This document shows positions 1 through 64,000 of a stretch of DNA of 64,000 nucleotides, piece after piece. The DNA comes from Psilocybe cubensis. Lineage: Eukaryota. The position numbers and the translations under genes were made by a program. The stretch lies in NCBI GenBank assembly GCA_017499595.2, contig CM039010.1, positions 930,001 to 994,000 of the forward strand, given 5' to 3'. Each line of letters begins with the position of its first letter. The stretch's first letter is position 1. The notes beneath the pieces were generated by a model. That model did not search any database. It worked only from the letters and a program-made list of their open reading frames with translations, and was not told the origin of the DNA.

Positions 1-277
1 ACTAGAGAAAGTTGCCGCTTCCAATAATGCCGCCAGCAGAGGTCCTCCTGAAGTCGACGACGAAAAAATTGTGAAGACATATTTGTGGAGAAAGTGTCCC
101 AATTTACAGGAAATCACATATAGTTTCATACGCTTCGTCAGTTCTTGTTTTATTCCCTCTTTCGTTGGCTTACAGGTTTTTACGTTTACAGGGAGCGCAT
201 TGTACGCTCAAAAGACCAGTGAATTGACCAGGGATTTTGTCACATTAATTTGTGCATGGCAGCTGCAATCGTTATAA
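1..277 (+). CDS. 3' end of an F-box-like/LRR-type paralog (truncated by window start)
   Basis: Open frame from base 2 reads ...DDEKIVKTYLWRKCPNLQEITY, matching the C-termini of the two downstream paralogs (ENLIWVKCAQLETLQL; ETLIWTKCRRLEALKL). True stop uncertain. Confidence 0.6.
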   Translation, partial: LEKVAASNNAASRGPPEVDDEKIVKTYLWRKCPNLQEITYSFIRFVSSCFIPSFVGLQVFTFTGSALYAQKTSELTRDFVTLICAWQLQSL

Positions 278-638
278 TAGTTTAAATTTACTAATAGTTA
301 TTCTCAAGCCTGTTTTGATATACTTGTAGTTCAACACGACCATTAATACATGTCCAAAGCGTCGCACTAATTAACGTCCCATGTTGATGCCTTGTTGACT
401 CTTTTTGACCTTGAGCTTGAGCGGTCAAGTCATCGGATGACAAATAAGCGCAAAGTGCTAAGCAACGGGATCATTGAACATTCAACGTTGTCAACTGGGA
501 CTAGTTTCATCCCTTCACCTGTTATTAATTATCACTTGTGCGCTGCGATTTCACAATCCGCCCCCGTTTCTTGCTTCGTGGTAGAGACCTCTGCACGACC
601 AGACACATTCCCGCCATCACCTCAGGATATCTCACAAA

Positions 639-2207
639 ATGGGGATCGCCGACTTGCCTGCGGAGCTGCTTTTTGAAGTAGCATCGCACCTCGATCAATC
701 TGAGGGCCCGGAACAAGCTCGTTTGGCTCTCACTTGCAGGTGGTTTTATACGACTCTTATGCGCGGTGTAGCAGAGTACCAATCTCGTCAGTTTGAGGTT
801 CTACTCCAGCGGGCCGTGATTACACCGTCCCTTCAGGCCTCCCCACTTAGTGCTGTCCAACTTGACAAAGACAGTGCCAACTTGAAGCTATTCGAGAGGC
901 CCTTTAGCGACCTTGTAGTACATGCCACTCACCTAGACGCTGCAGACACTCGAAGCTTGCGGTACATAATTTGCCAGTCGAAGCACCTACAGAGTGTGGA
1001 GATTGCGATAATTCAGCCGCTTCGTGACCATCGGCACCTGGCGGCTGTGATGGGAACATGCTTTGGCAAAACAGGACTCCACCTCAGGATAACTGGTAGT
1101 TTCAGCGGAGACCAAAGTCCATTCAGCTTCCAATTCCACTCCAATGGTCAATCCATCCAAATTGCATCTCATCCAACAGAAGGTATCCATGCAGTGTCCA
1201 GGACTGGAATATGGCCCAATTTTCGGTACTTCTTTCGCCGCTTTTTGGCACTATTTCCAGCTGCGTTACCTTCTACGCCTATTTCAGGAGAGAGCCCTTT
1301 AGCTGCACCGACTCCAACTGTAACTTTTACTGTCACTCAGCGCAAACCCAAATTTCACATATCTTCCTTGCCAACCCCTCAATTAGAGTCCCTGCATCTA
1401 GACGGCGCACTCTCCCTTCTGCAATCTGTGTATCCGGTCACCCTGAAGGCTTTAAACTCGCAAATGACGAGTCTTACACTCCAGCGAATCTCGTTCAGTA
1501 TATTCGACTGGAATCAAATCTTACCCTCCATTTCTCTACCTGTGTTAAAGACCTTTACACTGATTGGGGATCTAACTATCGCATTTCCAGATTTACTAAT
1601 GTTCTTCGAACGTCATCAATCGATCGAGCACCTATATATGACGGATAAAAACCTCATTGGCATGGCAAAAATGCCTCTACATTCCATCTTACCGAACCTC
1701 AATACACTAGGTGCCAACTCGGAATACCTTACACCATTTCTTCAGTACAAGCGACTTGGTCATCTCCCTGCATTGCGCTACATACACATTAGTAGCATTA
1801 AAACCCCCAACGGTCCATCGATGACGCGATATCCATATCCATGCGACGATCTTTATCCAGTTTATGAACTGATGTCTGACCCACATTTCAGCGACTTATG
1901 GGTTACCATTGATGCATTAAGACCGAGTGGGCTCATGGACTGGATTTTATTCTCGAAATTTGCTAATAGAGATGGAAATAGCTTTGTTCACCTTGCAGGC
2001 GTCAAAGTTTTGACCGTTAAAAGCCAGGACATGTCCATCTCTGTAGAAGCTACTCAGAAGTTAGAGGAGTGGAAAGATAGTGCCGGTAATCCAGGAGGTA
2101 TTAGTCAACCTCACCAGGATAATAAGGCTATGGATAGCATATCTGTCATGGAGAACCTTATATGGGTTAAATGTGCGCAGTTGGAGACGCTACAGTTAGG
2201 TGTGTAG
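639..2207 (+). CDS. F-box-like protein with LRR-like C-terminal region
   Basis: 522-aa uninterrupted ORF; N-terminal IADLPAELLFEVASHL...LALTCRWF F-box-like motif; LxxLxL repeats (LESLHLD, LPVLKTFTL, LPNLNTLG). Confidence 0.8.
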   Translation: MGIADLPAELLFEVASHLDQSEGPEQARLALTCRWFYTTLMRGVAEYQSRQFEVLLQRAVITPSLQASPLSAVQLDKDSANLKLFERPFSDLVVHATHLDAADTRSLRYIICQSKHLQSVEIAIIQPLRDHRHLAAVMGTCFGKTGLHLRITGSFSGDQSPFSFQFHSNGQSIQIASHPTEGIHAVSRTGIWPNFRYFFRRFLALFPAALPSTPISGESPLAAPTPTVTFTVTQRKPKFHISSLPTPQLESLHLDGALSLLQSVYPVTLKALNSQMTSLTLQRISFSIFDWNQILPSISLPVLKTFTLIGDLTIAFPDLLMFFERHQSIEHLYMTDKNLIGMAKMPLHSILPNLNTLGANSEYLTPFLQYKRLGHLPALRYIHISSIKTPNGPSMTRYPYPCDDLYPVYELMSDPHFSDLWVTIDALRPSGLMDWILFSKFANRDGNSFVHLAGVKVLTVKSQDMSISVEATQKLEEWKDSAGNPGGISQPHQDNKAMDSISVMENLIWVKCAQLETLQLGV

Positions 2208-2672
2208 CTGTTATTATAATTCGGAGTTCCGGAAACTAATCAATTTATGTCCCTAGGGAGAAAAACTAGGGCAAGGAAAAGGCATGCTAGGACAACACCC
2301 AGTTAATCAAGTAACAAAGTGTCAGATAGGTATGGGGTCATATTTTACTTTATACGGCAACTCTGTACTCATGGCTCAACCAACCTTGCAAAAAGCTGAT
2401 GTAACGGACAATTTTGCATTGGTCTACATGTTTGGCAAGTCACCGTCTCTTATTGATACGCATCATGATTGACGTAGATTTAGAGGCTTTAACTGATATG
2501 TATCATTTGACTCATACCTTACTGGTCGGGGTATGATTGGACAGTAGTATTTAACAAGGACACGGTATTTGGTTGACAATCTCCTCTTTCAGAATCCTAT
2601 TGTCAGGACCCAAAAGATTTCCCCTAACCAAGACTCGCTGCCTACGATTCCGTGATAATAGAGGATCATCGA

Positions 2673-4601
2673 ATGGCTAAAATTACAGACCTTCCAACGG
2701 AAACGCTCTTGGAGGTTGCCTCCCATCTTGAGGCAGGAATACATCTGGCACATCTTGCCCTTACTTGTCATAGATTTGTCGACATACTCATGCCTCAAGT
2801 GTTGGATACCATGGCCATTCACCTGGAAGAGGCGACGTTCCAGAAGAGCATCAAGATATCTCCGCCAATTGACCACCAAATTAGCAGGGAGCCAAGACGT
2901 GATATTTTCATTAGGTCATACGGAAAAATTGAAGTTTATGTCCATAAGACGACTTTGGAGCAAATGCGCAGCGTACGTTGTTTGATTTGTCGAGCCAAGG
3001 AGATTCGAGATGTGGAATTGTTTGTCGCCGAAAGCTCGAGGGGAACTAACCTCCGGAACCTCATCGAGGGCATGGGTACATGCATTGGAAGGCGTCATCT
3101 ACGGCTCAGGGTGACCACTGTTCCCAGAAAAAGTGGTATTACAGTGCGAATTTTTCAGCCAAATGTTGTACCTAGCCAAATCACGGCGTCCACAGAGCCG
3201 ACAACGACCATCCACATCACATCTTCGGTGACATTCACGACACTCGCTCGAGTGACCAACCCTCTACAAATCATGCAACCCGCCAATATTGACAACCAGT
3301 CTACACAGCCTTCTCAGTCTGATTCTGTACAGGCACCATCTAATGTCATAGAGGCATCTAGTGCTGTAATCGGAACGCGAAGAAATAGCAGACTTTGGTC
3401 ATTTCCACTGCCGTCATTTTTTCGCAGAAGGACTACACGTTCACCAAGCTCTCAGAACTCATCCACTACGTCCCAGACAGCTGCGTCGCCTTCAAATGTA
3501 TTATTCACATCAGCTTCGGACTTGCCACCTTCGGCAGCGGCTGGAATTTCCTCTGGGATCATGCCGTCACCAACCACACACCCAACATCTTCCGCCAGAG
3601 AGATACCAATTGAAATTAGGAATAACACGTCGGGTGTAGCGATGAAAGGGCATGCCTCTAATGTTTTCTACGCTGGGGTGCAAAGAGACCCCATATTCTA
3701 CCACAACTCATTCCCAAAGCCCCTTGTATCGTCTTTATTTATTGACGGCGACACGCCCTTTCACCATGCGGTTTACTCCGCTGTAACGCAAAATGCACTG
3801 CGTTCTGGAATAACCAATCTCTCCATACATCGAATGTCTTTCCCACCTAGTAGATGGACTCACATCTTGCCCACTATCGCACTTCCAGCTTTGAAAACTC
3901 TGACAATTGGCAACCTTGCCATAGCCTTCGAAGACCTTACGACTTTTCTGCAACGTCATAACACAATTGAAACATTAATTCTGATAGATAATCAACCCAT
4001 TGACACGGCAGCCAACTTACCTTCAATTAATGGGTCATTTCTCACAAATCTAACGTCACTTACTGCAAACCCTGATTATATTGTGTCGTTCCTCCGAGGT
4101 AAAAAGCCAGGTGGCCTCTCTTCACTCGGGCGCTTATGCATACTTAGCCACGGCAATGAGCACCACTATCTTTCGATGCGGTCGATCTATCATTTGTTGT
4201 CCACAGACAACTTCAGCGAGTTAGTGTTAGTTCTTGATGACCTGGGTACAAGCTGCTTGCTCGAATGGCTTCTCAGTCCAGAGTCAGGTGCTAAGCAGGA
4301 AGATGGGGCATCGGATTGCTTACGCGGCGTTAAAACCTTAATTCTCAACATGGACGACGTGAAATGGGTATCCAGAGAGCTGGTCATAACGTTAAACAAT
4401 TGGGTGAACGGTTCTTCTAGCGCTGACGGAGTCCTCGCCGTCGGAAACCCACCCATCAAAGGCGTCAAATCATGGGATGTCCGGGAAAATACAGAAACAC
4501 TCATATGGACCAAGTGCAGACGACTGGAGGCCTTGAAGTTAGGTCAGATGCAGTTTTATTCGTATGAATATACATTACTAATCACAAAGACCTATCTGTA
4601 G
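2673..4601 (+). CDS. F-box-like protein, paralog of 639-2207, with Ser/Thr-rich insert
   Basis: ATG at 2673 (MAKITDLPTETLLEVASHL...LALTCHRF); shares WxxILPxIxLPxLKTxT, IAFxDLxxF and ANxxY blocks with the upstream gene. Confidence 0.8.
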   Translation: MAKITDLPTETLLEVASHLEAGIHLAHLALTCHRFVDILMPQVLDTMAIHLEEATFQKSIKISPPIDHQISREPRRDIFIRSYGKIEVYVHKTTLEQMRSVRCLICRAKEIRDVELFVAESSRGTNLRNLIEGMGTCIGRRHLRLRVTTVPRKSGITVRIFQPNVVPSQITASTEPTTTIHITSSVTFTTLARVTNPLQIMQPANIDNQSTQPSQSDSVQAPSNVIEASSAVIGTRRNSRLWSFPLPSFFRRRTTRSPSSQNSSTTSQTAASPSNVLFTSASDLPPSAAAGISSGIMPSPTTHPTSSAREIPIEIRNNTSGVAMKGHASNVFYAGVQRDPIFYHNSFPKPLVSSLFIDGDTPFHHAVYSAVTQNALRSGITNLSIHRMSFPPSRWTHILPTIALPALKTLTIGNLAIAFEDLTTFLQRHNTIETLILIDNQPIDTAANLPSINGSFLTNLTSLTANPDYIVSFLRGKKPGGLSSLGRLCILSHGNEHHYLSMRSIYHLLSTDNFSELVLVLDDLGTSCLLEWLLSPESGAKQEDGASDCLRGVKTLILNMDDVKWVSRELVITLNNWVNGSSSADGVLAVGNPPIKGVKSWDVRENTETLIWTKCRRLEALKLGQMQFYSYEYTLLITKTYL

Positions 4602-4776
4602 GAAGGAAGTTGCGCACAAGACCAAGAGAACGACGAGAAGCATAAAACGAGGACATAGCAAGCCTTTAAAAATCAAAGTGAAACTCAATTGAACGCATAA
4701 ATTCTCGATGCGATGTAGAAATACCGTTAGATTTGCGACAGGTTCATCAGTAAATCGTAGTTGAGGTCGTTCGTAG

Positions 4777-7417
4777 TCATGATACAAATAGGCTAATTTG
4801 ACTCCCACACTCGAGTGCCATCTGCAGATCATCTGTTGATATCAGTGAAATTATATCTCCGTCCTCATCCTGATACTTGATGCGAAGCTGAACGCCTGAT
4901 TGAGCTCGTATGGGATCCAAAATCCTGACTTTGGCCATCAGCTCATCTTGCAACGCACTGAATTCGCTTGTCTTTGACATCCTTATGAGAAAAATATGTG
5001 ACTGGAAATGGATCTTGATTTTGGTCGTTGAAGAAGGGTGATCCAACGGATTATCTTGTCCTTCGGTTGCATCATTTATTTGCAGAGATGGGATATGAAC
5101 GCTGAAGTGAGACTGATTTGATGCCTGGGAACGATTATATTCAACTGGTGACCTGAGATTTTCGCCTGCCACGACGTCTGACAATGAGAATGCCTCAGGG
5201 ATAGGCCTTGGGAGGGAACTGGTGCTTTTCACTCGTCCCAACTTCCGTCGAGCATTGATATCATTGCCATCGACCTTTGTTGTTGTTGTTATAATTTGCC
5301 AACTCCGCGACCTGTGCAATCGGCGCTCACTTAGTGGGGTTTGCCTTCCGGAGGGAGGATAAGACGCCTCAGAATAGTCCTCGAGGTCATCACCATCAGA
5401 ATCCGAAAGCGAGTATTCTCCCCTACTGGTTGAAATATATCCAGTGGAGCTTTCTGAGTGCTCGAACATTTTATGGAGGGCCGAGCGCCTAAAGTTTGCA
5501 TGGTAGTTAATAGCGTGACGTCGCTCAGGTGGAATGGTTGGTCGAGGAGAATTGGAATTGGGTTGTTCAAAGGTCTCTGGATTAACTCTTAGCATCAAGC
5601 TCTTAAAGGTTCCGTGCCAATGCGATCGTTGATACTCATGTCGACATTGCAGAGTAAACGACTCTGGCAAATTGTTTTCAAGCCAAATGATGGTCAGAGG
5701 GTAACAAAAATCGTGGGCTGTAGCAATCACTACGCCACAGAAAGTTAAGCACACATCAAACAGAGAACACGAAAATAGCTTACCATCTGTATCACTATCA
5801 GAAGTTATCGAAAGAATGTGAACAAGATATATGCGACCTTTGAGCTCCAGCGGGTTGTCATTTTGCCACATCGCACTTGCGTCTGCGTCGGACGGTGCAG
5901 CATAGCGTTGTGCAGGATACCTTTTCCGGCCCATCTCCTTGCAAAGTAAAAGGATCTTTTCGAACAGGAAGATCGCATACGGCCTAGAAGTTCCGTTCTT
6001 TGTTACGAGGGCGAGATCGTAGGCACGAAGCTCTCCGAAACTGGATGGAGAATGACCTTTCCAATTCCGAACCCTTTTTAAGAGATTATTCAACACTTTA
6101 GGCTTTTCTGCACGATATTGGGCGCCATTGGTCCTATCAGCAACACGGCGGGCGACGTCTAAGCCACGCATTAGTTCCTGGTAGTGCATATGAGTATCGG
6201 GGGTGAATGTCTTGACAAGCGGCTAATACAGGGTATTGAACGACGACGCTTTTGTGCAGTGCGAAATATCACAAACGAACCTCTAAGAGAGCAGGATACT
6301 GACGAATTCGTTGAATTGGCTTGAGAAGGAAACTTTGCAGCTCGGTTTGGACATTGATAATATGGTTAAGAGTCTAGATTGAATGGGTCAAAATTTCGCT
6401 GTTATAAAATATTCAGGACTTACTGAAAGGACGTTTTTGTAGGCCGTGACAAGCTCAAGTGTGTTTACATAGTTGATACAGTATTTATCGTATAGCTCGA
6501 ACCCATCTTCCTTCAAACCAAAATTAGTAGATAGACGAAGAACCAAGCGAAATGTGCACACCTCATTGATAAATTGTTGGCCCCAGGGTTGTACATGAAA
6601 AGGTAATTTGGATATAAATTCAAGGCGCATCAGGAATCTTCGTTGAAATTCGAGTAGATCCTTCAGATTCGGAAAAAGTATGCGAGATAATTCTTGGGTA
6701 AAAACATTGGTGTTATATAAGGCAAGAGCATACTCCTAGGTGTTTTGAATGTCATCAAGCAAGCATATCGCAGAAAGGCTACTAGCATGACTTACTTGCA
6801 TGAGCTTCAAGTCTTGAACATACATTTGTTCTGTCGACAATATATTCTGAATGATGGCGTTCCTTACGGAATTATTGTATTCGATGGTATCTAAGCCGCT
6901 GAGAGGAGGGTAGGGTGAGGTTGGATCCCCTTTGAAGGCATCTTGTGGCAGGTAGTCGAGAATGGCGTTAACTGTATTGAGTACCTGTCGCAATAGGTTG
7001 TTCTAGCCCTCACTAATATTAACGGCTGTCACCAGTTGCACTACATACCTTCAAAAAGTTTTCTGTTGACTTGCGTTCCCAGAAATCCTCTACGCTGAAG
7101 ATCTCGCATCCTGGGATTTTATCGAGAACTGGTTTGGCGCGAACCTGTAGTGCAAAAATCGAAATGGCGTCCTTCATGGCACGGTCAGAGTTCTGTTCAA
7201 AAGGACTTTTTGTGAGTGATGATAGATTGATTTTCACAAAGTCCTCGTCCTCCGGTAGTTGATCGAAAACATAGCATAGTGGGGTCCCTGTTGAAAGAAT
7301 GTCCCATAGATGCGTCGTAAAGTCCGTAGGCGGGAAAAGGGAAAGATTAGGAAAGTGGTCGGTGAACCCGTTGAGCTTGTGTAGCCTTTGTATAAGAGTA
7401 TTGGCTATGGCGTCCAT
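4777..7417 (-). CDS. Cdc24/Scd1-like Rho guanine nucleotide exchange factor (CH-DH-PH-PB1), multi-exon, diverged
   Basis: Spliced exons give a CDC24 CH-like HLWDILSTGTPLCYVFDQLP, DH motifs RNAIIQNILSTEQMYVQDL and FLLKPIQRIRQYPALL, PH motifs FGEL...YAIFLFEKILLLCKE and LKGRIY, and PB1 IKYQDEDGDIISL. GT-AG introns keep frame. Confidence 0.88.
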
Positions 7418-7798
7418 ATCTTAAAGATACGACGTGGGGAATCACTGTCTTTATAGCGGTGCTTGCCTCAGTCATGGTGGCAGTGATACAAGCATCCGTG
7501 ACTGTTGCATCGCACAGGTTATGTGACTGCAGTCATGCGTCTTCAAGACAGACTTCGAAGTCACTCGGTCTTACTTCAAATTGAGTCTTACTACTCGATA
7601 GCTTCTAAAAGTTATAAGCAAGTCGCTCATCTTCAGTTAAATCGGTTTCAAAGATGTATGCAATTTATATAGGTCGACATGATTGCGCAATGGAGGAAGT
7701 CCTTGTAATGTATGTCCGGTACCCCAAGATCCATCCCATCGAACAAAAAAAGAAAAGAGCGTGGTGTCGTGTATACGACAAGAAACGAGACACAATCA

Positions 7799-9565
7799 TC
7801 AGACGAACTTGTCGTACTCCGCAGACGCAACCGGGGCTGCGAACGCGGCATACACCCGGGAGGGACCATATGTTGGGGGCCCAGGCGTCAGATTCACGCT
7901 CAGTCCTAATGGAGATGGGCTCTGCATTAACGGCGGGGGGCGGTGGCTCCGTTGCAGGCTGCGCGAGACGAACTTGCGCTTTCCAGCGGGGTTACTGCTG
8001 CCACTTGAGGAGGTGCTTGTGCTTGTGCTAACGACGCCGCGGACCGAACGTGCGGCGTGCACCTGTGCCCGGCCAGCGCGCAGGCGGGCAGAAGGTGGAT
8101 TCGCAGCGCGGGATCGGCTTGTCGTCATCCCGCTAGCTGAGGCGTCGTCGCGTGCTGGTGCAGCTTGGGATACACGCGAGTAGCCAACCTGCTGATAGAC
8201 GCCGCCAGCCTCGCGCGTCGCTGATCCCGGCTGTCGCTGGTTGCGCTCCAAATTGGCGTGGTGTTTAGGGTCGATGGTCTGTTGGTAGTATGTGTACACC
8301 ATGATATAGTAAATGATGGCTGGTATAAGGGAGAAAAGAAAAACAGAGGCTATCTGGGACCATGAGTGGTTGACCCATGCATAGACACATTCTGATGAGA
8401 TGAATAGTTAGGGGTGGAAGTACAGAGATAACCAGTCGAGACTCACGTTTGCGGGCATCGCGAGGTCCGATAGGATATGGTGACCCGGGCCACGGTCGGC
8501 CACGCTGCGAAAAATAAGACATTGTCTTCAGGAAGAGAATTTTAAACTTGAACACTTACGAATAATGATTTTTCATATCCACGACCTTGAGTAGCTAGCC
8601 CGATACACTCCCACATTAACTCCTCCTAAAAAATAGGTCAGTAACCCAAGCAACTCGAGCCACTCGAGTTTAATTTGAACGTACCGCGAGAAGGAAATAA
8701 GCGACACCACTTACAACACCAGCGCTTGTGATCAGCAAGGACGCAAGGAAAGTGAGATACAAATAAACGCGAATCAAGCTCAGACGTTGCTGTAGGACAT
8801 TATCAGTGTCTGAATTAGGGGCACGGGCATTTGTTGTAGAGCATTGATAACCCACCATAGAAACACCAATGATTCCGTACAACTCAATTATGAAAGCGAT
8901 TGTATACATCACGCCCAGCGCGATGGAGACCTTTGCGAGGTTCTCTGCCGCCTCTGGAGGGAGATGAGCAATGAGTACATACAATAGAATTCAAATGATC
9001 GACATATCATACCTGCATCATCAACGATTGCATCTTGGAAAGCATTATGCTACAACAACACATTCAAATGAGATTCATGAACCCAACTGTATCATCAGAA
9101 TGTACATACGGCTCTGCAAAGGGTATGAGTTACTTTTAATTGTTAAATATCATTAGACTGAGATACTCACGCGAATGCGAATCGTAAACCGTTGAGACCA
9201 GCAACTATATAACAACAGAAAGAATGTTTTAATGCCAGCTCACTAGGCACGCTGTCGCAGAAATGGCGTACCGGCGATGACAGGGTTCTTCCAACTAGCC
9301 TTGTACAGCTGAGAGACAAACGACTCGGACTTCGGCTTGCTCGGAGTGCGCAAAGGATCTATAGGTCACGATATAAAGATATCATTGGAGACCGTCAATC
9401 ATCAGCATGGCGAAAACGGTGTCCGCAGAAGAGGAGTAACTTACGTGGAAACCTGTTGTCAACTACAAGAATATTTATAGGTCAACAATAGGTCAATACG
9501 CTCAATAGTGTCTGTGTCTACACAAGTAACTCACGCTTAAGCTTAAGAGGAGGAGGGCGAATCAT
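7799..9565 (-). CDS. Multi-pass (about four TM) membrane protein, many short exons
   Basis: Manual splice: MIRPPPLKLKLDNRFPHPLRTP...KNPVIAVAGLNGLRFAFAAHNAF...VSIALGVMYTIAFIIELYGIIGVSM/QRLSLIRVYLYLTFLASLL...; includes a 4-nt exon at 9110-9113; last exon has QTIDPKHHANL. Confidence 0.7.
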
Positions 9566-9663
9566 ACTGGCTGGCAGTGTGAACGTGGTGGTACCGGACA
9601 AAGGAACAAAATCCAGTGATGGGTCCTCATATGTTCTGGAATTTGATGCCGGAGTGTTCGGGG

Positions 9664-10259
9664 TAAGATTGGGCTCATCAGGAACCAGCACCCCCTTAGG
9701 TAAGCAAAAGTTGGCTTACCTCCGAACCTTTTCAACCCTTCTGCACTCACACTATTCTACATTTTTGAACCACAGATATGTAGGTTATGCTTCTTTGAAC
9801 ACATCTGTGGTTTTTTTTTTCAAAAAAATTTTGATCTCAAGAAGTTATAAAGATTTTAATTTTTTTCCTTTTTTTTTAGTCTAACACGTCAGAAATGGTG
9901 TTTTCTCGAGTTTGGGAGATTTTCGAAAATTTGACAATGTTCTTTTGGCCGCTTATATAATGGTACACGTGACCACACGTGACAATAAGTCACGCCTAAG
10001 TAATACCTCTCAGACTCATTATGGACTTCCAGAGACTACAATTTGACCTCTGAGGTGTAATTCTATTATTGTGGGCATAAAGGCTAGTAGTAAGGATTGT
10101 ATATGCACATTTATGAATTTTTTTTTTTTAAACTTTTTGTCTGAAACCATTTTCCGTCAACATAACTTTTGATTTTTTTTTCGAGCTGGATTTTGGCCGC
10201 TCTTGGCGCCAAGCCCATTGATTACGTAAGGGTGCTGGTTTCTGATGAGCCCAATCTTA
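9664..10259. mobile_element. MITE / non-autonomous TIR DNA transposon (about 590 bp) with putative TA target-site duplication
   Basis: Left TA|AGATTGGGCTCATCAGGAACCAGCACCC and right GGGTGCTGGTTTCTGATGAGCCCAATCT|TA are inverted repeats of about 28 bp with 1 mismatch; AT-rich non-coding interior with T tracts and CACGTGAC x2. Confidence 0.8.
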
Positions 10260-10779
10260 TATTGCACAGCCCGATGGTTAACCGCAGGCTACACGGCAAC
10301 GTACAATATTAGGCTGATCCAATGGGCTTGTAAGCACTGCGATTTCCGAGGTGACTTATGAAGAATCTCGAATGCATAATCGTTCAGAACTTGTTATGGA
10401 CACAAGGAATGGTACCAAAGTAATTATGTAGCACTTCTGTGAGCTGCTGCCCTTCATGTTTTAGATCAAGATTAGAGCAGGCAAGCCGTGAGTCTTTCCT
10501 TGACGTGAGTTGCATTCATCTGCATCAAATGAGCGATTTTTTGAAGGCAGATGGAGGCAAAATATGTGCGTTGTGCCATAGAGAGGGTGCATTCGGGTGC
10601 ACTGCTTTTAGCTTTTTCACAGGCTTTTGCGCAGCAGTAGTAGCCAAATATAGCCAAATAAATTATGCATTGAGCTCTCGGCGTTGACAATGTGGACAGC
10701 CTTGCTCTTCACAACCACGACCTACTTATTGCACTGGTGCATTGACTAACACCCCACCGCTCTTCCCACCTGAATTACA

Positions 10780-12385
10780 ATGGATTACAGACCACCACCT
10801 CCAGGTACGTTTTGCAATGCATTTTCATAGTGATTTGACCTTGGGAACCTGACGTATTTCAATTACTCAGGTTTGTATCCACTGCGTTGTTGCTATACAA
10901 ATTCAAGGATCTGAATGCTGATATCGGGCCTTATGACCAGCTGCACCTCCCTCTTCCAACTTTGTGAATAGAGTTTACAGACGGAACCTACGACCGATTG
11001 TGGTATCATGTAAGTTTCAAACCCCTTTATCTGGGTATTCAGATGAGACTCATGGTATTGTCTATCCAGTCGGTGCCATCGGTGCCATCTGGGCCCTTGC
11101 ATCGTGAGTAACCTCCCTTCTCCTACGTTGTGCTGTTATGCTAAAATGCTGTCATTTAGTGGCGTATGTGATCTAAATTGTTAGCTGGTTCGGACATTTG
11201 TGCTAAATTGTGATTAAAGATTGGCTTTCTCCGCAATGCTCCTATATACAACGATAGTATGTCATTTGGGCTTTCTTAGGCTTCATTATAACTCTTTTCT
11301 CACCCTATCACTGCAGATGGTGCATCGAAAGTTGGAACTTTCTCGATAATAGTTGGAGCATTATACCTCGCTGTCTTTGGTATTGAGGTAAACAATCTCC
11401 AAAATTACATCATACATGGTATTCACTGGTCAATTAGGCATTTGGAATTTTTGCTGCATACTCAGTATGTCGTTACTTATTTCACTTGAATGTGTTCCTG
11501 AATTGTTTTAGCAAAAAATCCCAATGGTTCGCATGTATGCCTACCTATCAGCTCTCGTCACGTTGATCGTCATGGTTGCTGGTATGATCCAAATCGTCAT
11601 TCACTTTACCCTCAAGGTATGCGGTCGATGTCATATATATAGTCCGCTTCTCTGACAATTTCGAAGAGTGAAATCATCAACGTTTGTACCAATTTCAATG
11701 AGGGAGACACTGTCTTCTACGTGAGTTATTTTCTGATATCATTAATAGCAAAGGTATTCACCAGTTGCAGGGGAGCATCTTCGGACCTGTCCGTAGTGGT
11801 ACTCTTACCAGAGAAGATGCCCAGAACTGTAAGTACATCTACGTGTAAAATTTTGCTGTATTGATCCTCATGTTTCGATCTAGGGTGCAACAGGTCCTGG
11901 AACCGTGGTTCCTGGTCCAACATCCTCTCATTCCTGCTGGTATCTGGTTCGTTGAGTTTCTTGTCATAACTTTGGCCCTCATATTGACCAAATTTCTAGC
12001 GATTGCTGGCTTCTTCACGGTCGTTGTGTTCAGCTACTTGCGCCAAGTTCTTGACCCCGCACACCCAGCCAATGTCGTTCGCGAACCAGCTACATACCGC
12101 ACGGGCAACTACCCTACGCACTACAACCCCCCTTACAACCCCAATGCACCTGGATATTACCCCTCGTACCCAGCTCCCGCCGGCCCGCCACCGAACTTCA
12201 ACAATAACGACGCATTTGTACCTCCTTATGAGAATGACAATAAGCCGCCTGGTTATGTCCGCGGAGAGAATTTCAAAGGCGAACTTGCGGAGCAACAGAA
12301 GGGCACTGGTGGTTATCAGTGGACGTTGGAGGGACCCAGCGAGAGAGACGTGACGAGCCAACCGACACCTAATCCTTTCAGATAA
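10780..12385 (+). CDS. Multi-pass membrane protein, paralog of 7799-9565, with Pro/Tyr-rich tail
   Basis: MDYRPPPP...NFVNRVYRRNLRPIVVS...GAIGAIWALASGIGFLRN...; later exon FSYLRQVLDPAHPANV matches YYQQTIDPKHHANL of the paralog; 4-nt exon at 11160-11163; PPY-rich tail. Confidence 0.72.
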
Positions 12386-12922
12386 ATGACCGTTCTTGTA
12401 TTGATGGACACGACACGCTCATATGTTGTACTTTGTGAGGATTTAATGACTTGTATTGTAGTATATCATACCGTACCGTATAAAAGATTGGAATGGACTT
12501 GCTTATGCTCATGGTACCATCGATTTCTATTCTAATTTCGAGTGATGGAATGCGTTCTTAATTGTGATGTGGTGAACGATATGTTCCTTCCTTCGTCTTC
12601 GAATTCATGTGGTCACGATCCTTGCAGCATCGCAAAATAATTTGCCGCTTGGAGGATCGAAACGTTAGGTCAGCGTTACTTGTACGGTGGACGAATTAGC
12701 TGAACAGTGATTTGATGGATTACTAATTAGTGGCACATGCGCAGTCCTTGCGCGTCGCGAAAAGCCCCTAAATATATAGCTCTAAATAAAGACGTCTAGG
12801 TATAGCGCACACAGTCTAAATGAGTCGGATTTATTTGGAATCGAAACATGTTATATAATATTTTACACTGGAAATTTAACTTCTACTAACTTTCTTTCCC
12901 CAACCAGTGAGGTGAAAACCGT

Positions 12923-14641
12923 TTACACGCCCCAGTCAAATAAATCATCTCTAAACCCATACGCACGCATCAATGACTCCTCTAATGGAGCAAGTCTGCA
13001 CTTCCTTTCGCTCGAAGATATTTTCTCCAAAAGACCACCTAAATACTGTACGTCCTGAGGATCCTGTTCGTCGATCCAATTAGGGTTTGTGTATGTGACA
13101 TCAAAGTGTAAAGGAGGGAGAGCTACGGTTAAGACGATCAGTAATTATTCCCATTCAGCATATCAAACATACCATTCAATAATGCTGACGCTAATAAAGA
13201 AGAGGCTTCTCCACGTGGCCCCAAAAAATGGCCTGCCCGTTTACAATCTCCTTTTTCTTGAAGTTTTATTCTGGACTCTACCATTGCGATTATGAGTTTG
13301 ATTGGAAAGGATACAACTCCCCTGTACCAAAAGCTGGTCAGATAAGGAAGATGTTCCTTTTGATCCTCTTGACTGAGATTTGGATCAACGGTGAGGAGTT
13401 CCATCATGCGACCGGGAAGAGGCGACCTGTCAGGGGGTGCTGATAACAATGTCAACAGCTCGATGGAACTGGTATGTGCTAACTGACGGAGCATATCCAC
13501 AAATTCGTCATTATAGCTATTTTGGCGACCCACTGATTGAATGAAAATTTCCGAAAGGTTGAACGACGACCGCTCGGATAAGTTGAGGAATGCAGATGTC
13601 CAGCTTTCAACTCCGTCCAGGACAAGGTTGAAGTAAGAGAGGTTGAAGTCGGCCTTTTTCAAGGATGGGGTGTTTAGGTAGCTCAGGAACCTAGCGCAAG
13701 TAAAATTGTCTGAGGTAATCTTCAAGTTCTCCAGATGTCGAAGATAGATAGTCGGTTGCAAATTTTCTACGGGGAATGAGCCGATGAGATTGCAATCTAG
13801 GGTTCTCAACGAAACGCATAATGATAAACTGCTGAGAGAAAGCCGAAATTCATCCAATATGGTTCCCAATATCCCAATAGGCTGATTCAAGCCGCTCCGA
13901 ACGACAGTTTGTAAGTACACCAAGTTTGCCCAATTAACCGACAGATTCGTCGGGGTTCCAAGGCCCGCTCGAAGGTATTGAAGTTTAATCGCGTCGTCAA
14001 AATCCCACCGAAGGTGAGGGGGAGGAGGTTTCAAACTTCTGAGGTTAACCTGGAGAGTCTTCAGCAGTGGGAAACGTGGACGCGTCATTTGAGATAATGC
14101 CACCGAAAGGCCAGTGAATGGTTGACAATAAAGCTTTTCCCATCGGCGGCAGCTTTTAGCAATCATAAGGAAATAGTTTACAGGCGGCTCCCATCCCACC
14201 TCAGACCTTGAAAGTATGGTGGTGATTCGAAGGTCCAAAGGACAGTTTTGGCTTCGTTTAATCCAATCTTGAAGCAGTTGCTTCTGAGTGAGAAAGCGAC
14301 TTGGCGAAAGAGAAATCCTGACTTGGCGCCAAAGTCGAGGAGTGGACTGGAGTGGACCACGCAAGCTCCCTCCAGGCTTTGCAAACGCTTCCAATTAAGA
14401 ATTGAACCGGAGGGAGTGGGTGGAAAAGGTCGGTCTCTAGATTGCGGACGTCTTCACATGCCATAATAAAAATATCGGACACGATGTCGATAGGAAGGGC
14501 TGATAGGATAGGTTTTGTGTCGTATTGAACAGCAGTGTGGCTGGTAGTTGAGTGCGACTCGCTGAAATCACTTTCTAAGCCGTCGGATATAGCATTCAAA
14601 TTATCGCCATTAGCGACCATCGATTCTGCTTGATCGTCCAT
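12923..14641 (-). pseudogene. F-box/LRR-like gene disrupted by a 10-bp tandem duplication
   Basis: ORF 14258-14641 carries the F-box (LPIDIVSDIF...GSVCKAWRELAWSTP). The expected continuation STPRLW is in another frame (13138-14394) because of GTCCACTCCA-GTCCACTCCT (plus 14339-14358). The final exon ends ...DWGV* at 12923. Confidence 0.75.
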
Positions 14642-17284
14642 CCGACGTGAAACTAAAGTCGGTATTCAAAGCTGAGCGCTGAAGTCCCTTAGATTTACTT
14701 TATCGGAGTTGGGGGACGATCAAAAATAGTACACCGCGCCGGTGACGTTGTGCCTCAGGGGGTGACTGATTTAGAGCATGAGCATGATGACGTTGGAAAT
14801 GGGGAAACATCCATCGTAGTTTTGAATGCAAAATTGCCTTTGTTTGCTGTTGAGAGCTACCCTTAATACCTCTCCAGGCTTTGATCGTGATTCAGTGATG
14901 ATAGAATCAACAGTGATATTGATAAAGTTTTATCGAGGGTCCCAATGGGCGAAGCAGTATTAAACGGCTCCAAAATGCTACAGCGCGGGGATGTTCTCCG
15001 CCTGAGCTCTGTGATGATTCAAAGCTATTATTTAAATGGGCAAAGAACTGTAGGGGGTTGTGTTTCGAGTGTAGTTGTTTTGGAAGAGATTGATATCGTT
15101 AATAAGCGACAAAGCATTACGCGTATCTGCGTATCATCATGGCAATCAGCTTCGAAGCGTACCTTCGTTGAAGTCCAATCGGGGTTTCAACAGAATCCGG
15201 CAGGGCGGCATTTTTGCAGGCCGAAAGAATACTTGCGGTTGTAAACTCTCATAGTAACTCAATTACCCTTGAAATTCACCAGCCTTTGGTTAGAGTAGTA
15301 TAATTTAGATAATTTTCCTAGAGGGTGATGCAATGCCTTGTTCTTTGTTAATATTTTGACGTAGCACCATGCTCTGAATATCAATGACCCGCCGCTGCAC
15401 ATGCAACGCCCACTATCGCAGATACTATTCCCCGTTAACTAACAAACTCAGCGGAAGTTTACTTTTAAAGACGACACATGCCTGATTCCATTGTGCTTGT
15501 ACCGCTGTGAGGAAAGACCTGTGGCGCATGGTTGATTGAAAATGGTATCTTAGGTATCGCATGACCTTCAGAGCACAAGTCGTCGCTATTCTTAGACGCG
15601 GAATCGCAAGTTTGAGAGCGTCTTCGGTCGATAAATTTGCGATAGACATGAAAAATGGCTATAGTTGAAATCATGAATTTCATTGCCATCAACCAATTCT
15701 CAGTTAGTATTAGTGCCGCACATTCACGATCTCTTGCCCATCGTGGGACTGAACCATAAGCTCGTGCATAAAAAGGAGAAGTACATTCAAGAACTAAGCA
15801 CTTATCCCCCACCTCCATCACCATAACGCTTCAGTTCAAACTAGAAAACGATGCATTTTTATCTGCTCGCCACCATTCTTGTTAGCTGCAGTACGTATAG
15901 TTATTTGCTCCATCTTATAAAAAACTTGGCCATCTAATGTAACCATTCACGTATTAGTGTCAGCCTTTGTGTCTTCCAGTCCTATTGCCGAGCTAGCACA
16001 GTTTGACTCGACTCTTGTAAGTATAGTGATCCTGATACATGTTTTTATCTCATTAAAGTACTGCCCATACAGCCACGAGAGATTGCCTCCCCTGGAATTG
16101 CTCGTGAGGCCAAGGAAGCATGCTCTATTAACCAAGGCACTTGCTTCTAGTGGTGTTACAGTCCTTAATGAGCATAATTGCGGGATATTCTGTCTCTTGG
16201 TGCATTGAGAAGGATTGGGGTTGCTTATAGTAATGAGCTTATACAACGTTATACTACCAGTGAAACACTTCTCCAATGCCTACTGCTGCTTAAATCCTTT
16301 GACTTTTGAGTGAATGAAACCTAAAAGTAGAATTTTATCTTTTCGATGATTAAATACAGCTTGTAGAGCAATGAATGACTTTGGAAACTACTTTGCTGCA
16401 AGATTATATTGTGAGTTTCAACGAAAGCTGTCATTGATGAGATAGACATATACTTTCCGTGGTTAAGAAGATACCCAGATTAGATGCATATTCGCTCTGA
16501 CTTTTTCAACGTAGATTGAAAGATACCCGGAAGATGTCGCCGGATCGGCAATCCGTTCGGAAGTCGAGGTTGAGCCCTACATCCAAACGCTGGATGGGAA
16601 TAAGATAGCTTACCTGGTATTTGGATCTTCTTATTACTGGATCTACCAGACTTTGTTTATATCCGTAGAACATCGATGTGTAGATGAACTTGATAATTGT
16701 CTCTTAATTTCCCCAGAATTTTTTTCCATCCTAAACCATAGCTCCGTAGGCCAACCGGGCGATATGGTAGCAGTATTTTAATCTTCTTGCTGGGTCTAAA
16801 TAAACCAGATGATGGATATATGTCAGAACAAATTACTTGCACTTAACAGATAGCATTAACATCCAAAGCGTCTACTATGGTAATGTGAGTAAAGTCAAAT
16901 CGAATTAACGAGCGCTTATCAAAGGGACAGCCGTGTGAGCGGCTTACTAAACACTGGACTTGGCAAATCTTTGATCGTGGTTTGACAATTCGATTGGCAT
17001 TTATTTGCCTGAGTAACCAATAGTAATCGTGTTGAGCTTCAGAGTCAGATGTAGAGGAACCGGGCCCTTTTAAGAATACTGTTTATAGCAGTAGTTGCTA
17101 CTAGATCATGAAAAGAGATCATTGAAAACCTCGGACTCTGAACGGGTATTTAATGAAAACAAAAATACAAATGCACCCAACATGATAACAGATCGCAGTA
17201 CGGAGACAGGCTACAGAGAGACAGGAGACGTTTGATAACGGTAAACAAGTAAACAATATAAACAGTACAGCAGAAGTTGGTCCA

Positions 17285-19287
17285 TTATTCAGAAAATCCT
17301 CGACTTATGGTTGGACTACGTTTTGATCGGGTCATCCTCAAAGGGCCAAGAGGATCATAATGTCGGTCTTCTCCATCCAAAAACAAGGATGATTTTTCAC
17401 TATTCGCGTTTCTCGACACAGCTGATAAATGGCTGGGTGATGTACTCGCGCCAGGTGATTCGACTGTGCCAGGCGACGTGCGTGCACCAAGCGATGTCAG
17501 TACGCCAGACGATGTGAGTGTACCAGGCGACGTGAGTGTGCCAGGCGACGTGATTGTACCAGGGGAGGTGATTGAGGTGAGGGTTCCAGGGAATGTACCC
17601 CCACCAGCTGTCCTGCTGAGAAGATCGCTATCGGATGGGGAGTATTCCTGAGGGTAGCTAGGGGGCCGTTCAAACAGAGTCCTCCGATTGCGGAGCCAAC
17701 TCGGTTGAGGAATCTGAATTTTCGTTCTCAAAGTTGCCTCATTTCGGGATCCTTGATATCCAGCTTGAGAGAGCCTAAATGGGTACACCTGTTGATCTGC
17801 GGGGCTCTGCCCAAGCTCCGAGTTTCCCTCTGCCCAGCGCGATAAGACAGGTGAAGCCACCTGTTCATTGGCCTTGGAACGCCGTCGAGACAAAACGTAC
17901 AATCCGACTGCCGCTAGAAAAGCCCCCAAGAACAATGTGGCAAAACTTGCCCCTACAGCAACCGGAACTTTAACATTATGACTAAAGCATAATCAGAGAT
18001 ATGCCAAACTGAAATAGATTGTTCTGACCTAACAGTCACATTGCCGGCAAGGCATGCACTAGACACGCCGCTCCCTGCATGAAGAGGCCCGTTCGACCAT
18101 AGCGCTCCCTTTGAATCCGCCAAACTGATGAAGAACGGAGATGCCCAGCTAAGGCTGACAGTCCAATTGATGGGCTGCATGTTCTGTGACGTGATGTTAT
18201 AAGGAGGGTGGAGAGCCGGCGCAACCTAAAAAAATGATGTCAAACATGGCACAAAAGATACCATTAGAGGTTAAACTGACTGTTAAGGTGAATGGGGGAC
18301 TCCCCGAGGTCGGGGTCACAGATATATCTGTACACTAATGACGTGAGCTATCTATCAGAGATAGTTTTAAACGTCAAATGACCATAACACTCACCTGGTC
18401 TATGAACCCGTATTGGGATAAGTTCCCGTTGCTCACTAACGCAGAGACCTCTAGTTGTGGGGAAAAAGTCACGTTTGTGCATGTAGGTGGTGAACTCGGG
18501 GCGATGACGGTGTACCTGTCCTGGCAGCCGCCAGTGTTTCCGAAATTATCAAACTACAAGATGTTCATATTAAAACAAAGTAGTATGAAGATAATATGGG
18601 CAATCCAACCATGCATATCTGGTACTATGGTGATGAATCAGAACCGGAGACCATCAACTGCGCAGGTCTTAATTACTTACTATAGTTCCTGGAGCAAATG
18701 GAACCGTCCAGTCCTATTGATATATATGAACAATGAACTCGCTAAGTGTAACGTGTAGCACCTACGAAGCTAAGTTGACTTCCGGCTGGAATGATAAAAG
18801 GTTGGATAAAGTTTCTGTATTATCATTAGCCGAGTTGAGTATTAGTACAATGATTTGAAAACCTACGATGTGTATACATGAAGAAAATATGGAGCGCTTG
18901 GGTTAGGCCTTGATAAACAAAAGGTTAAAAAAATGTTCGTTTTAACAGAAATTGATTGTATAAGAGGATTACCCAGTCGCAGAGCTTCGAGACCATGTGA
19001 TATGAAGGGTCTCGCATTGTTCTGGACAGAGTAACATTAGATATGAGCTTATTCGCTTGTTTGTGAGTAATGAGAATTTACCTGTTACGGTCACAGGAAA
19101 TGGCGCGGTTGGATCGCCCCAAGAGAAGAGAAACGACTAGAATTTCGTGTCAGCCAGGAGGACCACTGAGGCCAAAGTAGGGAGAAGGTTACACTACCAG
19201 TGGTAAGTTAGGTGTAACGAATGTTGACTGAACGACAGATACTCCTGTGGCCACCCACAAAGCAAGCCAAAACACAGCGCCTGCCAT
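17285..19287 (-). CDS. Type I membrane protein: signal peptide, Cys-containing extracellular domain, single TM, Ser/Thr/Pro tail
   Basis: Exons: MAGAVFWLALWVATGVSVVQS, SFLFSWGDP, QCETLHITWSRS, CTDISVTP, APALHPPYNITS, INWTVSLSWASPFFISL; TM FLGAFLAAVGLYVL followed by RRRSK. Confidence 0.75.
17440..17600 (-). repeat. Degenerate 18-bp coding repeat (TSPGTL-like, about 7 units)
   Basis: Translation TSPGTI-TSPGTL-TSPGTL-TSSGVL-TSLGAR-TSPGTV-ESPGAS-TSP. Confidence 0.8.
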
Positions 19288-21141
19288 CGTGACAAGGGTT
19301 CTAGGTTGAGCAACAGCAAGCCTGGTCAGCTAATCAAGTGGCCAGAAATTCTGCCCTGCGACTTACCTCACTGCGTGAATGGAGAATCCGACCAGCGATC
19401 AATCTCCTTGTGAAGCAAACGAAACTGAAGTCTATTCAGCAATACCAATGAATGAGGGACAACGACTGCGCCAGAGTCATGAGAAGAAAAGGAATCGGAA
19501 GAGGTGAGGCGTGTGGGGAAAGTGGTGTTTACATTGTTTCATTCCAACGTTGGCTCTATATCACAAGTGCAATCCCAAATAGACACACTTGTCGTTTGTG
19601 AGAATCCGAAAAATTTGATTGACCTCCTTATATATTGATCAATAGATGATGAAGGTCGATATGTGTTGGTTACTAAGTTTCTTTGGGTAGACAGGATCCC
19701 GCTTGTTAGTCGTAATTATTCCAGAATCTGCCCAATAGCGGACAGGTATCGAGGCTATGTTTGGTTTGATCAGAGAGATACAACGGTTTGTACGTTGCTA
19801 TGATGGCCAAGTACAACAAACCAACTCGAGTGATCCTCTGGAATAAGAGTACTGGGTAAACTTGTGATATGTGATTCATATCCCTTTGATCTTATCAATG
19901 AAAATCTGAATATCTGAGTAATCGTTCACTTCTATAATCATGCTCGGTGCCCAGAGACTCACTTCGTTATTTCCCTCGAGCCAATAGCTTACTCTGTGAA
20001 ATCACCGAGATTTTTTAGGCAGCGAGAGTCTCAGAAACAATGTTACCCAATCATACTTAAAAGGTTGTAGATATCATCGACGGCGGGTTAGGCGGGTGTT
20101 CTATTTATGGGCGCTTGGGATGGCTGCTAGCATACAACGAAAACGAATACCGTCCTAAGTCAACTGTCCATGGAGTATACCAGTGTTCGCAAAATCAAAT
20201 TCTGCGAAGGAAAAGAGTAAATTATTACTGACTCCCCAGAGTTAGTTAGATCGATCTCCACGTTGGTACAAGGCCATACTCAATGTCCGAGATGAGGGGA
20301 TACCTCAATTTACAGACTTAAGCGTATCAACAATGATACTTAATTCACCTGGCATTTTTGCGTTTAAAACAATCCGATACTCACGTCCCAGAATCGCTGT
20401 GCCCATTGAAGAAGAAAGTCCAGGAAATCGGCGGCCGAATTTTGCATCTCTGATACTTGTTAGTCGCAACGTCGGGCATGACTGCGCATCTAGAGCCTCA
20501 ATCAAAGTGATTTTTCCTGAAGATGAAGACATGGTTTGGTAGTCGTTAGGACTGTGTGTCAGCACTTGCTAGGTTGCTGAGACAGAAAACCTTCAGATGC
20601 GTTTGTTTTGCGGAAGGAGGTCGAGCATATAAGACAGCCACGCATTTAAGATGTGGCCTCAACTGAACGTAGATATAAGCAAGAACATATATGCCACAGC
20701 AAGAGACAGACACAGTCCAGACCTGACAATGTGCATTGGAAAGCAATGAGGTTTGATGTAATCTTGATATAACCGTAGTATAGGGGTCCGCTACTACGTA
20801 TTGAAGTGGGCTGTAGATCCAGTAAGAAGTTGATCATTAACAAGCGATGTACCTGATTCCCAAGAAAAGATGGAAGATTTCTCTTCGACGTGAGTACAAA
20901 TACGAAAAAGATCTTCGACAGTATAGCTTTGGTTGAAACAGGAACATGATAGTTGCACGTTGAAGGGGGTGGAAAAGTGTCACGCTTTAGTTGCTGAAGC
21001 TGCTGACTAATATTAATAACACTAAATATTAATACGGCCGGGGAATGCCGAGGGAGTGCTTGGTTGAGGCCTTTCGTCCAAACAATATACCAAAAGCATT
21101 GCCGACAACCAACTTTGCTTTTTTGAACCATTACCACCACC

Positions 21142-24100
21142 ATGTCGGACGAGGAAGACCAGCACATGTTTAGAAATGAAGAAGAGGATGAGGATGGGCA
21201 TGCTGAAGAAGACGAAAATGTTGAAGATGACGACGAAGTGATGGACGACTCTCGCAAGAAAAACAAGTCTTCAAGAAGGCACCAGGAGGAAGATGACGAA
21301 GAGGAAGATGACGAAGAGGAAGAAGATGAGGACGATGAAGAGGAGGAGGAAGAAGAGGAAGAAATGCATGGTAGAAAGGGAAAGAAACGTGCTAAGGTGT
21401 GTGAGGAGATTGAATTTTCGTCTTATTCGTTTAAATTGACCCTTGTTATAGCATCGTCATAAGCGTTCCGCTTTGAGCAGATTCCTTGATATTGAGGCCG
21501 AAGTCAGCGAAGAGGAGGAAGAGGAAGAGGAGGATGAAGAATACGGTGCAGGTTAGTAGATCCACCTGCAATCCATTTTGTATGGAGTGTTGACTGTGAT
21601 CAAGACACTTTTATCACCAATGAACATGACGTGGACGACGATGTAACAAGACGAACCAACGCGCTTCTCGATAGCTCGCGTCACTTTGAGGAAGAGGACA
21701 GCAGGAGCCCGGAGGAGATTGCTAAAGCAGTAGCTCGTCGCCACCGAGATCGAGCTGCTCCATATACTGGCGATATGAACGAGATACCACAACGACTTCT
21801 TATGCCGTCTGTGCACGACGCCAGTCTTTGGCAAGTCCGCGTGAAGGTATGTTTTGTGTTGGTATTACAGGAATAACTTTGTTTTGTTGACGTAACGACC
21901 AGCCGGGTCGCGAACGCGACATTGTATTCAGTCTCATGAGGAAAGCCATCGACGTCGAATATACCGCACGTCCCCTCAGCATCGTCTCAGCTTTCCAACG
22001 TGATTCATTACCCGGTATGATCTACGTCGAAGCCCGCAGTTCTAAACAAGTTCAAGAAGCATGCAATGGTCTTGTTGGTGTATACCCCAGTCGTGGTATT
22101 CAACTCGTCCCTATTGAGGAAATGGCTAGCCTTCTGCAAATCAAAAAGCAGGAGGCTACGCTTGACATTGGCGCCTGGGTTAGGATACGACGCGGAAAAT
22201 ATGCGGGTGATCTGGCTCAAGTAATGGACCAGACGGATACCGGAGAAGATGTTGGCGTGCGTCTTATCCCGAGAATAGACATGAACCCTCGGGATGATAT
22301 GTCAATTGACCCGCAAGGCAAAAAGCGCAAGAAGACTGCGACTGGTCCCGGCTCGATGCGACCGCCACAGCGACTGTTCAACTACGAGGAAATTCTCAAA
22401 GTTTACGGCCGCAAGAATGTAACCAAACGAAATCAGGCGTTTGTTTTCCAGAACGATACCTACAAGGATGGATTCTTGGAGAAGGACTTCAAAGCAAATG
22501 CTTTGATTACGGAAGATGTGAATCCTACTTTGGACGAGATTACTCAGTTTACCCGACGACAGGATGGAGGCGACGATAACCCTGTCAACTTGTCTGCTAT
22601 CGCTGAGGCATCAAGAAAAGCAGCTATCTCTGTCCTGCAACCCGGAGATCATGTTGAAGTCTTTGAAGGGGAACAATCGGGCGTCCATGGTGTCGTAGAT
22701 GAGATCCATGGTGAAATCGTGACTATCACTGCGCAGGGATTGGACCTTGAAGGACAAAAGATGGAGATTGCAGCTCGAAGCGTGCGCAAAAGATTCAAAC
22801 CTGGAGATCATGTTAAGGTTATGGCGGGTCAGAATGCTGATGAGACGGGTCTTGTGGTATCTGTATCTGAAAATGTGGTCACTTTTGTGTCCGATATGTC
22901 AATGCAAGAGGTGAGAATTTGTTTAATTTTAGCATGCCTATCCCTAAGTCGCCTTCCAGATATCTGTTTTCTCTAAAGACTTACGTGAAGCTGCGGAAGT
23001 TGGTTCCGGCTCCAACGTGGTTGGGAATTATGAACTTTATGATCTCGTTCAACTTGAGTATGTTGCATATCTTGACTATGGTGATATCCATGCTTATACC
23101 CCTTGATTTAGTGCTCAAACTGTTGGTGTTATTTTCAAAACCGAACGGGACTCTTTCAGGGTGCTCGATCAGCATGGTCAAGTCCGCCTCGTTCAACCTC
23201 ACCAGATTTCCATGCGCCGCGACTCCCACAGAGCCATCGCAACCGATTCAGAAGGCCATGAGCTGCGTGTCAACGACAACGTGAAAGAGGTCGATGGAGA
23301 GGTAAAGTTTTATTAATTTCAATATTATCACCCTGTTCTGATTTTTTGCAGGGACGAAAAGGTCGTGTGTTGCATACGCATCAATCTTTCTTTGCATTCT
23401 TGCACAACCGGGATATTGCTGAAAATAGCGGTGTCTTCGTAACGCGGACTCGTTCATTGGCTTCATTGGCGCCCAAGAGTAACGTGTTGAAGACGGCTGG
23501 TGCTGATCTATCAAAAATGAACCCCGCTATGGTTGCCCCAACTGGCGGAATGGTGGGATCTGGCAATATGGGGAGAGGTCCTAGGGATCGTGATATTGGA
23601 GCAACTGTTACCGTCATCAAGGGTCCACATAAGGGCTATGTTGGCACGATCAAAGACACCAATGGGCCCATTGCTCGCGTAGAGTTGAGGACAGGCAACA
23701 AAATCATCATGATTGAAAAGACAAAAATCTATAGGCGCTAGTGCGTTTTTGTTCTATTCCTATCATCGATTTTAATTTTGAGTGATCTACTGACAATTTT
23801 TTGTCCAGCCCTGATGGTCGTTTAGAGCCCTTGGATAAGGCCCCAAGAAATACCGGCTTCGCGACACCCGCTTTACCTGGTCCGGGAATGGGTGGATACG
23901 GCGGGCAACCCATGAACAATGGTGGTCGTACACCGTACAACTCGGGCAAAACGCCCAACCCATACAGCGGCGATTCGCGCACGCCCGCGTGGAATGCGTC
24001 ATCACGGACACCAAATCCATACTCGGACAGTCGTACGCCGGCGTGGAACGCTTCGTCGCGTACACCCAATCCATACGCGGATGGCGGACGGACGCCGGCG

Positions 24101-25071
24101 TGGAATGTGAGCTCGCGTACGCCGAATCCGTATGCGACGGGTGCGAACGCTGGTGCGACGAGTGGCGCGGGCTGGGGTGGTGCGACGCCTGGCAGGAATG
24201 TGGGTGGATGGCAGACGCCTGGACGGGCGACGCAGGCACCGGCATGGAACGCGCCTGCACCCCAGAACGAAGGGTGGGGGTCGCCTTCTAGGGGCGTGGC
24301 ATCCGCACCGACGCCATGGGATAGCTGGGTACGTCCTTTCTGTTTATCTTGTGATTGTTAAGAGATTGATCATGTTTCCTTTGTGATCAGAGTGCACCTA
24401 CTCCTGGTGCTGCCCCTACACCTGGCCTGCATGCTGGTCCTACGCCTGCGTATGCAACTCCGGCCCCCCATATCCAAACGCCAGCTGCTGGTGGGTGGAG
24501 TGCCGACGCACATAACGTTGCCACACCTGGTGTTATGCCAAATGTCTTCGAACTTACCAATCCAGATGAAGGTACGCATAACAGAAATTTTCGCACACTC
24601 GCCCCCATACAAATTCTGACTTTTTATTTCATTTTCAATCCAGACCTTGACGGAGAGTGGATGTTCGAACCAGAACTTGTGAATTACATCGGGCGCGTTA
24701 AAGTCATCGTCGACAGCAAACAAGGCCGCTCCAACTATAGCGAATACAACGGCCGCCGCGGACGCATCACCACTGCACAGAAGGTTCCCACGGCGTTCCA
24801 GCAAACGGTGCTCGTCAGGTTCATGGATCGCCCGGGGCAGTCAGAGGAGGTCAGTTTACCGTCGAGTTGCGTTGTACCTGTGCAACCGTCGTACAGCAAC
24901 GAGGAAGTGCTAGTACTTGGGGGCAAGAGGATAGGAAATGCGCTGGTAATCAGAGAGAAGCCTGAGCCTGGGGATAAGAAGGTTGTCGTTTCGAGCAAGG
25001 AGACACCGTTGAATATTGATAATGTGCCCATGAATCTGGTAGGGGCGATGTATGAGGAGGGCAGTTTCTAA
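21142..25071 (+). CDS. SPT5: Transcription elongation factor Spt5
   Basis: Acidic N-terminus, RFLDIEAEV, LLMPSVHDASLWQVRVK/PGRER, NGN domain (PGMIYVEA), KOW motifs (WVRIRRGKYAGDLAQV, LQPGDHVEV, KRFKPGDHVKV, KGPHKGYVG), CTR repeats RTPAWNASSRTPNPY. Confidence 0.97.
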
Positions 25072-25466
25072 TTTTTTTTGTTGTTTTCCCTCCCCCTTTG
25101 ACCTGTTCTATTTGTCACTTTCATCTTCGCATGGCCGGCATGTTTCCCTACTTTTGGCAGTGTACTTTTCCACATTTCTTCATCCGTCTTTTTTTTTGTT
25201 GTGTTCGTCTCACCCATTTTTTAATTTCAACCATATTTGTATAGTAGGCACAAATTCTATCAACTGGGATTATTCTGTCATTATACTGTTAAGCGTTGTT
25301 TCAGCGCGTTTTGTAGCGTTGTAGATGTGTTAAAATATTAGATAGAAGGGCCAAATAGAGTGTAGAAGCGTTAAGAGGTCGAATGAGGTTTGATCGTGTT
25401 TTGAATTTGATTTGTGCCGACGCGTCGAAGACTCAACTGGTAAAGTTCTTCTTACCAACAACGGTC

Positions 25467-25737
25467 ATGGCCAAACAGAGTCTTCCTCTCGAAGCTCGTC
25501 GAATACGAACCATCATTGTTACGCTGCCTATTATAACAGCGTGTTCATGTGCGTAACGTCTTCTCCAGTTTCACGCATGGGAAATTTCTTAGACGACTTT
25601 TCTTCTTAGTTGTTTTGTACAAGCGGCTGGTGCTTGGAGAGGATCAGCGCAAGTTGCCCAGCGCGTTGGACGCTGAGAATCAGAACATGAGGATTTTGGA
25701 AACGCAGAAGAAGGATGGAACGCCAAAGATTATTTGA
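25467..25737 (+). CDS. Small (about 70 aa) single-TM protein, one intron
   Basis: Spliced MAKQSLPLEARRIRTIIVTLPIITACSFVLYKRLVLGEDQRKLPSALDAE...KII*; GT-AG intron at about 25549-25608. Confidence 0.65.
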
Positions 25738-25934
25738 TGTGGTGTAGGATGAATAGAAGAAACTCTATGAATTCTGGCCCGGTTTCGTCATGGACGATGG
25801 CAATGTGGAAAACGACTACTTATCGCAGGATGTGTACACGCTGCCGAGCGAGATGAATAAAATAACCAACCCCATACTATGCCCTCTGCTCTAAAGTGCC
25901 CTCCTCTCCACTTCACATGGAACGAGAAACGCGC

Positions 25935-26444
25935 TTATTTGCTTGGTGGAGCTTCTGATTGGGGGATGATGCGTGTGCCGGGGATTCTGGCGGGGTTGAA
26001 TGAGCGGTCGCAGTCAGCCCAGGCCGCTCCCGCTCCAAAGCCAGTGGATAGCGCGATGGGCCATGTCCGTCCTGCAGAAAGAATGGAAATGGGGATTTAG
26101 TTTCGGATTGAGAGTGACGTTGGATATTTGGAGACACGAACGGCGGAAGAGGATAACGGAGGCGACAACGCCTGCGCCAAAGCCGACACCTCTGTGGGTA
26201 TTGTCAGCATGAGAATATTGGGTTCGTCAAGGTGCAGACTTACGCCTTCACAAGGAGGTCCGCCACTTTGTGTGATTACACCCGGTTAACTGATGATACC
26301 AAACCGCGAATGTGAATACGAGACTTACAGCACCGATCATACTGCAAGAGACATCAGCTTGAGAAGTATAACGTAGAGTATGCACATACGCACTTTCTGG
26401 CCTAAAATATCCTCGCTGGACACTGGCTTTTGTGTGGCGGACAT
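25935..26444 (-). CDS. MIC10: MICOS complex subunit Mic10
   Basis: Five short exons give MSATQKPVSSEDILGQKYDRCLADLLVKAGVGFGAGVVASVILFRRRTWPIALSTGFGAGAAWADCDRSFNP...: two Gly-motif TMs joined by a basic RRR loop, as in Mic10. Confidence 0.9.
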
Positions 26445-26742
26445 GTTTAATGAGGGGTCTTGGAACTGTAATGCAGGCCGAATGGACGAGCACGACGGGA
26501 GCAACCGTGAGCACCGTGTTTGGTCTCAGGGGCACTGCCAATCAGCCAGAAAAGGAAAGACTGATAATCCCAAGTGTCGGGCACTGCACCCATTCATTGG
26601 CTGCGGCCTTCATCATCGGCGCCAGTGTCCAGCTGCGTTCTCATACACACATACTTAAAGCTGCGCAGGACTCGGCTAATCATCTTTATCACATACGCCC
26701 CCCCAATCTTGACTTTGTATTCCACCCCTTGCAGCCAGCAGA

Positions 26743-29700
26743 ATGGCGCAATCACCCATGATATCGATTCCTAAGAAGACCACAGAGGAGGTCGACTGGA
26801 CGACGCCAATACGCAACCTTATTTCACAATCTTACGGAGAGAGTCCAGATAATTATGCTGCAGAGTGCTCAGCCCTGCAGCGTTGTCGCCAGGACGCTGT
26901 ACGGGGTGCAGGGAGCGATATCACAGGTGCGCATATATCCCTATCTCTGGCGCGCCCAAGTATCACCATACTAACAGCGCATATCGATGCATATCTATAG
27001 CGCGAGACCTCCTCTACAAGTACTTTGGCCAACTCGAACTGCTGGAGCTGCGGTTCTCGGAGATTCGAGTCAACTTTCCATGGCATGACGCGTTCACGAA
27101 CAAGTTGATCACGCAGACGTCTATTGCGTATGAGAAGGCGTCAGTCTTGTTCCAGATCGCTGGGACACATTCTGCTATCGCTGCAAGCCAGAGCAGATCG
27201 GATCCCGAGGGTCTAAAGCGCGCATTCTACTACTTCAGAGCTTGCGCAGGCATGCTCACGTACATCAATGAGAATTTCCTGCATGCGCCATCAACAGATC
27301 TCAGTCGCGAGGTTGTCAAGTTCCTCATCAACATCATTCTCGCCCAAGCAACAGAGGTATTTTTCGAAAAATGCACAGAGGAAAAGAAAGGCAATGCTTT
27401 GGTGTCAAAAATTGGGCAGCAAGCCGCGTCAATGTATACGTCATTGACGGAGGATGTGAAGGAATTCATGGGCAAAGGCATCTTTGACCGCAACTGGGTT
27501 ACTCTTATACAGGTACGCATCAAACATGGTTTATGTCCAGCAGCATATACTCACCCATGACAGATTAAAGCTAAATATTTCTCCTCACTCGCCCAATACC
27601 ACCGTGGCCTCGCAGATAATGCAGCCAACAAGCACGGCGACGCTCTCGTCCGCTTCATCCAAGCGGAATCGCTCGCGAAAGAAGCTAGCCGGACTGCAAG
27701 CAGCTTCGGCTCCATGTTCGTGTCCAACATGTCCCCCAACCTTCCCGCCGACGCAGGCACCGCCATCGCCGAGCGCACCAAGGCGCACCTCGTCATCTGC
27801 TCCGACAAAAAGGCTGAAGCGACGCGTGAGAACGACCTCATTTACAACGCAATCCTTCCCGCGTTCGAGGCTTTGCCGCAGATTGAGAAGACGGTTGTGG
27901 CAACCCCGATACACATCCACGACGTCTATGGTGCGCCCGAGGTGCAGAAGACGATTGGGCAGGATTTCTTTATCAGGCTCGTGCCACTTAGTGTGCATGA
28001 GAGCGCGTCTGTGTATTCGGAGGAGAAGGCAAAGCTGGTGCGTGGGGAGGTGGAGAAGGCGGATGCGGCGGAAGGAGAGGCACGGAGTGCACTGGATGGG
28101 CTTGGCGTCAAAGAGGGGCTTGTGCGCTTTAAGGCAATGGCAGAGGGCGAGGTAGGGGGTGGGGACGAGGTCCCGATAGATGTGCGGCGATGGAAGGAGG
28201 ACATCGCGCTCGTTGAGGATCGGGACGGCGTTGACGGGCTGATGCGTGCGCTCAACAGCCTCAAGGGCAACGTGCACCACGATCTGGAGGCGATTTCGCG
28301 CGATCTGGATGCCGAGTCAAAGGAGTGCGAGGTGATGAGAGTCAAATATGAGCATCTGTGGTCGCAGGCGCCGAGCGCGACGATTACGAAGAACTTTAGG
28401 CAGGATCTCAAGTCGCATTTTGGTGCGCTGGAGGCTGCAGCAGCGTCAGACCAGCAGGTGACAGCGTTGTGGGACTCGGTGAGGAGTGATATCCAGTTGT
28501 TGCTGAGTCCACAGGTCGAACAACTGTTTTCGGAGAGGGGCGGTTCGAAGCCAGATAACCTACTTGACCTGGACGTGGATAATGATGCCGACGAATCAAA
28601 GGAAAGAACGAAGATCAAGGGATACGTCGATGAGATTGAAGAGCGGTTGAAAAGACTCAATCTGATCTCTAAGGAACGAGGGGAGGTTCTCAAAGATCTG
28701 AAAGAGAAGGTATGTCCCTTTTACTTAGCAGCGTTTTACGTCATTCTCATTGTCCCATGTTTTTAGATTCAAACAGACGACGTTTCCCATCTCCTACTTC
28801 TCAACAGACGCAATGCAGGTGTCGAACCAACCCTCTTCGCTGCTGAGCTCGAGAAATTCCGGCCGTATCAGCAACGGCTGGCATCCACGGTACACCATCA
28901 GGAAATGGCGCTGCAGGAGGTCACCACACTGTGGAAGGGTCTAAAAGAACTTGCTGGACGTGGTGCGGGCGCGCGGAAGTGGGAAGAAAGGGAAAAGAGG
29001 AAGAAAGATACTGTGAGGCGGTTTTCGCGGGCTAGAGATGGGTATATGGAGGTCCGGGACGGATTGGCGTGAGTCTCGTTCATTCAATGATCCCAAAAAA
29101 ATTCTTTGGTGACAACTTATGTTGTGTGTTTACAGGAAGGGGCTCCAGTTTTACACCGAGCTGACAGAACTCGTCTCTAAACTTGGTACACACGTGCGTT
29201 CGTACATAACGGAACGCGGTGTCGAACGTGAAGCACTTGTTGCGAAACTGGAAACGGAGAAGAGACTGGCGTCTGCGACTTCACCACCACCGCCGCCCCC
29301 GTTGGCATCTAAACCTCCTCTTCCACCGCCTCCTCCTCGTCAAGCAACTTTGGATAGTGCCTTTTCTTCGCTTAGTCTGCAGAATGCACCATCGCCGCCC
29401 CAGCAACCACCTCAACATTCTTGGCAGACGAGCCCACCACCAACGCAACCTTACGGAAATGGTGCCAATTCATCTTACGGAGCTGGACAACAGCAGCAAC
29501 AGCATGCGCCGTCACCGTACGCAAGTGCACCTCCCCCTCCGCCACCTTCATCCCAGCCATCTCAGTATTCATACCAACAACCACAACAGTATGGTAATCC
29601 GTCACCGTATGGTAACCTCCCACCCCCACCCCCTCAGCAACAGTCCTCGTCGTTCCTTCCCCCGCCGCCACCACGGCCACCTGCGCATTCATCGTCGTAT

Positions 29701-30102
29701 TCAACGACGTCGCCATCTGCCCCGGCGGTAGACCCATACGCAAATCTGGGATTGTTCAATCCTTCTGCGCCTAGTCAGCCGCCGCCACCGCCTCCGCCGT
29801 CACAGCCTGCTCAACAAAACTCTGGGTACGGTGGTGGTGCGGGAGGGTATTATTCTCAACAGCCGCCACAGCAGCAGAATCATTATGGGAGCACACAGTT
29901 CCCCCCGCCTCCCCCACAACCCCAGTCGCAGCAGTATCAGGGGTATCAACCACAGCAGCAGCAGCAGCAGCAAGGAGGGTACCAGATGCCCCCGCCGCCT
30001 CCTGGTCAGCAGCCACAGTATTCAAGTTATCAGACGCCGCCACCCCCACCTACGTCGTACCCCCCTAGTAGTGGGTATTCGCAACAGGGGTATGGGAGGT
30101 GA
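26743..30102 (+). CDS. BRO1: Vacuolar protein sorting protein Bro1 (BRO1 domain, V domain, Pro/Gln-rich tail)
   Basis: [12 protein letters not shown]..., [57 protein letters not shown] and a long PPP/QQQ tail. Confidence 0.93.
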
Positions 30103-30554
30103 TTAATGGGTTATATGTGAACTGTGCTTTGGCTTAGCTTTAGCTGGTCATCGGGATGCATGTGGTCACCCCTTAAGGCCCTTAACACCTCAACGCAGGA
30201 ATGTCGATGCGGATTGTGTGTATTTTATTTATTTCCAGTTTTTGTTGTATTCTCTGTGAGTGTTATTGTGAGTGTAAACAGTTGTGGTAGTGATGGTGGA
30301 CGTGAATATGTATGTTGGATCTCGTTGTTTGGTTTGAGAGTTCGAAGGATAATGGCCAATGGCCGATCTCGAATCATAACGGCGATTTCAGCAATGTCCT
30401 TTGTTCTCCTAATGATAACGATGGCTGGTGGTACGTGCTGGTATAAGGGGTATCTAGATTCTATTATTGCAAAAAAATGCAATACGCTCTACAAGTGGAA
30501 GTAAGTCTGCTCCGGAATAAAACACGCAAAGTATTAGCGCCAAAACCACCTTTT

Positions 30555-31150
30555 TCATGATGAAGCCGTCTCCGCAGATGCTGTTGGAACCTTTGTCGCT
30601 GGCGCTTCACCCGCACCCTTGTCCTCTTTTCCCGAAGAACTGTACAACAGTGTCCGCCCCCATTCTACCGCGCTGCGATCGAGATTCTGGATCCCCCGGA
30701 AGAGGCACTCTACCTCGTTGTTCCACCGCGCCTTGAGCTCCGTCGTGAAGTTGTGCGGCTTGACACGAGCCGCTGCTGAGGGCGGCGCAAGGATGACATT
30801 GGGAGTTTCCACGAGCCGGACGCTCAGTGTGTGCAAGCTGTGAACATTCCGCCGTATGAGTATGAGTATGGGTGTTTATCTAGATATATGGACGTCGGAA
30901 ACGCACTCTTTGATATGCTGCTGTGTCCTGATGTGTGAGTTATTTAATATTGAGTTCTTCTGTGAACGCTCTTGCGATACTGTGAATTTTCTGCGTACCG
31001 CGTTTGCATGAGATTAGAAAAGCCGTAGTAGATCTATCGTTGGTTTGCTAGAGTTAACGGATTGCGCTAGACGTTTTCGTAGAGGGAGTGGAGTGGACGT
31101 ACCCCGCCAGCGACCAGCGCGCCGGAAAGTGGGCCTAGGAGAACGGACAT
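30555..31150 (-). CDS. MIC12: MICOS complex subunit Mic12-like
   Basis: Spliced MSVLLGPLSGALVAGG/IYYGFSNLMQTR/TQQHIKD/LHTLSVRL...TTELKARWNNEVECLFRGI: N-terminal TM plus the KxRWNxEV motif of fungal Mic12. Confidence 0.75.
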
Positions 31151-31548
31151 GGCGGAAGGTCTGTTGGCTGTTTGCTGCCAACGTCTGTGGATGAGGTGCT
31201 CCCGTTGAGCATGCCATCCGGAAAACGCCGAGCTCGTTACTTCTACTCACGACTTCGTTTTCTGACCTTGTTTGATTCCTTACATTCAACATTTCGCTAT
31301 TTCTGGTAGACACGTACACTCTTTCAAGGTTCTTCTTATATGTGGTCGCAAGAAAGCGATTACATAGGTTGCATCAAATGTTTTGGATTAAGTGTGCTAG
31401 ATATTCGAATGATTCGAAGAAAAAGTCGAACAGTCAAAAAATGCGATAAAGTGTACATGCAAAACGACGAAAACTTAAAAGGACCCAAAAAAATACCAAA
31501 GCGAAACTGAAAAAAATTGGAAAAAAAAGTGTTTGCTAAGTAAAAGGA

Positions 31549-32792
31549 TCAGAAATCGTCGTCACCACCATCGTCTCCAAAGTCGTCGTCGCCGCCGTCA
31601 TCTCCAAAGTCGTCGTCGCCGCCGTCATCGCCAAAGTCGTCGCCTCCATCATCACCACCGTCGTCACCGCCATCGTCAGCACCGTCTTCACCGGTATCAG
31701 CAGAGTCGTCGCCGACATCGAGAGCAGGATCGTCAGCGCCGAGACCGTCGTCAGTGTCGTCGGTGGTATCGGTGGTGTCGTCAGTACCGTCAGTACCGTC
31801 AGTACCGTCAGTGCCATCCGTGCCATCGGTACCATCAGTACCATCCGTGCCGTCAGTACCGTCAGTTGCATCGGTGCCGTCGCTGGAGGCAGCGGCGTCG
31901 GCGGTATCAGTCGACGTAGGGTCGGTAGAAGTTGCAGCGTCAGACGTATCGGTCGATGTAGGGTCAGTAGAAGCAGCCGCGTCGGAGGTGTCGGTGCTCG
32001 TCGGTGCGGTCGAAGCAGCTTGGTCAGAGGTATCAGTTGACGTGGGGTCCGTTGGAGCAGCAGAGGCTTTATCGGCGCGTTTATCAGACAACAGTTTTGG
32101 ATTGTAAATTTAATGAAAAGACCCACCAGCAGAGGCAGAGGCATTGCTTCCACTAGATCCTGACGATCCCTTTGCTATTAAAAAAGCAAAGTTAGATCGG
32201 TATTAAGCATTAAAAAGAAACAAAAATATATCACTTACAAGCACTGGACCCACCAGAGGCGGCTTTCTGGGCAGCGGAGGAGGCCGCCTTTTGCGCAGCA
32301 GCAGCAGCCGCTGACTGGGCAGAGGAAGCAGCTGACGAGGCAGCCGATGCTGAAGCCTTGTTGCAAGCGCCGACAATCGCCTGCCCGACAGTGTTAGCCT
32401 TATTGAGGAAGCCCTTGACAGAAGCGATATCCTTGGTCAGAGTAGCATCCGTGCTAAATAGATTTGAATATTTAGGAGCTCAGCATTGTGATATCAAAGA
32501 TTAGGACATACGTGTTGATCTTGTTGAGGACACCAAGGGCTGAGCTGAGGCCAGATACGACAGCCTTAGCAGATGCGGAACATTCGATGTTCTGGAGGAT
32601 GGAAGCGAGATCACGCTGTTCAATTGTGCGCACATCGAATGGCTGAGCAATAGGCGCTGGTTAACGAAAATTATATCAGCGTCAAATCTGGTCTCCAACC
32701 CAGCTCAAGCGAGGCTACATACCAGCAAAAGTTGACTGCCACAAGCAAGCGGTGAGCACAGTGGCAAGGAGAGTTCTCGGGATCCGAGTCAT
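31549..32792 (-). CDS. Secreted protein with small helical domain, Ala/Ser linker and extremely acidic repeat tail
   Basis: Signal peptide MTRIPRTLLATVLTACLWQSTFA; two Cys in a helical segment; last exon has AASTDPTSTDTSD x4, (DGT) x about 10 and DDFGDDGG x4. Confidence 0.78.
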
Positions 32793-35274
32793 AGTAGTGT
32801 TGTTATAAAGAAAGTCGACTTTTGAAAAGAGTTGTGCACAAACGAATCAATCGAATAAACCAAAACAATGAAAATAAAAAAGGAAGGGAAGAGGACACCA
32901 GGTCTCCTCTGGGGAACCAAAATGAAAGATGAATATTAGGGAAGCAAGAGATTCTGTGCGTTTATATGCTTTTCCTCAGCCCCTGCTCCCCTGCTTGACA
33001 AGCACGGAGGTACCGAAAGACCCACCGATCGACAGGCACTAGACAGGATGTCATAGGCATCAGATGAACAATCACACATTATGGAGCTGGAATGCTTAAA
33101 CCTGCCAAAACTACGCTGGTAACAAGCGGAGAAGGTGTTCGCTCGTCAGCCCAGGGAAAAGGGTGCCGACTGTTGACTGATTGCAATGCCATTTCCGCAA
33201 TTAAATTATGAGATTGAGGGTGCCAGATTAAAGATAGCTCAACTCCTGGATCAAAATAGAATCCAGCTGTTAGTATACTCAATAGGAGGGAGAACGTATC
33301 ACGAACCTGAACATAAACAGCATCAAGCATTCCCAGGGAGCGTCCTGAGCATAACCGTTCTCGATGGACTACTTTAACCTCTGGGAAAATCACCCAAAAC
33401 CAAGCTGTATTGTTTCTCTTTGGGAATGTCGAGTTAGAGGAGAGTAGCGTCAGCCAGCGTCAGTTTAGTTGAATAAGTGGTTTTGTAGGCGTGACAACCA
33501 AATGAAAAGTGGGCGCAGAAGCAAAAATGATCGACAATAGAATGTAGCGCGCGAATTCCAGCCTGCGCTCTGAGATTCGAGGTCCAGTGCAGTCCAGTGT
33601 GGAGAAGACTTCATCAATAGCACATATGAATCGCACAGGTTCCAACGTCGAATTTCGAGTTAGCAACGACCTGTCATGGATTTACAGCTTCATCACTGCC
33701 CACCCCTGCGAAGTTTGACGCTTCCACATGCATCGAATTGAATGTCGAGAAAAATATATGCTCGAGTAGACGGTCTATAATAAGAAAAGGCGTTTGTAAT
33801 CACACAGTCAATCTATGAATATCCCATACTGTAAGAATAGATAAAAACCCCTATAGCTGGAGTAGATCAACAACGAAACCTCACCTAACTTAGCTGTTGA
33901 CGTCGATCGATGCGATGCGGTGGAATGAATGGTGGCCTAGGCAACTTCCCTCCCAACCAGTGGACACTGGCGTTGTGCACCATCTGTATGACTGTATGTA
34001 TGCGCCCTAAAAGTCTGACGAGCGGCTTTCACGATGTTACATGACCAGTCTAGCGCTGATGACAAGACAACAACTCGATGGGCGAATAGAAAGTGCGGCA
34101 AGGACTTTGAACCTTTTGAGCAATGTAAGCCTACAATAAGAGATAACTGAAGAAGAGAAGCTTTCAATCTTTTGTTACTTTCATCAAAGATCTAGAGACT
34201 TACTTGAACTCGACTTGACCCAAATTTGAAAATCGGTCAAGTAGGATTGAATGGCAGGAAAAGGTGATGTAGCTCATCATTGATGCACTGTTCCGGTCGC
34301 TCAGAGAAATATAAATGGCATACAACTTGTTAAAGGTGCATTCTTTCGCGTTGAAAAAGGGATCAGAATGAACATTATGCAAAGTTCACGTTCGTGCTCA
34401 ATGTTCAAGGAGGAGTGAACGTAGTGTGACAATTCGGGTCACAAAATCCGTGAATGCGGAGTTTGAATGTGAAAAGTCTGCCGGCGAAGACCGTTCAAGG
34501 TGCTTCCGTGCCACCAACGTGCCACTGACAATTTTTTCACCATCGATTCGGAGTGGCACTTGAGTGGCACCAAACGGTATCGCTGCAATACCCTGCGTTC
34601 AACGCACAAGGCTTTTAGGGACATCTAAGACTCTATACCTTTGCTTTTGATGGGACTTCAACAGATGTCGTTGGTCAGTTAAAATCTTTGTTCATAAGTT
34701 GAAACGACGCATTCACGCCTCAGGATGCTCTTCAATCGAGCATGGTAATGTTGTGCCACTCTCCTTTTTTCTAGTAATATCAGTACCGGGACGATCACTA
34801 CATACGTCGATATGTGGCATACAGATCATTGTGGATTCAACCCCTCCTTAAACAGATGATTCTTCAAGCGTGCATAGAAAGACCGATAACCTGGTAAGAG
34901 AAACGAGGTTACTTTCAACATCGTGTTTCCAAACAGGCCTTCTAATTCCACAGCTACGCGTAGCGAGGTGTCAAAAAAAGGTATTAGGACCCTACCGTGA
35001 GGACGGTTCAACTCCTTTCCGTGAAGACAATGAGGCATTGGCAAGAAAATGATTCGTTCTGACTTGGGATTTGATGGATAGTATCTCATTAGAAGCTTCG
35101 GGAATACCCAGGAGTGGCCATACACAGCAGGGTGGCCCTCGTCCTGCAGTCTCATTCCAGAAATGGAAAATAATTGGATTGTCATATGGTCCGGTGGAGG
35201 TCCTAAAATAGAACACGAGTCAAGGTCGGCGGGCCCCCGAGGTGCCCCCGTGTTGTGGCACACAATCCTCAAGG

Positions 35275-35280
35275 TATAAA
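35275..35280 (+). promoter_or_regulatory. TATA box candidate for the first transcription unit of the repeat
   Basis: TATAAA followed by a CT-rich tract; conserved in copy 2. Confidence 0.4.
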
Positions 35281-35391
35281 TCAGGCCGTCTTGAAAATTT
35301 CTCGTCCACCGTCCCCACCTCTGCTCCCTCCACACACCGCTCGACGACGCCTCTGCCTTCCTCCTTCCGCCCACGCATACACGACTACCCT

Positions 35392-35657
35392 AACGCCCCC
35401 TTCGGTTGGTGAAAGATTTTATCGCTTCTCGCTTGCGAGTCAAGCAGACATAATCTTCACCGTGTGTTTTTATACTTCAGCTTCCAACGCCCCCCTTCGG
35501 TTGGTGAAAGATTTTATCGCTTCTCGTTTACGAGTCAAGCAGATATAATCTTCATCGTGTGTTCTTATGCTTCTGCTTCCAACGCCCCCCTACGGTTGGT
35601 GAAAGATTTTATCGCTTCTCGCTCACGAGTCAAGCAGATATAATCTTCACCGTGTTT
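35392..35657 (+). repeat. Tandem 94-95-bp repeat x about 2.8, each unit a long hairpin
   Basis: Units start at 35392, 35486 and 35581; core GGTGAAAGATTTTATC-GCTT-CTCG-N4-CGAG-TC-AAGC-A-GAYATAATCTTCAYC. Mirrored at about 63586-63851. Confidence 0.9.
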
Positions 35658-35854
35658 CGCATCACTGAGTTCTATGTAAGGGAGATTCTTTGTGGTATCT
35701 ATTATACTTCTGCTGCCAGTGTCTCTTTGTGCGAGGTTGTGCTATGCTGGGTTCTAGGTATGTCTCGCATTCGCAATGATTTGGTACATCCATACTTACA
35801 CGGGTTCACAGTTCTGCTGGGATACGATATCTTGCTACGTCTACCTCCTCGTCA

Positions 35855-35998
35855 AATCGAAAAGAGCTATATGCCACAACAAAAAGAGCCACAGGGCCAC
35901 ATCGAAAAGAGCCACGGAGCCACATTGAAAAGAGCCACAGAGCCAAAGTGAAGAGCTCATTGAGCCATCGAAAAGAGCCATAGAGTCACATTGAAGAC
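35855..35998 (+). repeat. Short degenerate repeat array (GAAAAGAGCCAC core, about 22-bp period, 5-6 units)
   Basis: ATCGAAAAGAGCTAT, AAAAAGAGCCACA, ATCGAAAAGAGCCACG, ATTGAAAAGAGCCACA, ATCGAAAAGAGCCATA; mirrored at about 63243-63388. Confidence 0.85.
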
Positions 35999-38672
35999 TC
36001 ATAGTGCGTGCTTGTGTTTTCGACCTTTCTGTCTTGGATATGCTTTCAATGCCTGGGTGATCGTCGTCCTTGCTCTGGGTTGTTGGTTCTGTCAACATCT
36101 TCCGAAGACATCGTCAATGCCACAGTGAAGGTGCGTATCCCAGGACCGGTGTGGGGCTTTGACGCAGCTCCTGGGCTTACGACGAAACCTGAGGAGTTTA
36201 CACTCCGATATGGCTTCTGTCAACCAACGCCACACCACTCTGACCTCCCGCATAGTGTGGCCAAACGGCAAAGCCATTCCCCCTAATCGAAAGGGGAGCG
36301 GAAGGGATCGTTGTGGTCTAGCAAATGGTGAGTGTTGATATCTTCTCTGTAGTGCAGTGCTCAGCTGGCTTTTCAGGTTCTTAAACTTTCTCTAAGCCTG
36401 CCCGATGAATCTGCTTGTATGCGGTACGTTTTTTGTGTGTCATTATATTTTTCCATATTTATAATACTCTGGGTACAGTTCACTGCTCCTCATCTGTCGT
36501 GTCCTATCCCCCTCGCGTGGACAACGACACCTACCACTCTCAGTCATGCCGGAACACGGAGAATTGAAGTGGTAAAGGTCCTGGATGCTTCATGCATTCA
36601 GTTGACACTGTCGGTCAGCGATAACCACATCGCTGATTGGCAAAGCTTGCGAGACGGACCTCTGATCCGTCTGCAAGACTGAGTTTTCTGTACTTGGCCG
36701 GTGAGGACAATTACCTCAGCCGGCCCACTTGTTAGAATGTAAGTAAGTCAATTATGTACTGCAAACATCAAGTCGATTCTTCCAACTGATTATTCACATT
36801 TCTTCAGGTGATTCGTATAAGCGTATGAACCTGGACTTGGCTTTTAAGTACGTACAGCCGCCCTTTCCTCTGAAGATATATATGTCTAACCTTTCTGCCA
36901 CGCAGGTGTCGAAAGATTGTTCCAAGGCTCCTGCCTAACAAAATCTCCCCAAGAGACTCATGATAGGTGGTTGCAGCATAATCTACCACTCGTTGCCTTT
37001 GAACGAGCTGGTAAAGGTTCGCAGGATACCATCGTATCTGCGAACACTGCCGCTCTGATCGAGGCATCGGATCAGTTGCCGACGTCAGAGCAGCAAAGCC
37101 TTCCTCGCGGCTGACGGGTTGGAAGGATGGTTTCCATCCACCTATCAATCAGAAATTTCTTGATTGATAAAGACAAGTCGATTGTCCTCAGCGACAAGCG
37201 GCTGGTATTTTTTCCGGCAGGATGTGTCCGGTGGGACACTTGTGCTCCCTTGTCGTTGGGCTGCTGGCTTGTAGGTTGGCTTTGTCAATATGGCAAGGTC
37301 AATCGACTAAACGCACAATAGAATCACACATTTACATCATCTGTTTCTTTGTCTAGGTATGTGTTCTTACCGTTAACACATGGTCACAAATCTAACTATC
37401 TCTCTAGGCTAAGTTATCCTCCGACAGAGGTACGACTTGGCTATGTTGCGAGGAATTGCTACTTTTATTCACTCCATACAATTACACTACATTTTGCCGT
37501 AACGAATAATGAATTTTGGAACGTCCCTCTGTTCTTCAAAACGTTAATATGTTCTTTAAGTCCGTCATTAATTGTAAAAGTTATTTTGATTTAAAAGGGA
37601 GTGATGTGATGCATCGAAAAGGTGTAGGAGAATGGAATCCGTCAGAGAATGAAAGACCTGCCGCTCTTGATTCGCAGACTCTGTAAACTGTAGAGGAAAT
37701 CCACAAAGAGGGTTAAATTGCATGCGTTCCCGAGTGCCACGATCCACTTGAGCGCGAAGTAGGGCCAGGTCGGCGATCGCCGAAAAAAGACGCGACAACG
37801 GTAATTGCCGTGAGAAAATGACGCCATACACACAAGACGCGCCACTCAAAACGGCACTTGGGAATATTTCGAAAGCTTGACCCAAACTTGATCGACAAAA
37901 CCGAAACCGACATCCATCTGAAATCGAAACGGTATTGCAACTTCATATCACTCTACGGTTGCATTGCACTAGGTACTAGGGGGAGAACCGTGGTACAACT
38001 TGCCAGCAGTGGGTACAACGTGTCGGGCAACTAGCACAGTCCTGTTTGAGTGAGTCATAATTCTGTCAAAGGACGGGTTCCCAGCGGGCGATTGGCTAGT
38101 CATATTTTTTCAGTCGTTGATGGATGGACTGGAACGATCATATATGTTAAAGGCAAGTTGGTTCCAGGTTATTGTATACATCAAAATGGCATGTAAAAAG
38201 AATACCGAAGAACTCAGAAGGCCTCGGATTGTCGGCTGCCAGAAGTCCGGCCCTGCAATTTTTTTCTGAAACAATGACAAAACGCCTCCAGAAATTCCCA
38301 CCAAATTTCCATGGAGGCTTTTAACCTGCCTAGATGCGCATGGCCGAGGAACAGAAGAGAGGCACTATCAGTACCCCGTGAGCGCAATCTAACTCCTTTC
38401 TTCTAAGGCCAACGAAAAAAGACAAACGATGTTCCTTTATTATGCGTTATCTGATTGATACTCCATCGAAGCATACGGAGGCCGCCCGCACGTCTACGGG
38501 CTCGCATAGCAAAAATTTATTTTCTAAATCAGGTAATTTCCTGTGGTTGGAAACATGGACTGCCTGCCGTCATGTCAAGAACCCTGAAATAGAACGCGTG
38601 CCGAGAAAGCCGTCTTACTCATTGTGTGTGGCCTTGGGAGAGTGGCTGACAGCGGCAGGCAGGGGCTGGAAG

Positions 38673-38679
38673 TATATAA
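38673..38679 (+). promoter_or_regulatory. TATA box candidate for the structured spliced transcript
   Basis: TATATAA about 70 bp upstream of the first donor (38748); conserved in copy 2. Confidence 0.45.
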
Positions 38680-38704
38680 CATGTTGCATTTTCGTCAGCC
38701 TCAT

Positions 38705-39820
38705 CCCTCAGCGAAATGCACCCCCAACTCCTCCGCGAAAGAGGAAGGTAAGACGACGACTGCATCACGGACTGGGCCACACGGCCTGGTCCGTCGATTT
38801 AATCGTCGTCAGCTATTCTATGCCAGACCCCGCCGCCTGATTAAAAGGTAAGAATTCCTGGTATCATTTCTTCAGATTCACAGACTGACTGACACATTGT
38901 GCTATGACAGGCTATGGCTTCTGGTTTGATCCAAAGGCAAGTCCATGGTTTCTTCAAGGCGGTATTGTTCGGAATACTTACAATTCCATCTTGAACAGAT
39001 ACTCGGCTCACATCCACTCGCGAGCCCCGCACTACCGCCCTTGGTGTAGCCAAACGGCTGCACTTTGGGCGGTAAAGGTCCCCAGAATCGCAGACGGGTT
39101 CTGGGGATACTGTCGGAAGAAGCGTTCGAAACCGAACGCTTCACCGGCAAAGCTCATTGGGTGGCCAAACGCCGCCCATGAGATCGATGACCGGCTGGGG
39201 CCCAACGCCCTAGCCGGTCTTGTGCAATCTATGTAAGTTGCACTTGCTTTACTCATTTTGAGCATCTACTTAATCGCACTCTTCCTTTCTCTTAGGTGTC
39301 TGAATATGTCTCACGAGGAAACTGTCTATGTACGTGTGCTCGCATTCTTTTATTCACATCTCTTACTCACTCTATCGACAGGTTATGTGCTCTATGGCTG
39401 CAATGAATCGTCTGAAATGCAATACTAACCCTACCCGTCGCGCGACTGCGGTCGCACCCCTACCGTCCCCCGGAGAGACCCCGCGGGTAGGCGGGGTCTC
39501 GCTGGCAAGAGAGCTGGACGGTAATGTAGGCGCCTCTCGAAATCGATCGAGGCGCCACTGTCGCATCCGCGCGCCTTCCGGCCGGATCGACAAAGCCCAC
39601 CATCCGGTGGGAGTTTCTTTTCTAGAAAGCCAGCAGACGCCTCACGGCGTCGCGCAGGCCCTACTACCCTGAGCCGCCTCTGGGTAGTAAAGGCACACGT
39701 ACTCGACACTCGTCGAGTACGAATTTTTTTCCCATACACCGGTGTGCCGCCTTGTCGTGGCGTATGGGCTAAACGCATTCGGTTCCACTTGTGGGATCAA
39801 ATGCGGCCAAGAGCACACCA
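38705..39820 (+). ncRNA. Candidate spliced, highly structured long non-coding RNA
   Basis: Introns 38748-38812, 38848-38910, 39233-39295 and 39330-39381 (GT..AG). Exons 38911-39232 and 39382-39820 are serial stem-loops with G-U pairs on this strand. The first ATGs give only a 19-aa ORF. The start coordinate is a guess. Confidence 0.5.
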
Positions 39821-40384
39821 CCTTCATTGATTTCCTACTTTCCTGTGCTTCCTCTTATTCCTCCGCTCAGCTCTAACCATTGACAGCATTTGAAGGTGAG
39901 TCAGATGTAGTATATTTTATCTTCCATTATACTGGTAGATAGTTGTACATACAATCCAATGATCAACTATCTTGCATGCAAAATAAATTAACCCTGAGGA
40001 TAAGAAATATCTATTGCTCATTGTTTAATTAAGACAAAGCAAACAAGGGAAAGTATACCTGTTGAATCAAATGCACCATGTTCTTTTTCAAGTTGGAAAA
40101 TTACTTGTCAAGTAAGAGCACATCCCGACTCACATCACGGAGAGTCATGTTTAAATTTTAAGAAACATTGTCAAGTAACAATAAGAGGAGGAGATGGTGT
40201 CTTATCGTTGAATAAAGAAATGCAACCAAAGAAAGAGGAGGGATTAACCTGTATCAATCGAATTGCAGCGCTTCTTAGTTAACCAGTCGGAATGGTGAAG
40301 TTGGCATGAATATTCATGTTTGAGTCGACAAATTCAGCAATAAACCCTTTCCCACAAGCTTCCGAAATGGCAGCAAAGATGCGC

Positions 40385-41798
40385 TCACGCTGCCTTGAAC
40401 ATCTCAGCACCTAACAATTGCATTCTCACCTCATGTTTCCTTCTACGTTCCTCCATATCTGCCTGCAACTTCAAGCGTTGTAACTCTGCGGCTGCCTGCT
40501 TCTCCTGCCCCTCGTTTTCCAGTTGTTTTAGCTTGATCTTCAGCTCCAGCATGCGATAGTCGCTTTGTTTTCCGGGTGCAGAACAATGTCCGTGTTTATA
40601 AGACTCGTGCCGGGTTTTGCTACGCGTAGTTCTCGAGCTAGATGTTGATATTTCCGAGACAGAATGGGAGTTTCTCCGCTTGACTGATACATGCGGTGTG
40701 TGGCTCCTATTAATAAAAGCAGGTTGTCATTAAATAATTCCTGGGACGAGGCAACGAAGAGGTTTTGGGCTCCGAGATACGCACTTTTTGATGCGTCGCC
40801 GGTGCTGTGATGGCTGGCCCCCTGTTTCCCCTTCAAATCCAGAAGCTTCACTATCCGAACTCGAAGGCGACATCTCGTCACTGTTCTGGAGAGCGCATTA
40901 ACACGGTTTGGAATGAGATACACTGTATCACCGGCAGGCTTACAGTTGACATCCCGTGTGAAGGAGCAGAAGTAGTACGCCTCCTTCTCCTCCCACCCGA
41001 TCTTTTAAGGTTACCCCTTAAATACTGGTTAAAGGTTGGGTTATTTCTCCAGTACTTGTGTAACCTGTCCCATAGGTATTCGGGAGGCAAAAATTCAGTT
41101 TCTGCTAACGTGAGGACGAGAAATGGGTTAGTAAAAAGTTAGAAAGAGCTAAGTGAAGGCTTATCTTGTTGCATCTTACCCGGTATTTCTCCAACCTTCC
41201 AAGTACCTCTCGGCTTAAATTCAATATCATCCAGTCGCAGAATACTATCGAGTTTGATTTCTGGCTTAGACTCCATAATTTCTTTGTTAACAGTTTGGTA
41301 CGTCTTCTTCCACCTGGTAATGTGTCGTTACAAAGAAGGATATGTGGTTTATCAACCGATGGTCATAACACGTACCTCTCATGGATGTGATACTTTACCT
41401 GCATAGAAAACGGCATAAAGATCTTGTTCAACCTCTTGTCAATATCCGGCACATTTCGAACAAGCTGCTTTTTCAGGTGTGCGAGGGCATCCTCCAGATT
41501 GCCATGAATACCGTGTGCTTGAAGCCTTTGTGGAATGGTGCCGTCGTCGTCATCCGTTGAATAGAGATGCAGCGCAGCACGAGCGTAGCATGCTCCCAGG
41601 GTGAGAGTTTCGCCCCGGATGGGTACCGTGACGTCGAAAATGACGTCTCGTTCCTCGGGATGTCCATCTAGCCAGTCGAGCAAGTCAATGGCGCGCCGTG
41701 GGTTGTCCTCAAATCTGAAGTACACTAAGTAGAAGATTTCACGTTTGAAGCTAGAAGACTTGAATCAGAAAAAATCACTTACGACCAATGCCGGGCAT
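40385..41798 (-). CDS. Hypothetical agaricomycete protein (helical N-domain, LHxYWxxxPxFN motif, C-terminal coiled coil)
   Basis: Exons splice in frame: MPGIGLYFRFEDNPRRAIDLLDWLDGHPEER...VKYHIHERWKKTYQ...YLWDRLHKYWRNNPTFNQY...MLELKIKLKQLENEGQEKQAAAELQRLKLQADMEERRRKHEVRMQLL. Confidence 0.7.
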
Positions 41799-44316
41799 GT
41801 GCAGAACTCCCTCTTTGTTAGGTTGGATAAACCAAAGACGGCCCCTGGCTTATATAGTCTACAAAGAAACGAGGTCAAGTAACGTATCATCATTGAATAT
41901 ATGCTACACGTCATCATCCTGTCAGAGAAGTTAACGTACAAGTTGACCAATGTCGGGCAAGATTAGGGAAGAAAGCAAATTTGAAGTGAGCTGGAATGAA
42001 GGTGACGTTATTGAACTTTAATTCCGCTAGCAGTAGGTTGACCGACCAGAGTGAGGGACAGTGACCAAAGTTACTGAGACAGGGATGAAACTTCGCGCCT
42101 GGTGCACCATGTAGATAAACAGGCTTTATATGTGCAATTGGATGAATCATACTCCTCCCAGTAAGTTTGAAGAAGAGGAAAGTAAGCTCACCGACATTCA
42201 GATACATGAGTTGATTCACACAGCGAACCTATTCTATCACATTCACCGGCACCGTCAAGTTTTCCCCGTTCACGCATACACATATACAAGCGAGAACATC
42301 TTCGAGGTGATGCTAAGACTGCACAAGCGTGTTGCGTAAACCTATAGAGGGAGAACACTTATACAAGGATCACTACGTGAGGTGACCGTGACGAGGGAGG
42401 GCTGAGCTGGATGATAGGTTTGGAATTGGGGTTGAATGTGGACACAGAGGATGTGGTGGGAACTACAGACGTGCGTAGAGAAGTTGTGGGGCCCTGAAAG
42501 GAGAGGAAAAGAGGAGGAGAAGGAAGATGGCAGTAAGAAGTGCTAGATGAGCAGCTTCGACGCTGCAGAATGCTTGTTGATAAAAGCAATGAGTCGGTAT
42601 ACGGGAGTTTCTTCGAGTAAGGACGAACATTTACTAACCTGTCAATATATCCACACATAGACAACGACGTCCTCCACAACTCAGTGTTCTACACCAAAAC
42701 ATAAGGATCGAGACATGACAGAAAAAGCACCGCCAACGCATTCTTCTGAATCACATGGAACACTGGGCAAACTTTGTAGTAAGAGTGGTGTCGTTTTCAT
42801 TGTCGTGGCTGTAAAGTTGAAACCCTTGATGATGTTCGAGGGTCAAATCAAGACTCGAGACTCGTGTTCGTGTTAATTAAATTAAAGTTGTTTCTCTTTT
42901 TACTGTAGACACACGGATCAGAAAAACTTTCATCAAGCATGTCATGACTCGCTCGATCGCCACCACTCAGCCACTTGCGTTAACATAGTCTCTGTGGGGC
43001 TCGATGAACCTACAATGAACTGTGTTGTTTTTCGAGTTCAAATCAAGTCCTTAAATTACTTTACGCTTGAATTGGCAATTCCACTACTAGACAAATGCTA
43101 CTCTGCTGGGATACAGTATGTCATTTTTTTACCTCTTCTATCGTTACTGAAGCATTTGTACACTTAGTATTAGCTATCCGAGTCTCGGAAGTCGTAGTCC
43201 GATAACGTTTGTTGGGGCCCTCGGACTGATGCTGTGTCAATGTGATTTCCATTAGTTGAAAACACCAACGGCAAGTTCCTATCTCAACTGATTTCAAGAT
43301 TCCAAGAATACAACGACCGCGTCTCTCGAACCCGCATGGCACATGTACAACATCTACTCACACATTATGTTCCCGAAGGCTGTTGTGGAAATCCCAGGAC
43401 GACTTCAAAATTGATGACACACGTCCAAGGTCGAATCATGTTCTGAAAATAGGGGTTCACTGAGAAGTATTCGGAGATACAGCCACCCGGTGAACGACTC
43501 AGATCTGCAGAGAAAATGCAGGACGAAATCACGGCACAACGGGCGCTTAATTAGCACAGTCGTTTAAAGACGTACATGATGGTTAAACAGGTAGAGATTG
43601 AATATGTTATACTGCACGTAAAGGAAGATCTGATTAATATTTAGCTATACACACATCTCCAGAACAATGATGGGCGGGCTTGGTTAATGTGTGCACCAGC
43701 ACAACGGGGGAGTTTTGCACAAGATGGACAGCATGATAAATTGTACCGGCGCATTGTTCTATATATGCCTCTGTATTCTCACAGTGATGTTATCTTCCAC
43801 TTGGTCGTCTCATGGTACAAACGTATCAGTGATTGGGTCAAAGCAGAACACACTGAATATGTTCCTGACTGCGCCAGTTTATCTTCGCACTGTTTCCACT
43901 CATCAAGTCAAAATTGGCGGGGCACTGACAGATGCAGGTATAGATTATAACCTCGCGCTTAAAGAATTTAGTGACAATCGATTGGCCAATATCCTTGAAA
44001 CGATTGTGCTCTGGTCGTACCCTTGAGACTTGCAGTATTGCTAGAAATCATGGATATATTCGGAAATGTTGTTTATTTATTCTATCAATCGAGCAGTGGC
44101 TAGGGTCAAGCATCAAAGTGGCGGAACTATTTGGACTTTGCCGCCACTCCCCTAGTTATGGACATGTAGCAAAGATTTTGATTGTTGTACTATAATCCAA
44201 GACGGTAAAGTGGAACAAAGCAACCCATATGTAGGAGGCAGTGCAAAGAGAAAACAAATAAATAGAATCGACAATAGATGAGAGCAGCGTTTGTTACGAG
44301 AAAGAAGGCAGAATCC

Positions 44317-45682
44317 TCAGCCATTATTGGTCGGGTACAACAGTTCTCGGTGGAGATCAATGGAAGGAGTTTTACGAAGAAATTCATCAAGAGTCTTCAG
44401 GGCAGTGTCAGCTGTCATGCGGTCCTGAGGATTAGGTACGCAAAGAGCCTGCCAAAGTCTGTCGACCTCATCCAGCCCGGTCTTATTGGAGTGTCAGTAT
44501 GATTTATACAGACAAAATTTTAGCTTGACTACTCACCAACAGAAAAATGCGTAGATCGTTTCCCAACTCCCACATATCCAATTTGAATGGGCAATATGGC
44601 TCCTTCGTTCTAAGTTCCGGCGCAATACTACGACCGAATTGTTCTAGATCCCGATGAAACGATGTGCACACCCTATCCGACTCTAAGGAGTCCGCTGGAA
44701 AGTCAACTGCAGTTTCAAAATCGATCATGTATACCCTAGGACGAGCCACGGTTGTGCGTTTAGTCAAAGACTCGGGCATCCATTCAACCATAAAGTTAGG
44801 TAGATATAGATCCTGTATATGATATTCAAAAGACGAAACGCCTTCAAGTAACAGGAAACCTACACGATGCGCAATAAGGTTTTGGTGGAGATATGCAGTT
44901 GCCTGTAGAAATTTAGAAATTTTGGTAAATATGTGTCGAATATGGGGAATAAACATGAACCCACCTCAAAAGCCTGGAGCACCATGTATAAGGCGTCTTC
45001 AACGGAGCATGACTCTGGATAGAGAAGGACCTCATGAAGATCGAAAATAAGCTTTGGGACAGCTATAATGACAATATCCTGGAAGTAAACCTCGTGTAAA
45101 ATAGGCAGAATGTGGTTGCTGCTTAGCAACTGGTCTGGAGGGGATGCAAGTCGCTTCATAATTCGCAGGTGGGTCTGTCCTTCGCCTGATAGGGCAACTA
45201 CACGAAGAACGACGTCGCGAATTCCATTCATACGAGCAGCGTGGTGAAGGCACACCGTTATAAAACTAAACCTCCGCCATCTTACCCATGATATATTTGG
45301 GGCGCTGTGCGAAGTCAAGTATAAGAAATTATCTCCCTGTGGAGGCAGATCATAATCCCAAAGCTGTTGCCCGGGGGTGGTTGTCCACAGCTGAAAATTA
45401 TGCTGTTCGAGCAGAGGTCGGAGTTCGTCCCATACTTCTACGTATTTTTCGAAGCTGAGAAATTTCCAAGTTTCGAGATCTTTTGGTAGCTGAAATTCAA
45501 GATAGATTATTCCTGAGCCTAGCGTGGTGAACTGAAGGACAACATACCTTTTCACGACGAGGTGATTTGGGGACCTTTTTCCTGGACTGTTTGATGGAAA
45601 GGAGAGATATAGCACTGGCTGTCACAACAAAGGTGAAAGCACCGAGGACCAGTAATGAGGTGGATTGTGAGCCGCGAATCAT
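44317..45682 (-). CDS. Atypical protein kinase, AgaK1-like (copy A)
   Basis: Five exons: N-terminal hydrophobic anchor, DVVLRVV, SNHILPIL, YLHQNLIAHR/DLYLPNFMVEW, RPRVYMIDFE, IAPEL, YCPFKLDMW, DRMTA. Confidence 0.85.
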
Positions 45683-46089
45683 TCAAGTTGAACCAAGCGG
45701 TATGGGTTGTGGGAGAATTTAAGATTGGTGTTGACGTACGCATGTAGTAGCAACACTTAAACCAAGCTTAAACCCTAACCTAATCACAATAGCCAAACAA
45801 ATAAACGAGAATGCGACATTCCTACATTAGGTATTCATGTGACGCTTCCCTGGTTATGCCGCCGGGTTTACAGTGTTTTCCGATGAGCAAAAATCGGAAG
45901 GCTATATGCAGTGGTTTAGATGATGTAGAACTCAATGGTTGGGAAACCGTAAGAAACGGTAGACAATCAATATATTTATGGCACAATGACCGTTAGAAGG
46001 AGCTTGAAAACTGCCGCCGCCACTGGCCAGTGGCCACGATAGTCCCCAGGATAACTGATTGCAATCAAAAAGCGGAAAGAGTATCACAA

Positions 46090-46745
46090 TTAAAGGATAC
46101 ATTGAACCATCTCGTCAGAAACTAAAGATATAAGCACACTCAGGGCAGCTAAAATTATTTCAAGCTGCCGCTTGCACCTGAAAATTGTATTTAGGTTCTC
46201 AAAAGTCGGGGGGCGGTTGGAGAAAGTGGGAGGCTGGTGTTTTAAGGAAGGTGTTAACGAAGTCACATTATAGGAGTGTCGCAGTTTCACGGACTGCTTA
46301 CCTGGTAACAAAGCAATCGTGCTGTTGGCTCATTAAATCCAGTGTAGTGCGGTCTGCAAATTTCAATCGATAGAACCCCTGGATATTTATGAGATGATAG
46401 ATCTAAGCCGCCATGATGTCTATATCCACTTACACCATTTCTTGCGGACTCATGTACGCCGATGAGAAGGCCGACGTACGCGGTGTCGCCAACGTAGAAC
46501 AGAATATGTTCCTTTTGCAAAATTAAGCGGACAGGCAAGCATGTATAAAGAATAAATTTTCTTACCTGTAGGTTTCCCGGTTTTAAATTGAGGTGGTCAT
46601 TTCGCCGCTAGACGTTTGATATTACCTCCACGTTTAAACTTGGAAAAGCAGAAATCAAGCATACAACATCAGCGTTCGGATGCGGGTCATAGTGGGGACC
46701 AGTGGGAGGATATTGGGTCCAAGGAGGATGGTTGATGTTAGACAT
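46090..46745 (-). CDS. Small hypothetical multi-exon protein
   Basis: MSNINHPPWTQYPPTGPHYDPHPNADV/RRNDHLNLKPGNLQ/EHILFYVGDTAYVGLLIG... joined in frame by GT-AG introns; no family recognised. Confidence 0.4.
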
Positions 46746-48656
46746 GCTAGATAGAAGCGTTGAAGGTATGCTTAAGATGGGGGCTAAAAGGGGAGTCGAA
46801 TGACACAAGTCCTCTACCTTTGGTAGACCTATTTATGTGTTCTACGTTTTTCATATCGATTGTCGAATGCACCATTACTGGTCCAATCGATAAATATCTG
46901 ATGAGTCACAGATCCATTCCATGACTTCCATGCTATGGGAGTAATATGTGTTCAAGCCTCAAGGCATTTCTAACCCAGTTGAAGCTAAACATCTCCGATG
47001 TGCGACATTTTTTAGCGGGCTGCGTCTTCGGTGCTTTTCTGAACCAACGAAAGGTTCCCCACGCCACTGAATAACTTGCCACTGACCAATTATACGCTGT
47101 ACGAGTCTCAAAGAACCGAAGACTTCATGTTCACAATAATTTCATTGTATATAGTACTGAGTAACCTAATCACATCCTTTAAGGCAATATAGTTTTGCTT
47201 ACATGGCAGCAACATTTAGTCAAATTTTTATAAAACATTATCTGAAGGCCGTGAGTAATTCTTGATGTAGTACTTTTACTATCAATACAGCTCCCAGGAA
47301 GCAGACACGTTGCCTTTGTTAGCGAGAGGTTCTCACCGCTCTGCCCTTATTCTACTTCTGATTATACCCCGGGAAGCGCTTCTTCGCATAAGAGCAGAAT
47401 AGAAGCACTTGTTTAAGAAGAGATACATGAGTGTGTATACACACTGAAAGTTGACCATACAGACGACAAAGTATAATGACGTCACCCCTGGTATTCGGGC
47501 GCCTAAGTGTTAATGAGCTTTGAGCAGCATGTTGGGGGCAATATTCTCTTGAAGACCTAATATGCCTCTATGGACAAGTAGTATTTAGTGAGGAAAACTC
47601 TTCTTCGATGCAGTGGCGGCGTGTGTAAGGCATGTGCGCGTGGTTGTGTGTGCAAACACATTGTGAGTCACAGCTGATAGATGTCCGAATTCTCCGTGAT
47701 GCCACCAAAAAGGACCACTGAGACTCTGAGTCATACGTTAAGTCAGTTGGAAAAGTTTTTGTTCCCTGAGAAAAAAGGTGCACCAACTATCTTAATTGCT
47801 GTGCCCGTTCTATAAGATCCTCGGCCACGAAGCTCAATACAAAGATCGGGGTCATATTGGAATATTTTAAGTTGAACGTAGAAATGGTATAGTAAGATAA
47901 GGAAGTACCTTCTGCTTCTCTTTTCTTTTCTATCACGCCATTGTTGGAGCATTTGTGTGCTTGGTTGCATGTTATCCCCAGGGTCGTACATATCTGGCAT
48001 AGGCCACGACCTTCAGACGACCTCAGTTGAATCAAACTTGTCGAAATCCGAACGCGAGAAGATGAGGAGTATGGGAAACATACGACGCAAATGGAATGGA
48101 CTCGAGTGACTGAGAAGAAGGATTCTGATTAAGAAACGGAGTTGCCGAGGAATTAACGAGGAGATACGAGGTTTTTCATGATAGTCTACAATGAATGAGA
48201 CTGATAGGATGGAATGGGATGGACGACGAGTAAATGACCTGATTCATGGGGAGATACATGCTTGATGACCTTGAGAGTCATGTCGAAGGGCGGTGGGCGC
48301 TTGAAATCCTCCACTGTTTCATGTTCTATAGCAATGTAAGACGCTTGTTACTACATATATAATCTCAAACAATTGGAATTTGAATGAGAATGAGGGACAT
48401 AGTTTTCATTGCAACACGGACAATAGCTCTCTGGTACTAACTGAGCCTGTCAACTGGAGGAACGACATTACAATCTACCTTGGGAAACTGTATTCCTATC
48501 CGAGATCTCAGATCAAACATCCAAATTCTCATAGACAACGCCAAAAAATTAGGTAAACCCGCCCATACGTAGGTAGCCAGTACAAAGAGAAATCAAATAA
48601 ATTCAATCGACAATAGATGACAGCAGCTTTCGGTTACGAGAAAAATGGCAGAATCC

Positions 48657-49996
48657 TCACTCATAATTGGTGGGGTCCAATATCTTTTTGTGGAGATCAA
48701 TGGAAGGAGTTTTACGAAGAAATTCATCAAGAGTCTTCAGGGCAGTGTCAGCTGTCATGCGGTCCGGAGGATTAGGTTCGCAAAGGGCCTGACACAGTCT
48801 GTCGACCTCGTCCAGTCCGGTCTTGTTGGAGAGTCATTAATACTTATACAGACAAAATTTTAGCTTGATTACTCACCAATAGAGTGATACGTAGATCATT
48901 TCCCAACTGCCACATATCCAATTTAAAAGGGCAATAGGGCTCCTTCGTTCTAAGTTCCGGCGCGATATAGCGACCAAATTGATCTAGGTCCCGATGAAAC
49001 GATGTGCACATCCTATCCGACTCTAAGGAGTCTGCTGGAAATTCAACTGCAGTTTCAAAATCGATCATGTATACCCTAGGACGAGCCACGGTTGTGCGTT
49101 GAGTCAAAGACTCCGGCATCCATTCAACCATAAAGTTAGGTAGATATAGATCCTAGATATGATAGTCATATAAGAAGAAACACATTCAAGTAACCGGAAA
49201 CATACACGATGCGCAATAAGGTTTTGGTGGAGATATGCAGTTGCCTGTAAAGGTTTTTGTAAATATATGTCGAATCCGGGGAAGAAACAACATGAACCCA
49301 CCTCAAAAGCCTGGAGCACCATGTATAAGGCGTCTTCAACGGAGTTCGACTCTGTATAGCGAAGGACCTCACGAAGATCGAAAATAAGCTTTGGGACGGC
49401 TATAATGACGATATCCTGGAAATAAATTTCGTATAAAATAGGCAGAATGTGGTTGCTGCTTAACAACTGGTCTGGAGGGGATGCAAGTCGCTTTATAATT
49501 CGCAGGTGGGTCTGTCCTTCGCCTGATAGTGCAACTACACGAAGAACGACGTCGCGAATTCCATTCATGCGAGCAGCGTGGTTAAGACACGCCGTCATAA
49601 CACCGAATCTGCGCCATCTTACCCATGACTTATTTGGCGTGCTGTGTGAAGTTAAGTAGAAGAAATTATCTCCCTGTGGAGGAAGATCATATTCCCAGAG
49701 CTGTTGCCCGAGCGTGGTTCTCCACAGCAGAAAATTATGCTGCTCGAGCAGAGGTCGGAGTTCGTCCCATACTTCTACGTATTTTTCGAAGTTGAGAAAC
49801 TTCCAAGTTTCGAGATCTTTTGGTAGCTGACAATACGAGGTAGATTATTCCTGAGCCTAGCGTGGTGAACTGAAGGACAACATACCTTTTCACGACGGGG
49901 TGATTTGTGGACCTTTTTCCTGGACTGTTTAATGGAAAGGAGAGATATAGCACTCGCTGTCACAGCAACAGTGAAAGTACCAAGGATCAGTATCAT
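48657..49996 (-). CDS. Atypical protein kinase, AgaK1-like (copy B)
   Basis: Same exon structure and motifs as copy A; in-frame deletion of about 8 aa at the N-terminus; no stop seen in exons. Confidence 0.85.
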
Positions 49997-50590
49997 TGAA
50001 GTTGAACCAAGCGGTTGTGGGAGAATTTAAGATTGGTGTTAACGTACGTACCTAGCAACACTTCAACCTCTCTTACGGGAAGTTGCCGTAATCATCGTTA
50101 GAACCGAACAAAGACGCGCAAGGGAGGTGCGCGCGCTGTGCGCTATGATTCAGAATATTTTTTGGCAGACAATTCAAGGTGGAGTCTTGGCCTGCAAAAC
50201 TATTACTATAACTTCCCGAATTCCTGTGTGGTACGCCCGGGCTGCGCTATACATATACTTCTGAGGGCGAAGACCAAAACTGGATCACACGAAAGTTTCA
50301 AGGCGACTATACAAACTTGACCCTGGACGACAGACTTTGACAACAAAGAAAGCAGTTCTGGGAAGACCTGCCTAATATTGACCAGAAATTGACCGACATC
50401 TTTGCACGGTAGGTTCCGTGCAAGTACCCAGCTCCTTCATTCTCATGGAGAACTGCGACCAAATCCATTGCAATACGACCCATCAAGCGCCTGAAATCGA
50501 ATGCCCAATCCGCAGAAACGATGCAAAAAATTAGTTAACGTGAATATCCATACTCAAACCAATGACACCTCCGTATTCAATACACATCCG

Positions 50591-51817
50591 TCACAGCCAC
50601 CTAGGATTTGTCGAATTCCCTGCACCGCTTCCGCCGCCAGTCTTTGTATCTCCACCCGGAGCCCCATCCAACACCTTAATATAATAGCTAAAGAACAGCA
50701 CTTTAAACGCGATGGCGATGCCCGTATGGAGCGCTGCGAGGAGGATTATGAGCAGTCGTGTGGCTTTTGCTTCGGCCTATATTGTGAAGAAAGGGTGAAA
50801 GGATATTTGTGAGTGTTATTCATAGAAACAAAAGTGTGGAAGGTCGAGGTCGAGAGGAAAAAGACGCACTGATGCCAAAATGGGGTATACATTTAACCCG
50901 AGGAAGTAACCTGAGAGTCCCCATGCAATCCCAACGAGGACATAGCGCAAAATGCGGACTGGAATAACACACAGGAACTGCACGCGCAAACGGAAAATTG
51001 TGATTCAGCGGTCAGAACGGCGCAAAGAGCATGCCACTCACCGATACTGGAATCCACACGAACTGGCTGTATCCCCACACTGCGACTGCCTCAACCACGC
51101 TCCACTCCCCTACACCCAGGTACCGCAGGCCAAGCCACAGTAGTACGGGCAGCGCGAGTCCATACAGGTACACGAGCGATACTGCGATACTGAGCAAGCC
51201 AAAGTCGTAATCGAATGGGTCTGCGCCTACTGGGGACATATAACTCGTTATGGACGCGGCGAGGGATGACGATAAATATAGGGCAAATATGAGGGTGGTC
51301 AGCGTCCAGAAGGGGCCATAGAGGTCGGGCGGGTTGAGCGATGAAGAGAAGTAAGTGCGGAAGGAAGGGGTCCAAGGCATAAGTGTCGTGTAGCACCGCT
51401 CGAGGACAGTTTTGGTATCTATGTCAAAGTACGGTTGGTAGTACTCAATATTCCAGAAGCTCCCGCTGCCTTTGCGTTGGTTGGCCTCGTCGGAGATGTA
51501 ACCTGTAGGTCAGTTGAATGTGATTGGATATAAAGATGCATAGAGTATCCAGGACGTACGGCGGTCGGTATTCCCGACACCGGGACTGCGTTGTGCGCTA
51601 GATACGCCATGAGCGGAGGCGTCGGCGCCGAGAAATGCTGTTGGATGGATGTGAGCGACGACAACGACACTGGTGGGTTATGAACGCGGAATAGCGCATA
51701 CATTTGAACTGGAGGCCTTCGGGGCCTTCCTCCAAGCGCTATCATCGTCGTCAATTTAGCACGGAGAATGATAAAATGGATACGCACGTCGTCGGCTTCT
51801 ACTTGGACGTAGGCCAT
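50591..51817 (-). CDS. YIP1-domain Golgi membrane protein (YIPF1/2, Yip5-like)
   Basis: MAYVQVEADD/LEEGPEGLQFK..., FWNIEYYQPYFDIDT, PDLYGPFWTLTTLIF, YDFGLLS, WGYSQFVWIPVS. Confidence 0.88.
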
Positions 51818-53123
51818 TGGTGGTATGCCCGCTGTGGGTGGTGGTGGTGAGGTAGTGTTGTCGTAGTCGTGGTCGTGGTCACGGCTAGAATGATGATGGT
51901 TCATAGTCGGACCCCAGACACCTATCTTCGTCGTCTCCGACGCCGTGTCTGGCTATCATCTTGAACTTCATCTTTGTTGTTTGATATCCGGCGTCGAGCT
52001 CCGCCCAGTCTACAACCCCTGCGCCAACCGAAGATGACGATGTACCGGACATGAACTGGTATTTAGGGCGATAAGACAGCTACACCGCGGATTCCATGAT
52101 GCTTTGACCAAACCCAAATCTTTCGCATATATCCAGTATCTCGATGGGCCTCCTGTTTTCAGGATACACAAACGGGCATCTATACATCCAAGTATCGGTC
52201 ATCATCGCTGCAAATGTATTGGATATACACATTCTTAGCTATCTCTCGATGTATCGACAGAGGCCGCAAGTTCCACTTTTGCGGCTCTACGATGGCATCT
52301 AGGTCATATCAATCTCTATCTGCTTCTCGCTAGCTTGCAGAATCTTCCCTGAGTTGACCATTCAAGGCTGCACTACGCTCTATGCATGAGTAGCTGCTTC
52401 TTGGTCGGCATTACAATTTTCCTGCGCGCCAGACCTGTGTGTCCGAGGCCCACACAGTCTTCATTGATGTATCGTAAGGTAAATTATGCAGTCATATGGG
52501 TTACAGCAGATAAATATTCTTATCAGGAGCAATCCATCCAGGCATTCAAGTTTTCAAGTGTGGCTATCTCCATATTCTTAATCGTATTTTCATTGAGTCA
52601 TACATCTAAACGCTTTCACTCTCTTTCTCCTTCAATCTAGAGTTCCTATATCACGGATGTGCCAGTTATATAAACCCTACCAAGATCTACAAAGTTCCAA
52701 AAATTCGAATAGATGAACAAGAAATTAGAGTTGATCTCCCAAGTCATTGAAAATCGTGGTATCGGCGTTTAAAATTGACAGGGGTCTGTCAAGTGAAACC
52801 GAATAATACCCTGCATCAAATGGACTTAATTTAAGGAGAGAGTGAGGTAATTAAGAGTTGCCATTGCCTATTGAGCTTGTCCAGACTGCCTTTGATTGAA
52901 GAATGAAAGCCGATGACAAAGTTGTTGTTGCTTTCAAGCCAAAGCTTCTCTCTTTCAGCAGCCTTTCTTCCTTTCTTCTCTCCTGCGGGCACGGTATTTA
53001 TTCTCTTCTCTTTTCTCGTGTCTCTTCAAATTGTACCTTCCACTGGTAGTCGTGCTCAGACAGACTATTGGAGACTTTTTATTTGTTTTTCTAGATCAGA
53101 GACATTGGCCACCTTTGTAGGCG

Positions 53124-56100
53124 ATGTCGTCCACAGGGTACCAAATGTCTACTCCCGCACGTTCGCGTTTGTCCGCACCCGCACTCGAAGGTGGAGGGTC
53201 GGACAATACCTGCTGTCAACATGACGACAACAAAGAGAAAGGAACAGAGGTCGAGGCAAAGCGGGATGCAGATGTAGAGTCAGTGTACATCGCCATCGAG
53301 CCTCCAGCGTCCAGTGTTACATATCCAGAGCAGCCTCCTTCACAACCCATTCCACCGCCCTCGTTTGATGCCTCGCAATTCGGGATCATCCTCCGCCACC
53401 AACGTCTCCGACCGCCTGACAATTCGGGCCTCAAGCTGCCGCCACCACATGCCACCCCCTCGCGCTTTGTACACCTTTCAAACGCGTTCGAGTTTGCTGG
53501 GTGGGGGTCGTCGATTCGAGTCAAGTTGACACAGCGAGAAAAGGAGGTGGGGGAGGAGAGGGTGAAGGTGGAGCGGGAGGAGAGAGAGAAGGGCCTGGGG
53601 CAGTGGACTGCTAGTGCTCTGGCGGGGAACGCGGTGCTGGGGAGCGTCTTCTACGCGTTGCCAGCTGTTGTGGGTGTTGCGGGGGTATAGTGAGTGTTTG
53701 GGCTCTTCTTTTTGACAAGATAGACTTACAGTTTTACAGCTCCCCCATCTCACTTTTCATTGCGGCACTCGTTCTCTTCCTGTGGCGGCCCATCATGGAA
53801 GAGCTTGCGGCGGCGCTGCCCATCAGCGGCGCACCGTACACGTACATGTGAGCTTTTCTTGCTTCTGTTTTCCGTGTTTATTGACTTTTGTAGCTTGAAT
53901 ATATCCACAAAATCCCTTGCACTGGTCACTGCTGCGCTCCTGCTGCTTGATTTCGCGTCGACGGCGATCGTGTCAGCGGCCACGGCCGCTGCATATCTCG
54001 CTGGGGAGCTCGGGTCAGGTGCGCGTTGCACTCATCGCTAATTCACCTCGAATCTGACTTTTCAGGCGACTCGGGACTCCCGTTCCCGACGTGGGTCGGC
54101 GCGGTGCTTGTACTCGTGCTCTTCACGCTCGTGAGTCTGTGGGGCGTACGCGAAAGCGCGCGGATTGCACTTGGTGTGCTGGGTGTGCATGTGCGTTTCC
54201 TGTCTTCATACCCATCGCAGGTGTTGATCAATTCACAGGTGCTAACGATGCTTGTGCTCGCGATCACAGCGTGCGTACACTGGGCGTCTATCGGCACTGC
54301 ACAGCTCCGCGCGAACTGGGCTCTTGGTGGTGGCCCGGGAGAAGGACGGAGTGCGGGGGCCATTGCGAAGCAGGTGTACTACGGCGTGTGTCTGGGGATG
54401 TTGGGTTTGACTGGGTTCGAGTGTACGTTTCCTCTCATTGAGTTCGATTCAATGACCATTTAATTCTTTTACAGGTACGCCATCGTACGTCTCGCGCATC
54501 AAGCCTGGACGATTCCCGCGCGTACTGCGCAACCTGCACCTCCCATCGATCGTGCTGAGCACAACTATGATGCTTCTCGTCCTCGCGATACTGCCAATGG
54601 ATGTGGCATTGCGCGGGGAGAACGTACTGAGTGTGTTGGCCGAGGTGGTGAGTTATATCTCTGTGGTACTTCACTTGACGCATGGAACTGATTAATTGAC
54701 AATGTATTGAACTTGTGAATAGTCGGGAGGGAGGTGGCTGCGTCTTTGGATCGTCGTGGACGCGGTTATCGTTCTGTGCGGAGGCGTATTAACAGGTATG
54801 CGCTTTTATACACGAAAAACGCGTGTATATTCACCCATCCGTCTCCACGTACAGGTATTCTAGCTGCGTCAGAGCTGCTCACCCAGCTCGCACAGCACCG
54901 CGTTCTCCCATCTTTCTTTCTTCTCCCTCTGCGCCTGCCTTTCAGACGGCCCAACCCTCTCCCTCGGCTTCCCACCCCTCCTCCGTCCGCCTCCCCCATC
55001 ACCACACCTGTCTCCCCAATCTCAAATCCGACACCCAGCTCATCCCCATCCCCAACACCTCACATCGCGATCCTGGTTTTCTCCCTTTTCAGCGGGGCGC
55101 TCTACGCAAGTGCGCTTGGCAGTCTCAGCGTCATTTCGGAGATGTTTTCCCTTGTGTGGGTGTGCGTGATGGGCGTGTTCCCGGTTGCTGGCATGCTTTT
55201 AAAATTTGAGCGGGGAAGACTGGTACGAGGGGTTGGTGTTGGAGTGGAATTGTGTGCTGTGCGGAACTCTGGGGAACGGATGAGGGAGAGGGGAGGTGAA
55301 GATGAACAGGTGGAGCAGGGAGCGAAAAGGGGAGTCGGGGGAAGAAGGAAAGGAGGGGAGAGGAAGACGAGGCTTCTTGTTATTCTCGCTGCGCTTATCG
55401 TCGCGCCGCTGGTCTTTGCGGGGAATGTAGCGTATAACCCTAAGACGGCTGGGTAAGTCCCTTTCGCACTTTTTTTTACTATTTTGCGATTGCTTTCGAA
55501 ATCATACAACATAACTTGTTGTTTACTGGTTGCCCTCGCTTTCACATTTTTTTCGCTTCTCTCGCATGAGCATTGCATCCACATTTTCTTATTGCCCTAA
55601 ATACTCATATTTACACCTTCTTTCACGTAGCTACTTCTCCGCCTACTTCATCGGCATCCTCCTCTTCTTCTCCGCAACGCAGAACAAAGTTCACCTGTTG
55701 CGGTGGCTGTATTGGGTGTACGACCAGTACCCTTCGCTGCATGTGTGGCGGGTGACGTCTGCGTGGGGCGAAGGGCTCATTTCTCTGATGCGGCGACTGA
55801 AGCGACAGCCAGTGTGTATACTCGTTAAAAGCGATGAGGTACGTTTTTCGTTTTTGTGAAAATTTTGTTAGTTGGCATGAAGACTGCTGATACAAATTTT
55901 TTGATAAAGATTAATAGCTTGTTTCATATGGTTATGTATGTGAGGAAGAACGAGGAGACGTCATGTTTGAAGATTATACATTTTTATGAGGAAGAGAAGG
56001 AGATCCCATCTGAGTTAGAGGCAAACGCGAAAAGTGAGCTTTGTTGTTAATGCCATACATACATTCGGATTTTGACCGCCTTACGAACCTGAATAGTTCT

Positions 56101-56358
56101 AGACGAAGCATTTCCGGAGATTACTGTCGACTTGGTACGTCTCCTAATTCGCTTTCCCGTCGTCTACACATCGGACATCTTTTAACCTCTCGTCACTGGT
56201 ATTTCTAGATTCTGGTAGATGGGAAATTTGACCCTGCGCATATAGCAGCACTCTCCTACCGCCTTAAAATCCCGCAGTCGCTCATGTTTATGACCTGTCC
56301 GGGCCCGACATTCCCGTACTCTGTGGCGGAGCTTGGGACGAGGATTATTTCACTTTAA
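53124..56358 (+). CDS. APC-superfamily amino acid permease
   Basis: LGQWTASALAGNAVLGSVFYALP, GVRESARIA, GMLGLTGFE, GGVLTG, LDEAFPEITVDL; many TM segments across GT-AG exons; stop TAA at 56356-56358. Confidence 0.85.
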
Positions 56359-56681
56359 ATGTAAGATTGGGTCGACTGTGTATATTGATTGACTTCACGT
56401 ATATTAATGATGGGTACGATGGGGTGAGGCACGGATGCTACCATTGAGTTCTACATCATCTAAACCACTACAAATATGAGGCCTAAGGATATTGTACTGC
56501 CGCAGGATTGTCGTCTACTGGGCCATCAGGAGCCTTCCGATTTTTGCTCATCGGAAAACACTGAAAACCCGGCGGCATAACCGGGGAAGCATCACATGTA
56601 TACCAAATGTAGAAATGTCACCTTCTCATGTATTTGCTTGGTTTAAGTGTCCCACAACCCATACCGCTTGGTTCAACTTCA

Positions 56682-58040
56682 ATGATTCACGGCCCTCGAT
56701 CCAACTCATTATTGGTCCTTGGTGCTTTTACCTTCGCTGTGACAGCTAGTGCTATTACTCTCCTTTCCATCAAGCAGTCCAAGAAAAAGGTTCCCAAATC
56801 ACCCCGTCGGGAAAAGGTATGTTGTTCTTCGGCTTACCACCCTAGGTTCAGGAATAATCCATCTTGAATGTTAGCTACCAAAAGATCTCGAAACTTGGAA
56901 ATTTCTCAGCGTTGAGAAGTATATAGAAGTATGGGAAGAACTCCGACCTCTTCTCGAACAGCATAACTTTCAGCTGTGGACAACCACCCCCGGGATACAG
57001 CTCTGGGATTATGATCTGCCTCCACAGGGAGATAATTTCCTCTACTTGACTTCGCACGACGCCCCAAATAAGTCATGGGTAAGATGGCGCAGTTTCAGTT
57101 TTATAACGGTGTGCCTTCACCACGCTGCTCGTATGAATGGAATTCGCGACGTCGTTCTTCGTGTAGTTGCCCTATCAGGCGAAGGACAGACCCACCTGCG
57201 AATTATAAAGCGACTTGCATCCCCTCCAGACCAGTTGCTAAGCAGCAACCACATTCTGCCTATTTTACACGAGATTTACTTCCAGGATATTGTCATTATA
57301 GCCGTCCCAAAGCTTATTTTCGATCTTCGCGAGGTCCTTTTCTATCCAGAGACAAACTCCGTTGAAGACGCCTTATATATGGTTCTCCAGGCTTTTGAGG
57401 TGGGTTCATGTTGTTTCTTCCCCAGATTTGACCCGTATTTACCAATCACTTTACAGGCAACTGCATATCTCCATCGAAATCTTATTGCGCATCGTGTATG
57501 TTTCCCATTACTTGAAGGCGTTTCGTCTTATATGAATATCATTTCTAGGATTTATATATACCCAACTTTATGGTTGAATGGATGCCGGAGTCTTTGACTA
57601 AACGCACAACTGTGGCTCGTCCTAGGGTATACATGATCGATTTTGAAACTGCAGTTGACTTTCCAGCGGACTCCTTAGAGTCGGATAGGGTGTGCACATC
57701 GTTTCATCGGGATCTAGAGCAATTCGGTCGTCATATCGCGCCGGAACTTAGAACGAAGGAGCCATATTGCCCTTTTAAATTGGATATGTGGCAGTTGGGA
57801 AACGATCTACGTATCACTCTATTGGTGAGTAGTCAAGCTAATATTTTGTCAGTATAGATAATACTGACTCTCTCCAACAAGACCGGACTGGACGAGATCG
57901 ACAGACTTTGGCAGGCTCTTTGCGTACATAATCCTCAGGACCGCATGACAGCTGACATTGCCCTGAAGACTCTTGATGATTTTCTTCGTAAAACTCCTTC
58001 CATTGATCTCCACAGAAAGATATTATACCCGACCAATTAA
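56682..58040 (+). CDS. Atypical protein kinase, AgaK1-like (copy C, inverted)
   Basis: Same exons and motifs (IAHR/DLYIPNF, MIDFE, IAPEL); lies in an inverted duplication of 43903-45939 at 56440-58443. Confidence 0.85.
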
Positions 58041-58439
58041 GACTGGGGATTCTGCATTCTCGCAACTCTCATCTATTGTCGATTGGATTTATTTGTTTTC
58101 TCTTTGCACTGCCTCCTACATATGGGTTGCTTTGTTCCACTTTACCGTCTTAGATTATAGCACAACATTTAAAGTCCTTGCTACGTGTTCATAACTAGGG
58201 GAGTGGCGGCAAAGTCCATGCAGTTCCGCAATTTTGATGCTTGATCGTATCCACTCGATTGATAGAATAAATAAGCAACATTTTCGAATGAGTCCATGAT
58301 TTCTAGCAATAATACAATTGTCAGGGGTACGACCAGAGCACAATCCTTCCAAGGATATTGGCCAATCAATTGTCACTAAATTGTTTAAGGGCGAGGTTAT
58401 AATCTATACCTGCATCTGCCAGTGTCCCGCGAGTTTGAC

Positions 58440-59216
58440 TTGAACTTGTGAATAGTTGGGAGGGAGGTGGCTGCGTATTTGGATCGTCGTGGACGCGGTT
58501 ATCGTTCTGTGCGGAGGCGTATTAACAGGTATGCGCTTTTATACACGAAGAACGCGTGTATATTCACCCATCCGTCTCCACGTACAGGTATTCTAGCTGC
58601 GTCAGAGCTGCTCACCCAGCTCGCACAGCACCGCGTTCTCCCATCTTTCTTTCTTCTCCCTCTGCGCCTCCCTTTCAGACGGCCCAACCCTCTCCCCCGG
58701 CTTCCCACCCCTCCTCCGTCCGCCTCCCCCATCACCACACCTGTCTCCCCAATCTCAAATCCGACACCCAGCTCATCCCCATCACCAACACCTCACATCG
58801 CGATTCTGGATTTCTCCCTTTTCAGCGGGGCGCTCTACGCAAGCGCGCTTGGCAGCCTCAGCGTCATCTCGGAGATGTTTTCGCTTGTGTGGGTGTGCGT
58901 GATGGGCGTGTTCCCGGTCGCTGGCGTGCTTTTAAAATTTGAGCGGGGAAGACTGGTCCGAGGGGTTGGCGCTGGAGTGGAAATGGGTGATGTGCGGAAA
59001 TTCAAGTTTGGGGAACGGACGAGGGAGAGGTGAGGTGAAGGTGAAGGTGAACAAGTGGAGGAGGGAGTGAAGAGGGGAGTCAGGGTTAGGAGGAACAGAG
59101 GGGAGAGGAAGACGAGGCTCCTTGTTGCACTCGCTGCGCTCATTGTTGCGCCGCTCGTGTTTGTGGGGAATGTGGCGTATAACCATAAGACGGCTGGGTA
59201 CGTCCCTTTCGCACTT
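58440..59216 (+). pseudogene. Intron-containing internal fragment of the permease gene (copy of about 54707-55470)
   Basis: Near-identical direct repeat lacking the 5' and 3' parts; V-to-D change in a TM segment and a premature TGA at 59031-59033. Confidence 0.9.
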
Positions 59217-59402
59217 GAACCTCATCATTATTCATGTTCAATTGCCATGGTTTACTCTGAAATCCTTCAAATTCAATTGCAGGAGTATGACATCTCATTA
59301 GTCAAAAAAGTAGTTCATTGTATTAATACTGTAGACTAGTACACGGATAGATAGATACAATATCCCAATAAGTAGCGCTCACCTAGGCAAAGGAGAAGAA
59401 TA

Positions 59403-60520
59403 TGGTGTGCTCTTGGCCGCATTTGATCCCACAAGTGGAACCGAATGCGTGTAGCCCATACGCCACGACAAGGCGGCACACCGGTGTATGGGAAAAAAAT
59501 TCGTACTCGACGAGTGTCGAGTACGTGTGCCTTTACTACCCAGAGGCGGCTCAGGGTAGTAGGGCCTGCGCGACGCCGCGAGGCGTCTGCTGGCTTTCTA
59601 GAAAAGAAACTCCCACCGGATGGTGGGCTTTGTCGATCCGGCCGGAAGGCGCGCGGATGCGACAGTGGCGCCTCGATCGATTTCGAGAGGCGCCTACATT
59701 ACCGTCCAGCTCTCTTGCCAGCGAGACCCCGCCTACCCGCGGGGTCTCTCCGGGGGACGGTAGGGGTGCGACCGCAGTCGCGCGACGGGTAGGGTTAGTA
59801 TTGCATTTCAGACGATTCATTGCAGCCATAGAGCACATAACCTGTCGATAGAGTGAGTAAGAGATGTGAATAAAAGAATGCGAGCACACGTACATAGACA
59901 GTTTCCTCGTGAGACATATTCAGACACCTAAGAGAAAGGAAGAGTGCGATTAAGTAGATGCTCAAAATGAGTAAAGCAAGTGCAACTTACATAGATTGCA
60001 CAAGACCGGCTAGGGCGTTGGGCCCCAGCCGGTCATCGATCTCATGGGCGGCGTTTGGCCACCCAATGAGCTTTGCCGGTGAAGCGTTCGGTTTCGAACG
60101 CTTCTTCCGACAGTATCCCCAGAACCCGTCTGCGATTCTGGGGACCTTTACCGCCCAAAGTGCAGCCGTTTGGCTACACCAAGGGCGGTAGTGCGGGGCT
60201 CGCGAGTGGATGTGAGCCGAGTATCTGTTCAAGATGGAATTGTAAGTATTCCGAACAATACCGCCTTGAAGAAACCATGGACTTGCCTTTGGATCAAACC
60301 AGAAGCCATAGCCTGTCATAGCACAATGTGTCAGTCAGTCTGTGAATCTGAAGAAATGATACCAGGAATTCTTACCTTTTAATCAGGCGGCGGGGTCTGG
60401 CATAGAATAGCTGACGACGATTAAATCGACGGACCAGGCCGTGTGGCCCAGTCCGTGATGCAGTCGTCGTCTTACCTTCCTCTGTCGCGGAGGAGTTGGG
60501 GGTGCATTTCGCTGAAGGAG
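59403..60520 (-). ncRNA. Second copy of the candidate structured spliced ncRNA
   Basis: All four intron boundaries and the hairpins are retained; only two substitutions noticed in the hairpin exons. Confidence 0.5.
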
Positions 60521-63500
60521 ACTGACAAAAAGGCAGCATGTTATATACTTCTAGCCCCTGCCTGCCGCTGTCAGCCACTCTTCCAAGGCCACACACAATG
60601 AGTAAGACGGCTTTCTCGGCACGCGTTCTATTTCAGGGTTCTTGTTATGACGGCAGGCAGTCCATGTTTCCAACCACAGGAAATTACCTGATTTAGAAAA
60701 TACATTTTTGCTATGCGAGCCCGTAGACGTGCGGGCGGCCTCCGTATGCTTCGATGGAGCCCTATCAATCCGATAACGCATAATAAAGGAACATTGTTTG
60801 TCTTTTTTTGTTGGCCTTAGAAGAAAGGAGTTAGATTGCGCTCACGGGGTACTGATAGTGCCTTTCTTCTGCTCCTCGGCCATGCGCATCTAGGCAGGTT
60901 AAAAGCCTCCATGGAAATTTGGTGGGAATTTCTGCAGGCGTGTTGTCATTGTTTCACAAAAAAACTGCAGGGCCGGACTTCTGGCAGCTGTCAATCCGAG
61001 GCCTTCTGAGTTCTTCGGTATTCTTTTTACATGCCATTTTGATGTATACAATAACCTGGAACCAACTTGCCTTTAACATATATGATCGTTCCAATCTATC
61101 CATCAACGACTGAAAACATCTGACTAGCCAATCGCCTGCTGGGAACCCGTCCTTTGACAGAATTATGACTCACTCAAACAGGACTGTGCTAGTTGCCCGA
61201 CACGTTGTACCCACTGCTGGCAAGTTGTACCACGGTTCTCCCCCTAGTACCTAGTGCAATGCAACCGTAGAGTGATATGAAGTTGCAATACCGTTTCGAT
61301 TTCAGATGGATGTCGGTTTCGGTTTTGTCGATCAAGTTTGGGTCAAGCTTTCGAAATATTCCCAAGTGCCGTTTTGAGTGGCGCGTCTTGTGTGTATGGC
61401 GTCATTTTCTCACGGCAATTACCGTTGTCGCATCTTTTTTCGGCGATCGCCGACCTGGCCCTACTTCGCACTCAAGTGCATCGTGGCACTTGGGAACGCA
61501 TGCAATTTAACCCTCTTTGTGGATTTCCTCTACAGTTTACAGAGTCTGCGAATCAAGAGCGGCAGGTCTTTTATTCTCTGACGGATTCCATTCTCCTACA
61601 CCTTTTCGATGCATCACATCACTCCCTTTTAAATCAAAATAACTTTTACAATTAATGACGGACTTAAAGGACAGATTAACGTTTTGAAGAACAGAGGGAC
61701 GTTCCAAAATTTGTAATTCGTTACGGCAAAGTGTAATGCGATTGTATGGAGCGAAGAGAAGTAGTAATTCCTCGCAACGTAGCCCAAGTTTCAAAGACAA
61801 CGTACCTCTGTCGGAGGATAACTTGGCCTAGAGAGATAGTTAGATTTGTGAGCATGTGTAAACGGTAAGAACACATACCTAGACAAAGAAACAGATGATG
61901 TGGATGTGTGATTTTAGTGTGCGTTTAGTCGATTGACCTTGCCATATTGACAAAGCCAACCTACAAGCCAGCAGCCCAACGACAAGGGAGCACAAGTGTC
62001 CCACCGGACACATCCTGCCGGAAAAAATACCAGCCGCTTGTCGCTGAGGACAATCGACTTGTCTTTATCAATCAAGAAATTTCTGATTGATAGGTGGATG
62101 GAAACCATCCTTCCAACCCGTCAGCCGCGAGGAAGGCTTTGCTGCTCTGACGTCGGCAACTGATCCGATGCCTCGATCAGAGCGGCAGTGTTCGCAGATA
62201 CGATGGTATCCTGCGAACCTTTACCAGCTCGTTCAAAGGCAACGAGTGGTAGATTATGCTGCAACCACCTATCATGAGTCTCTTGGGGAGATTTTGTTAG
62301 GCAGGAGCCTTGGAACAATCTTTCGACACCTGCGTGGCAGAAAGGTTAGACATATATATCTTCAGAGGAAAGGGCGGCTGTACGTACTTAAAAGCCAAAT
62401 CCAGGTTCATACGCTTATACGAATCGCCTGAAGAAATGTGAATAATCAGTTGGAATCGACTTGATGTTTGCAGTACATAATTGACTTACTTACATTCTAA
62501 CAAATGGGCCGGCTAAGGTAATTGTCCTCGCCGGCCAAGTACAGAAAACTCAGTCTTGCAGACGGATCAGAGGTCCGTCTCGCAAGCTTTGCCAATCAGC
62601 GATGTGGTTATCGCTGACCGACAGTGTCAACTGAATGCATGAAGCATCCAGGACCTTTACCACTTCAATTCTCCGTGTTCCGGCATGACTGAGAGTGGTA
62701 GGTGTCGTTGTCCTTTCCCGCGGGCGAGGGGGATAGGACACGATGGATGTGGAGAAGCGACCTGTACCCAGAGTATTATAATTATGGAAAAATATGATGA
62801 AAGACAAAAAACGTACCGCATACCAGCAGATTCATCGGGCAGGCTTAGAGAAAGTTTAAGAACCTGAAAAGCCAGCTCAGCACTGCACGACAGAGAAGAT
62901 ATCAACACTCACCATTTGCTAGACCACAAGGATCCCTTCCGCTCCCCTTTTGATTAGGGGGAGTGGCTTTGCCGTCTGGCCACACTATGCGGGAGGTCAG
63001 AGTGGTGTGGCGTTGGTTGACAGAAGCCATATCAGAGTGTAAACTCCTCAGGTTTCGTCGTAAGCCCAGGAGCTGCGTCAAAGCCCCACACCGGTCCTGG
63101 GATACGCACCTTCACTGTGGCATTGACGATGTCTTCGGAAGATGTTGACAGAACCAACAACCCAGAGCAAGGACGACGATCACCCAGACATTGAAAGCAT
63201 ATCCGAGACAGAAAGGTCGAAAACACAAGCACGCACTACGATTCTTCAATGTGGCTTTATGGCTCTTTTCGATGGCTCAATGAGCTCTTCACTTTGGCTC
63301 TGTGGCTCTTTTCAATTGGTGGCTCCGTGGCTCTTTTCGATGTGGTCCTGTGGCTCTTTTGATTGTGGCATATCGCTCTTTTCGATTTGAAGAGGAAGAG
63401 AACGTAGCAAGATATCGTATCCCAGCAGAACTGTGAACCCGGGTAAGTATGGATGTAACAAAACATTGCGAATGCGGGACATACCTAGAACCCAGCATAG

Positions 63501-64000
63501 CACAACCTCGCACAAAGAGACACTGGCAGCAGAAGTATAATAAATGCCACAAAGAATTTCCCTTACATAGAACTCAGTGATGCGAAACACGGTGAAGATT
63601 ATATCTGCTTGACTCGTGAACGAGAAGCGATAAAATCTTTCACCAACCGTAGGGGGGCGTTGGAAGCAGAAGCATAAGAACACACGATGAAGATTATATC
63701 TGCTTGACTCGTAAACGAGAAGCGATAAAATCTTTCACCAACCGAAGGGGGGCGTTGGAAGCTGAAGTATAAAAACACACGGTGAAGATTATGTCTGCTT
63801 GACTCGTAAGCGAGAAGCGATAAAATCTTTCACCAACCGAAGGGGGCGTTAGGGTAGTCGTGTATGCGTGGGCGGAAGGAGGAAGGCAGAGGCGTCGTCG
63901 AGCGGTGTGTGGAGGGAGCAGAGGTGGGGACGGTGGACGAGAAATTTTCAAGACGGCTTGATTTATACCTTGAGGATTGTGTGCCACAACACGGGGGCAC
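59403..64000 (-). repeat. Copy 2 (inverted) of the 35242-39820 unit, runs off window end
   Basis: Reverse complement of copy 1 with scattered substitutions and small indels; begins TGGTGTGCTCTTGG. Confidence 0.95.

Follow-up and report, generated by a model that had tools for sequence, protein, structure and literature searches.

The window analysed here is a 64,000-nt stretch of the Psilocybe cubensis genome (GCA_017499595.2, contig CM039010.1, positions 930,001 to 994,000 of the forward strand). It contains an inverted repeat whose two arms bracket a gene-bearing interior, and each arm carries two units that are directed toward the interior and have a TATA box as well as introns. The arms and the interior are laid out as follows.

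35242..39820, plus strand: left arm as visible in the window (self-alignment, MAFFT, read depth)
39821..59402, unstranded: unique interior, 19.6 kb
40388-41004, minus strand: spliced gene of the interior
43903-45939: kinase-like copy K1, interior
48555-50075: kinase-like copy K2, interior
51015-51952, minus strand: Yip1 (Pfam)
~53100-55900, plus strand: amino-acid permease (Pfam)
56440-58443: kinase-like copy K3, inverted, interior
58440-59216: second copy of the permease 3' fragment, interior
59403..64000, minus strand: right arm, mirror of the left, truncated by the window end (self-alignment, junction reads)

When the window was compared with itself by blastn, 35242-39820 paired in inverted orientation with 64000-59403 at 97.1% identity over 4605 columns. 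A repeat search of the window also recovered this pair, as a series of collinear blocks with 96-99% identity each, and in a MAFFT alignment the arms differed in 139 columns, 108 of them substitutions. Assemblies are notoriously prone to misjoins at near-identical repeats, and this repeat reaches the end of the window, but an assembly artefact is extremely unlikely and the pair described in the initial annotation is real. In an independent raw-read Illumina run (X13), mean depth was ~57 in nine of the ten arm bins versus ~30 in 18 flank bins (~1.9x; the tenth arm bin, 37376-37836, had a depth of 28), paralogue-type variants occurred within the arm at about half frequency, and both inner junctions were present, with 22 reads continuing past 39820 into the right-hand junction sequence as loose ends. 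Contig depth in X5 was 34-41 in the arm vs ~17 elsewhere, and contigs from another strain end at the same edges, with double depth. Genome-wide, the copy count by read depth is exactly two, no further arm copies at ≥93% identity being detected in two strains. Since double depth was already reached in the X13 bin 34610-35070, a double-depth X5 contig begins at 34882, and indel variants of the arm type were read at 35234 (X13), the actual outer edge of the left arm lies at ~34830-34882, and the arm is ~5 kb long.

The interior carries the kinases, YIP1 and permease that had been named for it: Yip1 and the amino-acid permease were recognized by Pfam, and K1-K3 represent a single ORF present three times, kinase domains being found in its homologue from Psilocybe cyanescens. 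The interior's right end is pieced together as a patchwork from local copies (K3 and the permease fragment, the latter joined via a 4-nt microhomology), and with the threefold kinase gene the surroundings have the look of a complex local rearrangement.

Within the left arm, the following features were located, all on the plus strand.

35273..35282: TATA box of unit 1 (sequence); mirror near 63960-63969
35392..35655: 2.8 tandem copies of a 95-nt sequence, each a long imperfect hairpin, within exon 1 of unit 1
35856..35995: 23-nt tandem repeat, 6.3 copies
36139..36236: ribozyme candidate R1 (descriptor scans), with P1 CCCAGGA/TCCTGGG, P2 GGTGTGG/CCACACC, P3 GCT/AGC and L3 TTGACGC; mirror 63101-63004
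36531..36735: domain Ma, in the exon ~36479-36738 (fold, motif sets); mirror ~62701-62497
36983..37135: domain Mb, in the exon ~36906-37356 and within the putatively RNA-derived contig 36925-37434 (fold, motif sets)
37208..37213: U6 tract ending at the predicted R3 cut (sequence)
37214..37318: ribozyme candidate R3 (descriptor scans), with P1 CCGGCAG/CTGCTGG, a hairpin insert in J1/2, P2 TTGTGC/GCACAA, P3 CCC/GGG and L3 TTGTCGTT; mirror from 62021, with one P2 mismatch
37357..37407: GT..AG intron of unit 1, removed in the putatively RNA-derived X10 contig
38672..38680: TATA box of unit 2 (sequence)
38748..39381: span of the unit-2 introns and the Mc exon, by prediction only; introns at 38748-38812, 38848-38910, 39233-39295 and 39330-39381, likewise by prediction only
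39032..39232: domain Mc, five near-perfect hairpins within a closing helix, fold z-score -13.6; mirror ~60191-59991
39460..39620: domain Md, first linker AAUG instead of AAAG (fold, motif sets)
39661..39730: partial domain Me, a terminal 10-bp hairpin and then a U7 tract at 39724-39730 (fold, sequence)
39731..39819: ribozyme candidate R2 (descriptor scans, Rfam alignment), its 3' end 1 nt short of the repeat edge, with P1 CCCATAC/GTATGGG, P2 GGTGTGC/GCACACC, P3 GCC/GGC and L3 TTGTCGT; mirror 59492-59404

Evidence for transcription comes from the X10 and X11 contigs, which are, at a guess based only on their canonical splice joints in flanking genes, RNA-derived, and from which RNA ends and strand cannot be read. 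The X10 contig spans 36925-37434 and lacks the plus-strand GT..AG intron. One X11 contig covers 39760-39979 at a depth of 118, and a second leaves the arm and covers 255 nt of the right-hand interior. The two TATA-plus-intron units of the initial annotation are thus borne out, with one intron confirmed in a presumably RNA-derived contig and the others predicted, and its short repeat arrays correspond to the 95-nt and 23-nt repeats.

Whether these units encode proteins deserves consideration, as basidiomycete genes are intron-rich, the arms contain several ORFs of 100-187 aa and one real intron, and a gene of many very small exons could carry hairpins incidentally. Against this reading, a Pfam search of all 124 window ORFs of ≥100 aa gave no match inside the arms at E≤0.01, the 11 left-arm ORFs yielded only two chance-level matches at E≤5 (E 0.04 and 0.054), and the two longest arm ORFs (187 aa and 152 aa) had no homologue among 5.8 billion proteins. 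The arm ORFs are distributed over both strands of the GC-rich hairpin blocks, the first ATG frame through the predicted unit-2 exons, read by eye, ends after 19 codons, and the strongest fold z-score is well beyond the needs of a coding sequence. We consider protein-coding genes very unlikely; the arms are enzyme-less, as had been proposed, with no credible Pfam family in their ORFs, and each copy appears to hold two non-coding RNA genes, no coding capacity being detected.

The hairpin density is equally apparent: of 28 perfect hairpins (stem ≥8 bp, loop 3-14) in the whole window, each arm has nine, and the two arms, 14% of its length, thus account for 18. The four structured exons gave fold z-scores of -13.6, -10.5, -6.9 and -6.5, and four collinear motif sets per arm represent four copies of one multi-hairpin domain, ~150-200 nt long, with four or five hairpins in the layout CU-Pa-AAAG-Pb-ACU-Pc-AAAG-Pd. 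All four domain copies keep the linkers CU, AAAG, ACU and AAAG, the first AAAG being AAUG in one of them, and the stems have no common sequence. Two differences between the arms within one Ma hairpin preserve its pairing, with the bulge shifted. No homologue of the domain turned up when metagenome contigs were scanned.

Interspersed with these domains are three mutually similar elements per arm that look like HDV-like ribozymes, with predicted cuts at 36138/36139 (R1), 37213/37214 (R3) and 39730/39731 (R2), the last directly 3' of the U7 tract of Me. A strict descriptor scan gave five matches, all in the arms, and none in 20 Markov-resampled versions of the window sequence, a partly circular control, as the descriptor had been tuned on the matches; a loose, architecture-only scan recovered R1, R2 and R3 on the gene strand among 55 window matches, most of which are noise. 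Across the three, P1, P2 and P3 vary via compensatory changes, a covariation drawn wholly from paralogues within one locus. R2 aligned end to end with the Rfam model HDV-F-prausnitzii (model positions 1-74 of 74), starting exactly at the predicted cut, with a J4/2 of GCCAAGA vs the consensus GCUAAGA, so that its J4/2 cytosine context agrees with the model; the score was 19.2 bits vs a gathering threshold of 44 (E = 0.078 even in a 121-nt search). No Rfam family reached its gathering score, and the Rfam search returned no HDV match for R1 or R3. P1 opens with a C-G pair, the P2-P3 junction is longer by one nucleotide, and P1.1 would consist of one Watson-Crick pair and a U-U only.

The two arms are not uniformly similar. 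Divergence is 5-7% in other 200-nt bins, whereas 38740-39820 (1081 nt, including the four predicted introns) has two differences vs 25.5 expected (P = 3e-9), and 36842-37317 has none vs 11.2 expected (P = 1e-5). Because the identity is patchy and the near-identical tract extends even across introns, it points to gene conversion between the arms. Low-copy inverted segmental duplications are subject to gene conversion and are also able to invert the DNA between the copies, and the interior here might likewise have been inverted. This pair resembles them in its number of copies (two only), inverted orientation and kilobase length, and in an identity that is patchy but includes long identical stretches; unlike them generally, one of its repeat edges coincides with the end of an RNA element.

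The initial annotation had offered three readings, namely a new non-autonomous mobile element, the long inverted arms of a composite element, and a segmental inverted duplication of an RNA-gene locus. Two copies 97% alike, inverted and bracketing genes, lacking an enzyme as non-autonomous elements do, and with a sharp inner edge within 1 nt of the end of a defined RNA element, would suit a transposon, whether as separate element copies or as the ends of a composite one carrying the kinases, Yip1 and permease. However, depth is doubled rather than multi-copy at ≥93% identity in both strains, no terminal inverted or direct repeats were seen at the known arm edges, the genes of the interior are ordinary, and the patchwork with its microhomology suits replication or repair errors, all of which makes a mobile element quite improbable; nothing favours the composite form, whose right outer end would lie outside the window. 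Given two copies by depth and no coding capacity found, the arms are a two-copy inverted segmental duplication with copies 19.6 kb apart, and the third reading prevails, the duplicated locus being structured, with TATA boxes, introns and ribozyme candidates. Small interfering RNA, made by pairing of arm transcripts or dicing of hairpins, could be expected if inward transcription of inverted copies read through into complementary RNA. Yet expressed genes separate the arms, both arms are sense-transcribed inward, giving identical and not complementary transcripts, and the individual stems of 8-14 bp are too short for Dicer, so we regard this outcome as highly doubtful. Taken together, it is probable that the locus is a ~5-kb inverted duplication of a two-unit non-coding RNA locus with hairpin domains and HDV-like ribozymes, partly homogenised by gene conversion.

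Fungal HDV variants are described, in the main text of Li & Breaker 2017 (PMC5640933), as having a C-G first P1 pair and a P2-P3 junction one nucleotide longer and as leaving a 2',3'-cyclic phosphate upon cleavage, and that text makes no mention of basidiomycetes. As far as that description goes, R1-R3 share with them the nested P1/P2/P3/P4, the C-G at the cleavage site and the extra P2-P3 nucleotide, and differ in residing within mushroom Pol II genes that are non-coding and apparently spliced, in the position of R2 and R3 directly behind a U-tract, and in the loop E element, a feature of those variants that was not found in the candidates. The genera in the opening part of the species list for the variants are, we presume, all Ascomycota. 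Non-LTR retrotransposons such as the R2 element carry an HDV-like ribozyme at the 5' end and encode a reverse transcriptase. As in R2-type retrotransposons, an HDV-like ribozyme lies at the exact boundary of the copied DNA unit; unlike them, the arms have their candidate at the 3' end, with no enzyme and with introns retained, and because of these introns an RNA intermediate in the copying is unlikely.

We propose that two RNA polymerase II units with TATA boxes and introns point inward from each arm, with R1, R3 and R2 interspersed among the structured domains of their exons, and that the primary transcripts would be spliced first and then cut by their own ribozymes. Unit 1 would lose its capped leader through a cut at R1, and cuts at R3 and R2, directly after the U6 and U7 tracts, would release structured RNAs of ~0.7-0.85 kb with two domains each and an oligo(U) end bearing a 2',3'-cyclic phosphate, the ribozyme-headed piece continuing to a downstream poly(A) site. 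The 3' end of U6 snRNA is described as oligo(U) with a 2',3'-cyclic phosphate, bound by Lsm2-8 (PMC7026655, PMC5931518). The R2 and R3 products would resemble it as structured RNAs with a U6-U7 end and cyclic phosphate, but the U6 end is made by Usb1 after Pol III transcription, whereas a ribozyme within a Pol II transcript would make it here; binding of Lsm proteins to the released RNAs is purely inferred. X11 depth was 0 in 38759-39680 vs 62.9 in 39681-40141, a step compatible with the predicted R2 cut. The predicted R3 cut lies inside the X10 contig, which continues through it without a gap, and therefore some transcripts at least stay uncut at that site.

The inverted pair proposed in the initial annotation was borne out by comparison of the window with itself, in which 35242-39820 aligned with 64000-59403 as an inverted match of 4605 columns at 97.1% identity (a repeat search resolved this pair as collinear blocks), and by depth and junction reads in X13, an independent run of raw reads. 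Four public runs were mapped over 30000-43800, and copy number was derived from read depth at a likeness of at least 93%. Mean X13 depth was ~30 in the 18 flank bins versus ~57 in nine of the ten bins lying wholly within the arm; the copy count that had been suggested as a check, run here via depth, came to about twice the flanks in both X13 and X5 (contigs of another strain) at the same likeness of at least 93%. One bin inside the arm, 37376-37836, had an X13 depth of 28, probably since the reads from one of the copies fall below the 93% cut there, where the arms are most different; this stretch stood at single-copy level in X5 as well. The spacer between the two transcription units of the arm is its most diverged part and is variable among strains, and contigs of X5 and of X10, an RNA-derived run, diverge from the window sequence at 37434. 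As the window end cuts the right arm, 35242 is no true edge. Doubling of depth begins already in bin 34610-35070 of X13, the double-depth X5 contig begins at 34882, and an arm-type indel was read at 35234, which together place the outer edge at ~34830-34882 and give an arm of ~5 kb extending to 39820. At the inner side, 22 X13 reads extend past 39820 into the sequence neighbouring the window's right arm. A different sample therefore carries both junctions, and we conclude that there are two copies, not many; an assembly artefact was ruled out by the doubled depth together with both junctions in the independent sample.

Among the origins considered earlier, an inverted segmental duplication is the one that agrees with these data, as two inverted copies around unique DNA were found in independent samples. 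A non-autonomous mobile element, another of these origins, would have to be reconciled with a depth of only about twice the flanks (X13 and X5, at least 93% likeness) and with arms holding no enzyme domain, and we consider it improbable. A composite element with long inverted arms around a gene-bearing interior is likewise improbable: the tested hallmarks (copy number, enzymes) are all absent, the right outer end lying beyond base 64000, and no Pfam family of transposase, reverse transcriptase, integrase or Rep was found in the arms or the interior. By itself, an inverted pair is an ordinary genome structure.

The interior (39821-59402) holds a spliced minus-strand gene, Yip1, an amino-acid permease and three copies of a kinase-like ORF, and its right end includes a duplicated piece of the permease:

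43903-45939, kinase-like copy, direct
48555-50075, kinase-like copy, direct
56440-58443, kinase-like copy, inverted (the three copies 87-90% alike)
58440-59216, copy of a permease 3' fragment, 777 nt, 92% to 54707-55471

The kinase label has as its sole basis a 625-aa homologue of Psilocybe cyanescens (47% identity) that has Pkinase domains; the pieces of the window's ORFs gave no Pfam or PDB match. The direct copies are 4.3 kb apart, and the inverted third copy adjoins the right arm. It meets the permease fragment through a 4-nt microhomology, TTGA, at 58440-58443, and the fragment resembles a templated insertion whose source is 3.7 kb off, as in replication-based complex rearrangements. Read inward, the right side runs arm, filler, kinase, and the left side arm, 4 kb, kinase; we infer that the arm pair may be the remnant of an inverted duplication once larger and remodelled later. 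X13 reads leave the window sequence at 39956 and 43561-43570 (16, 21 and 13 reads), as does an X5 contig at 43570, and these breaks are probably insertion/deletion polymorphisms of the interior.

The 139 differing columns between the arms are spread very unevenly. Only 2 differences were counted over the 1081 nt of 38740-39820 versus 25.5 expected (P = 3e-9), and none over the 476 nt of 36842-37317 versus 11.2 expected (P = 1e-5), while the remaining 200-nt bins differ by 5-7%. The longer near-identical tract spans four predicted introns, and selection on a product is for this reason no explanation of it. The pattern of differences points to copying between the arms, i.e. gene conversion, as the source of the long identical tracts. 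We regard the duplication as young and gene-converting, and it might mediate inversion: the interior could in principle flip, with a 1.08-kb tract carrying 2 differences available in the arms, and a flip would be invisible to short reads because every junction stays unchanged.

The description of the arms as hairpin-dense and enzyme-less held up in both respects. They contain 18 of the 28 perfect hairpins with a stem of at least 8 bp, nine in each arm, in 14% of the window, and their ORFs match no Pfam family at E<=0.01, with no transposon-type domain among them. When all 124 window ORFs of at least 100 aa were searched against Pfam at that threshold, no matching ORF was located in an arm; rescanning the 11 left-arm ORFs at E<=5 gave two matches only (E 0.04 and 0.054), and the longest ORFs of the arm, 187 and 152 aa, had no relative among 5.8 billion proteins. 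Searches for known RNAs were equally negative: 0 genes in a tRNA scan, 0 matches at the Rfam gathering level in the whole window (including snoRNA, snRNA, RNase P/MRP, SRP and ribozyme models), and, over 34500-40500 with the threshold relaxed to E<=10, just four matches, all at chance level (SNORD16, Scr1601, CcsR1, Six3os1). A telomerase RNA was also considered, from the 1.5 telomere-type repeats CTAACCCTA at 39425-39433 in the last exon of the second transcription unit, upstream of Md (one of the domain copies described below); CTAACCCTA is at chance level, with four other repeat 9-mers at three sites elsewhere in the window, which leaves this candidate doubtful.

The features of the left arm all lie on the plus strand, so both arms point inward. 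They are arranged in two transcription units, each with a TATA box and predicted introns:

35273, plus strand, TATA box at the start of unit 1
within unit 1, plus strand, tandem repeats of 95 nt and of 23 nt (repeat scan)
37357-37407, plus strand, intron of unit 1, absent from an X10 contig covering 36925-37434
38672, plus strand, TATA box at the start of unit 2

Several canonical short introns are predicted in unit 1 and at least four in unit 2, where the spliced frame, read by eye, meets a stop 19 codons after the first ATG. The contig runs X10 and X11 were taken to be RNA-derived because their contigs carry a dozen canonical splice joints in flanking genes; their RNA status is a guess from the index that these joints support. 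In the leader of unit 1, each copy of the 95-nt repeat unit (35392-35655) forms an imperfect hairpin of ~24 bp, and the consensus fold is almost without covariation since the copies are too similar.

Four exon-sized blocks fold much more stably than shuffled sequence (z = -13.6, -10.5, -6.9 and -6.5), and the motifs CTACC, GGTAAAGG, ACTGYCG and CAAAGC form four collinear sets per arm, an order that occurs nowhere else. Alignment and folding gave a common domain plan, CU-Pa-AAAG-Pb-ACU-Pc-AAAG-Pd, to which a fifth hairpin and a closing helix are often added; the copies are called Ma and Mb in unit 1, and Mc, Md and a partial Me in unit 2. The single-stranded linkers are identical in all four copies, save one AAUG, and the helix-closing pairs are retained, while the other stem sequence is unrelated. 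Constant linkers and closing pairs joined to otherwise unrelated stems are the pattern expected from selection on an RNA junction. Several domain stems contain G-U pairs on the plus strand, and the best block folds at z -9.8 on the plus strand versus -6.2 on the minus strand (mononucleotide shuffles), with one block showing the opposite. The sole two arm differences that fall within an Ma hairpin preserve pairing, with a bulge shifted by one base.

Nothing resembling this multi-hairpin domain was found in Rfam, and readings as known elements were rejected in turn. The linkers resemble a twister core, but the helices are unsuited and there is no Rfam match; for hammerhead, H/ACA and C/D box RNAs, the boxes are missing or unconserved among the copies when inspected by eye; and GGUAAAG...CAAAG is not an intron, the stretch being retained in an X10 contig. 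Scanning metagenome contigs with the pattern GGTAAAGGT..ACTGYCG..CAAAGC returned 119 loci of marine, gut and soil origin, all of them lacking both the upstream CTACC and the two-hairpin fold. At three of the loci, a single bacterial-looking sequence folds, with the rest of the domain absent, and all of these matches are regarded as chance.

An architecture-only scan for the double pseudoknot of HDV ribozymes gave 55 matches, mostly weak and AT-rich, among which three mutually similar ones lie in the left arm, on the gene strand, and are mirrored in the right arm:

36139-36236, plus strand, candidate R1
37214-37318, plus strand, candidate R3
39731-39819, plus strand, candidate R2

Each candidate has a 7-bp P1 with at most one G-U, a P2 of 6-7 bp (5 bp in the right-arm copy of R3), a 3-bp P3 and a P4 hairpin. 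The L3 loop reads UUGNCGN in R1, R2 and R3, the first P1 pair is C-G in three of three, an extra base stands between P2 and P3 (G in R1, C in R2, U in R3), and (G/A)C(C/U)AA immediately precedes the P2 3' strand throughout. This stretch, J4/2, offers candidate positions for the catalytic C and aligns in R2 with GCUAAGA of Rfam RF02682. For P1.1, the sequences allow no more than a single Watson-Crick pair, between the G of L3 and the C that follows P1, and a U-U. P1, P2 and P3 vary among the three candidates through compensatory changes, and pseudoknot-free folding recovered P1, P3 and P4 for R1 and R3, and P2, P3 and P4 for R2. The helices were tabulated by script, without a covariance model, because MAFFT alignments of the ribozymes placed P1 of R1 and the whole of R3 out of register.

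Comparison with Rfam gave a full-length alignment of the HDV-F-prausnitzii model to R2, running from the predicted cut site in a 121-nt search, with a score of 19.2 bits (E = 0.078) that is far below the curated threshold of 44; that model excludes P2, and R2 has a perfect 7-bp P2. No Rfam HDV match was found for R1 or R3. A stricter descriptor gave 5 matches, all in the arms, and 0 in 20 resampled windows, a control that is partly circular, the descriptor having been tuned on its own matches. According to Li & Breaker 2017 (PMC5640933), fungal HDV variants that were shown to cleave are distinguished by a C-G pair at the cleavage site, an extra nucleotide between P2 and P3, and, as a third feature, a loop E motif replacing part of P4; R1, R2 and R3 share two of these three hallmarks, the C-G pair and the extra base. 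The same paper describes fungal HDV-like ribozymes as lacking a known role and having 'widely variable gene associations'. In the literature searched, native self-cleaving ribozymes were not found reported from any Agaricomycete genome. The cargo of the arms is less ordinary than their arrangement and appears to be a set of HDV-like ribozyme candidates, of an otherwise known ribozyme kind, within putatively spliced, modular, non-coding mushroom genes.

The arms cease to be homologous after 39820 on the left and, correspondingly, 59403 on the right, 1 nt past the last paired base of R2. A breakpoint placed at random would come that near to a specified site of a 5-kb unit in ~1 in 1500 trials. 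Retroposition of a mature RNA is an unlikely source of this edge because introns are retained. Under the speculative reading given below, the genes would multiply as discrete cassettes bounded by ribozymes, a notion derived from the position of the repeat edge at a ribozyme end.

The positions of the candidates suggest a route of RNA processing. Cleavage by R1 would remove the capped leader of unit 1, tandem repeats included, while R3 would cut directly after a U6 tract (37208-37213) and R2 directly after a U7 tract (39724-39730). Splicing and cleavage would then yield two RNAs of ~0.7-0.85 kb, one extending from R1 up to the U-tract that precedes R3, with Ma and Mb, and the other from the unit-2 cap to the U-tract before R2, with Mc, Md and the partial Me. 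Both would terminate in a hairpin and an oligo(U) tail that bears a 2',3'-cyclic phosphate; this end chemistry has been reported for fungal HDV variants (PMC5640933). Ends of this kind are recognised on U6 by Lsm2-8 (PMC7026655 and PMC5931518). A U6-like end made by a ribozyme could recruit Lsm2-8 without Usb1 and might give a stable nuclear RNP. We offer as a speculative, on balance improbable, reading that mushrooms possess a family of Pol II 'ribozyme-matured', spliced, non-coding structured RNAs, built on a multi-hairpin junction domain, cut after U-tracts by HDV-like ribozymes and spread as cassettes. If true, this would provide a candidate role for such ribozymes, the definition of the 5' and 3' termini of structured RNAs. 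The context can be read here in the putative spliced non-coding genes, the junction domains with strong internal covariation and the predicted cut sites after U-tracts, and the multi-hairpin domain is a defined RNA domain that can be searched for in other mushrooms.

In the RNA-derived contigs, X11 depth is 0 over 38759-39680 and 62.9 in the following bin, where a 220-nt contig at 39760-39979 reaches a depth of 118 (<3 in X10); a second X11 contig extends out of the arm for 255 nt into the right-hand interior. This pattern fits a stable downstream cleavage product of both copies, with the upstream product missed by such libraries. Against cleavage, an X10 contig passes the R3 site unbroken, so R3, if cutting at all, leaves some transcripts uncut. 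Both observations are weak, since RNA ends are not visible in contigs. The 39760-39979 contig starts inside or just after R2 and stops 3 nt short of an AATAAA at 39982, and its expression differs strongly between the X10 and X11 libraries.

The sequence to the left of the arm carries ordinary fungal genes identified by Pfam (F-box, CDC24, SPT5, BRO1, AIM5). At 33249-33311, RNA contigs omit 61 nt with AT..GA ends, all neighbouring joints of this minus-strand gene being CT..AC, and the gap reflects an alignment shift or else a non-canonical intron. Two adjacent long ORFs, at 585-2204 (540 aa) and 2628-4598 (657 aa), have an N-terminal F-box-like match just below the Pfam cut-off and probably represent two F-box genes in tandem.

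Follow-up and report, generated by a model that had tools for sequence, protein, structure and literature searches.

Two tandem, related genes for candidate spliced, hairpin-rich long non-coding RNAs with a clamped U-rich site

In the window, as the whole 64-kb stretch of basidiomycete-like fungal DNA analysed is called here, the locus at about 38.67-39.99 kb on the + strand looks like a non-coding RNA gene with some twenty very stable hairpins. The original prediction had placed there a functional structured long non-coding RNA (lncRNA) with a TATA box, four GT-AG introns and exons tiled with stems. A TATA-like box is indeed present, and is kept in both copies of the locus described below, while the + strand carries four intron-like GT..AG segments, as had been claimed; shuffles that preserve composition have 0.65 on average, and four were reached in only 1 of 300. 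The parts of this unit, referred to as gene B, are:

38673-38680, + strand: TATA-like box GTATATAA, upstream of gene B
38748-38812, + strand: intron-like segment 1 (GTAAGA..CAG)
38848-38910, + strand: intron-like segment 2 (GTAAGA..CTGAC..CAG)
38911-39232, + strand: exon 3, with five strong hairpins (39033-39219) and three weaker ones
39233-39295, + strand: intron-like segment 3 (GTAAGT..TAG), unstructured
39296-39329, + strand: micro-exon 4, 34 nt (40 nt in its counterpart in gene A, the upstream paralogue)
39330-39381, + strand: intron-like segment 4 (GTACGT..CAG)
39382-39820, + strand: exon 5 structured domain, with eight hairpins inside and one (39774-39805) outside
39821-39988, + strand: tail, present only in copy 1, with AATAAA at 39982-39987

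Every hairpin listed by the original prediction was recovered in its place. The stems of gene B are 9-17 bp long, and the most prominent of the structures are:

39033-39074, + strand: exon 3 hairpin, 17 bp
39078-39108, + strand: exon 3 hairpin, 12 bp
39111-39149, + strand: exon 3 hairpin, 16 bp, containing the 10-bp GAAGCGUUCG stem
39153-39182, + strand: exon 3 hairpin, 12 bp
39189-39219, + strand: exon 3 hairpin, 13 bp
39461-39523, + strand: exon 5 hairpin, with the 10-bp GAGACCCCGC stem inside
39529-39556, 39596-39611, 39662-39689 and 39698-39721, + strand: exon 5 hairpins
within exon 5, + strand: stem CCCAUAC/GUAUGGG

The exon 3 hairpins carry the loops AAAC, AAAC, CAAAC and CCAAC, and the linkers GGUAAAGGUCC, ACUGUCGG and GGCAAAGCU of this exon are common to gene A. 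Exon 5 is closed by a predicted 12-bp helix that pairs 39386-39398 with 39806-39817 at a probability of 0.97-1.0 in each of three sequence contexts, and a second long-range helix set is predicted between 39434-39458 and 39741-39768. This long-range pairing (37 pairs, shuffle mean 14.8, with 5 of 150 shuffles as high) exceeds chance only modestly. The stability of the exons, in turn, is far beyond chance, and the comparison with shuffled sequences proposed as a check of the original prediction came out in its favour: the 39000-39232 part of exon 3 folds at -142.9 kcal/mol on the + strand (z -13.3, none of 200 shuffles as stable) and exon 5 (39382-39820) at -216.5 kcal/mol (z -9.6, none of 100). 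When the + strand of the 64 kb was tiled with 533 windows of 120 nt (mean z -0.18, sd 1.31), a z below -4 was seen in only nine. Gene B accounts for three of these and its inverted copy for one, gene A and its copy together for two, and the Spt5 coding region for another two, while the last is at position 54721. To our knowledge, folding z values of -6 to -13, such as those found here, lie far beyond those of typical lncRNAs.

The two strands differ in stability. Exon 3 reaches -152.6 kcal/mol on the + strand and -133.7 kcal/mol on the - strand, a difference of 19 kcal/mol, and each of the 11 structured 120-nt windows has its lower z on +. The further claim that imperfect pairs are mostly G-T on the + strand holds in exon 3 (8 G-U pairs and 1 A.C mismatch on +, 4 and 4 on -) but not throughout, as exon 5 is about equal by energy (-214.4 kcal/mol on -) and over 38740-39830, with spans of at most 70 nt, G-U pairs number 24 on + and 30 on -, the + strand yet being 15 kcal/mol more stable. 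The equal stability of exon 5 on both strands suits a reading in which the hairpins are palindrome-rich non-functional DNA, either a mobile-element remnant or a template-switch product, lying in a duplication-prone region and only incidentally transcribed. Against it, three of the four large exons of genes A and B gain 12-19 kcal/mol of stability on + through G-U pairs, and the intron-like segments are ordered on one strand.

The transcript of gene B probably runs on to about 39985 and does not end at 39820, which is the boundary of the duplication. The tail (39821-39990) is not significantly structured (z -1.2 on +, 0.1 on -). Intron-like segment 1 is at the same time a 28-bp hairpin (38747-38814, -38.8 kcal/mol, three G-U pairs on +) that had previously been missed, and contigs of X9 and X10 show a diverged copy of its 50-nt core (38757-38806) at another genomic location. 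In X10 and X11, sequencing runs guessed to be RNA, cover was seen only at 39746-39979 and at a 50-nt look-alike of 38757-38806, with the strand unassigned; the absence of cover over the hairpin exons in these runs proves nothing. No splice joint was found in any of the four sequencing runs compared, and run X12 gave a single 40-nt match with 8 mismatches. As for the covered 3' region, a 3' UTR of the convergent gene was considered and rejected, as the stop of that gene lies at 40385 and 40042-40300 is uncovered in X10, a gap that is weak evidence. These data bear on the view that gene B yields a precursor from which small RNAs or other pieces are cut, with the hairpins as processing substrates: the hairpins form an array of discrete units, the segment 1 core has its expressed, diverged copy, and RNA-like cover sets in abruptly near 39746 in two runs from a single study, which might reflect cleavage there. 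Dicer-type substrates, however, have longer stems than the 9-17 bp of gene B, and no snoRNA boxes or families were found in the window; we consider such a precursor improbable.

The recognised RNA families offered no placement for the locus, in agreement with the original prediction. No Rfam match reached the gathering score in the 64 kb, and the four matches at 38300-40200 (E 1.1-3.1, each 25-83 bits below threshold) are at chance level, with the proviso that introns could break the models; no snRNA model showed similarity. The caveat of an open frame of about 215 codons proved accurate, this frame running for 217 codons (38841-39672 after the proposed splicing) with its first ATG at 39231, at the exon 3/4 junction, which leaves 108 codons. 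A protein-coding gene made of either version would account for a frame that stays open across exons 3-5. But gene B does not look like a coding sequence: no Pfam family was found in three ORFs that overlie the exons (one weak PP1_bind match in a - strand ORF, E 0.04, is far below the cut-off), none of the 8 candidates of the protein search had E <= 0.01, and the 10 differences between the organism of the window (organism A) and a second organism (organism C) within the exon 3 frame fall 4/3/3 over the codon positions (counted by hand), which is no codon-type pattern. In addition, upstream of the ATG there are three or more short ORFs and hairpins spanning about 400 nt (roughly -150 kcal/mol), and the 3' exon of gene A contains no + frame open for at least 75 codons. 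Coding function is thus very improbable.

The unit is not unique, which the original prediction had missed: the window also holds an upstream paralogue, gene A, and an inverted, near-identical copy. The corresponding features are:

36.4-37.4 kb, + strand: gene A, about 2 kb upstream of gene B
36479-36738, + strand: hairpin exon of gene A, paralogue of exon 3
36739-36807, + strand: intron-like segment of gene A
36808-36847, + strand: micro-exon of gene A
36848-36905, + strand: intron-like segment of gene A
36906-37356, + strand: 3' hairpin exon of gene A, with a clamped U-run at 37206-37215, paralogue of exon 5
59403-60547, - strand: inverted second copy of gene B, with 2 differing sites over the stretch matching 38740-39820 and another tail beyond 59403
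61879-62761, - strand: inverted second copy of the gene A exons

Both exons of gene A are also more stable on the + strand, the first with -108.2 kcal/mol (z -6.9) against -95.9 kcal/mol (z -3.1) and the 3' exon with -170.3 kcal/mol (z -6.2) against -155 kcal/mol (z -4.8). Genes A and B have the same plan, a large exon, an intron of 63-69 nt, a micro-exon of 34-40 nt, an intron of 52-58 nt and a second large exon. Their kinship is visible only in this architecture and in collinear short anchors, which hold their spacing (36571/39071, 36607/39109, 36639/39146). Plain local alignment of the two is not significant (score 25, shuffles 21.8 +/- 2.4 with a maximum of 31), whereas they have 17 nine-mers in common; 300 shuffles gave 5.2 on average and at most 14, and the reverse complement gave 4. 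Gene A is an old paralogue of gene B, with the same exon/intron plan and collinear linkers but different stems. In the RNAalifold alignment of gene A exon 1 with gene B exon 3, 15 of the 47 consensus pairs differ at both positions and 9 at a single one, with every pair kept, counts inflated to an unknown degree because the structure was derived from the same two sequences. In the control, with the 3' partners slid by 1-3 columns, both-side changes fell to 0-2 and 36-43% of the cells pair. The MAFFT alignment of the two 3' exons was too unreliable and was left out of the pair counts.

The inverted duplication extends over at least 4.6 kb (35242-39820 corresponding to 64000-59403), with gene B at its inner end. 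The near-identity of the copies (38740-39820 and 36842-37317) comes in patches, the pattern that gene conversion would leave, and therefore does not speak for selection. In the stem of the hairpin at 36697-36728, the two copies of gene A differ by two changes that keep it as read by hand, one turning a G-C into a G-U pair and the other a U-A pair with a bulged G into C-G with a bulged A. Non-functional, duplication-prone DNA would fit the terminal position of gene B in a long inverted repeat and the further duplications of the region, namely three kinase-like copies and a permease fragment. On the other hand, outside the duplicate the hairpin sequences of gene B have no second occurrence in the 64-kb window, no transposon protein domain was found in the neighbouring ORFs that were scanned, and paralogues A and B differ by apparently compensatory changes. 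A Helitron or other transposon end was rejected on the lack of a CTRR end and of transposon domains.

The comparison between organisms separates the two large exons. Between organism C and the window no difference is listed in 39410-39988, against 23 in 38783-39409, the flanks of the former segment differing by about 3.7% between the two organisms. Exon 3, with 8 differing sites in 39042-39222, changes about as fast as the flanks, as non-functional DNA would, and of the 5-6 differences that lie in stems, three keep the pair and two or three break it (by hand), near the chance expectation for transitions. The invariance of the 3' exon speaks against non-functional DNA, which on all these points we hold to be of low probability. 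The exon 5 variants at 39644, 39772 and 39790 all lie in loops or linkers. A search of metagenome contigs with a purine/pyrimidine-degenerate 39-nt pattern around the candidate template (see below) returned no stretch, and a degenerate probe from the frame 39431-39796 on the - strand gave 598 pattern matches in the metagenome search, none of them confirmed. Of the functional structured lncRNA originally proposed, the structure, the strand preference (about nil in exon 5), the lack of a family and the absence of a coding signal stand; paralogue covariation and the invariant 3' exon, both read from sequence, now lend function better support.

The reading that we tentatively prefer, at just under an even chance, is a spliced scaffold RNA family with a clamped U-rich site. 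Genes A and B would stand in tandem, with B downstream, share an ancient origin and both encode intron-containing lncRNAs, the pair occurring twice through the inverted segmental duplication. Transcription would start from the TATA box, the four introns would be removed and poly(A) added near 39985, and each RNA would serve with a protein partner as scaffold of a ribonucleoprotein other than telomerase. Its two large exons, about 260-320 nt long on the 5' side and about 440 nt on the 3' side, would both be strings of short, very stable hairpins. The hairpins may form a rigid body that resists nucleases, while the parts conserved in sequence, namely the A-rich AAAG-type linkers, the AAAC-type loops and the U-run, may be protein-binding sites. 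The single-stranded A-U6-7-CC run, opened by a conserved helix near the 3' end, would resemble an Sm/Lsm site. It is possible, if short of an even chance, that this is a new fungal RNA class of spliced RNAs of ~1 kb, with perfect-hairpin exons, AAAG-type linkers, a clamped A-U6-7-CC, stems replaced while the architecture is kept, and a small multigene family, forming a ribonucleoprotein core unrelated to known ones.

Two motifs of exon 5 are at the centre of a further reading:

39425-39433, + strand: CUAACCCUA, complement of 1.5 TTAGGG repeats (59790-59798 in the inverted copy)
39722-39734, + strand: single-stranded AAUUUUUUUCC (AAU7CC) inside the helix GCGAC/GUCGU, with U7 at 39724-39730

The U-run is predicted to be unpaired and clamped by a homologous helix in both genes, its gene A counterpart being UAUUUUUUCC inside CAGCGACAAG/CUUGUCGUUG. 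Gene B might accordingly be read as a telomerase RNA (TER), or its spliced, polyadenylated precursor, with exon 5 as template/pseudoknot domain, exon 3 as fast-evolving 5' arm and gene A as template-less duplicate. Exon 5 would then comprise a core-enclosing helix, a boundary hairpin, the 9-nt template CUAACCCUA, a second enclosing helix and the Sm-like AAU7CC. CUAACCCUA is predicted to be unpaired (probability 0.76-1.0) and occupies the one stretch of the invariant exon that lacks structure; a 4-bp hairpin (39399-39402 with 39418-39421; P 0.7-0.83), which stacks on the 12-bp closing helix, ends 3 nt before it. Template permutations are rare, the six 9-nt forms occurring at ~0.027 per kb of strand elsewhere in the window, which for a 1.1-kb RNA corresponds to ~0.03 expected occurrences. 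AAU7CC agrees with the AAU5-6CY consensus that PMC10035886 reports close to the 3' end of Ustilaginales TERs, and with the AAUUUUU of the putative Malassezia TER in PMC12506658. The order of 5' arm, template, U-rich then A-rich stretch (39612-39629) and U-run is the one described for Ustilaginales TERs, and the U. maydis TER is cut from a capped, spliced, polyadenylated precursor (PMC9564094). Full-text literature searches found no paper describing a TER from Agaricomycotina, and the gene would therefore still be unidentified in that group.

Several observations weigh against a telomerase RNA. The P6.1 stem-loop of CR4/5 (4 bp, loop NUNGN; PMC3592445) has one match in 38690-40000, where 1.6 are expected, and this match (39931-39943) lies in the unstructured tail and is absent from its minimum-energy fold; the P6.1 sequence quoted in PMC10035886 has no match within 4 mismatches. 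The CE1-3 and P6.1-like motifs of Ustilaginales have no exact match, only single-mismatch ones at chance level. The search by hand for an H-type pseudoknot with U.A-U triples gave only candidates of 7-8 bp, at chance level and in competition with strong local hairpins, and no Rfam telomerase model matches at E <= 10. The U-run lies inside a predicted closed domain, about 90 nt before its end, and not at a mapped 3' end, and AAU5-7CY occurs four more times in the window. Gene A has the architecture and the U-run module without the template 9-mer; therefore these features belong to the family and are not TER-specific. Finally, CUAACCCUA with the two bases before it reads UACUAAC, a branch-point-like heptamer, and could act as template only if the telomere repeat is TTAGGG, which is not visible in the window. 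A telomerase RNA is on balance rather unlikely.

Among known systems, basidiomycete TERs (Ustilago maydis UmTER/ter1 and the putative Malassezia TER) are similar to gene B as long structured Pol II RNAs with a possible spliced, polyadenylated precursor origin, a 9-nt telomere-complementary stretch, an AAU(n)CY U-run downstream and a hairpin-rich 5' region. Unlike them, gene B has no P6.1/CR4-5, no clear pseudoknot, no CE1-3 and no upstream Emi1-type ORF, its first ATG-started reading having 29 codons, and it has introns inside the RNA body, an adjoining template-less paralogue and two gene copies. With Sm-class RNAs (spliceosomal snRNAs and the 3' end of yeast TLC1) it has in common a predicted single-stranded U-run flanked by helices, seen in both paralogues, and probably a Pol II gene with a TATA box. 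In both paralogues, however, the U-run is followed by CC and not by the G-purine of the canonical Sm site (purine-A-U4-6-G-purine), and the RNA would be about 1 kb long and spliced. Intron-containing host or scaffold lncRNAs are multi-exon, non-coding transcripts with short upstream ORFs and a poly(A) signal, as gene B would be, but in gene B it is the exons and not the introns that carry the structure.

If gene B is a telomerase RNA, it would be the first handle on a basidiomycete TER outside Ustilaginomycotina, as judged from full-text literature searches, and would show that a TER gene can have introns inside it and a sister gene that lacks the template. Otherwise it would be a rare lncRNA with very strong structure backed by compensatory change, whose conserved introns and likely protein-binding U-run would make it a candidate for a new ribonucleoprotein.

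The observation behind the original prediction, a unit with a TATA box, four introns and two long exons tiled with stems (gene B, about 38.67–39.99 kb), is real and exceeds what was reported. Reading of 38000–40600 placed the TATA-like GTATATAA at 38673 and recovered all of the stems, with coordinates taken from a span-limited fold. The parts of the locus are:

38748–38812, + strand, intron-like segment 1
38848–38910, + strand, intron-like segment 2
38911–39232, + strand, hairpin exon 3
39233–39295, + strand, intron-like segment 3
39330–39381, + strand, intron-like segment 4, preceded by micro-exon 4
39382–39820, + strand, hairpin exon 5
39821–39988, + strand, tail of copy 1 of the inverted duplication

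On both strands, neither hairpin exon was matched in folding energy by any shuffle.

Folding of the gene B exons against shuffles
39000–39232, + strand: -142.9 kcal/mol, z -13.3, 0 of 200 shuffles as stable
39000–39232, - strand: -124.8 kcal/mol, z -7.7, 0 of 200 shuffles as stable
39382–39820, + strand: -216.5 kcal/mol, z -9.6, 0 of 100 shuffles as stable
39382–39820, - strand: -214.4 kcal/mol, z -8.2, 0 of 100 shuffles as stable

A sliding scan located the structure at 38720–38839, 38960–39259 and 39440–39860, and none was located in exon 4, in its flanking introns (3 and 4) or in the initial 60 nt of exon 5. Among 533 tiles of 120 nt covering the whole window (mean z -0.18, sd 1.31) only nine fall below z -4, six of them at the gene B locus, its copy or an upstream paralogue (gene A). 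Two neighbouring tiles within the Spt5 coding region (22081–22320) reach z of about -5 on the + strand. The G-U pairs, proposed as a sign of + polarity, bear this out in the intron-1 hairpin and in exon 3; in exon 5, by pair counts, they do not. Four of the five loops of the strong exon-3 hairpins contain AAC.

All four GT..AG segments match a simple fungal intron pattern (four on the + strand versus 0.65 in shuffles, a number attained in 1 of 300), the density of which is 0.9 per kb per strand across the window. No splice joint was seen in any run examined, the RNA-like cover being limited to 39746–39979. The core of the intron-1 hairpin (38757–38806) has a diverged copy at another locus, with 6 mismatches and 2 gaps over 50 nt, present in a DNA run and in a run guessed to be RNA. 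The open frame measures 217 codons and has its first ATG at 39231, as described. No Pfam family was found in ORFs over the gene B exons, the lone match (PP1_bind, E 0.04, - strand ORF) being weak and far below the cut-off, and the protein search gave no homologue (none of 8 candidates with E <= 0.01). The ten differences between two organisms in the exon-3 frame, counted by hand, are distributed 4/3/3 over codon positions. Rfam gave no match at gathering score in the 64 kb, in line with the absence of a recognised family noted before, and only four chance-level matches on the gene B region (E 1.1–3.1). Gene B thus matches no known family and is not coding-like.

In the predicted fold, exon 5 is closed by a 12-bp helix (39386–39398 with 39806–39817) whose pair probability is 0.97–1.0 in three folds (exon 5 alone, genomic context and spliced context). 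After the 5' strand of this helix come a 4-bp hairpin, AUA and the unpaired CUAACCCUA. Long-range helices between 39434–39458 and 39741–39768 (23 bp, with three G-U pairs on the + strand) enclose eight hairpins and a U-run (39722–39734), predicted as single-stranded AAU7CC clamped by GCGAC/GUCGU; the final hairpin occupies 39774–39805. The long-range pairs of the exon are in modest excess (37 versus 14.8 in shuffles, 5 of 150 as high).

Self-comparison revealed that 35242–39820 is repeated inverted at 64000–59403 (97.1% over 4605 nt), an inverted duplication of at least 4.6 kb that continues past the edge of the window and whose arms lie 19.6 kb apart. Its inner boundary falls at exactly 39820, three bases past the last pair of the exon-5 closing helix, and the copy 2 tail, which starts TATTCTTC, differs from that of copy 1. 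Divergence is patchy: none across 36842–37241 and 38842–39641, two differences in 38740–39820 (a loop position, 39644, and a linker position, 39772) and up to 22 per 200 nt in other parts. We read the zero-difference tracts as gene conversion, and the near-identity of the copies is therefore not taken as evidence of selection. A unit of about 94 nt stands in three tandem copies toward the outer part of each arm (35392–35658 and 63584–63850). The window is of eukaryotic, fungus-like character, and its ORFs include Spt5, a BRO1/ALIX protein, a PH/PB1 protein, Yip1, an amino-acid permease and F-box-like proteins; the Atlas clusters closest to the Spt5 piece come largely from Basidiomycota. The 3' part of the permease is duplicated (54707–55471 and 58440–59216, 92.5% identical) and adjoins the copy 2 end. 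Another gene is present in three copies (43903–45714, 48562–49992 and 56650–58443; about 90% identical, ORFs of 240–253 aa), with no Pfam family in the one ORF tested (44860–45621), and the region around it looks duplication-prone. A low-complexity segment (31536–32174) has several frames open on both strands with Ser/Pro-, Thr/Asp- and Val-rich translations, and a convergent - strand neighbour (40385–40726, stop at 40385, coiled-coil-like C-terminus) lies about 400 nt from the gene B AATAAA.

For DNA contigs of a second organism (organism C), the differences from the window that were listed, a set without four poorly supported rows, number 23 in 38783–39409 and none in 39410–39988, restarting at 39989. 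Because about 20 would be expected in this stretch at the flank rate, exon 5 and the 168-nt tail appear constrained. The three exon-5 variants seen (39644, 39772 and 39790, the last from a pair of putative RNA runs) all lie in loops or linkers. Exon 3 is, as judged from these alignments, not constrained between the organisms. Its eight differences in 39042–39222, classed by hand, comprise two in loops or bulges (39042, 39143), three in stems with the pair kept (39098 and 39147, each G-U to A-U; 39181, A-U to G-U) and two or three in stems with the pair broken (39097, 39193 and 39222, the last in a weak helix), a kept/broken split near chance expectation for stem transitions. A third, low-depth variant contig of organism C covers 39694–39820 and joins at 39694; upstream of this point its TACTACCC/GGGTAGTA hairpin is altered: a U-G pair preserves the stem, the loop is a different one and the GAG/CUC stem inside is gone.

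In both putative RNA runs the cover is confined to 39746/39760–39930/39979 (depth up to 118, either strand being possible), with no break across GGTGAGT at 39895. The cover starts in both at about 39746, 13–14 nt past the U-run, which could be a processing site, the end of a transcript from the other strand or an artefact. The copy 2 counterpart, a 1328-nt contig guessed to be RNA, extends 1267 nt into the adjoining permease fragment.

The whole-window scan also flagged 36601 and the copy of 37075–37194, and reading of 36440–37360 revealed further hairpins. This is gene A (about 36.4–37.4 kb), with the following features:

36424–36478, 36739–36807, 36848–36905 and 37357–37407, + strand: intron-like segments
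36479–36738, exon: + strand -108.2 kcal/mol, z -6.9; - strand -95.9 kcal/mol, z -3.1
36906–37356, exon: + strand -170.3 kcal/mol, z -6.2; - strand -155 kcal/mol, z -4.8

Its plan is that of gene B exons 3-4-5, two large hairpin exons flanking a micro-exon, with intron (63–69 nt), micro-exon (34–40 nt) and intron (52–58 nt) in the same order in both genes. Plain local alignment of the two was not significant. They have 17 nine-mers in common, whereas 300 shuffles average 5.2 and reach at most 14, and the reverse complement gives 4, and their anchors are collinear with preserved spacing in both exons.

Anchors common to genes A and B (position in A / B)
5' exon: GGTAAAGGTCC, 36571 / 39071
5' exon: ACTGTCGG, 36607 / 39109
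5' exon: GGCAAAGCT, 36639 / 39146
3' exon: GATCGAGGC, 37057 / 39545
3' exon: TTTTTTCC, 37208 / 39725
3' exon: CCTTGTCGT, 37248 / 39750
3' exon: CTAAACGCA, 37307 / 39769

The stems between these anchors are wholly different, and AAAG(G/C)(C/U) linkers number about 10 in the two genes (hand count; about 2 expected). RNAalifold on a MAFFT alignment of the 5' exons gave 47 consensus pairs, of which 15 carry changes in both partners, 9 carry one in a single partner and none is broken, in a structure derived from the same two sequences; with partners slid by 1–3 columns, both-side changes fall to 0–2 and 36–43% of cells pair. Between the gene A copies, hairpin 36697–36728 carries two stem changes and, read by hand, survives both, one giving a G-U pair and the other shifting a bulge. 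The U-run of gene A is predicted as single-stranded UAU6CC clamped by CAGCGACAAG/CUUGUCGUUG, the same helix as in gene B.

The leading specific rival, less likely than the favoured reading but still a real possibility, is that gene B is a telomerase RNA (TER). The 9-mer at 39425–39433 is what a TTAGGG template requires and is placed as a template must be (predicted unpaired, conserved, in a closed domain, beside a boundary-like helix), and such telomere-like 9-mers have a frequency of about 0.027 per kb of strand in the rest of the window; together with the two bases before it, the motif also gives UACUAAC, which is branch-point-like, and gene A has the same architecture and U-run yet lacks any template. 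The AAU7CC run agrees with the AAU5-6CY consensus reported for TERs of Ustilaginales (PMC10035886) and with the AAUUUUU reported in Malassezia (PMC12506658), but the U-run sits within the closed domain of the predicted fold. A spliced, polyadenylated TER precursor has a precedent in U. maydis (PMC9564094); the basidiomycete TER papers returned by full-text searches concern, in the portions available, Ustilaginomycotina only. In gene B no CE motifs and no convincing triple-helix pseudoknot were found, and the Rfam telomerase models gave no match in its region. Since P6.1, a defining feature, was found neither above chance in the gene B scan nor in the predicted fold of the tail, gene B is not assigned to TER. 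Other interstitial telomere-like 9–10-mers, at about the chance rate, lie at 45771–45780, 55435–55443 and 59082–59090 (AACCCTAACC, TAACCCTAA and CCTAACCCT).

The most economical reading, which we favour tentatively, is that genes A and B may represent a small intron-containing family of scaffold RNAs built as hairpin arrays, in which a clamped U-rich site is conserved.
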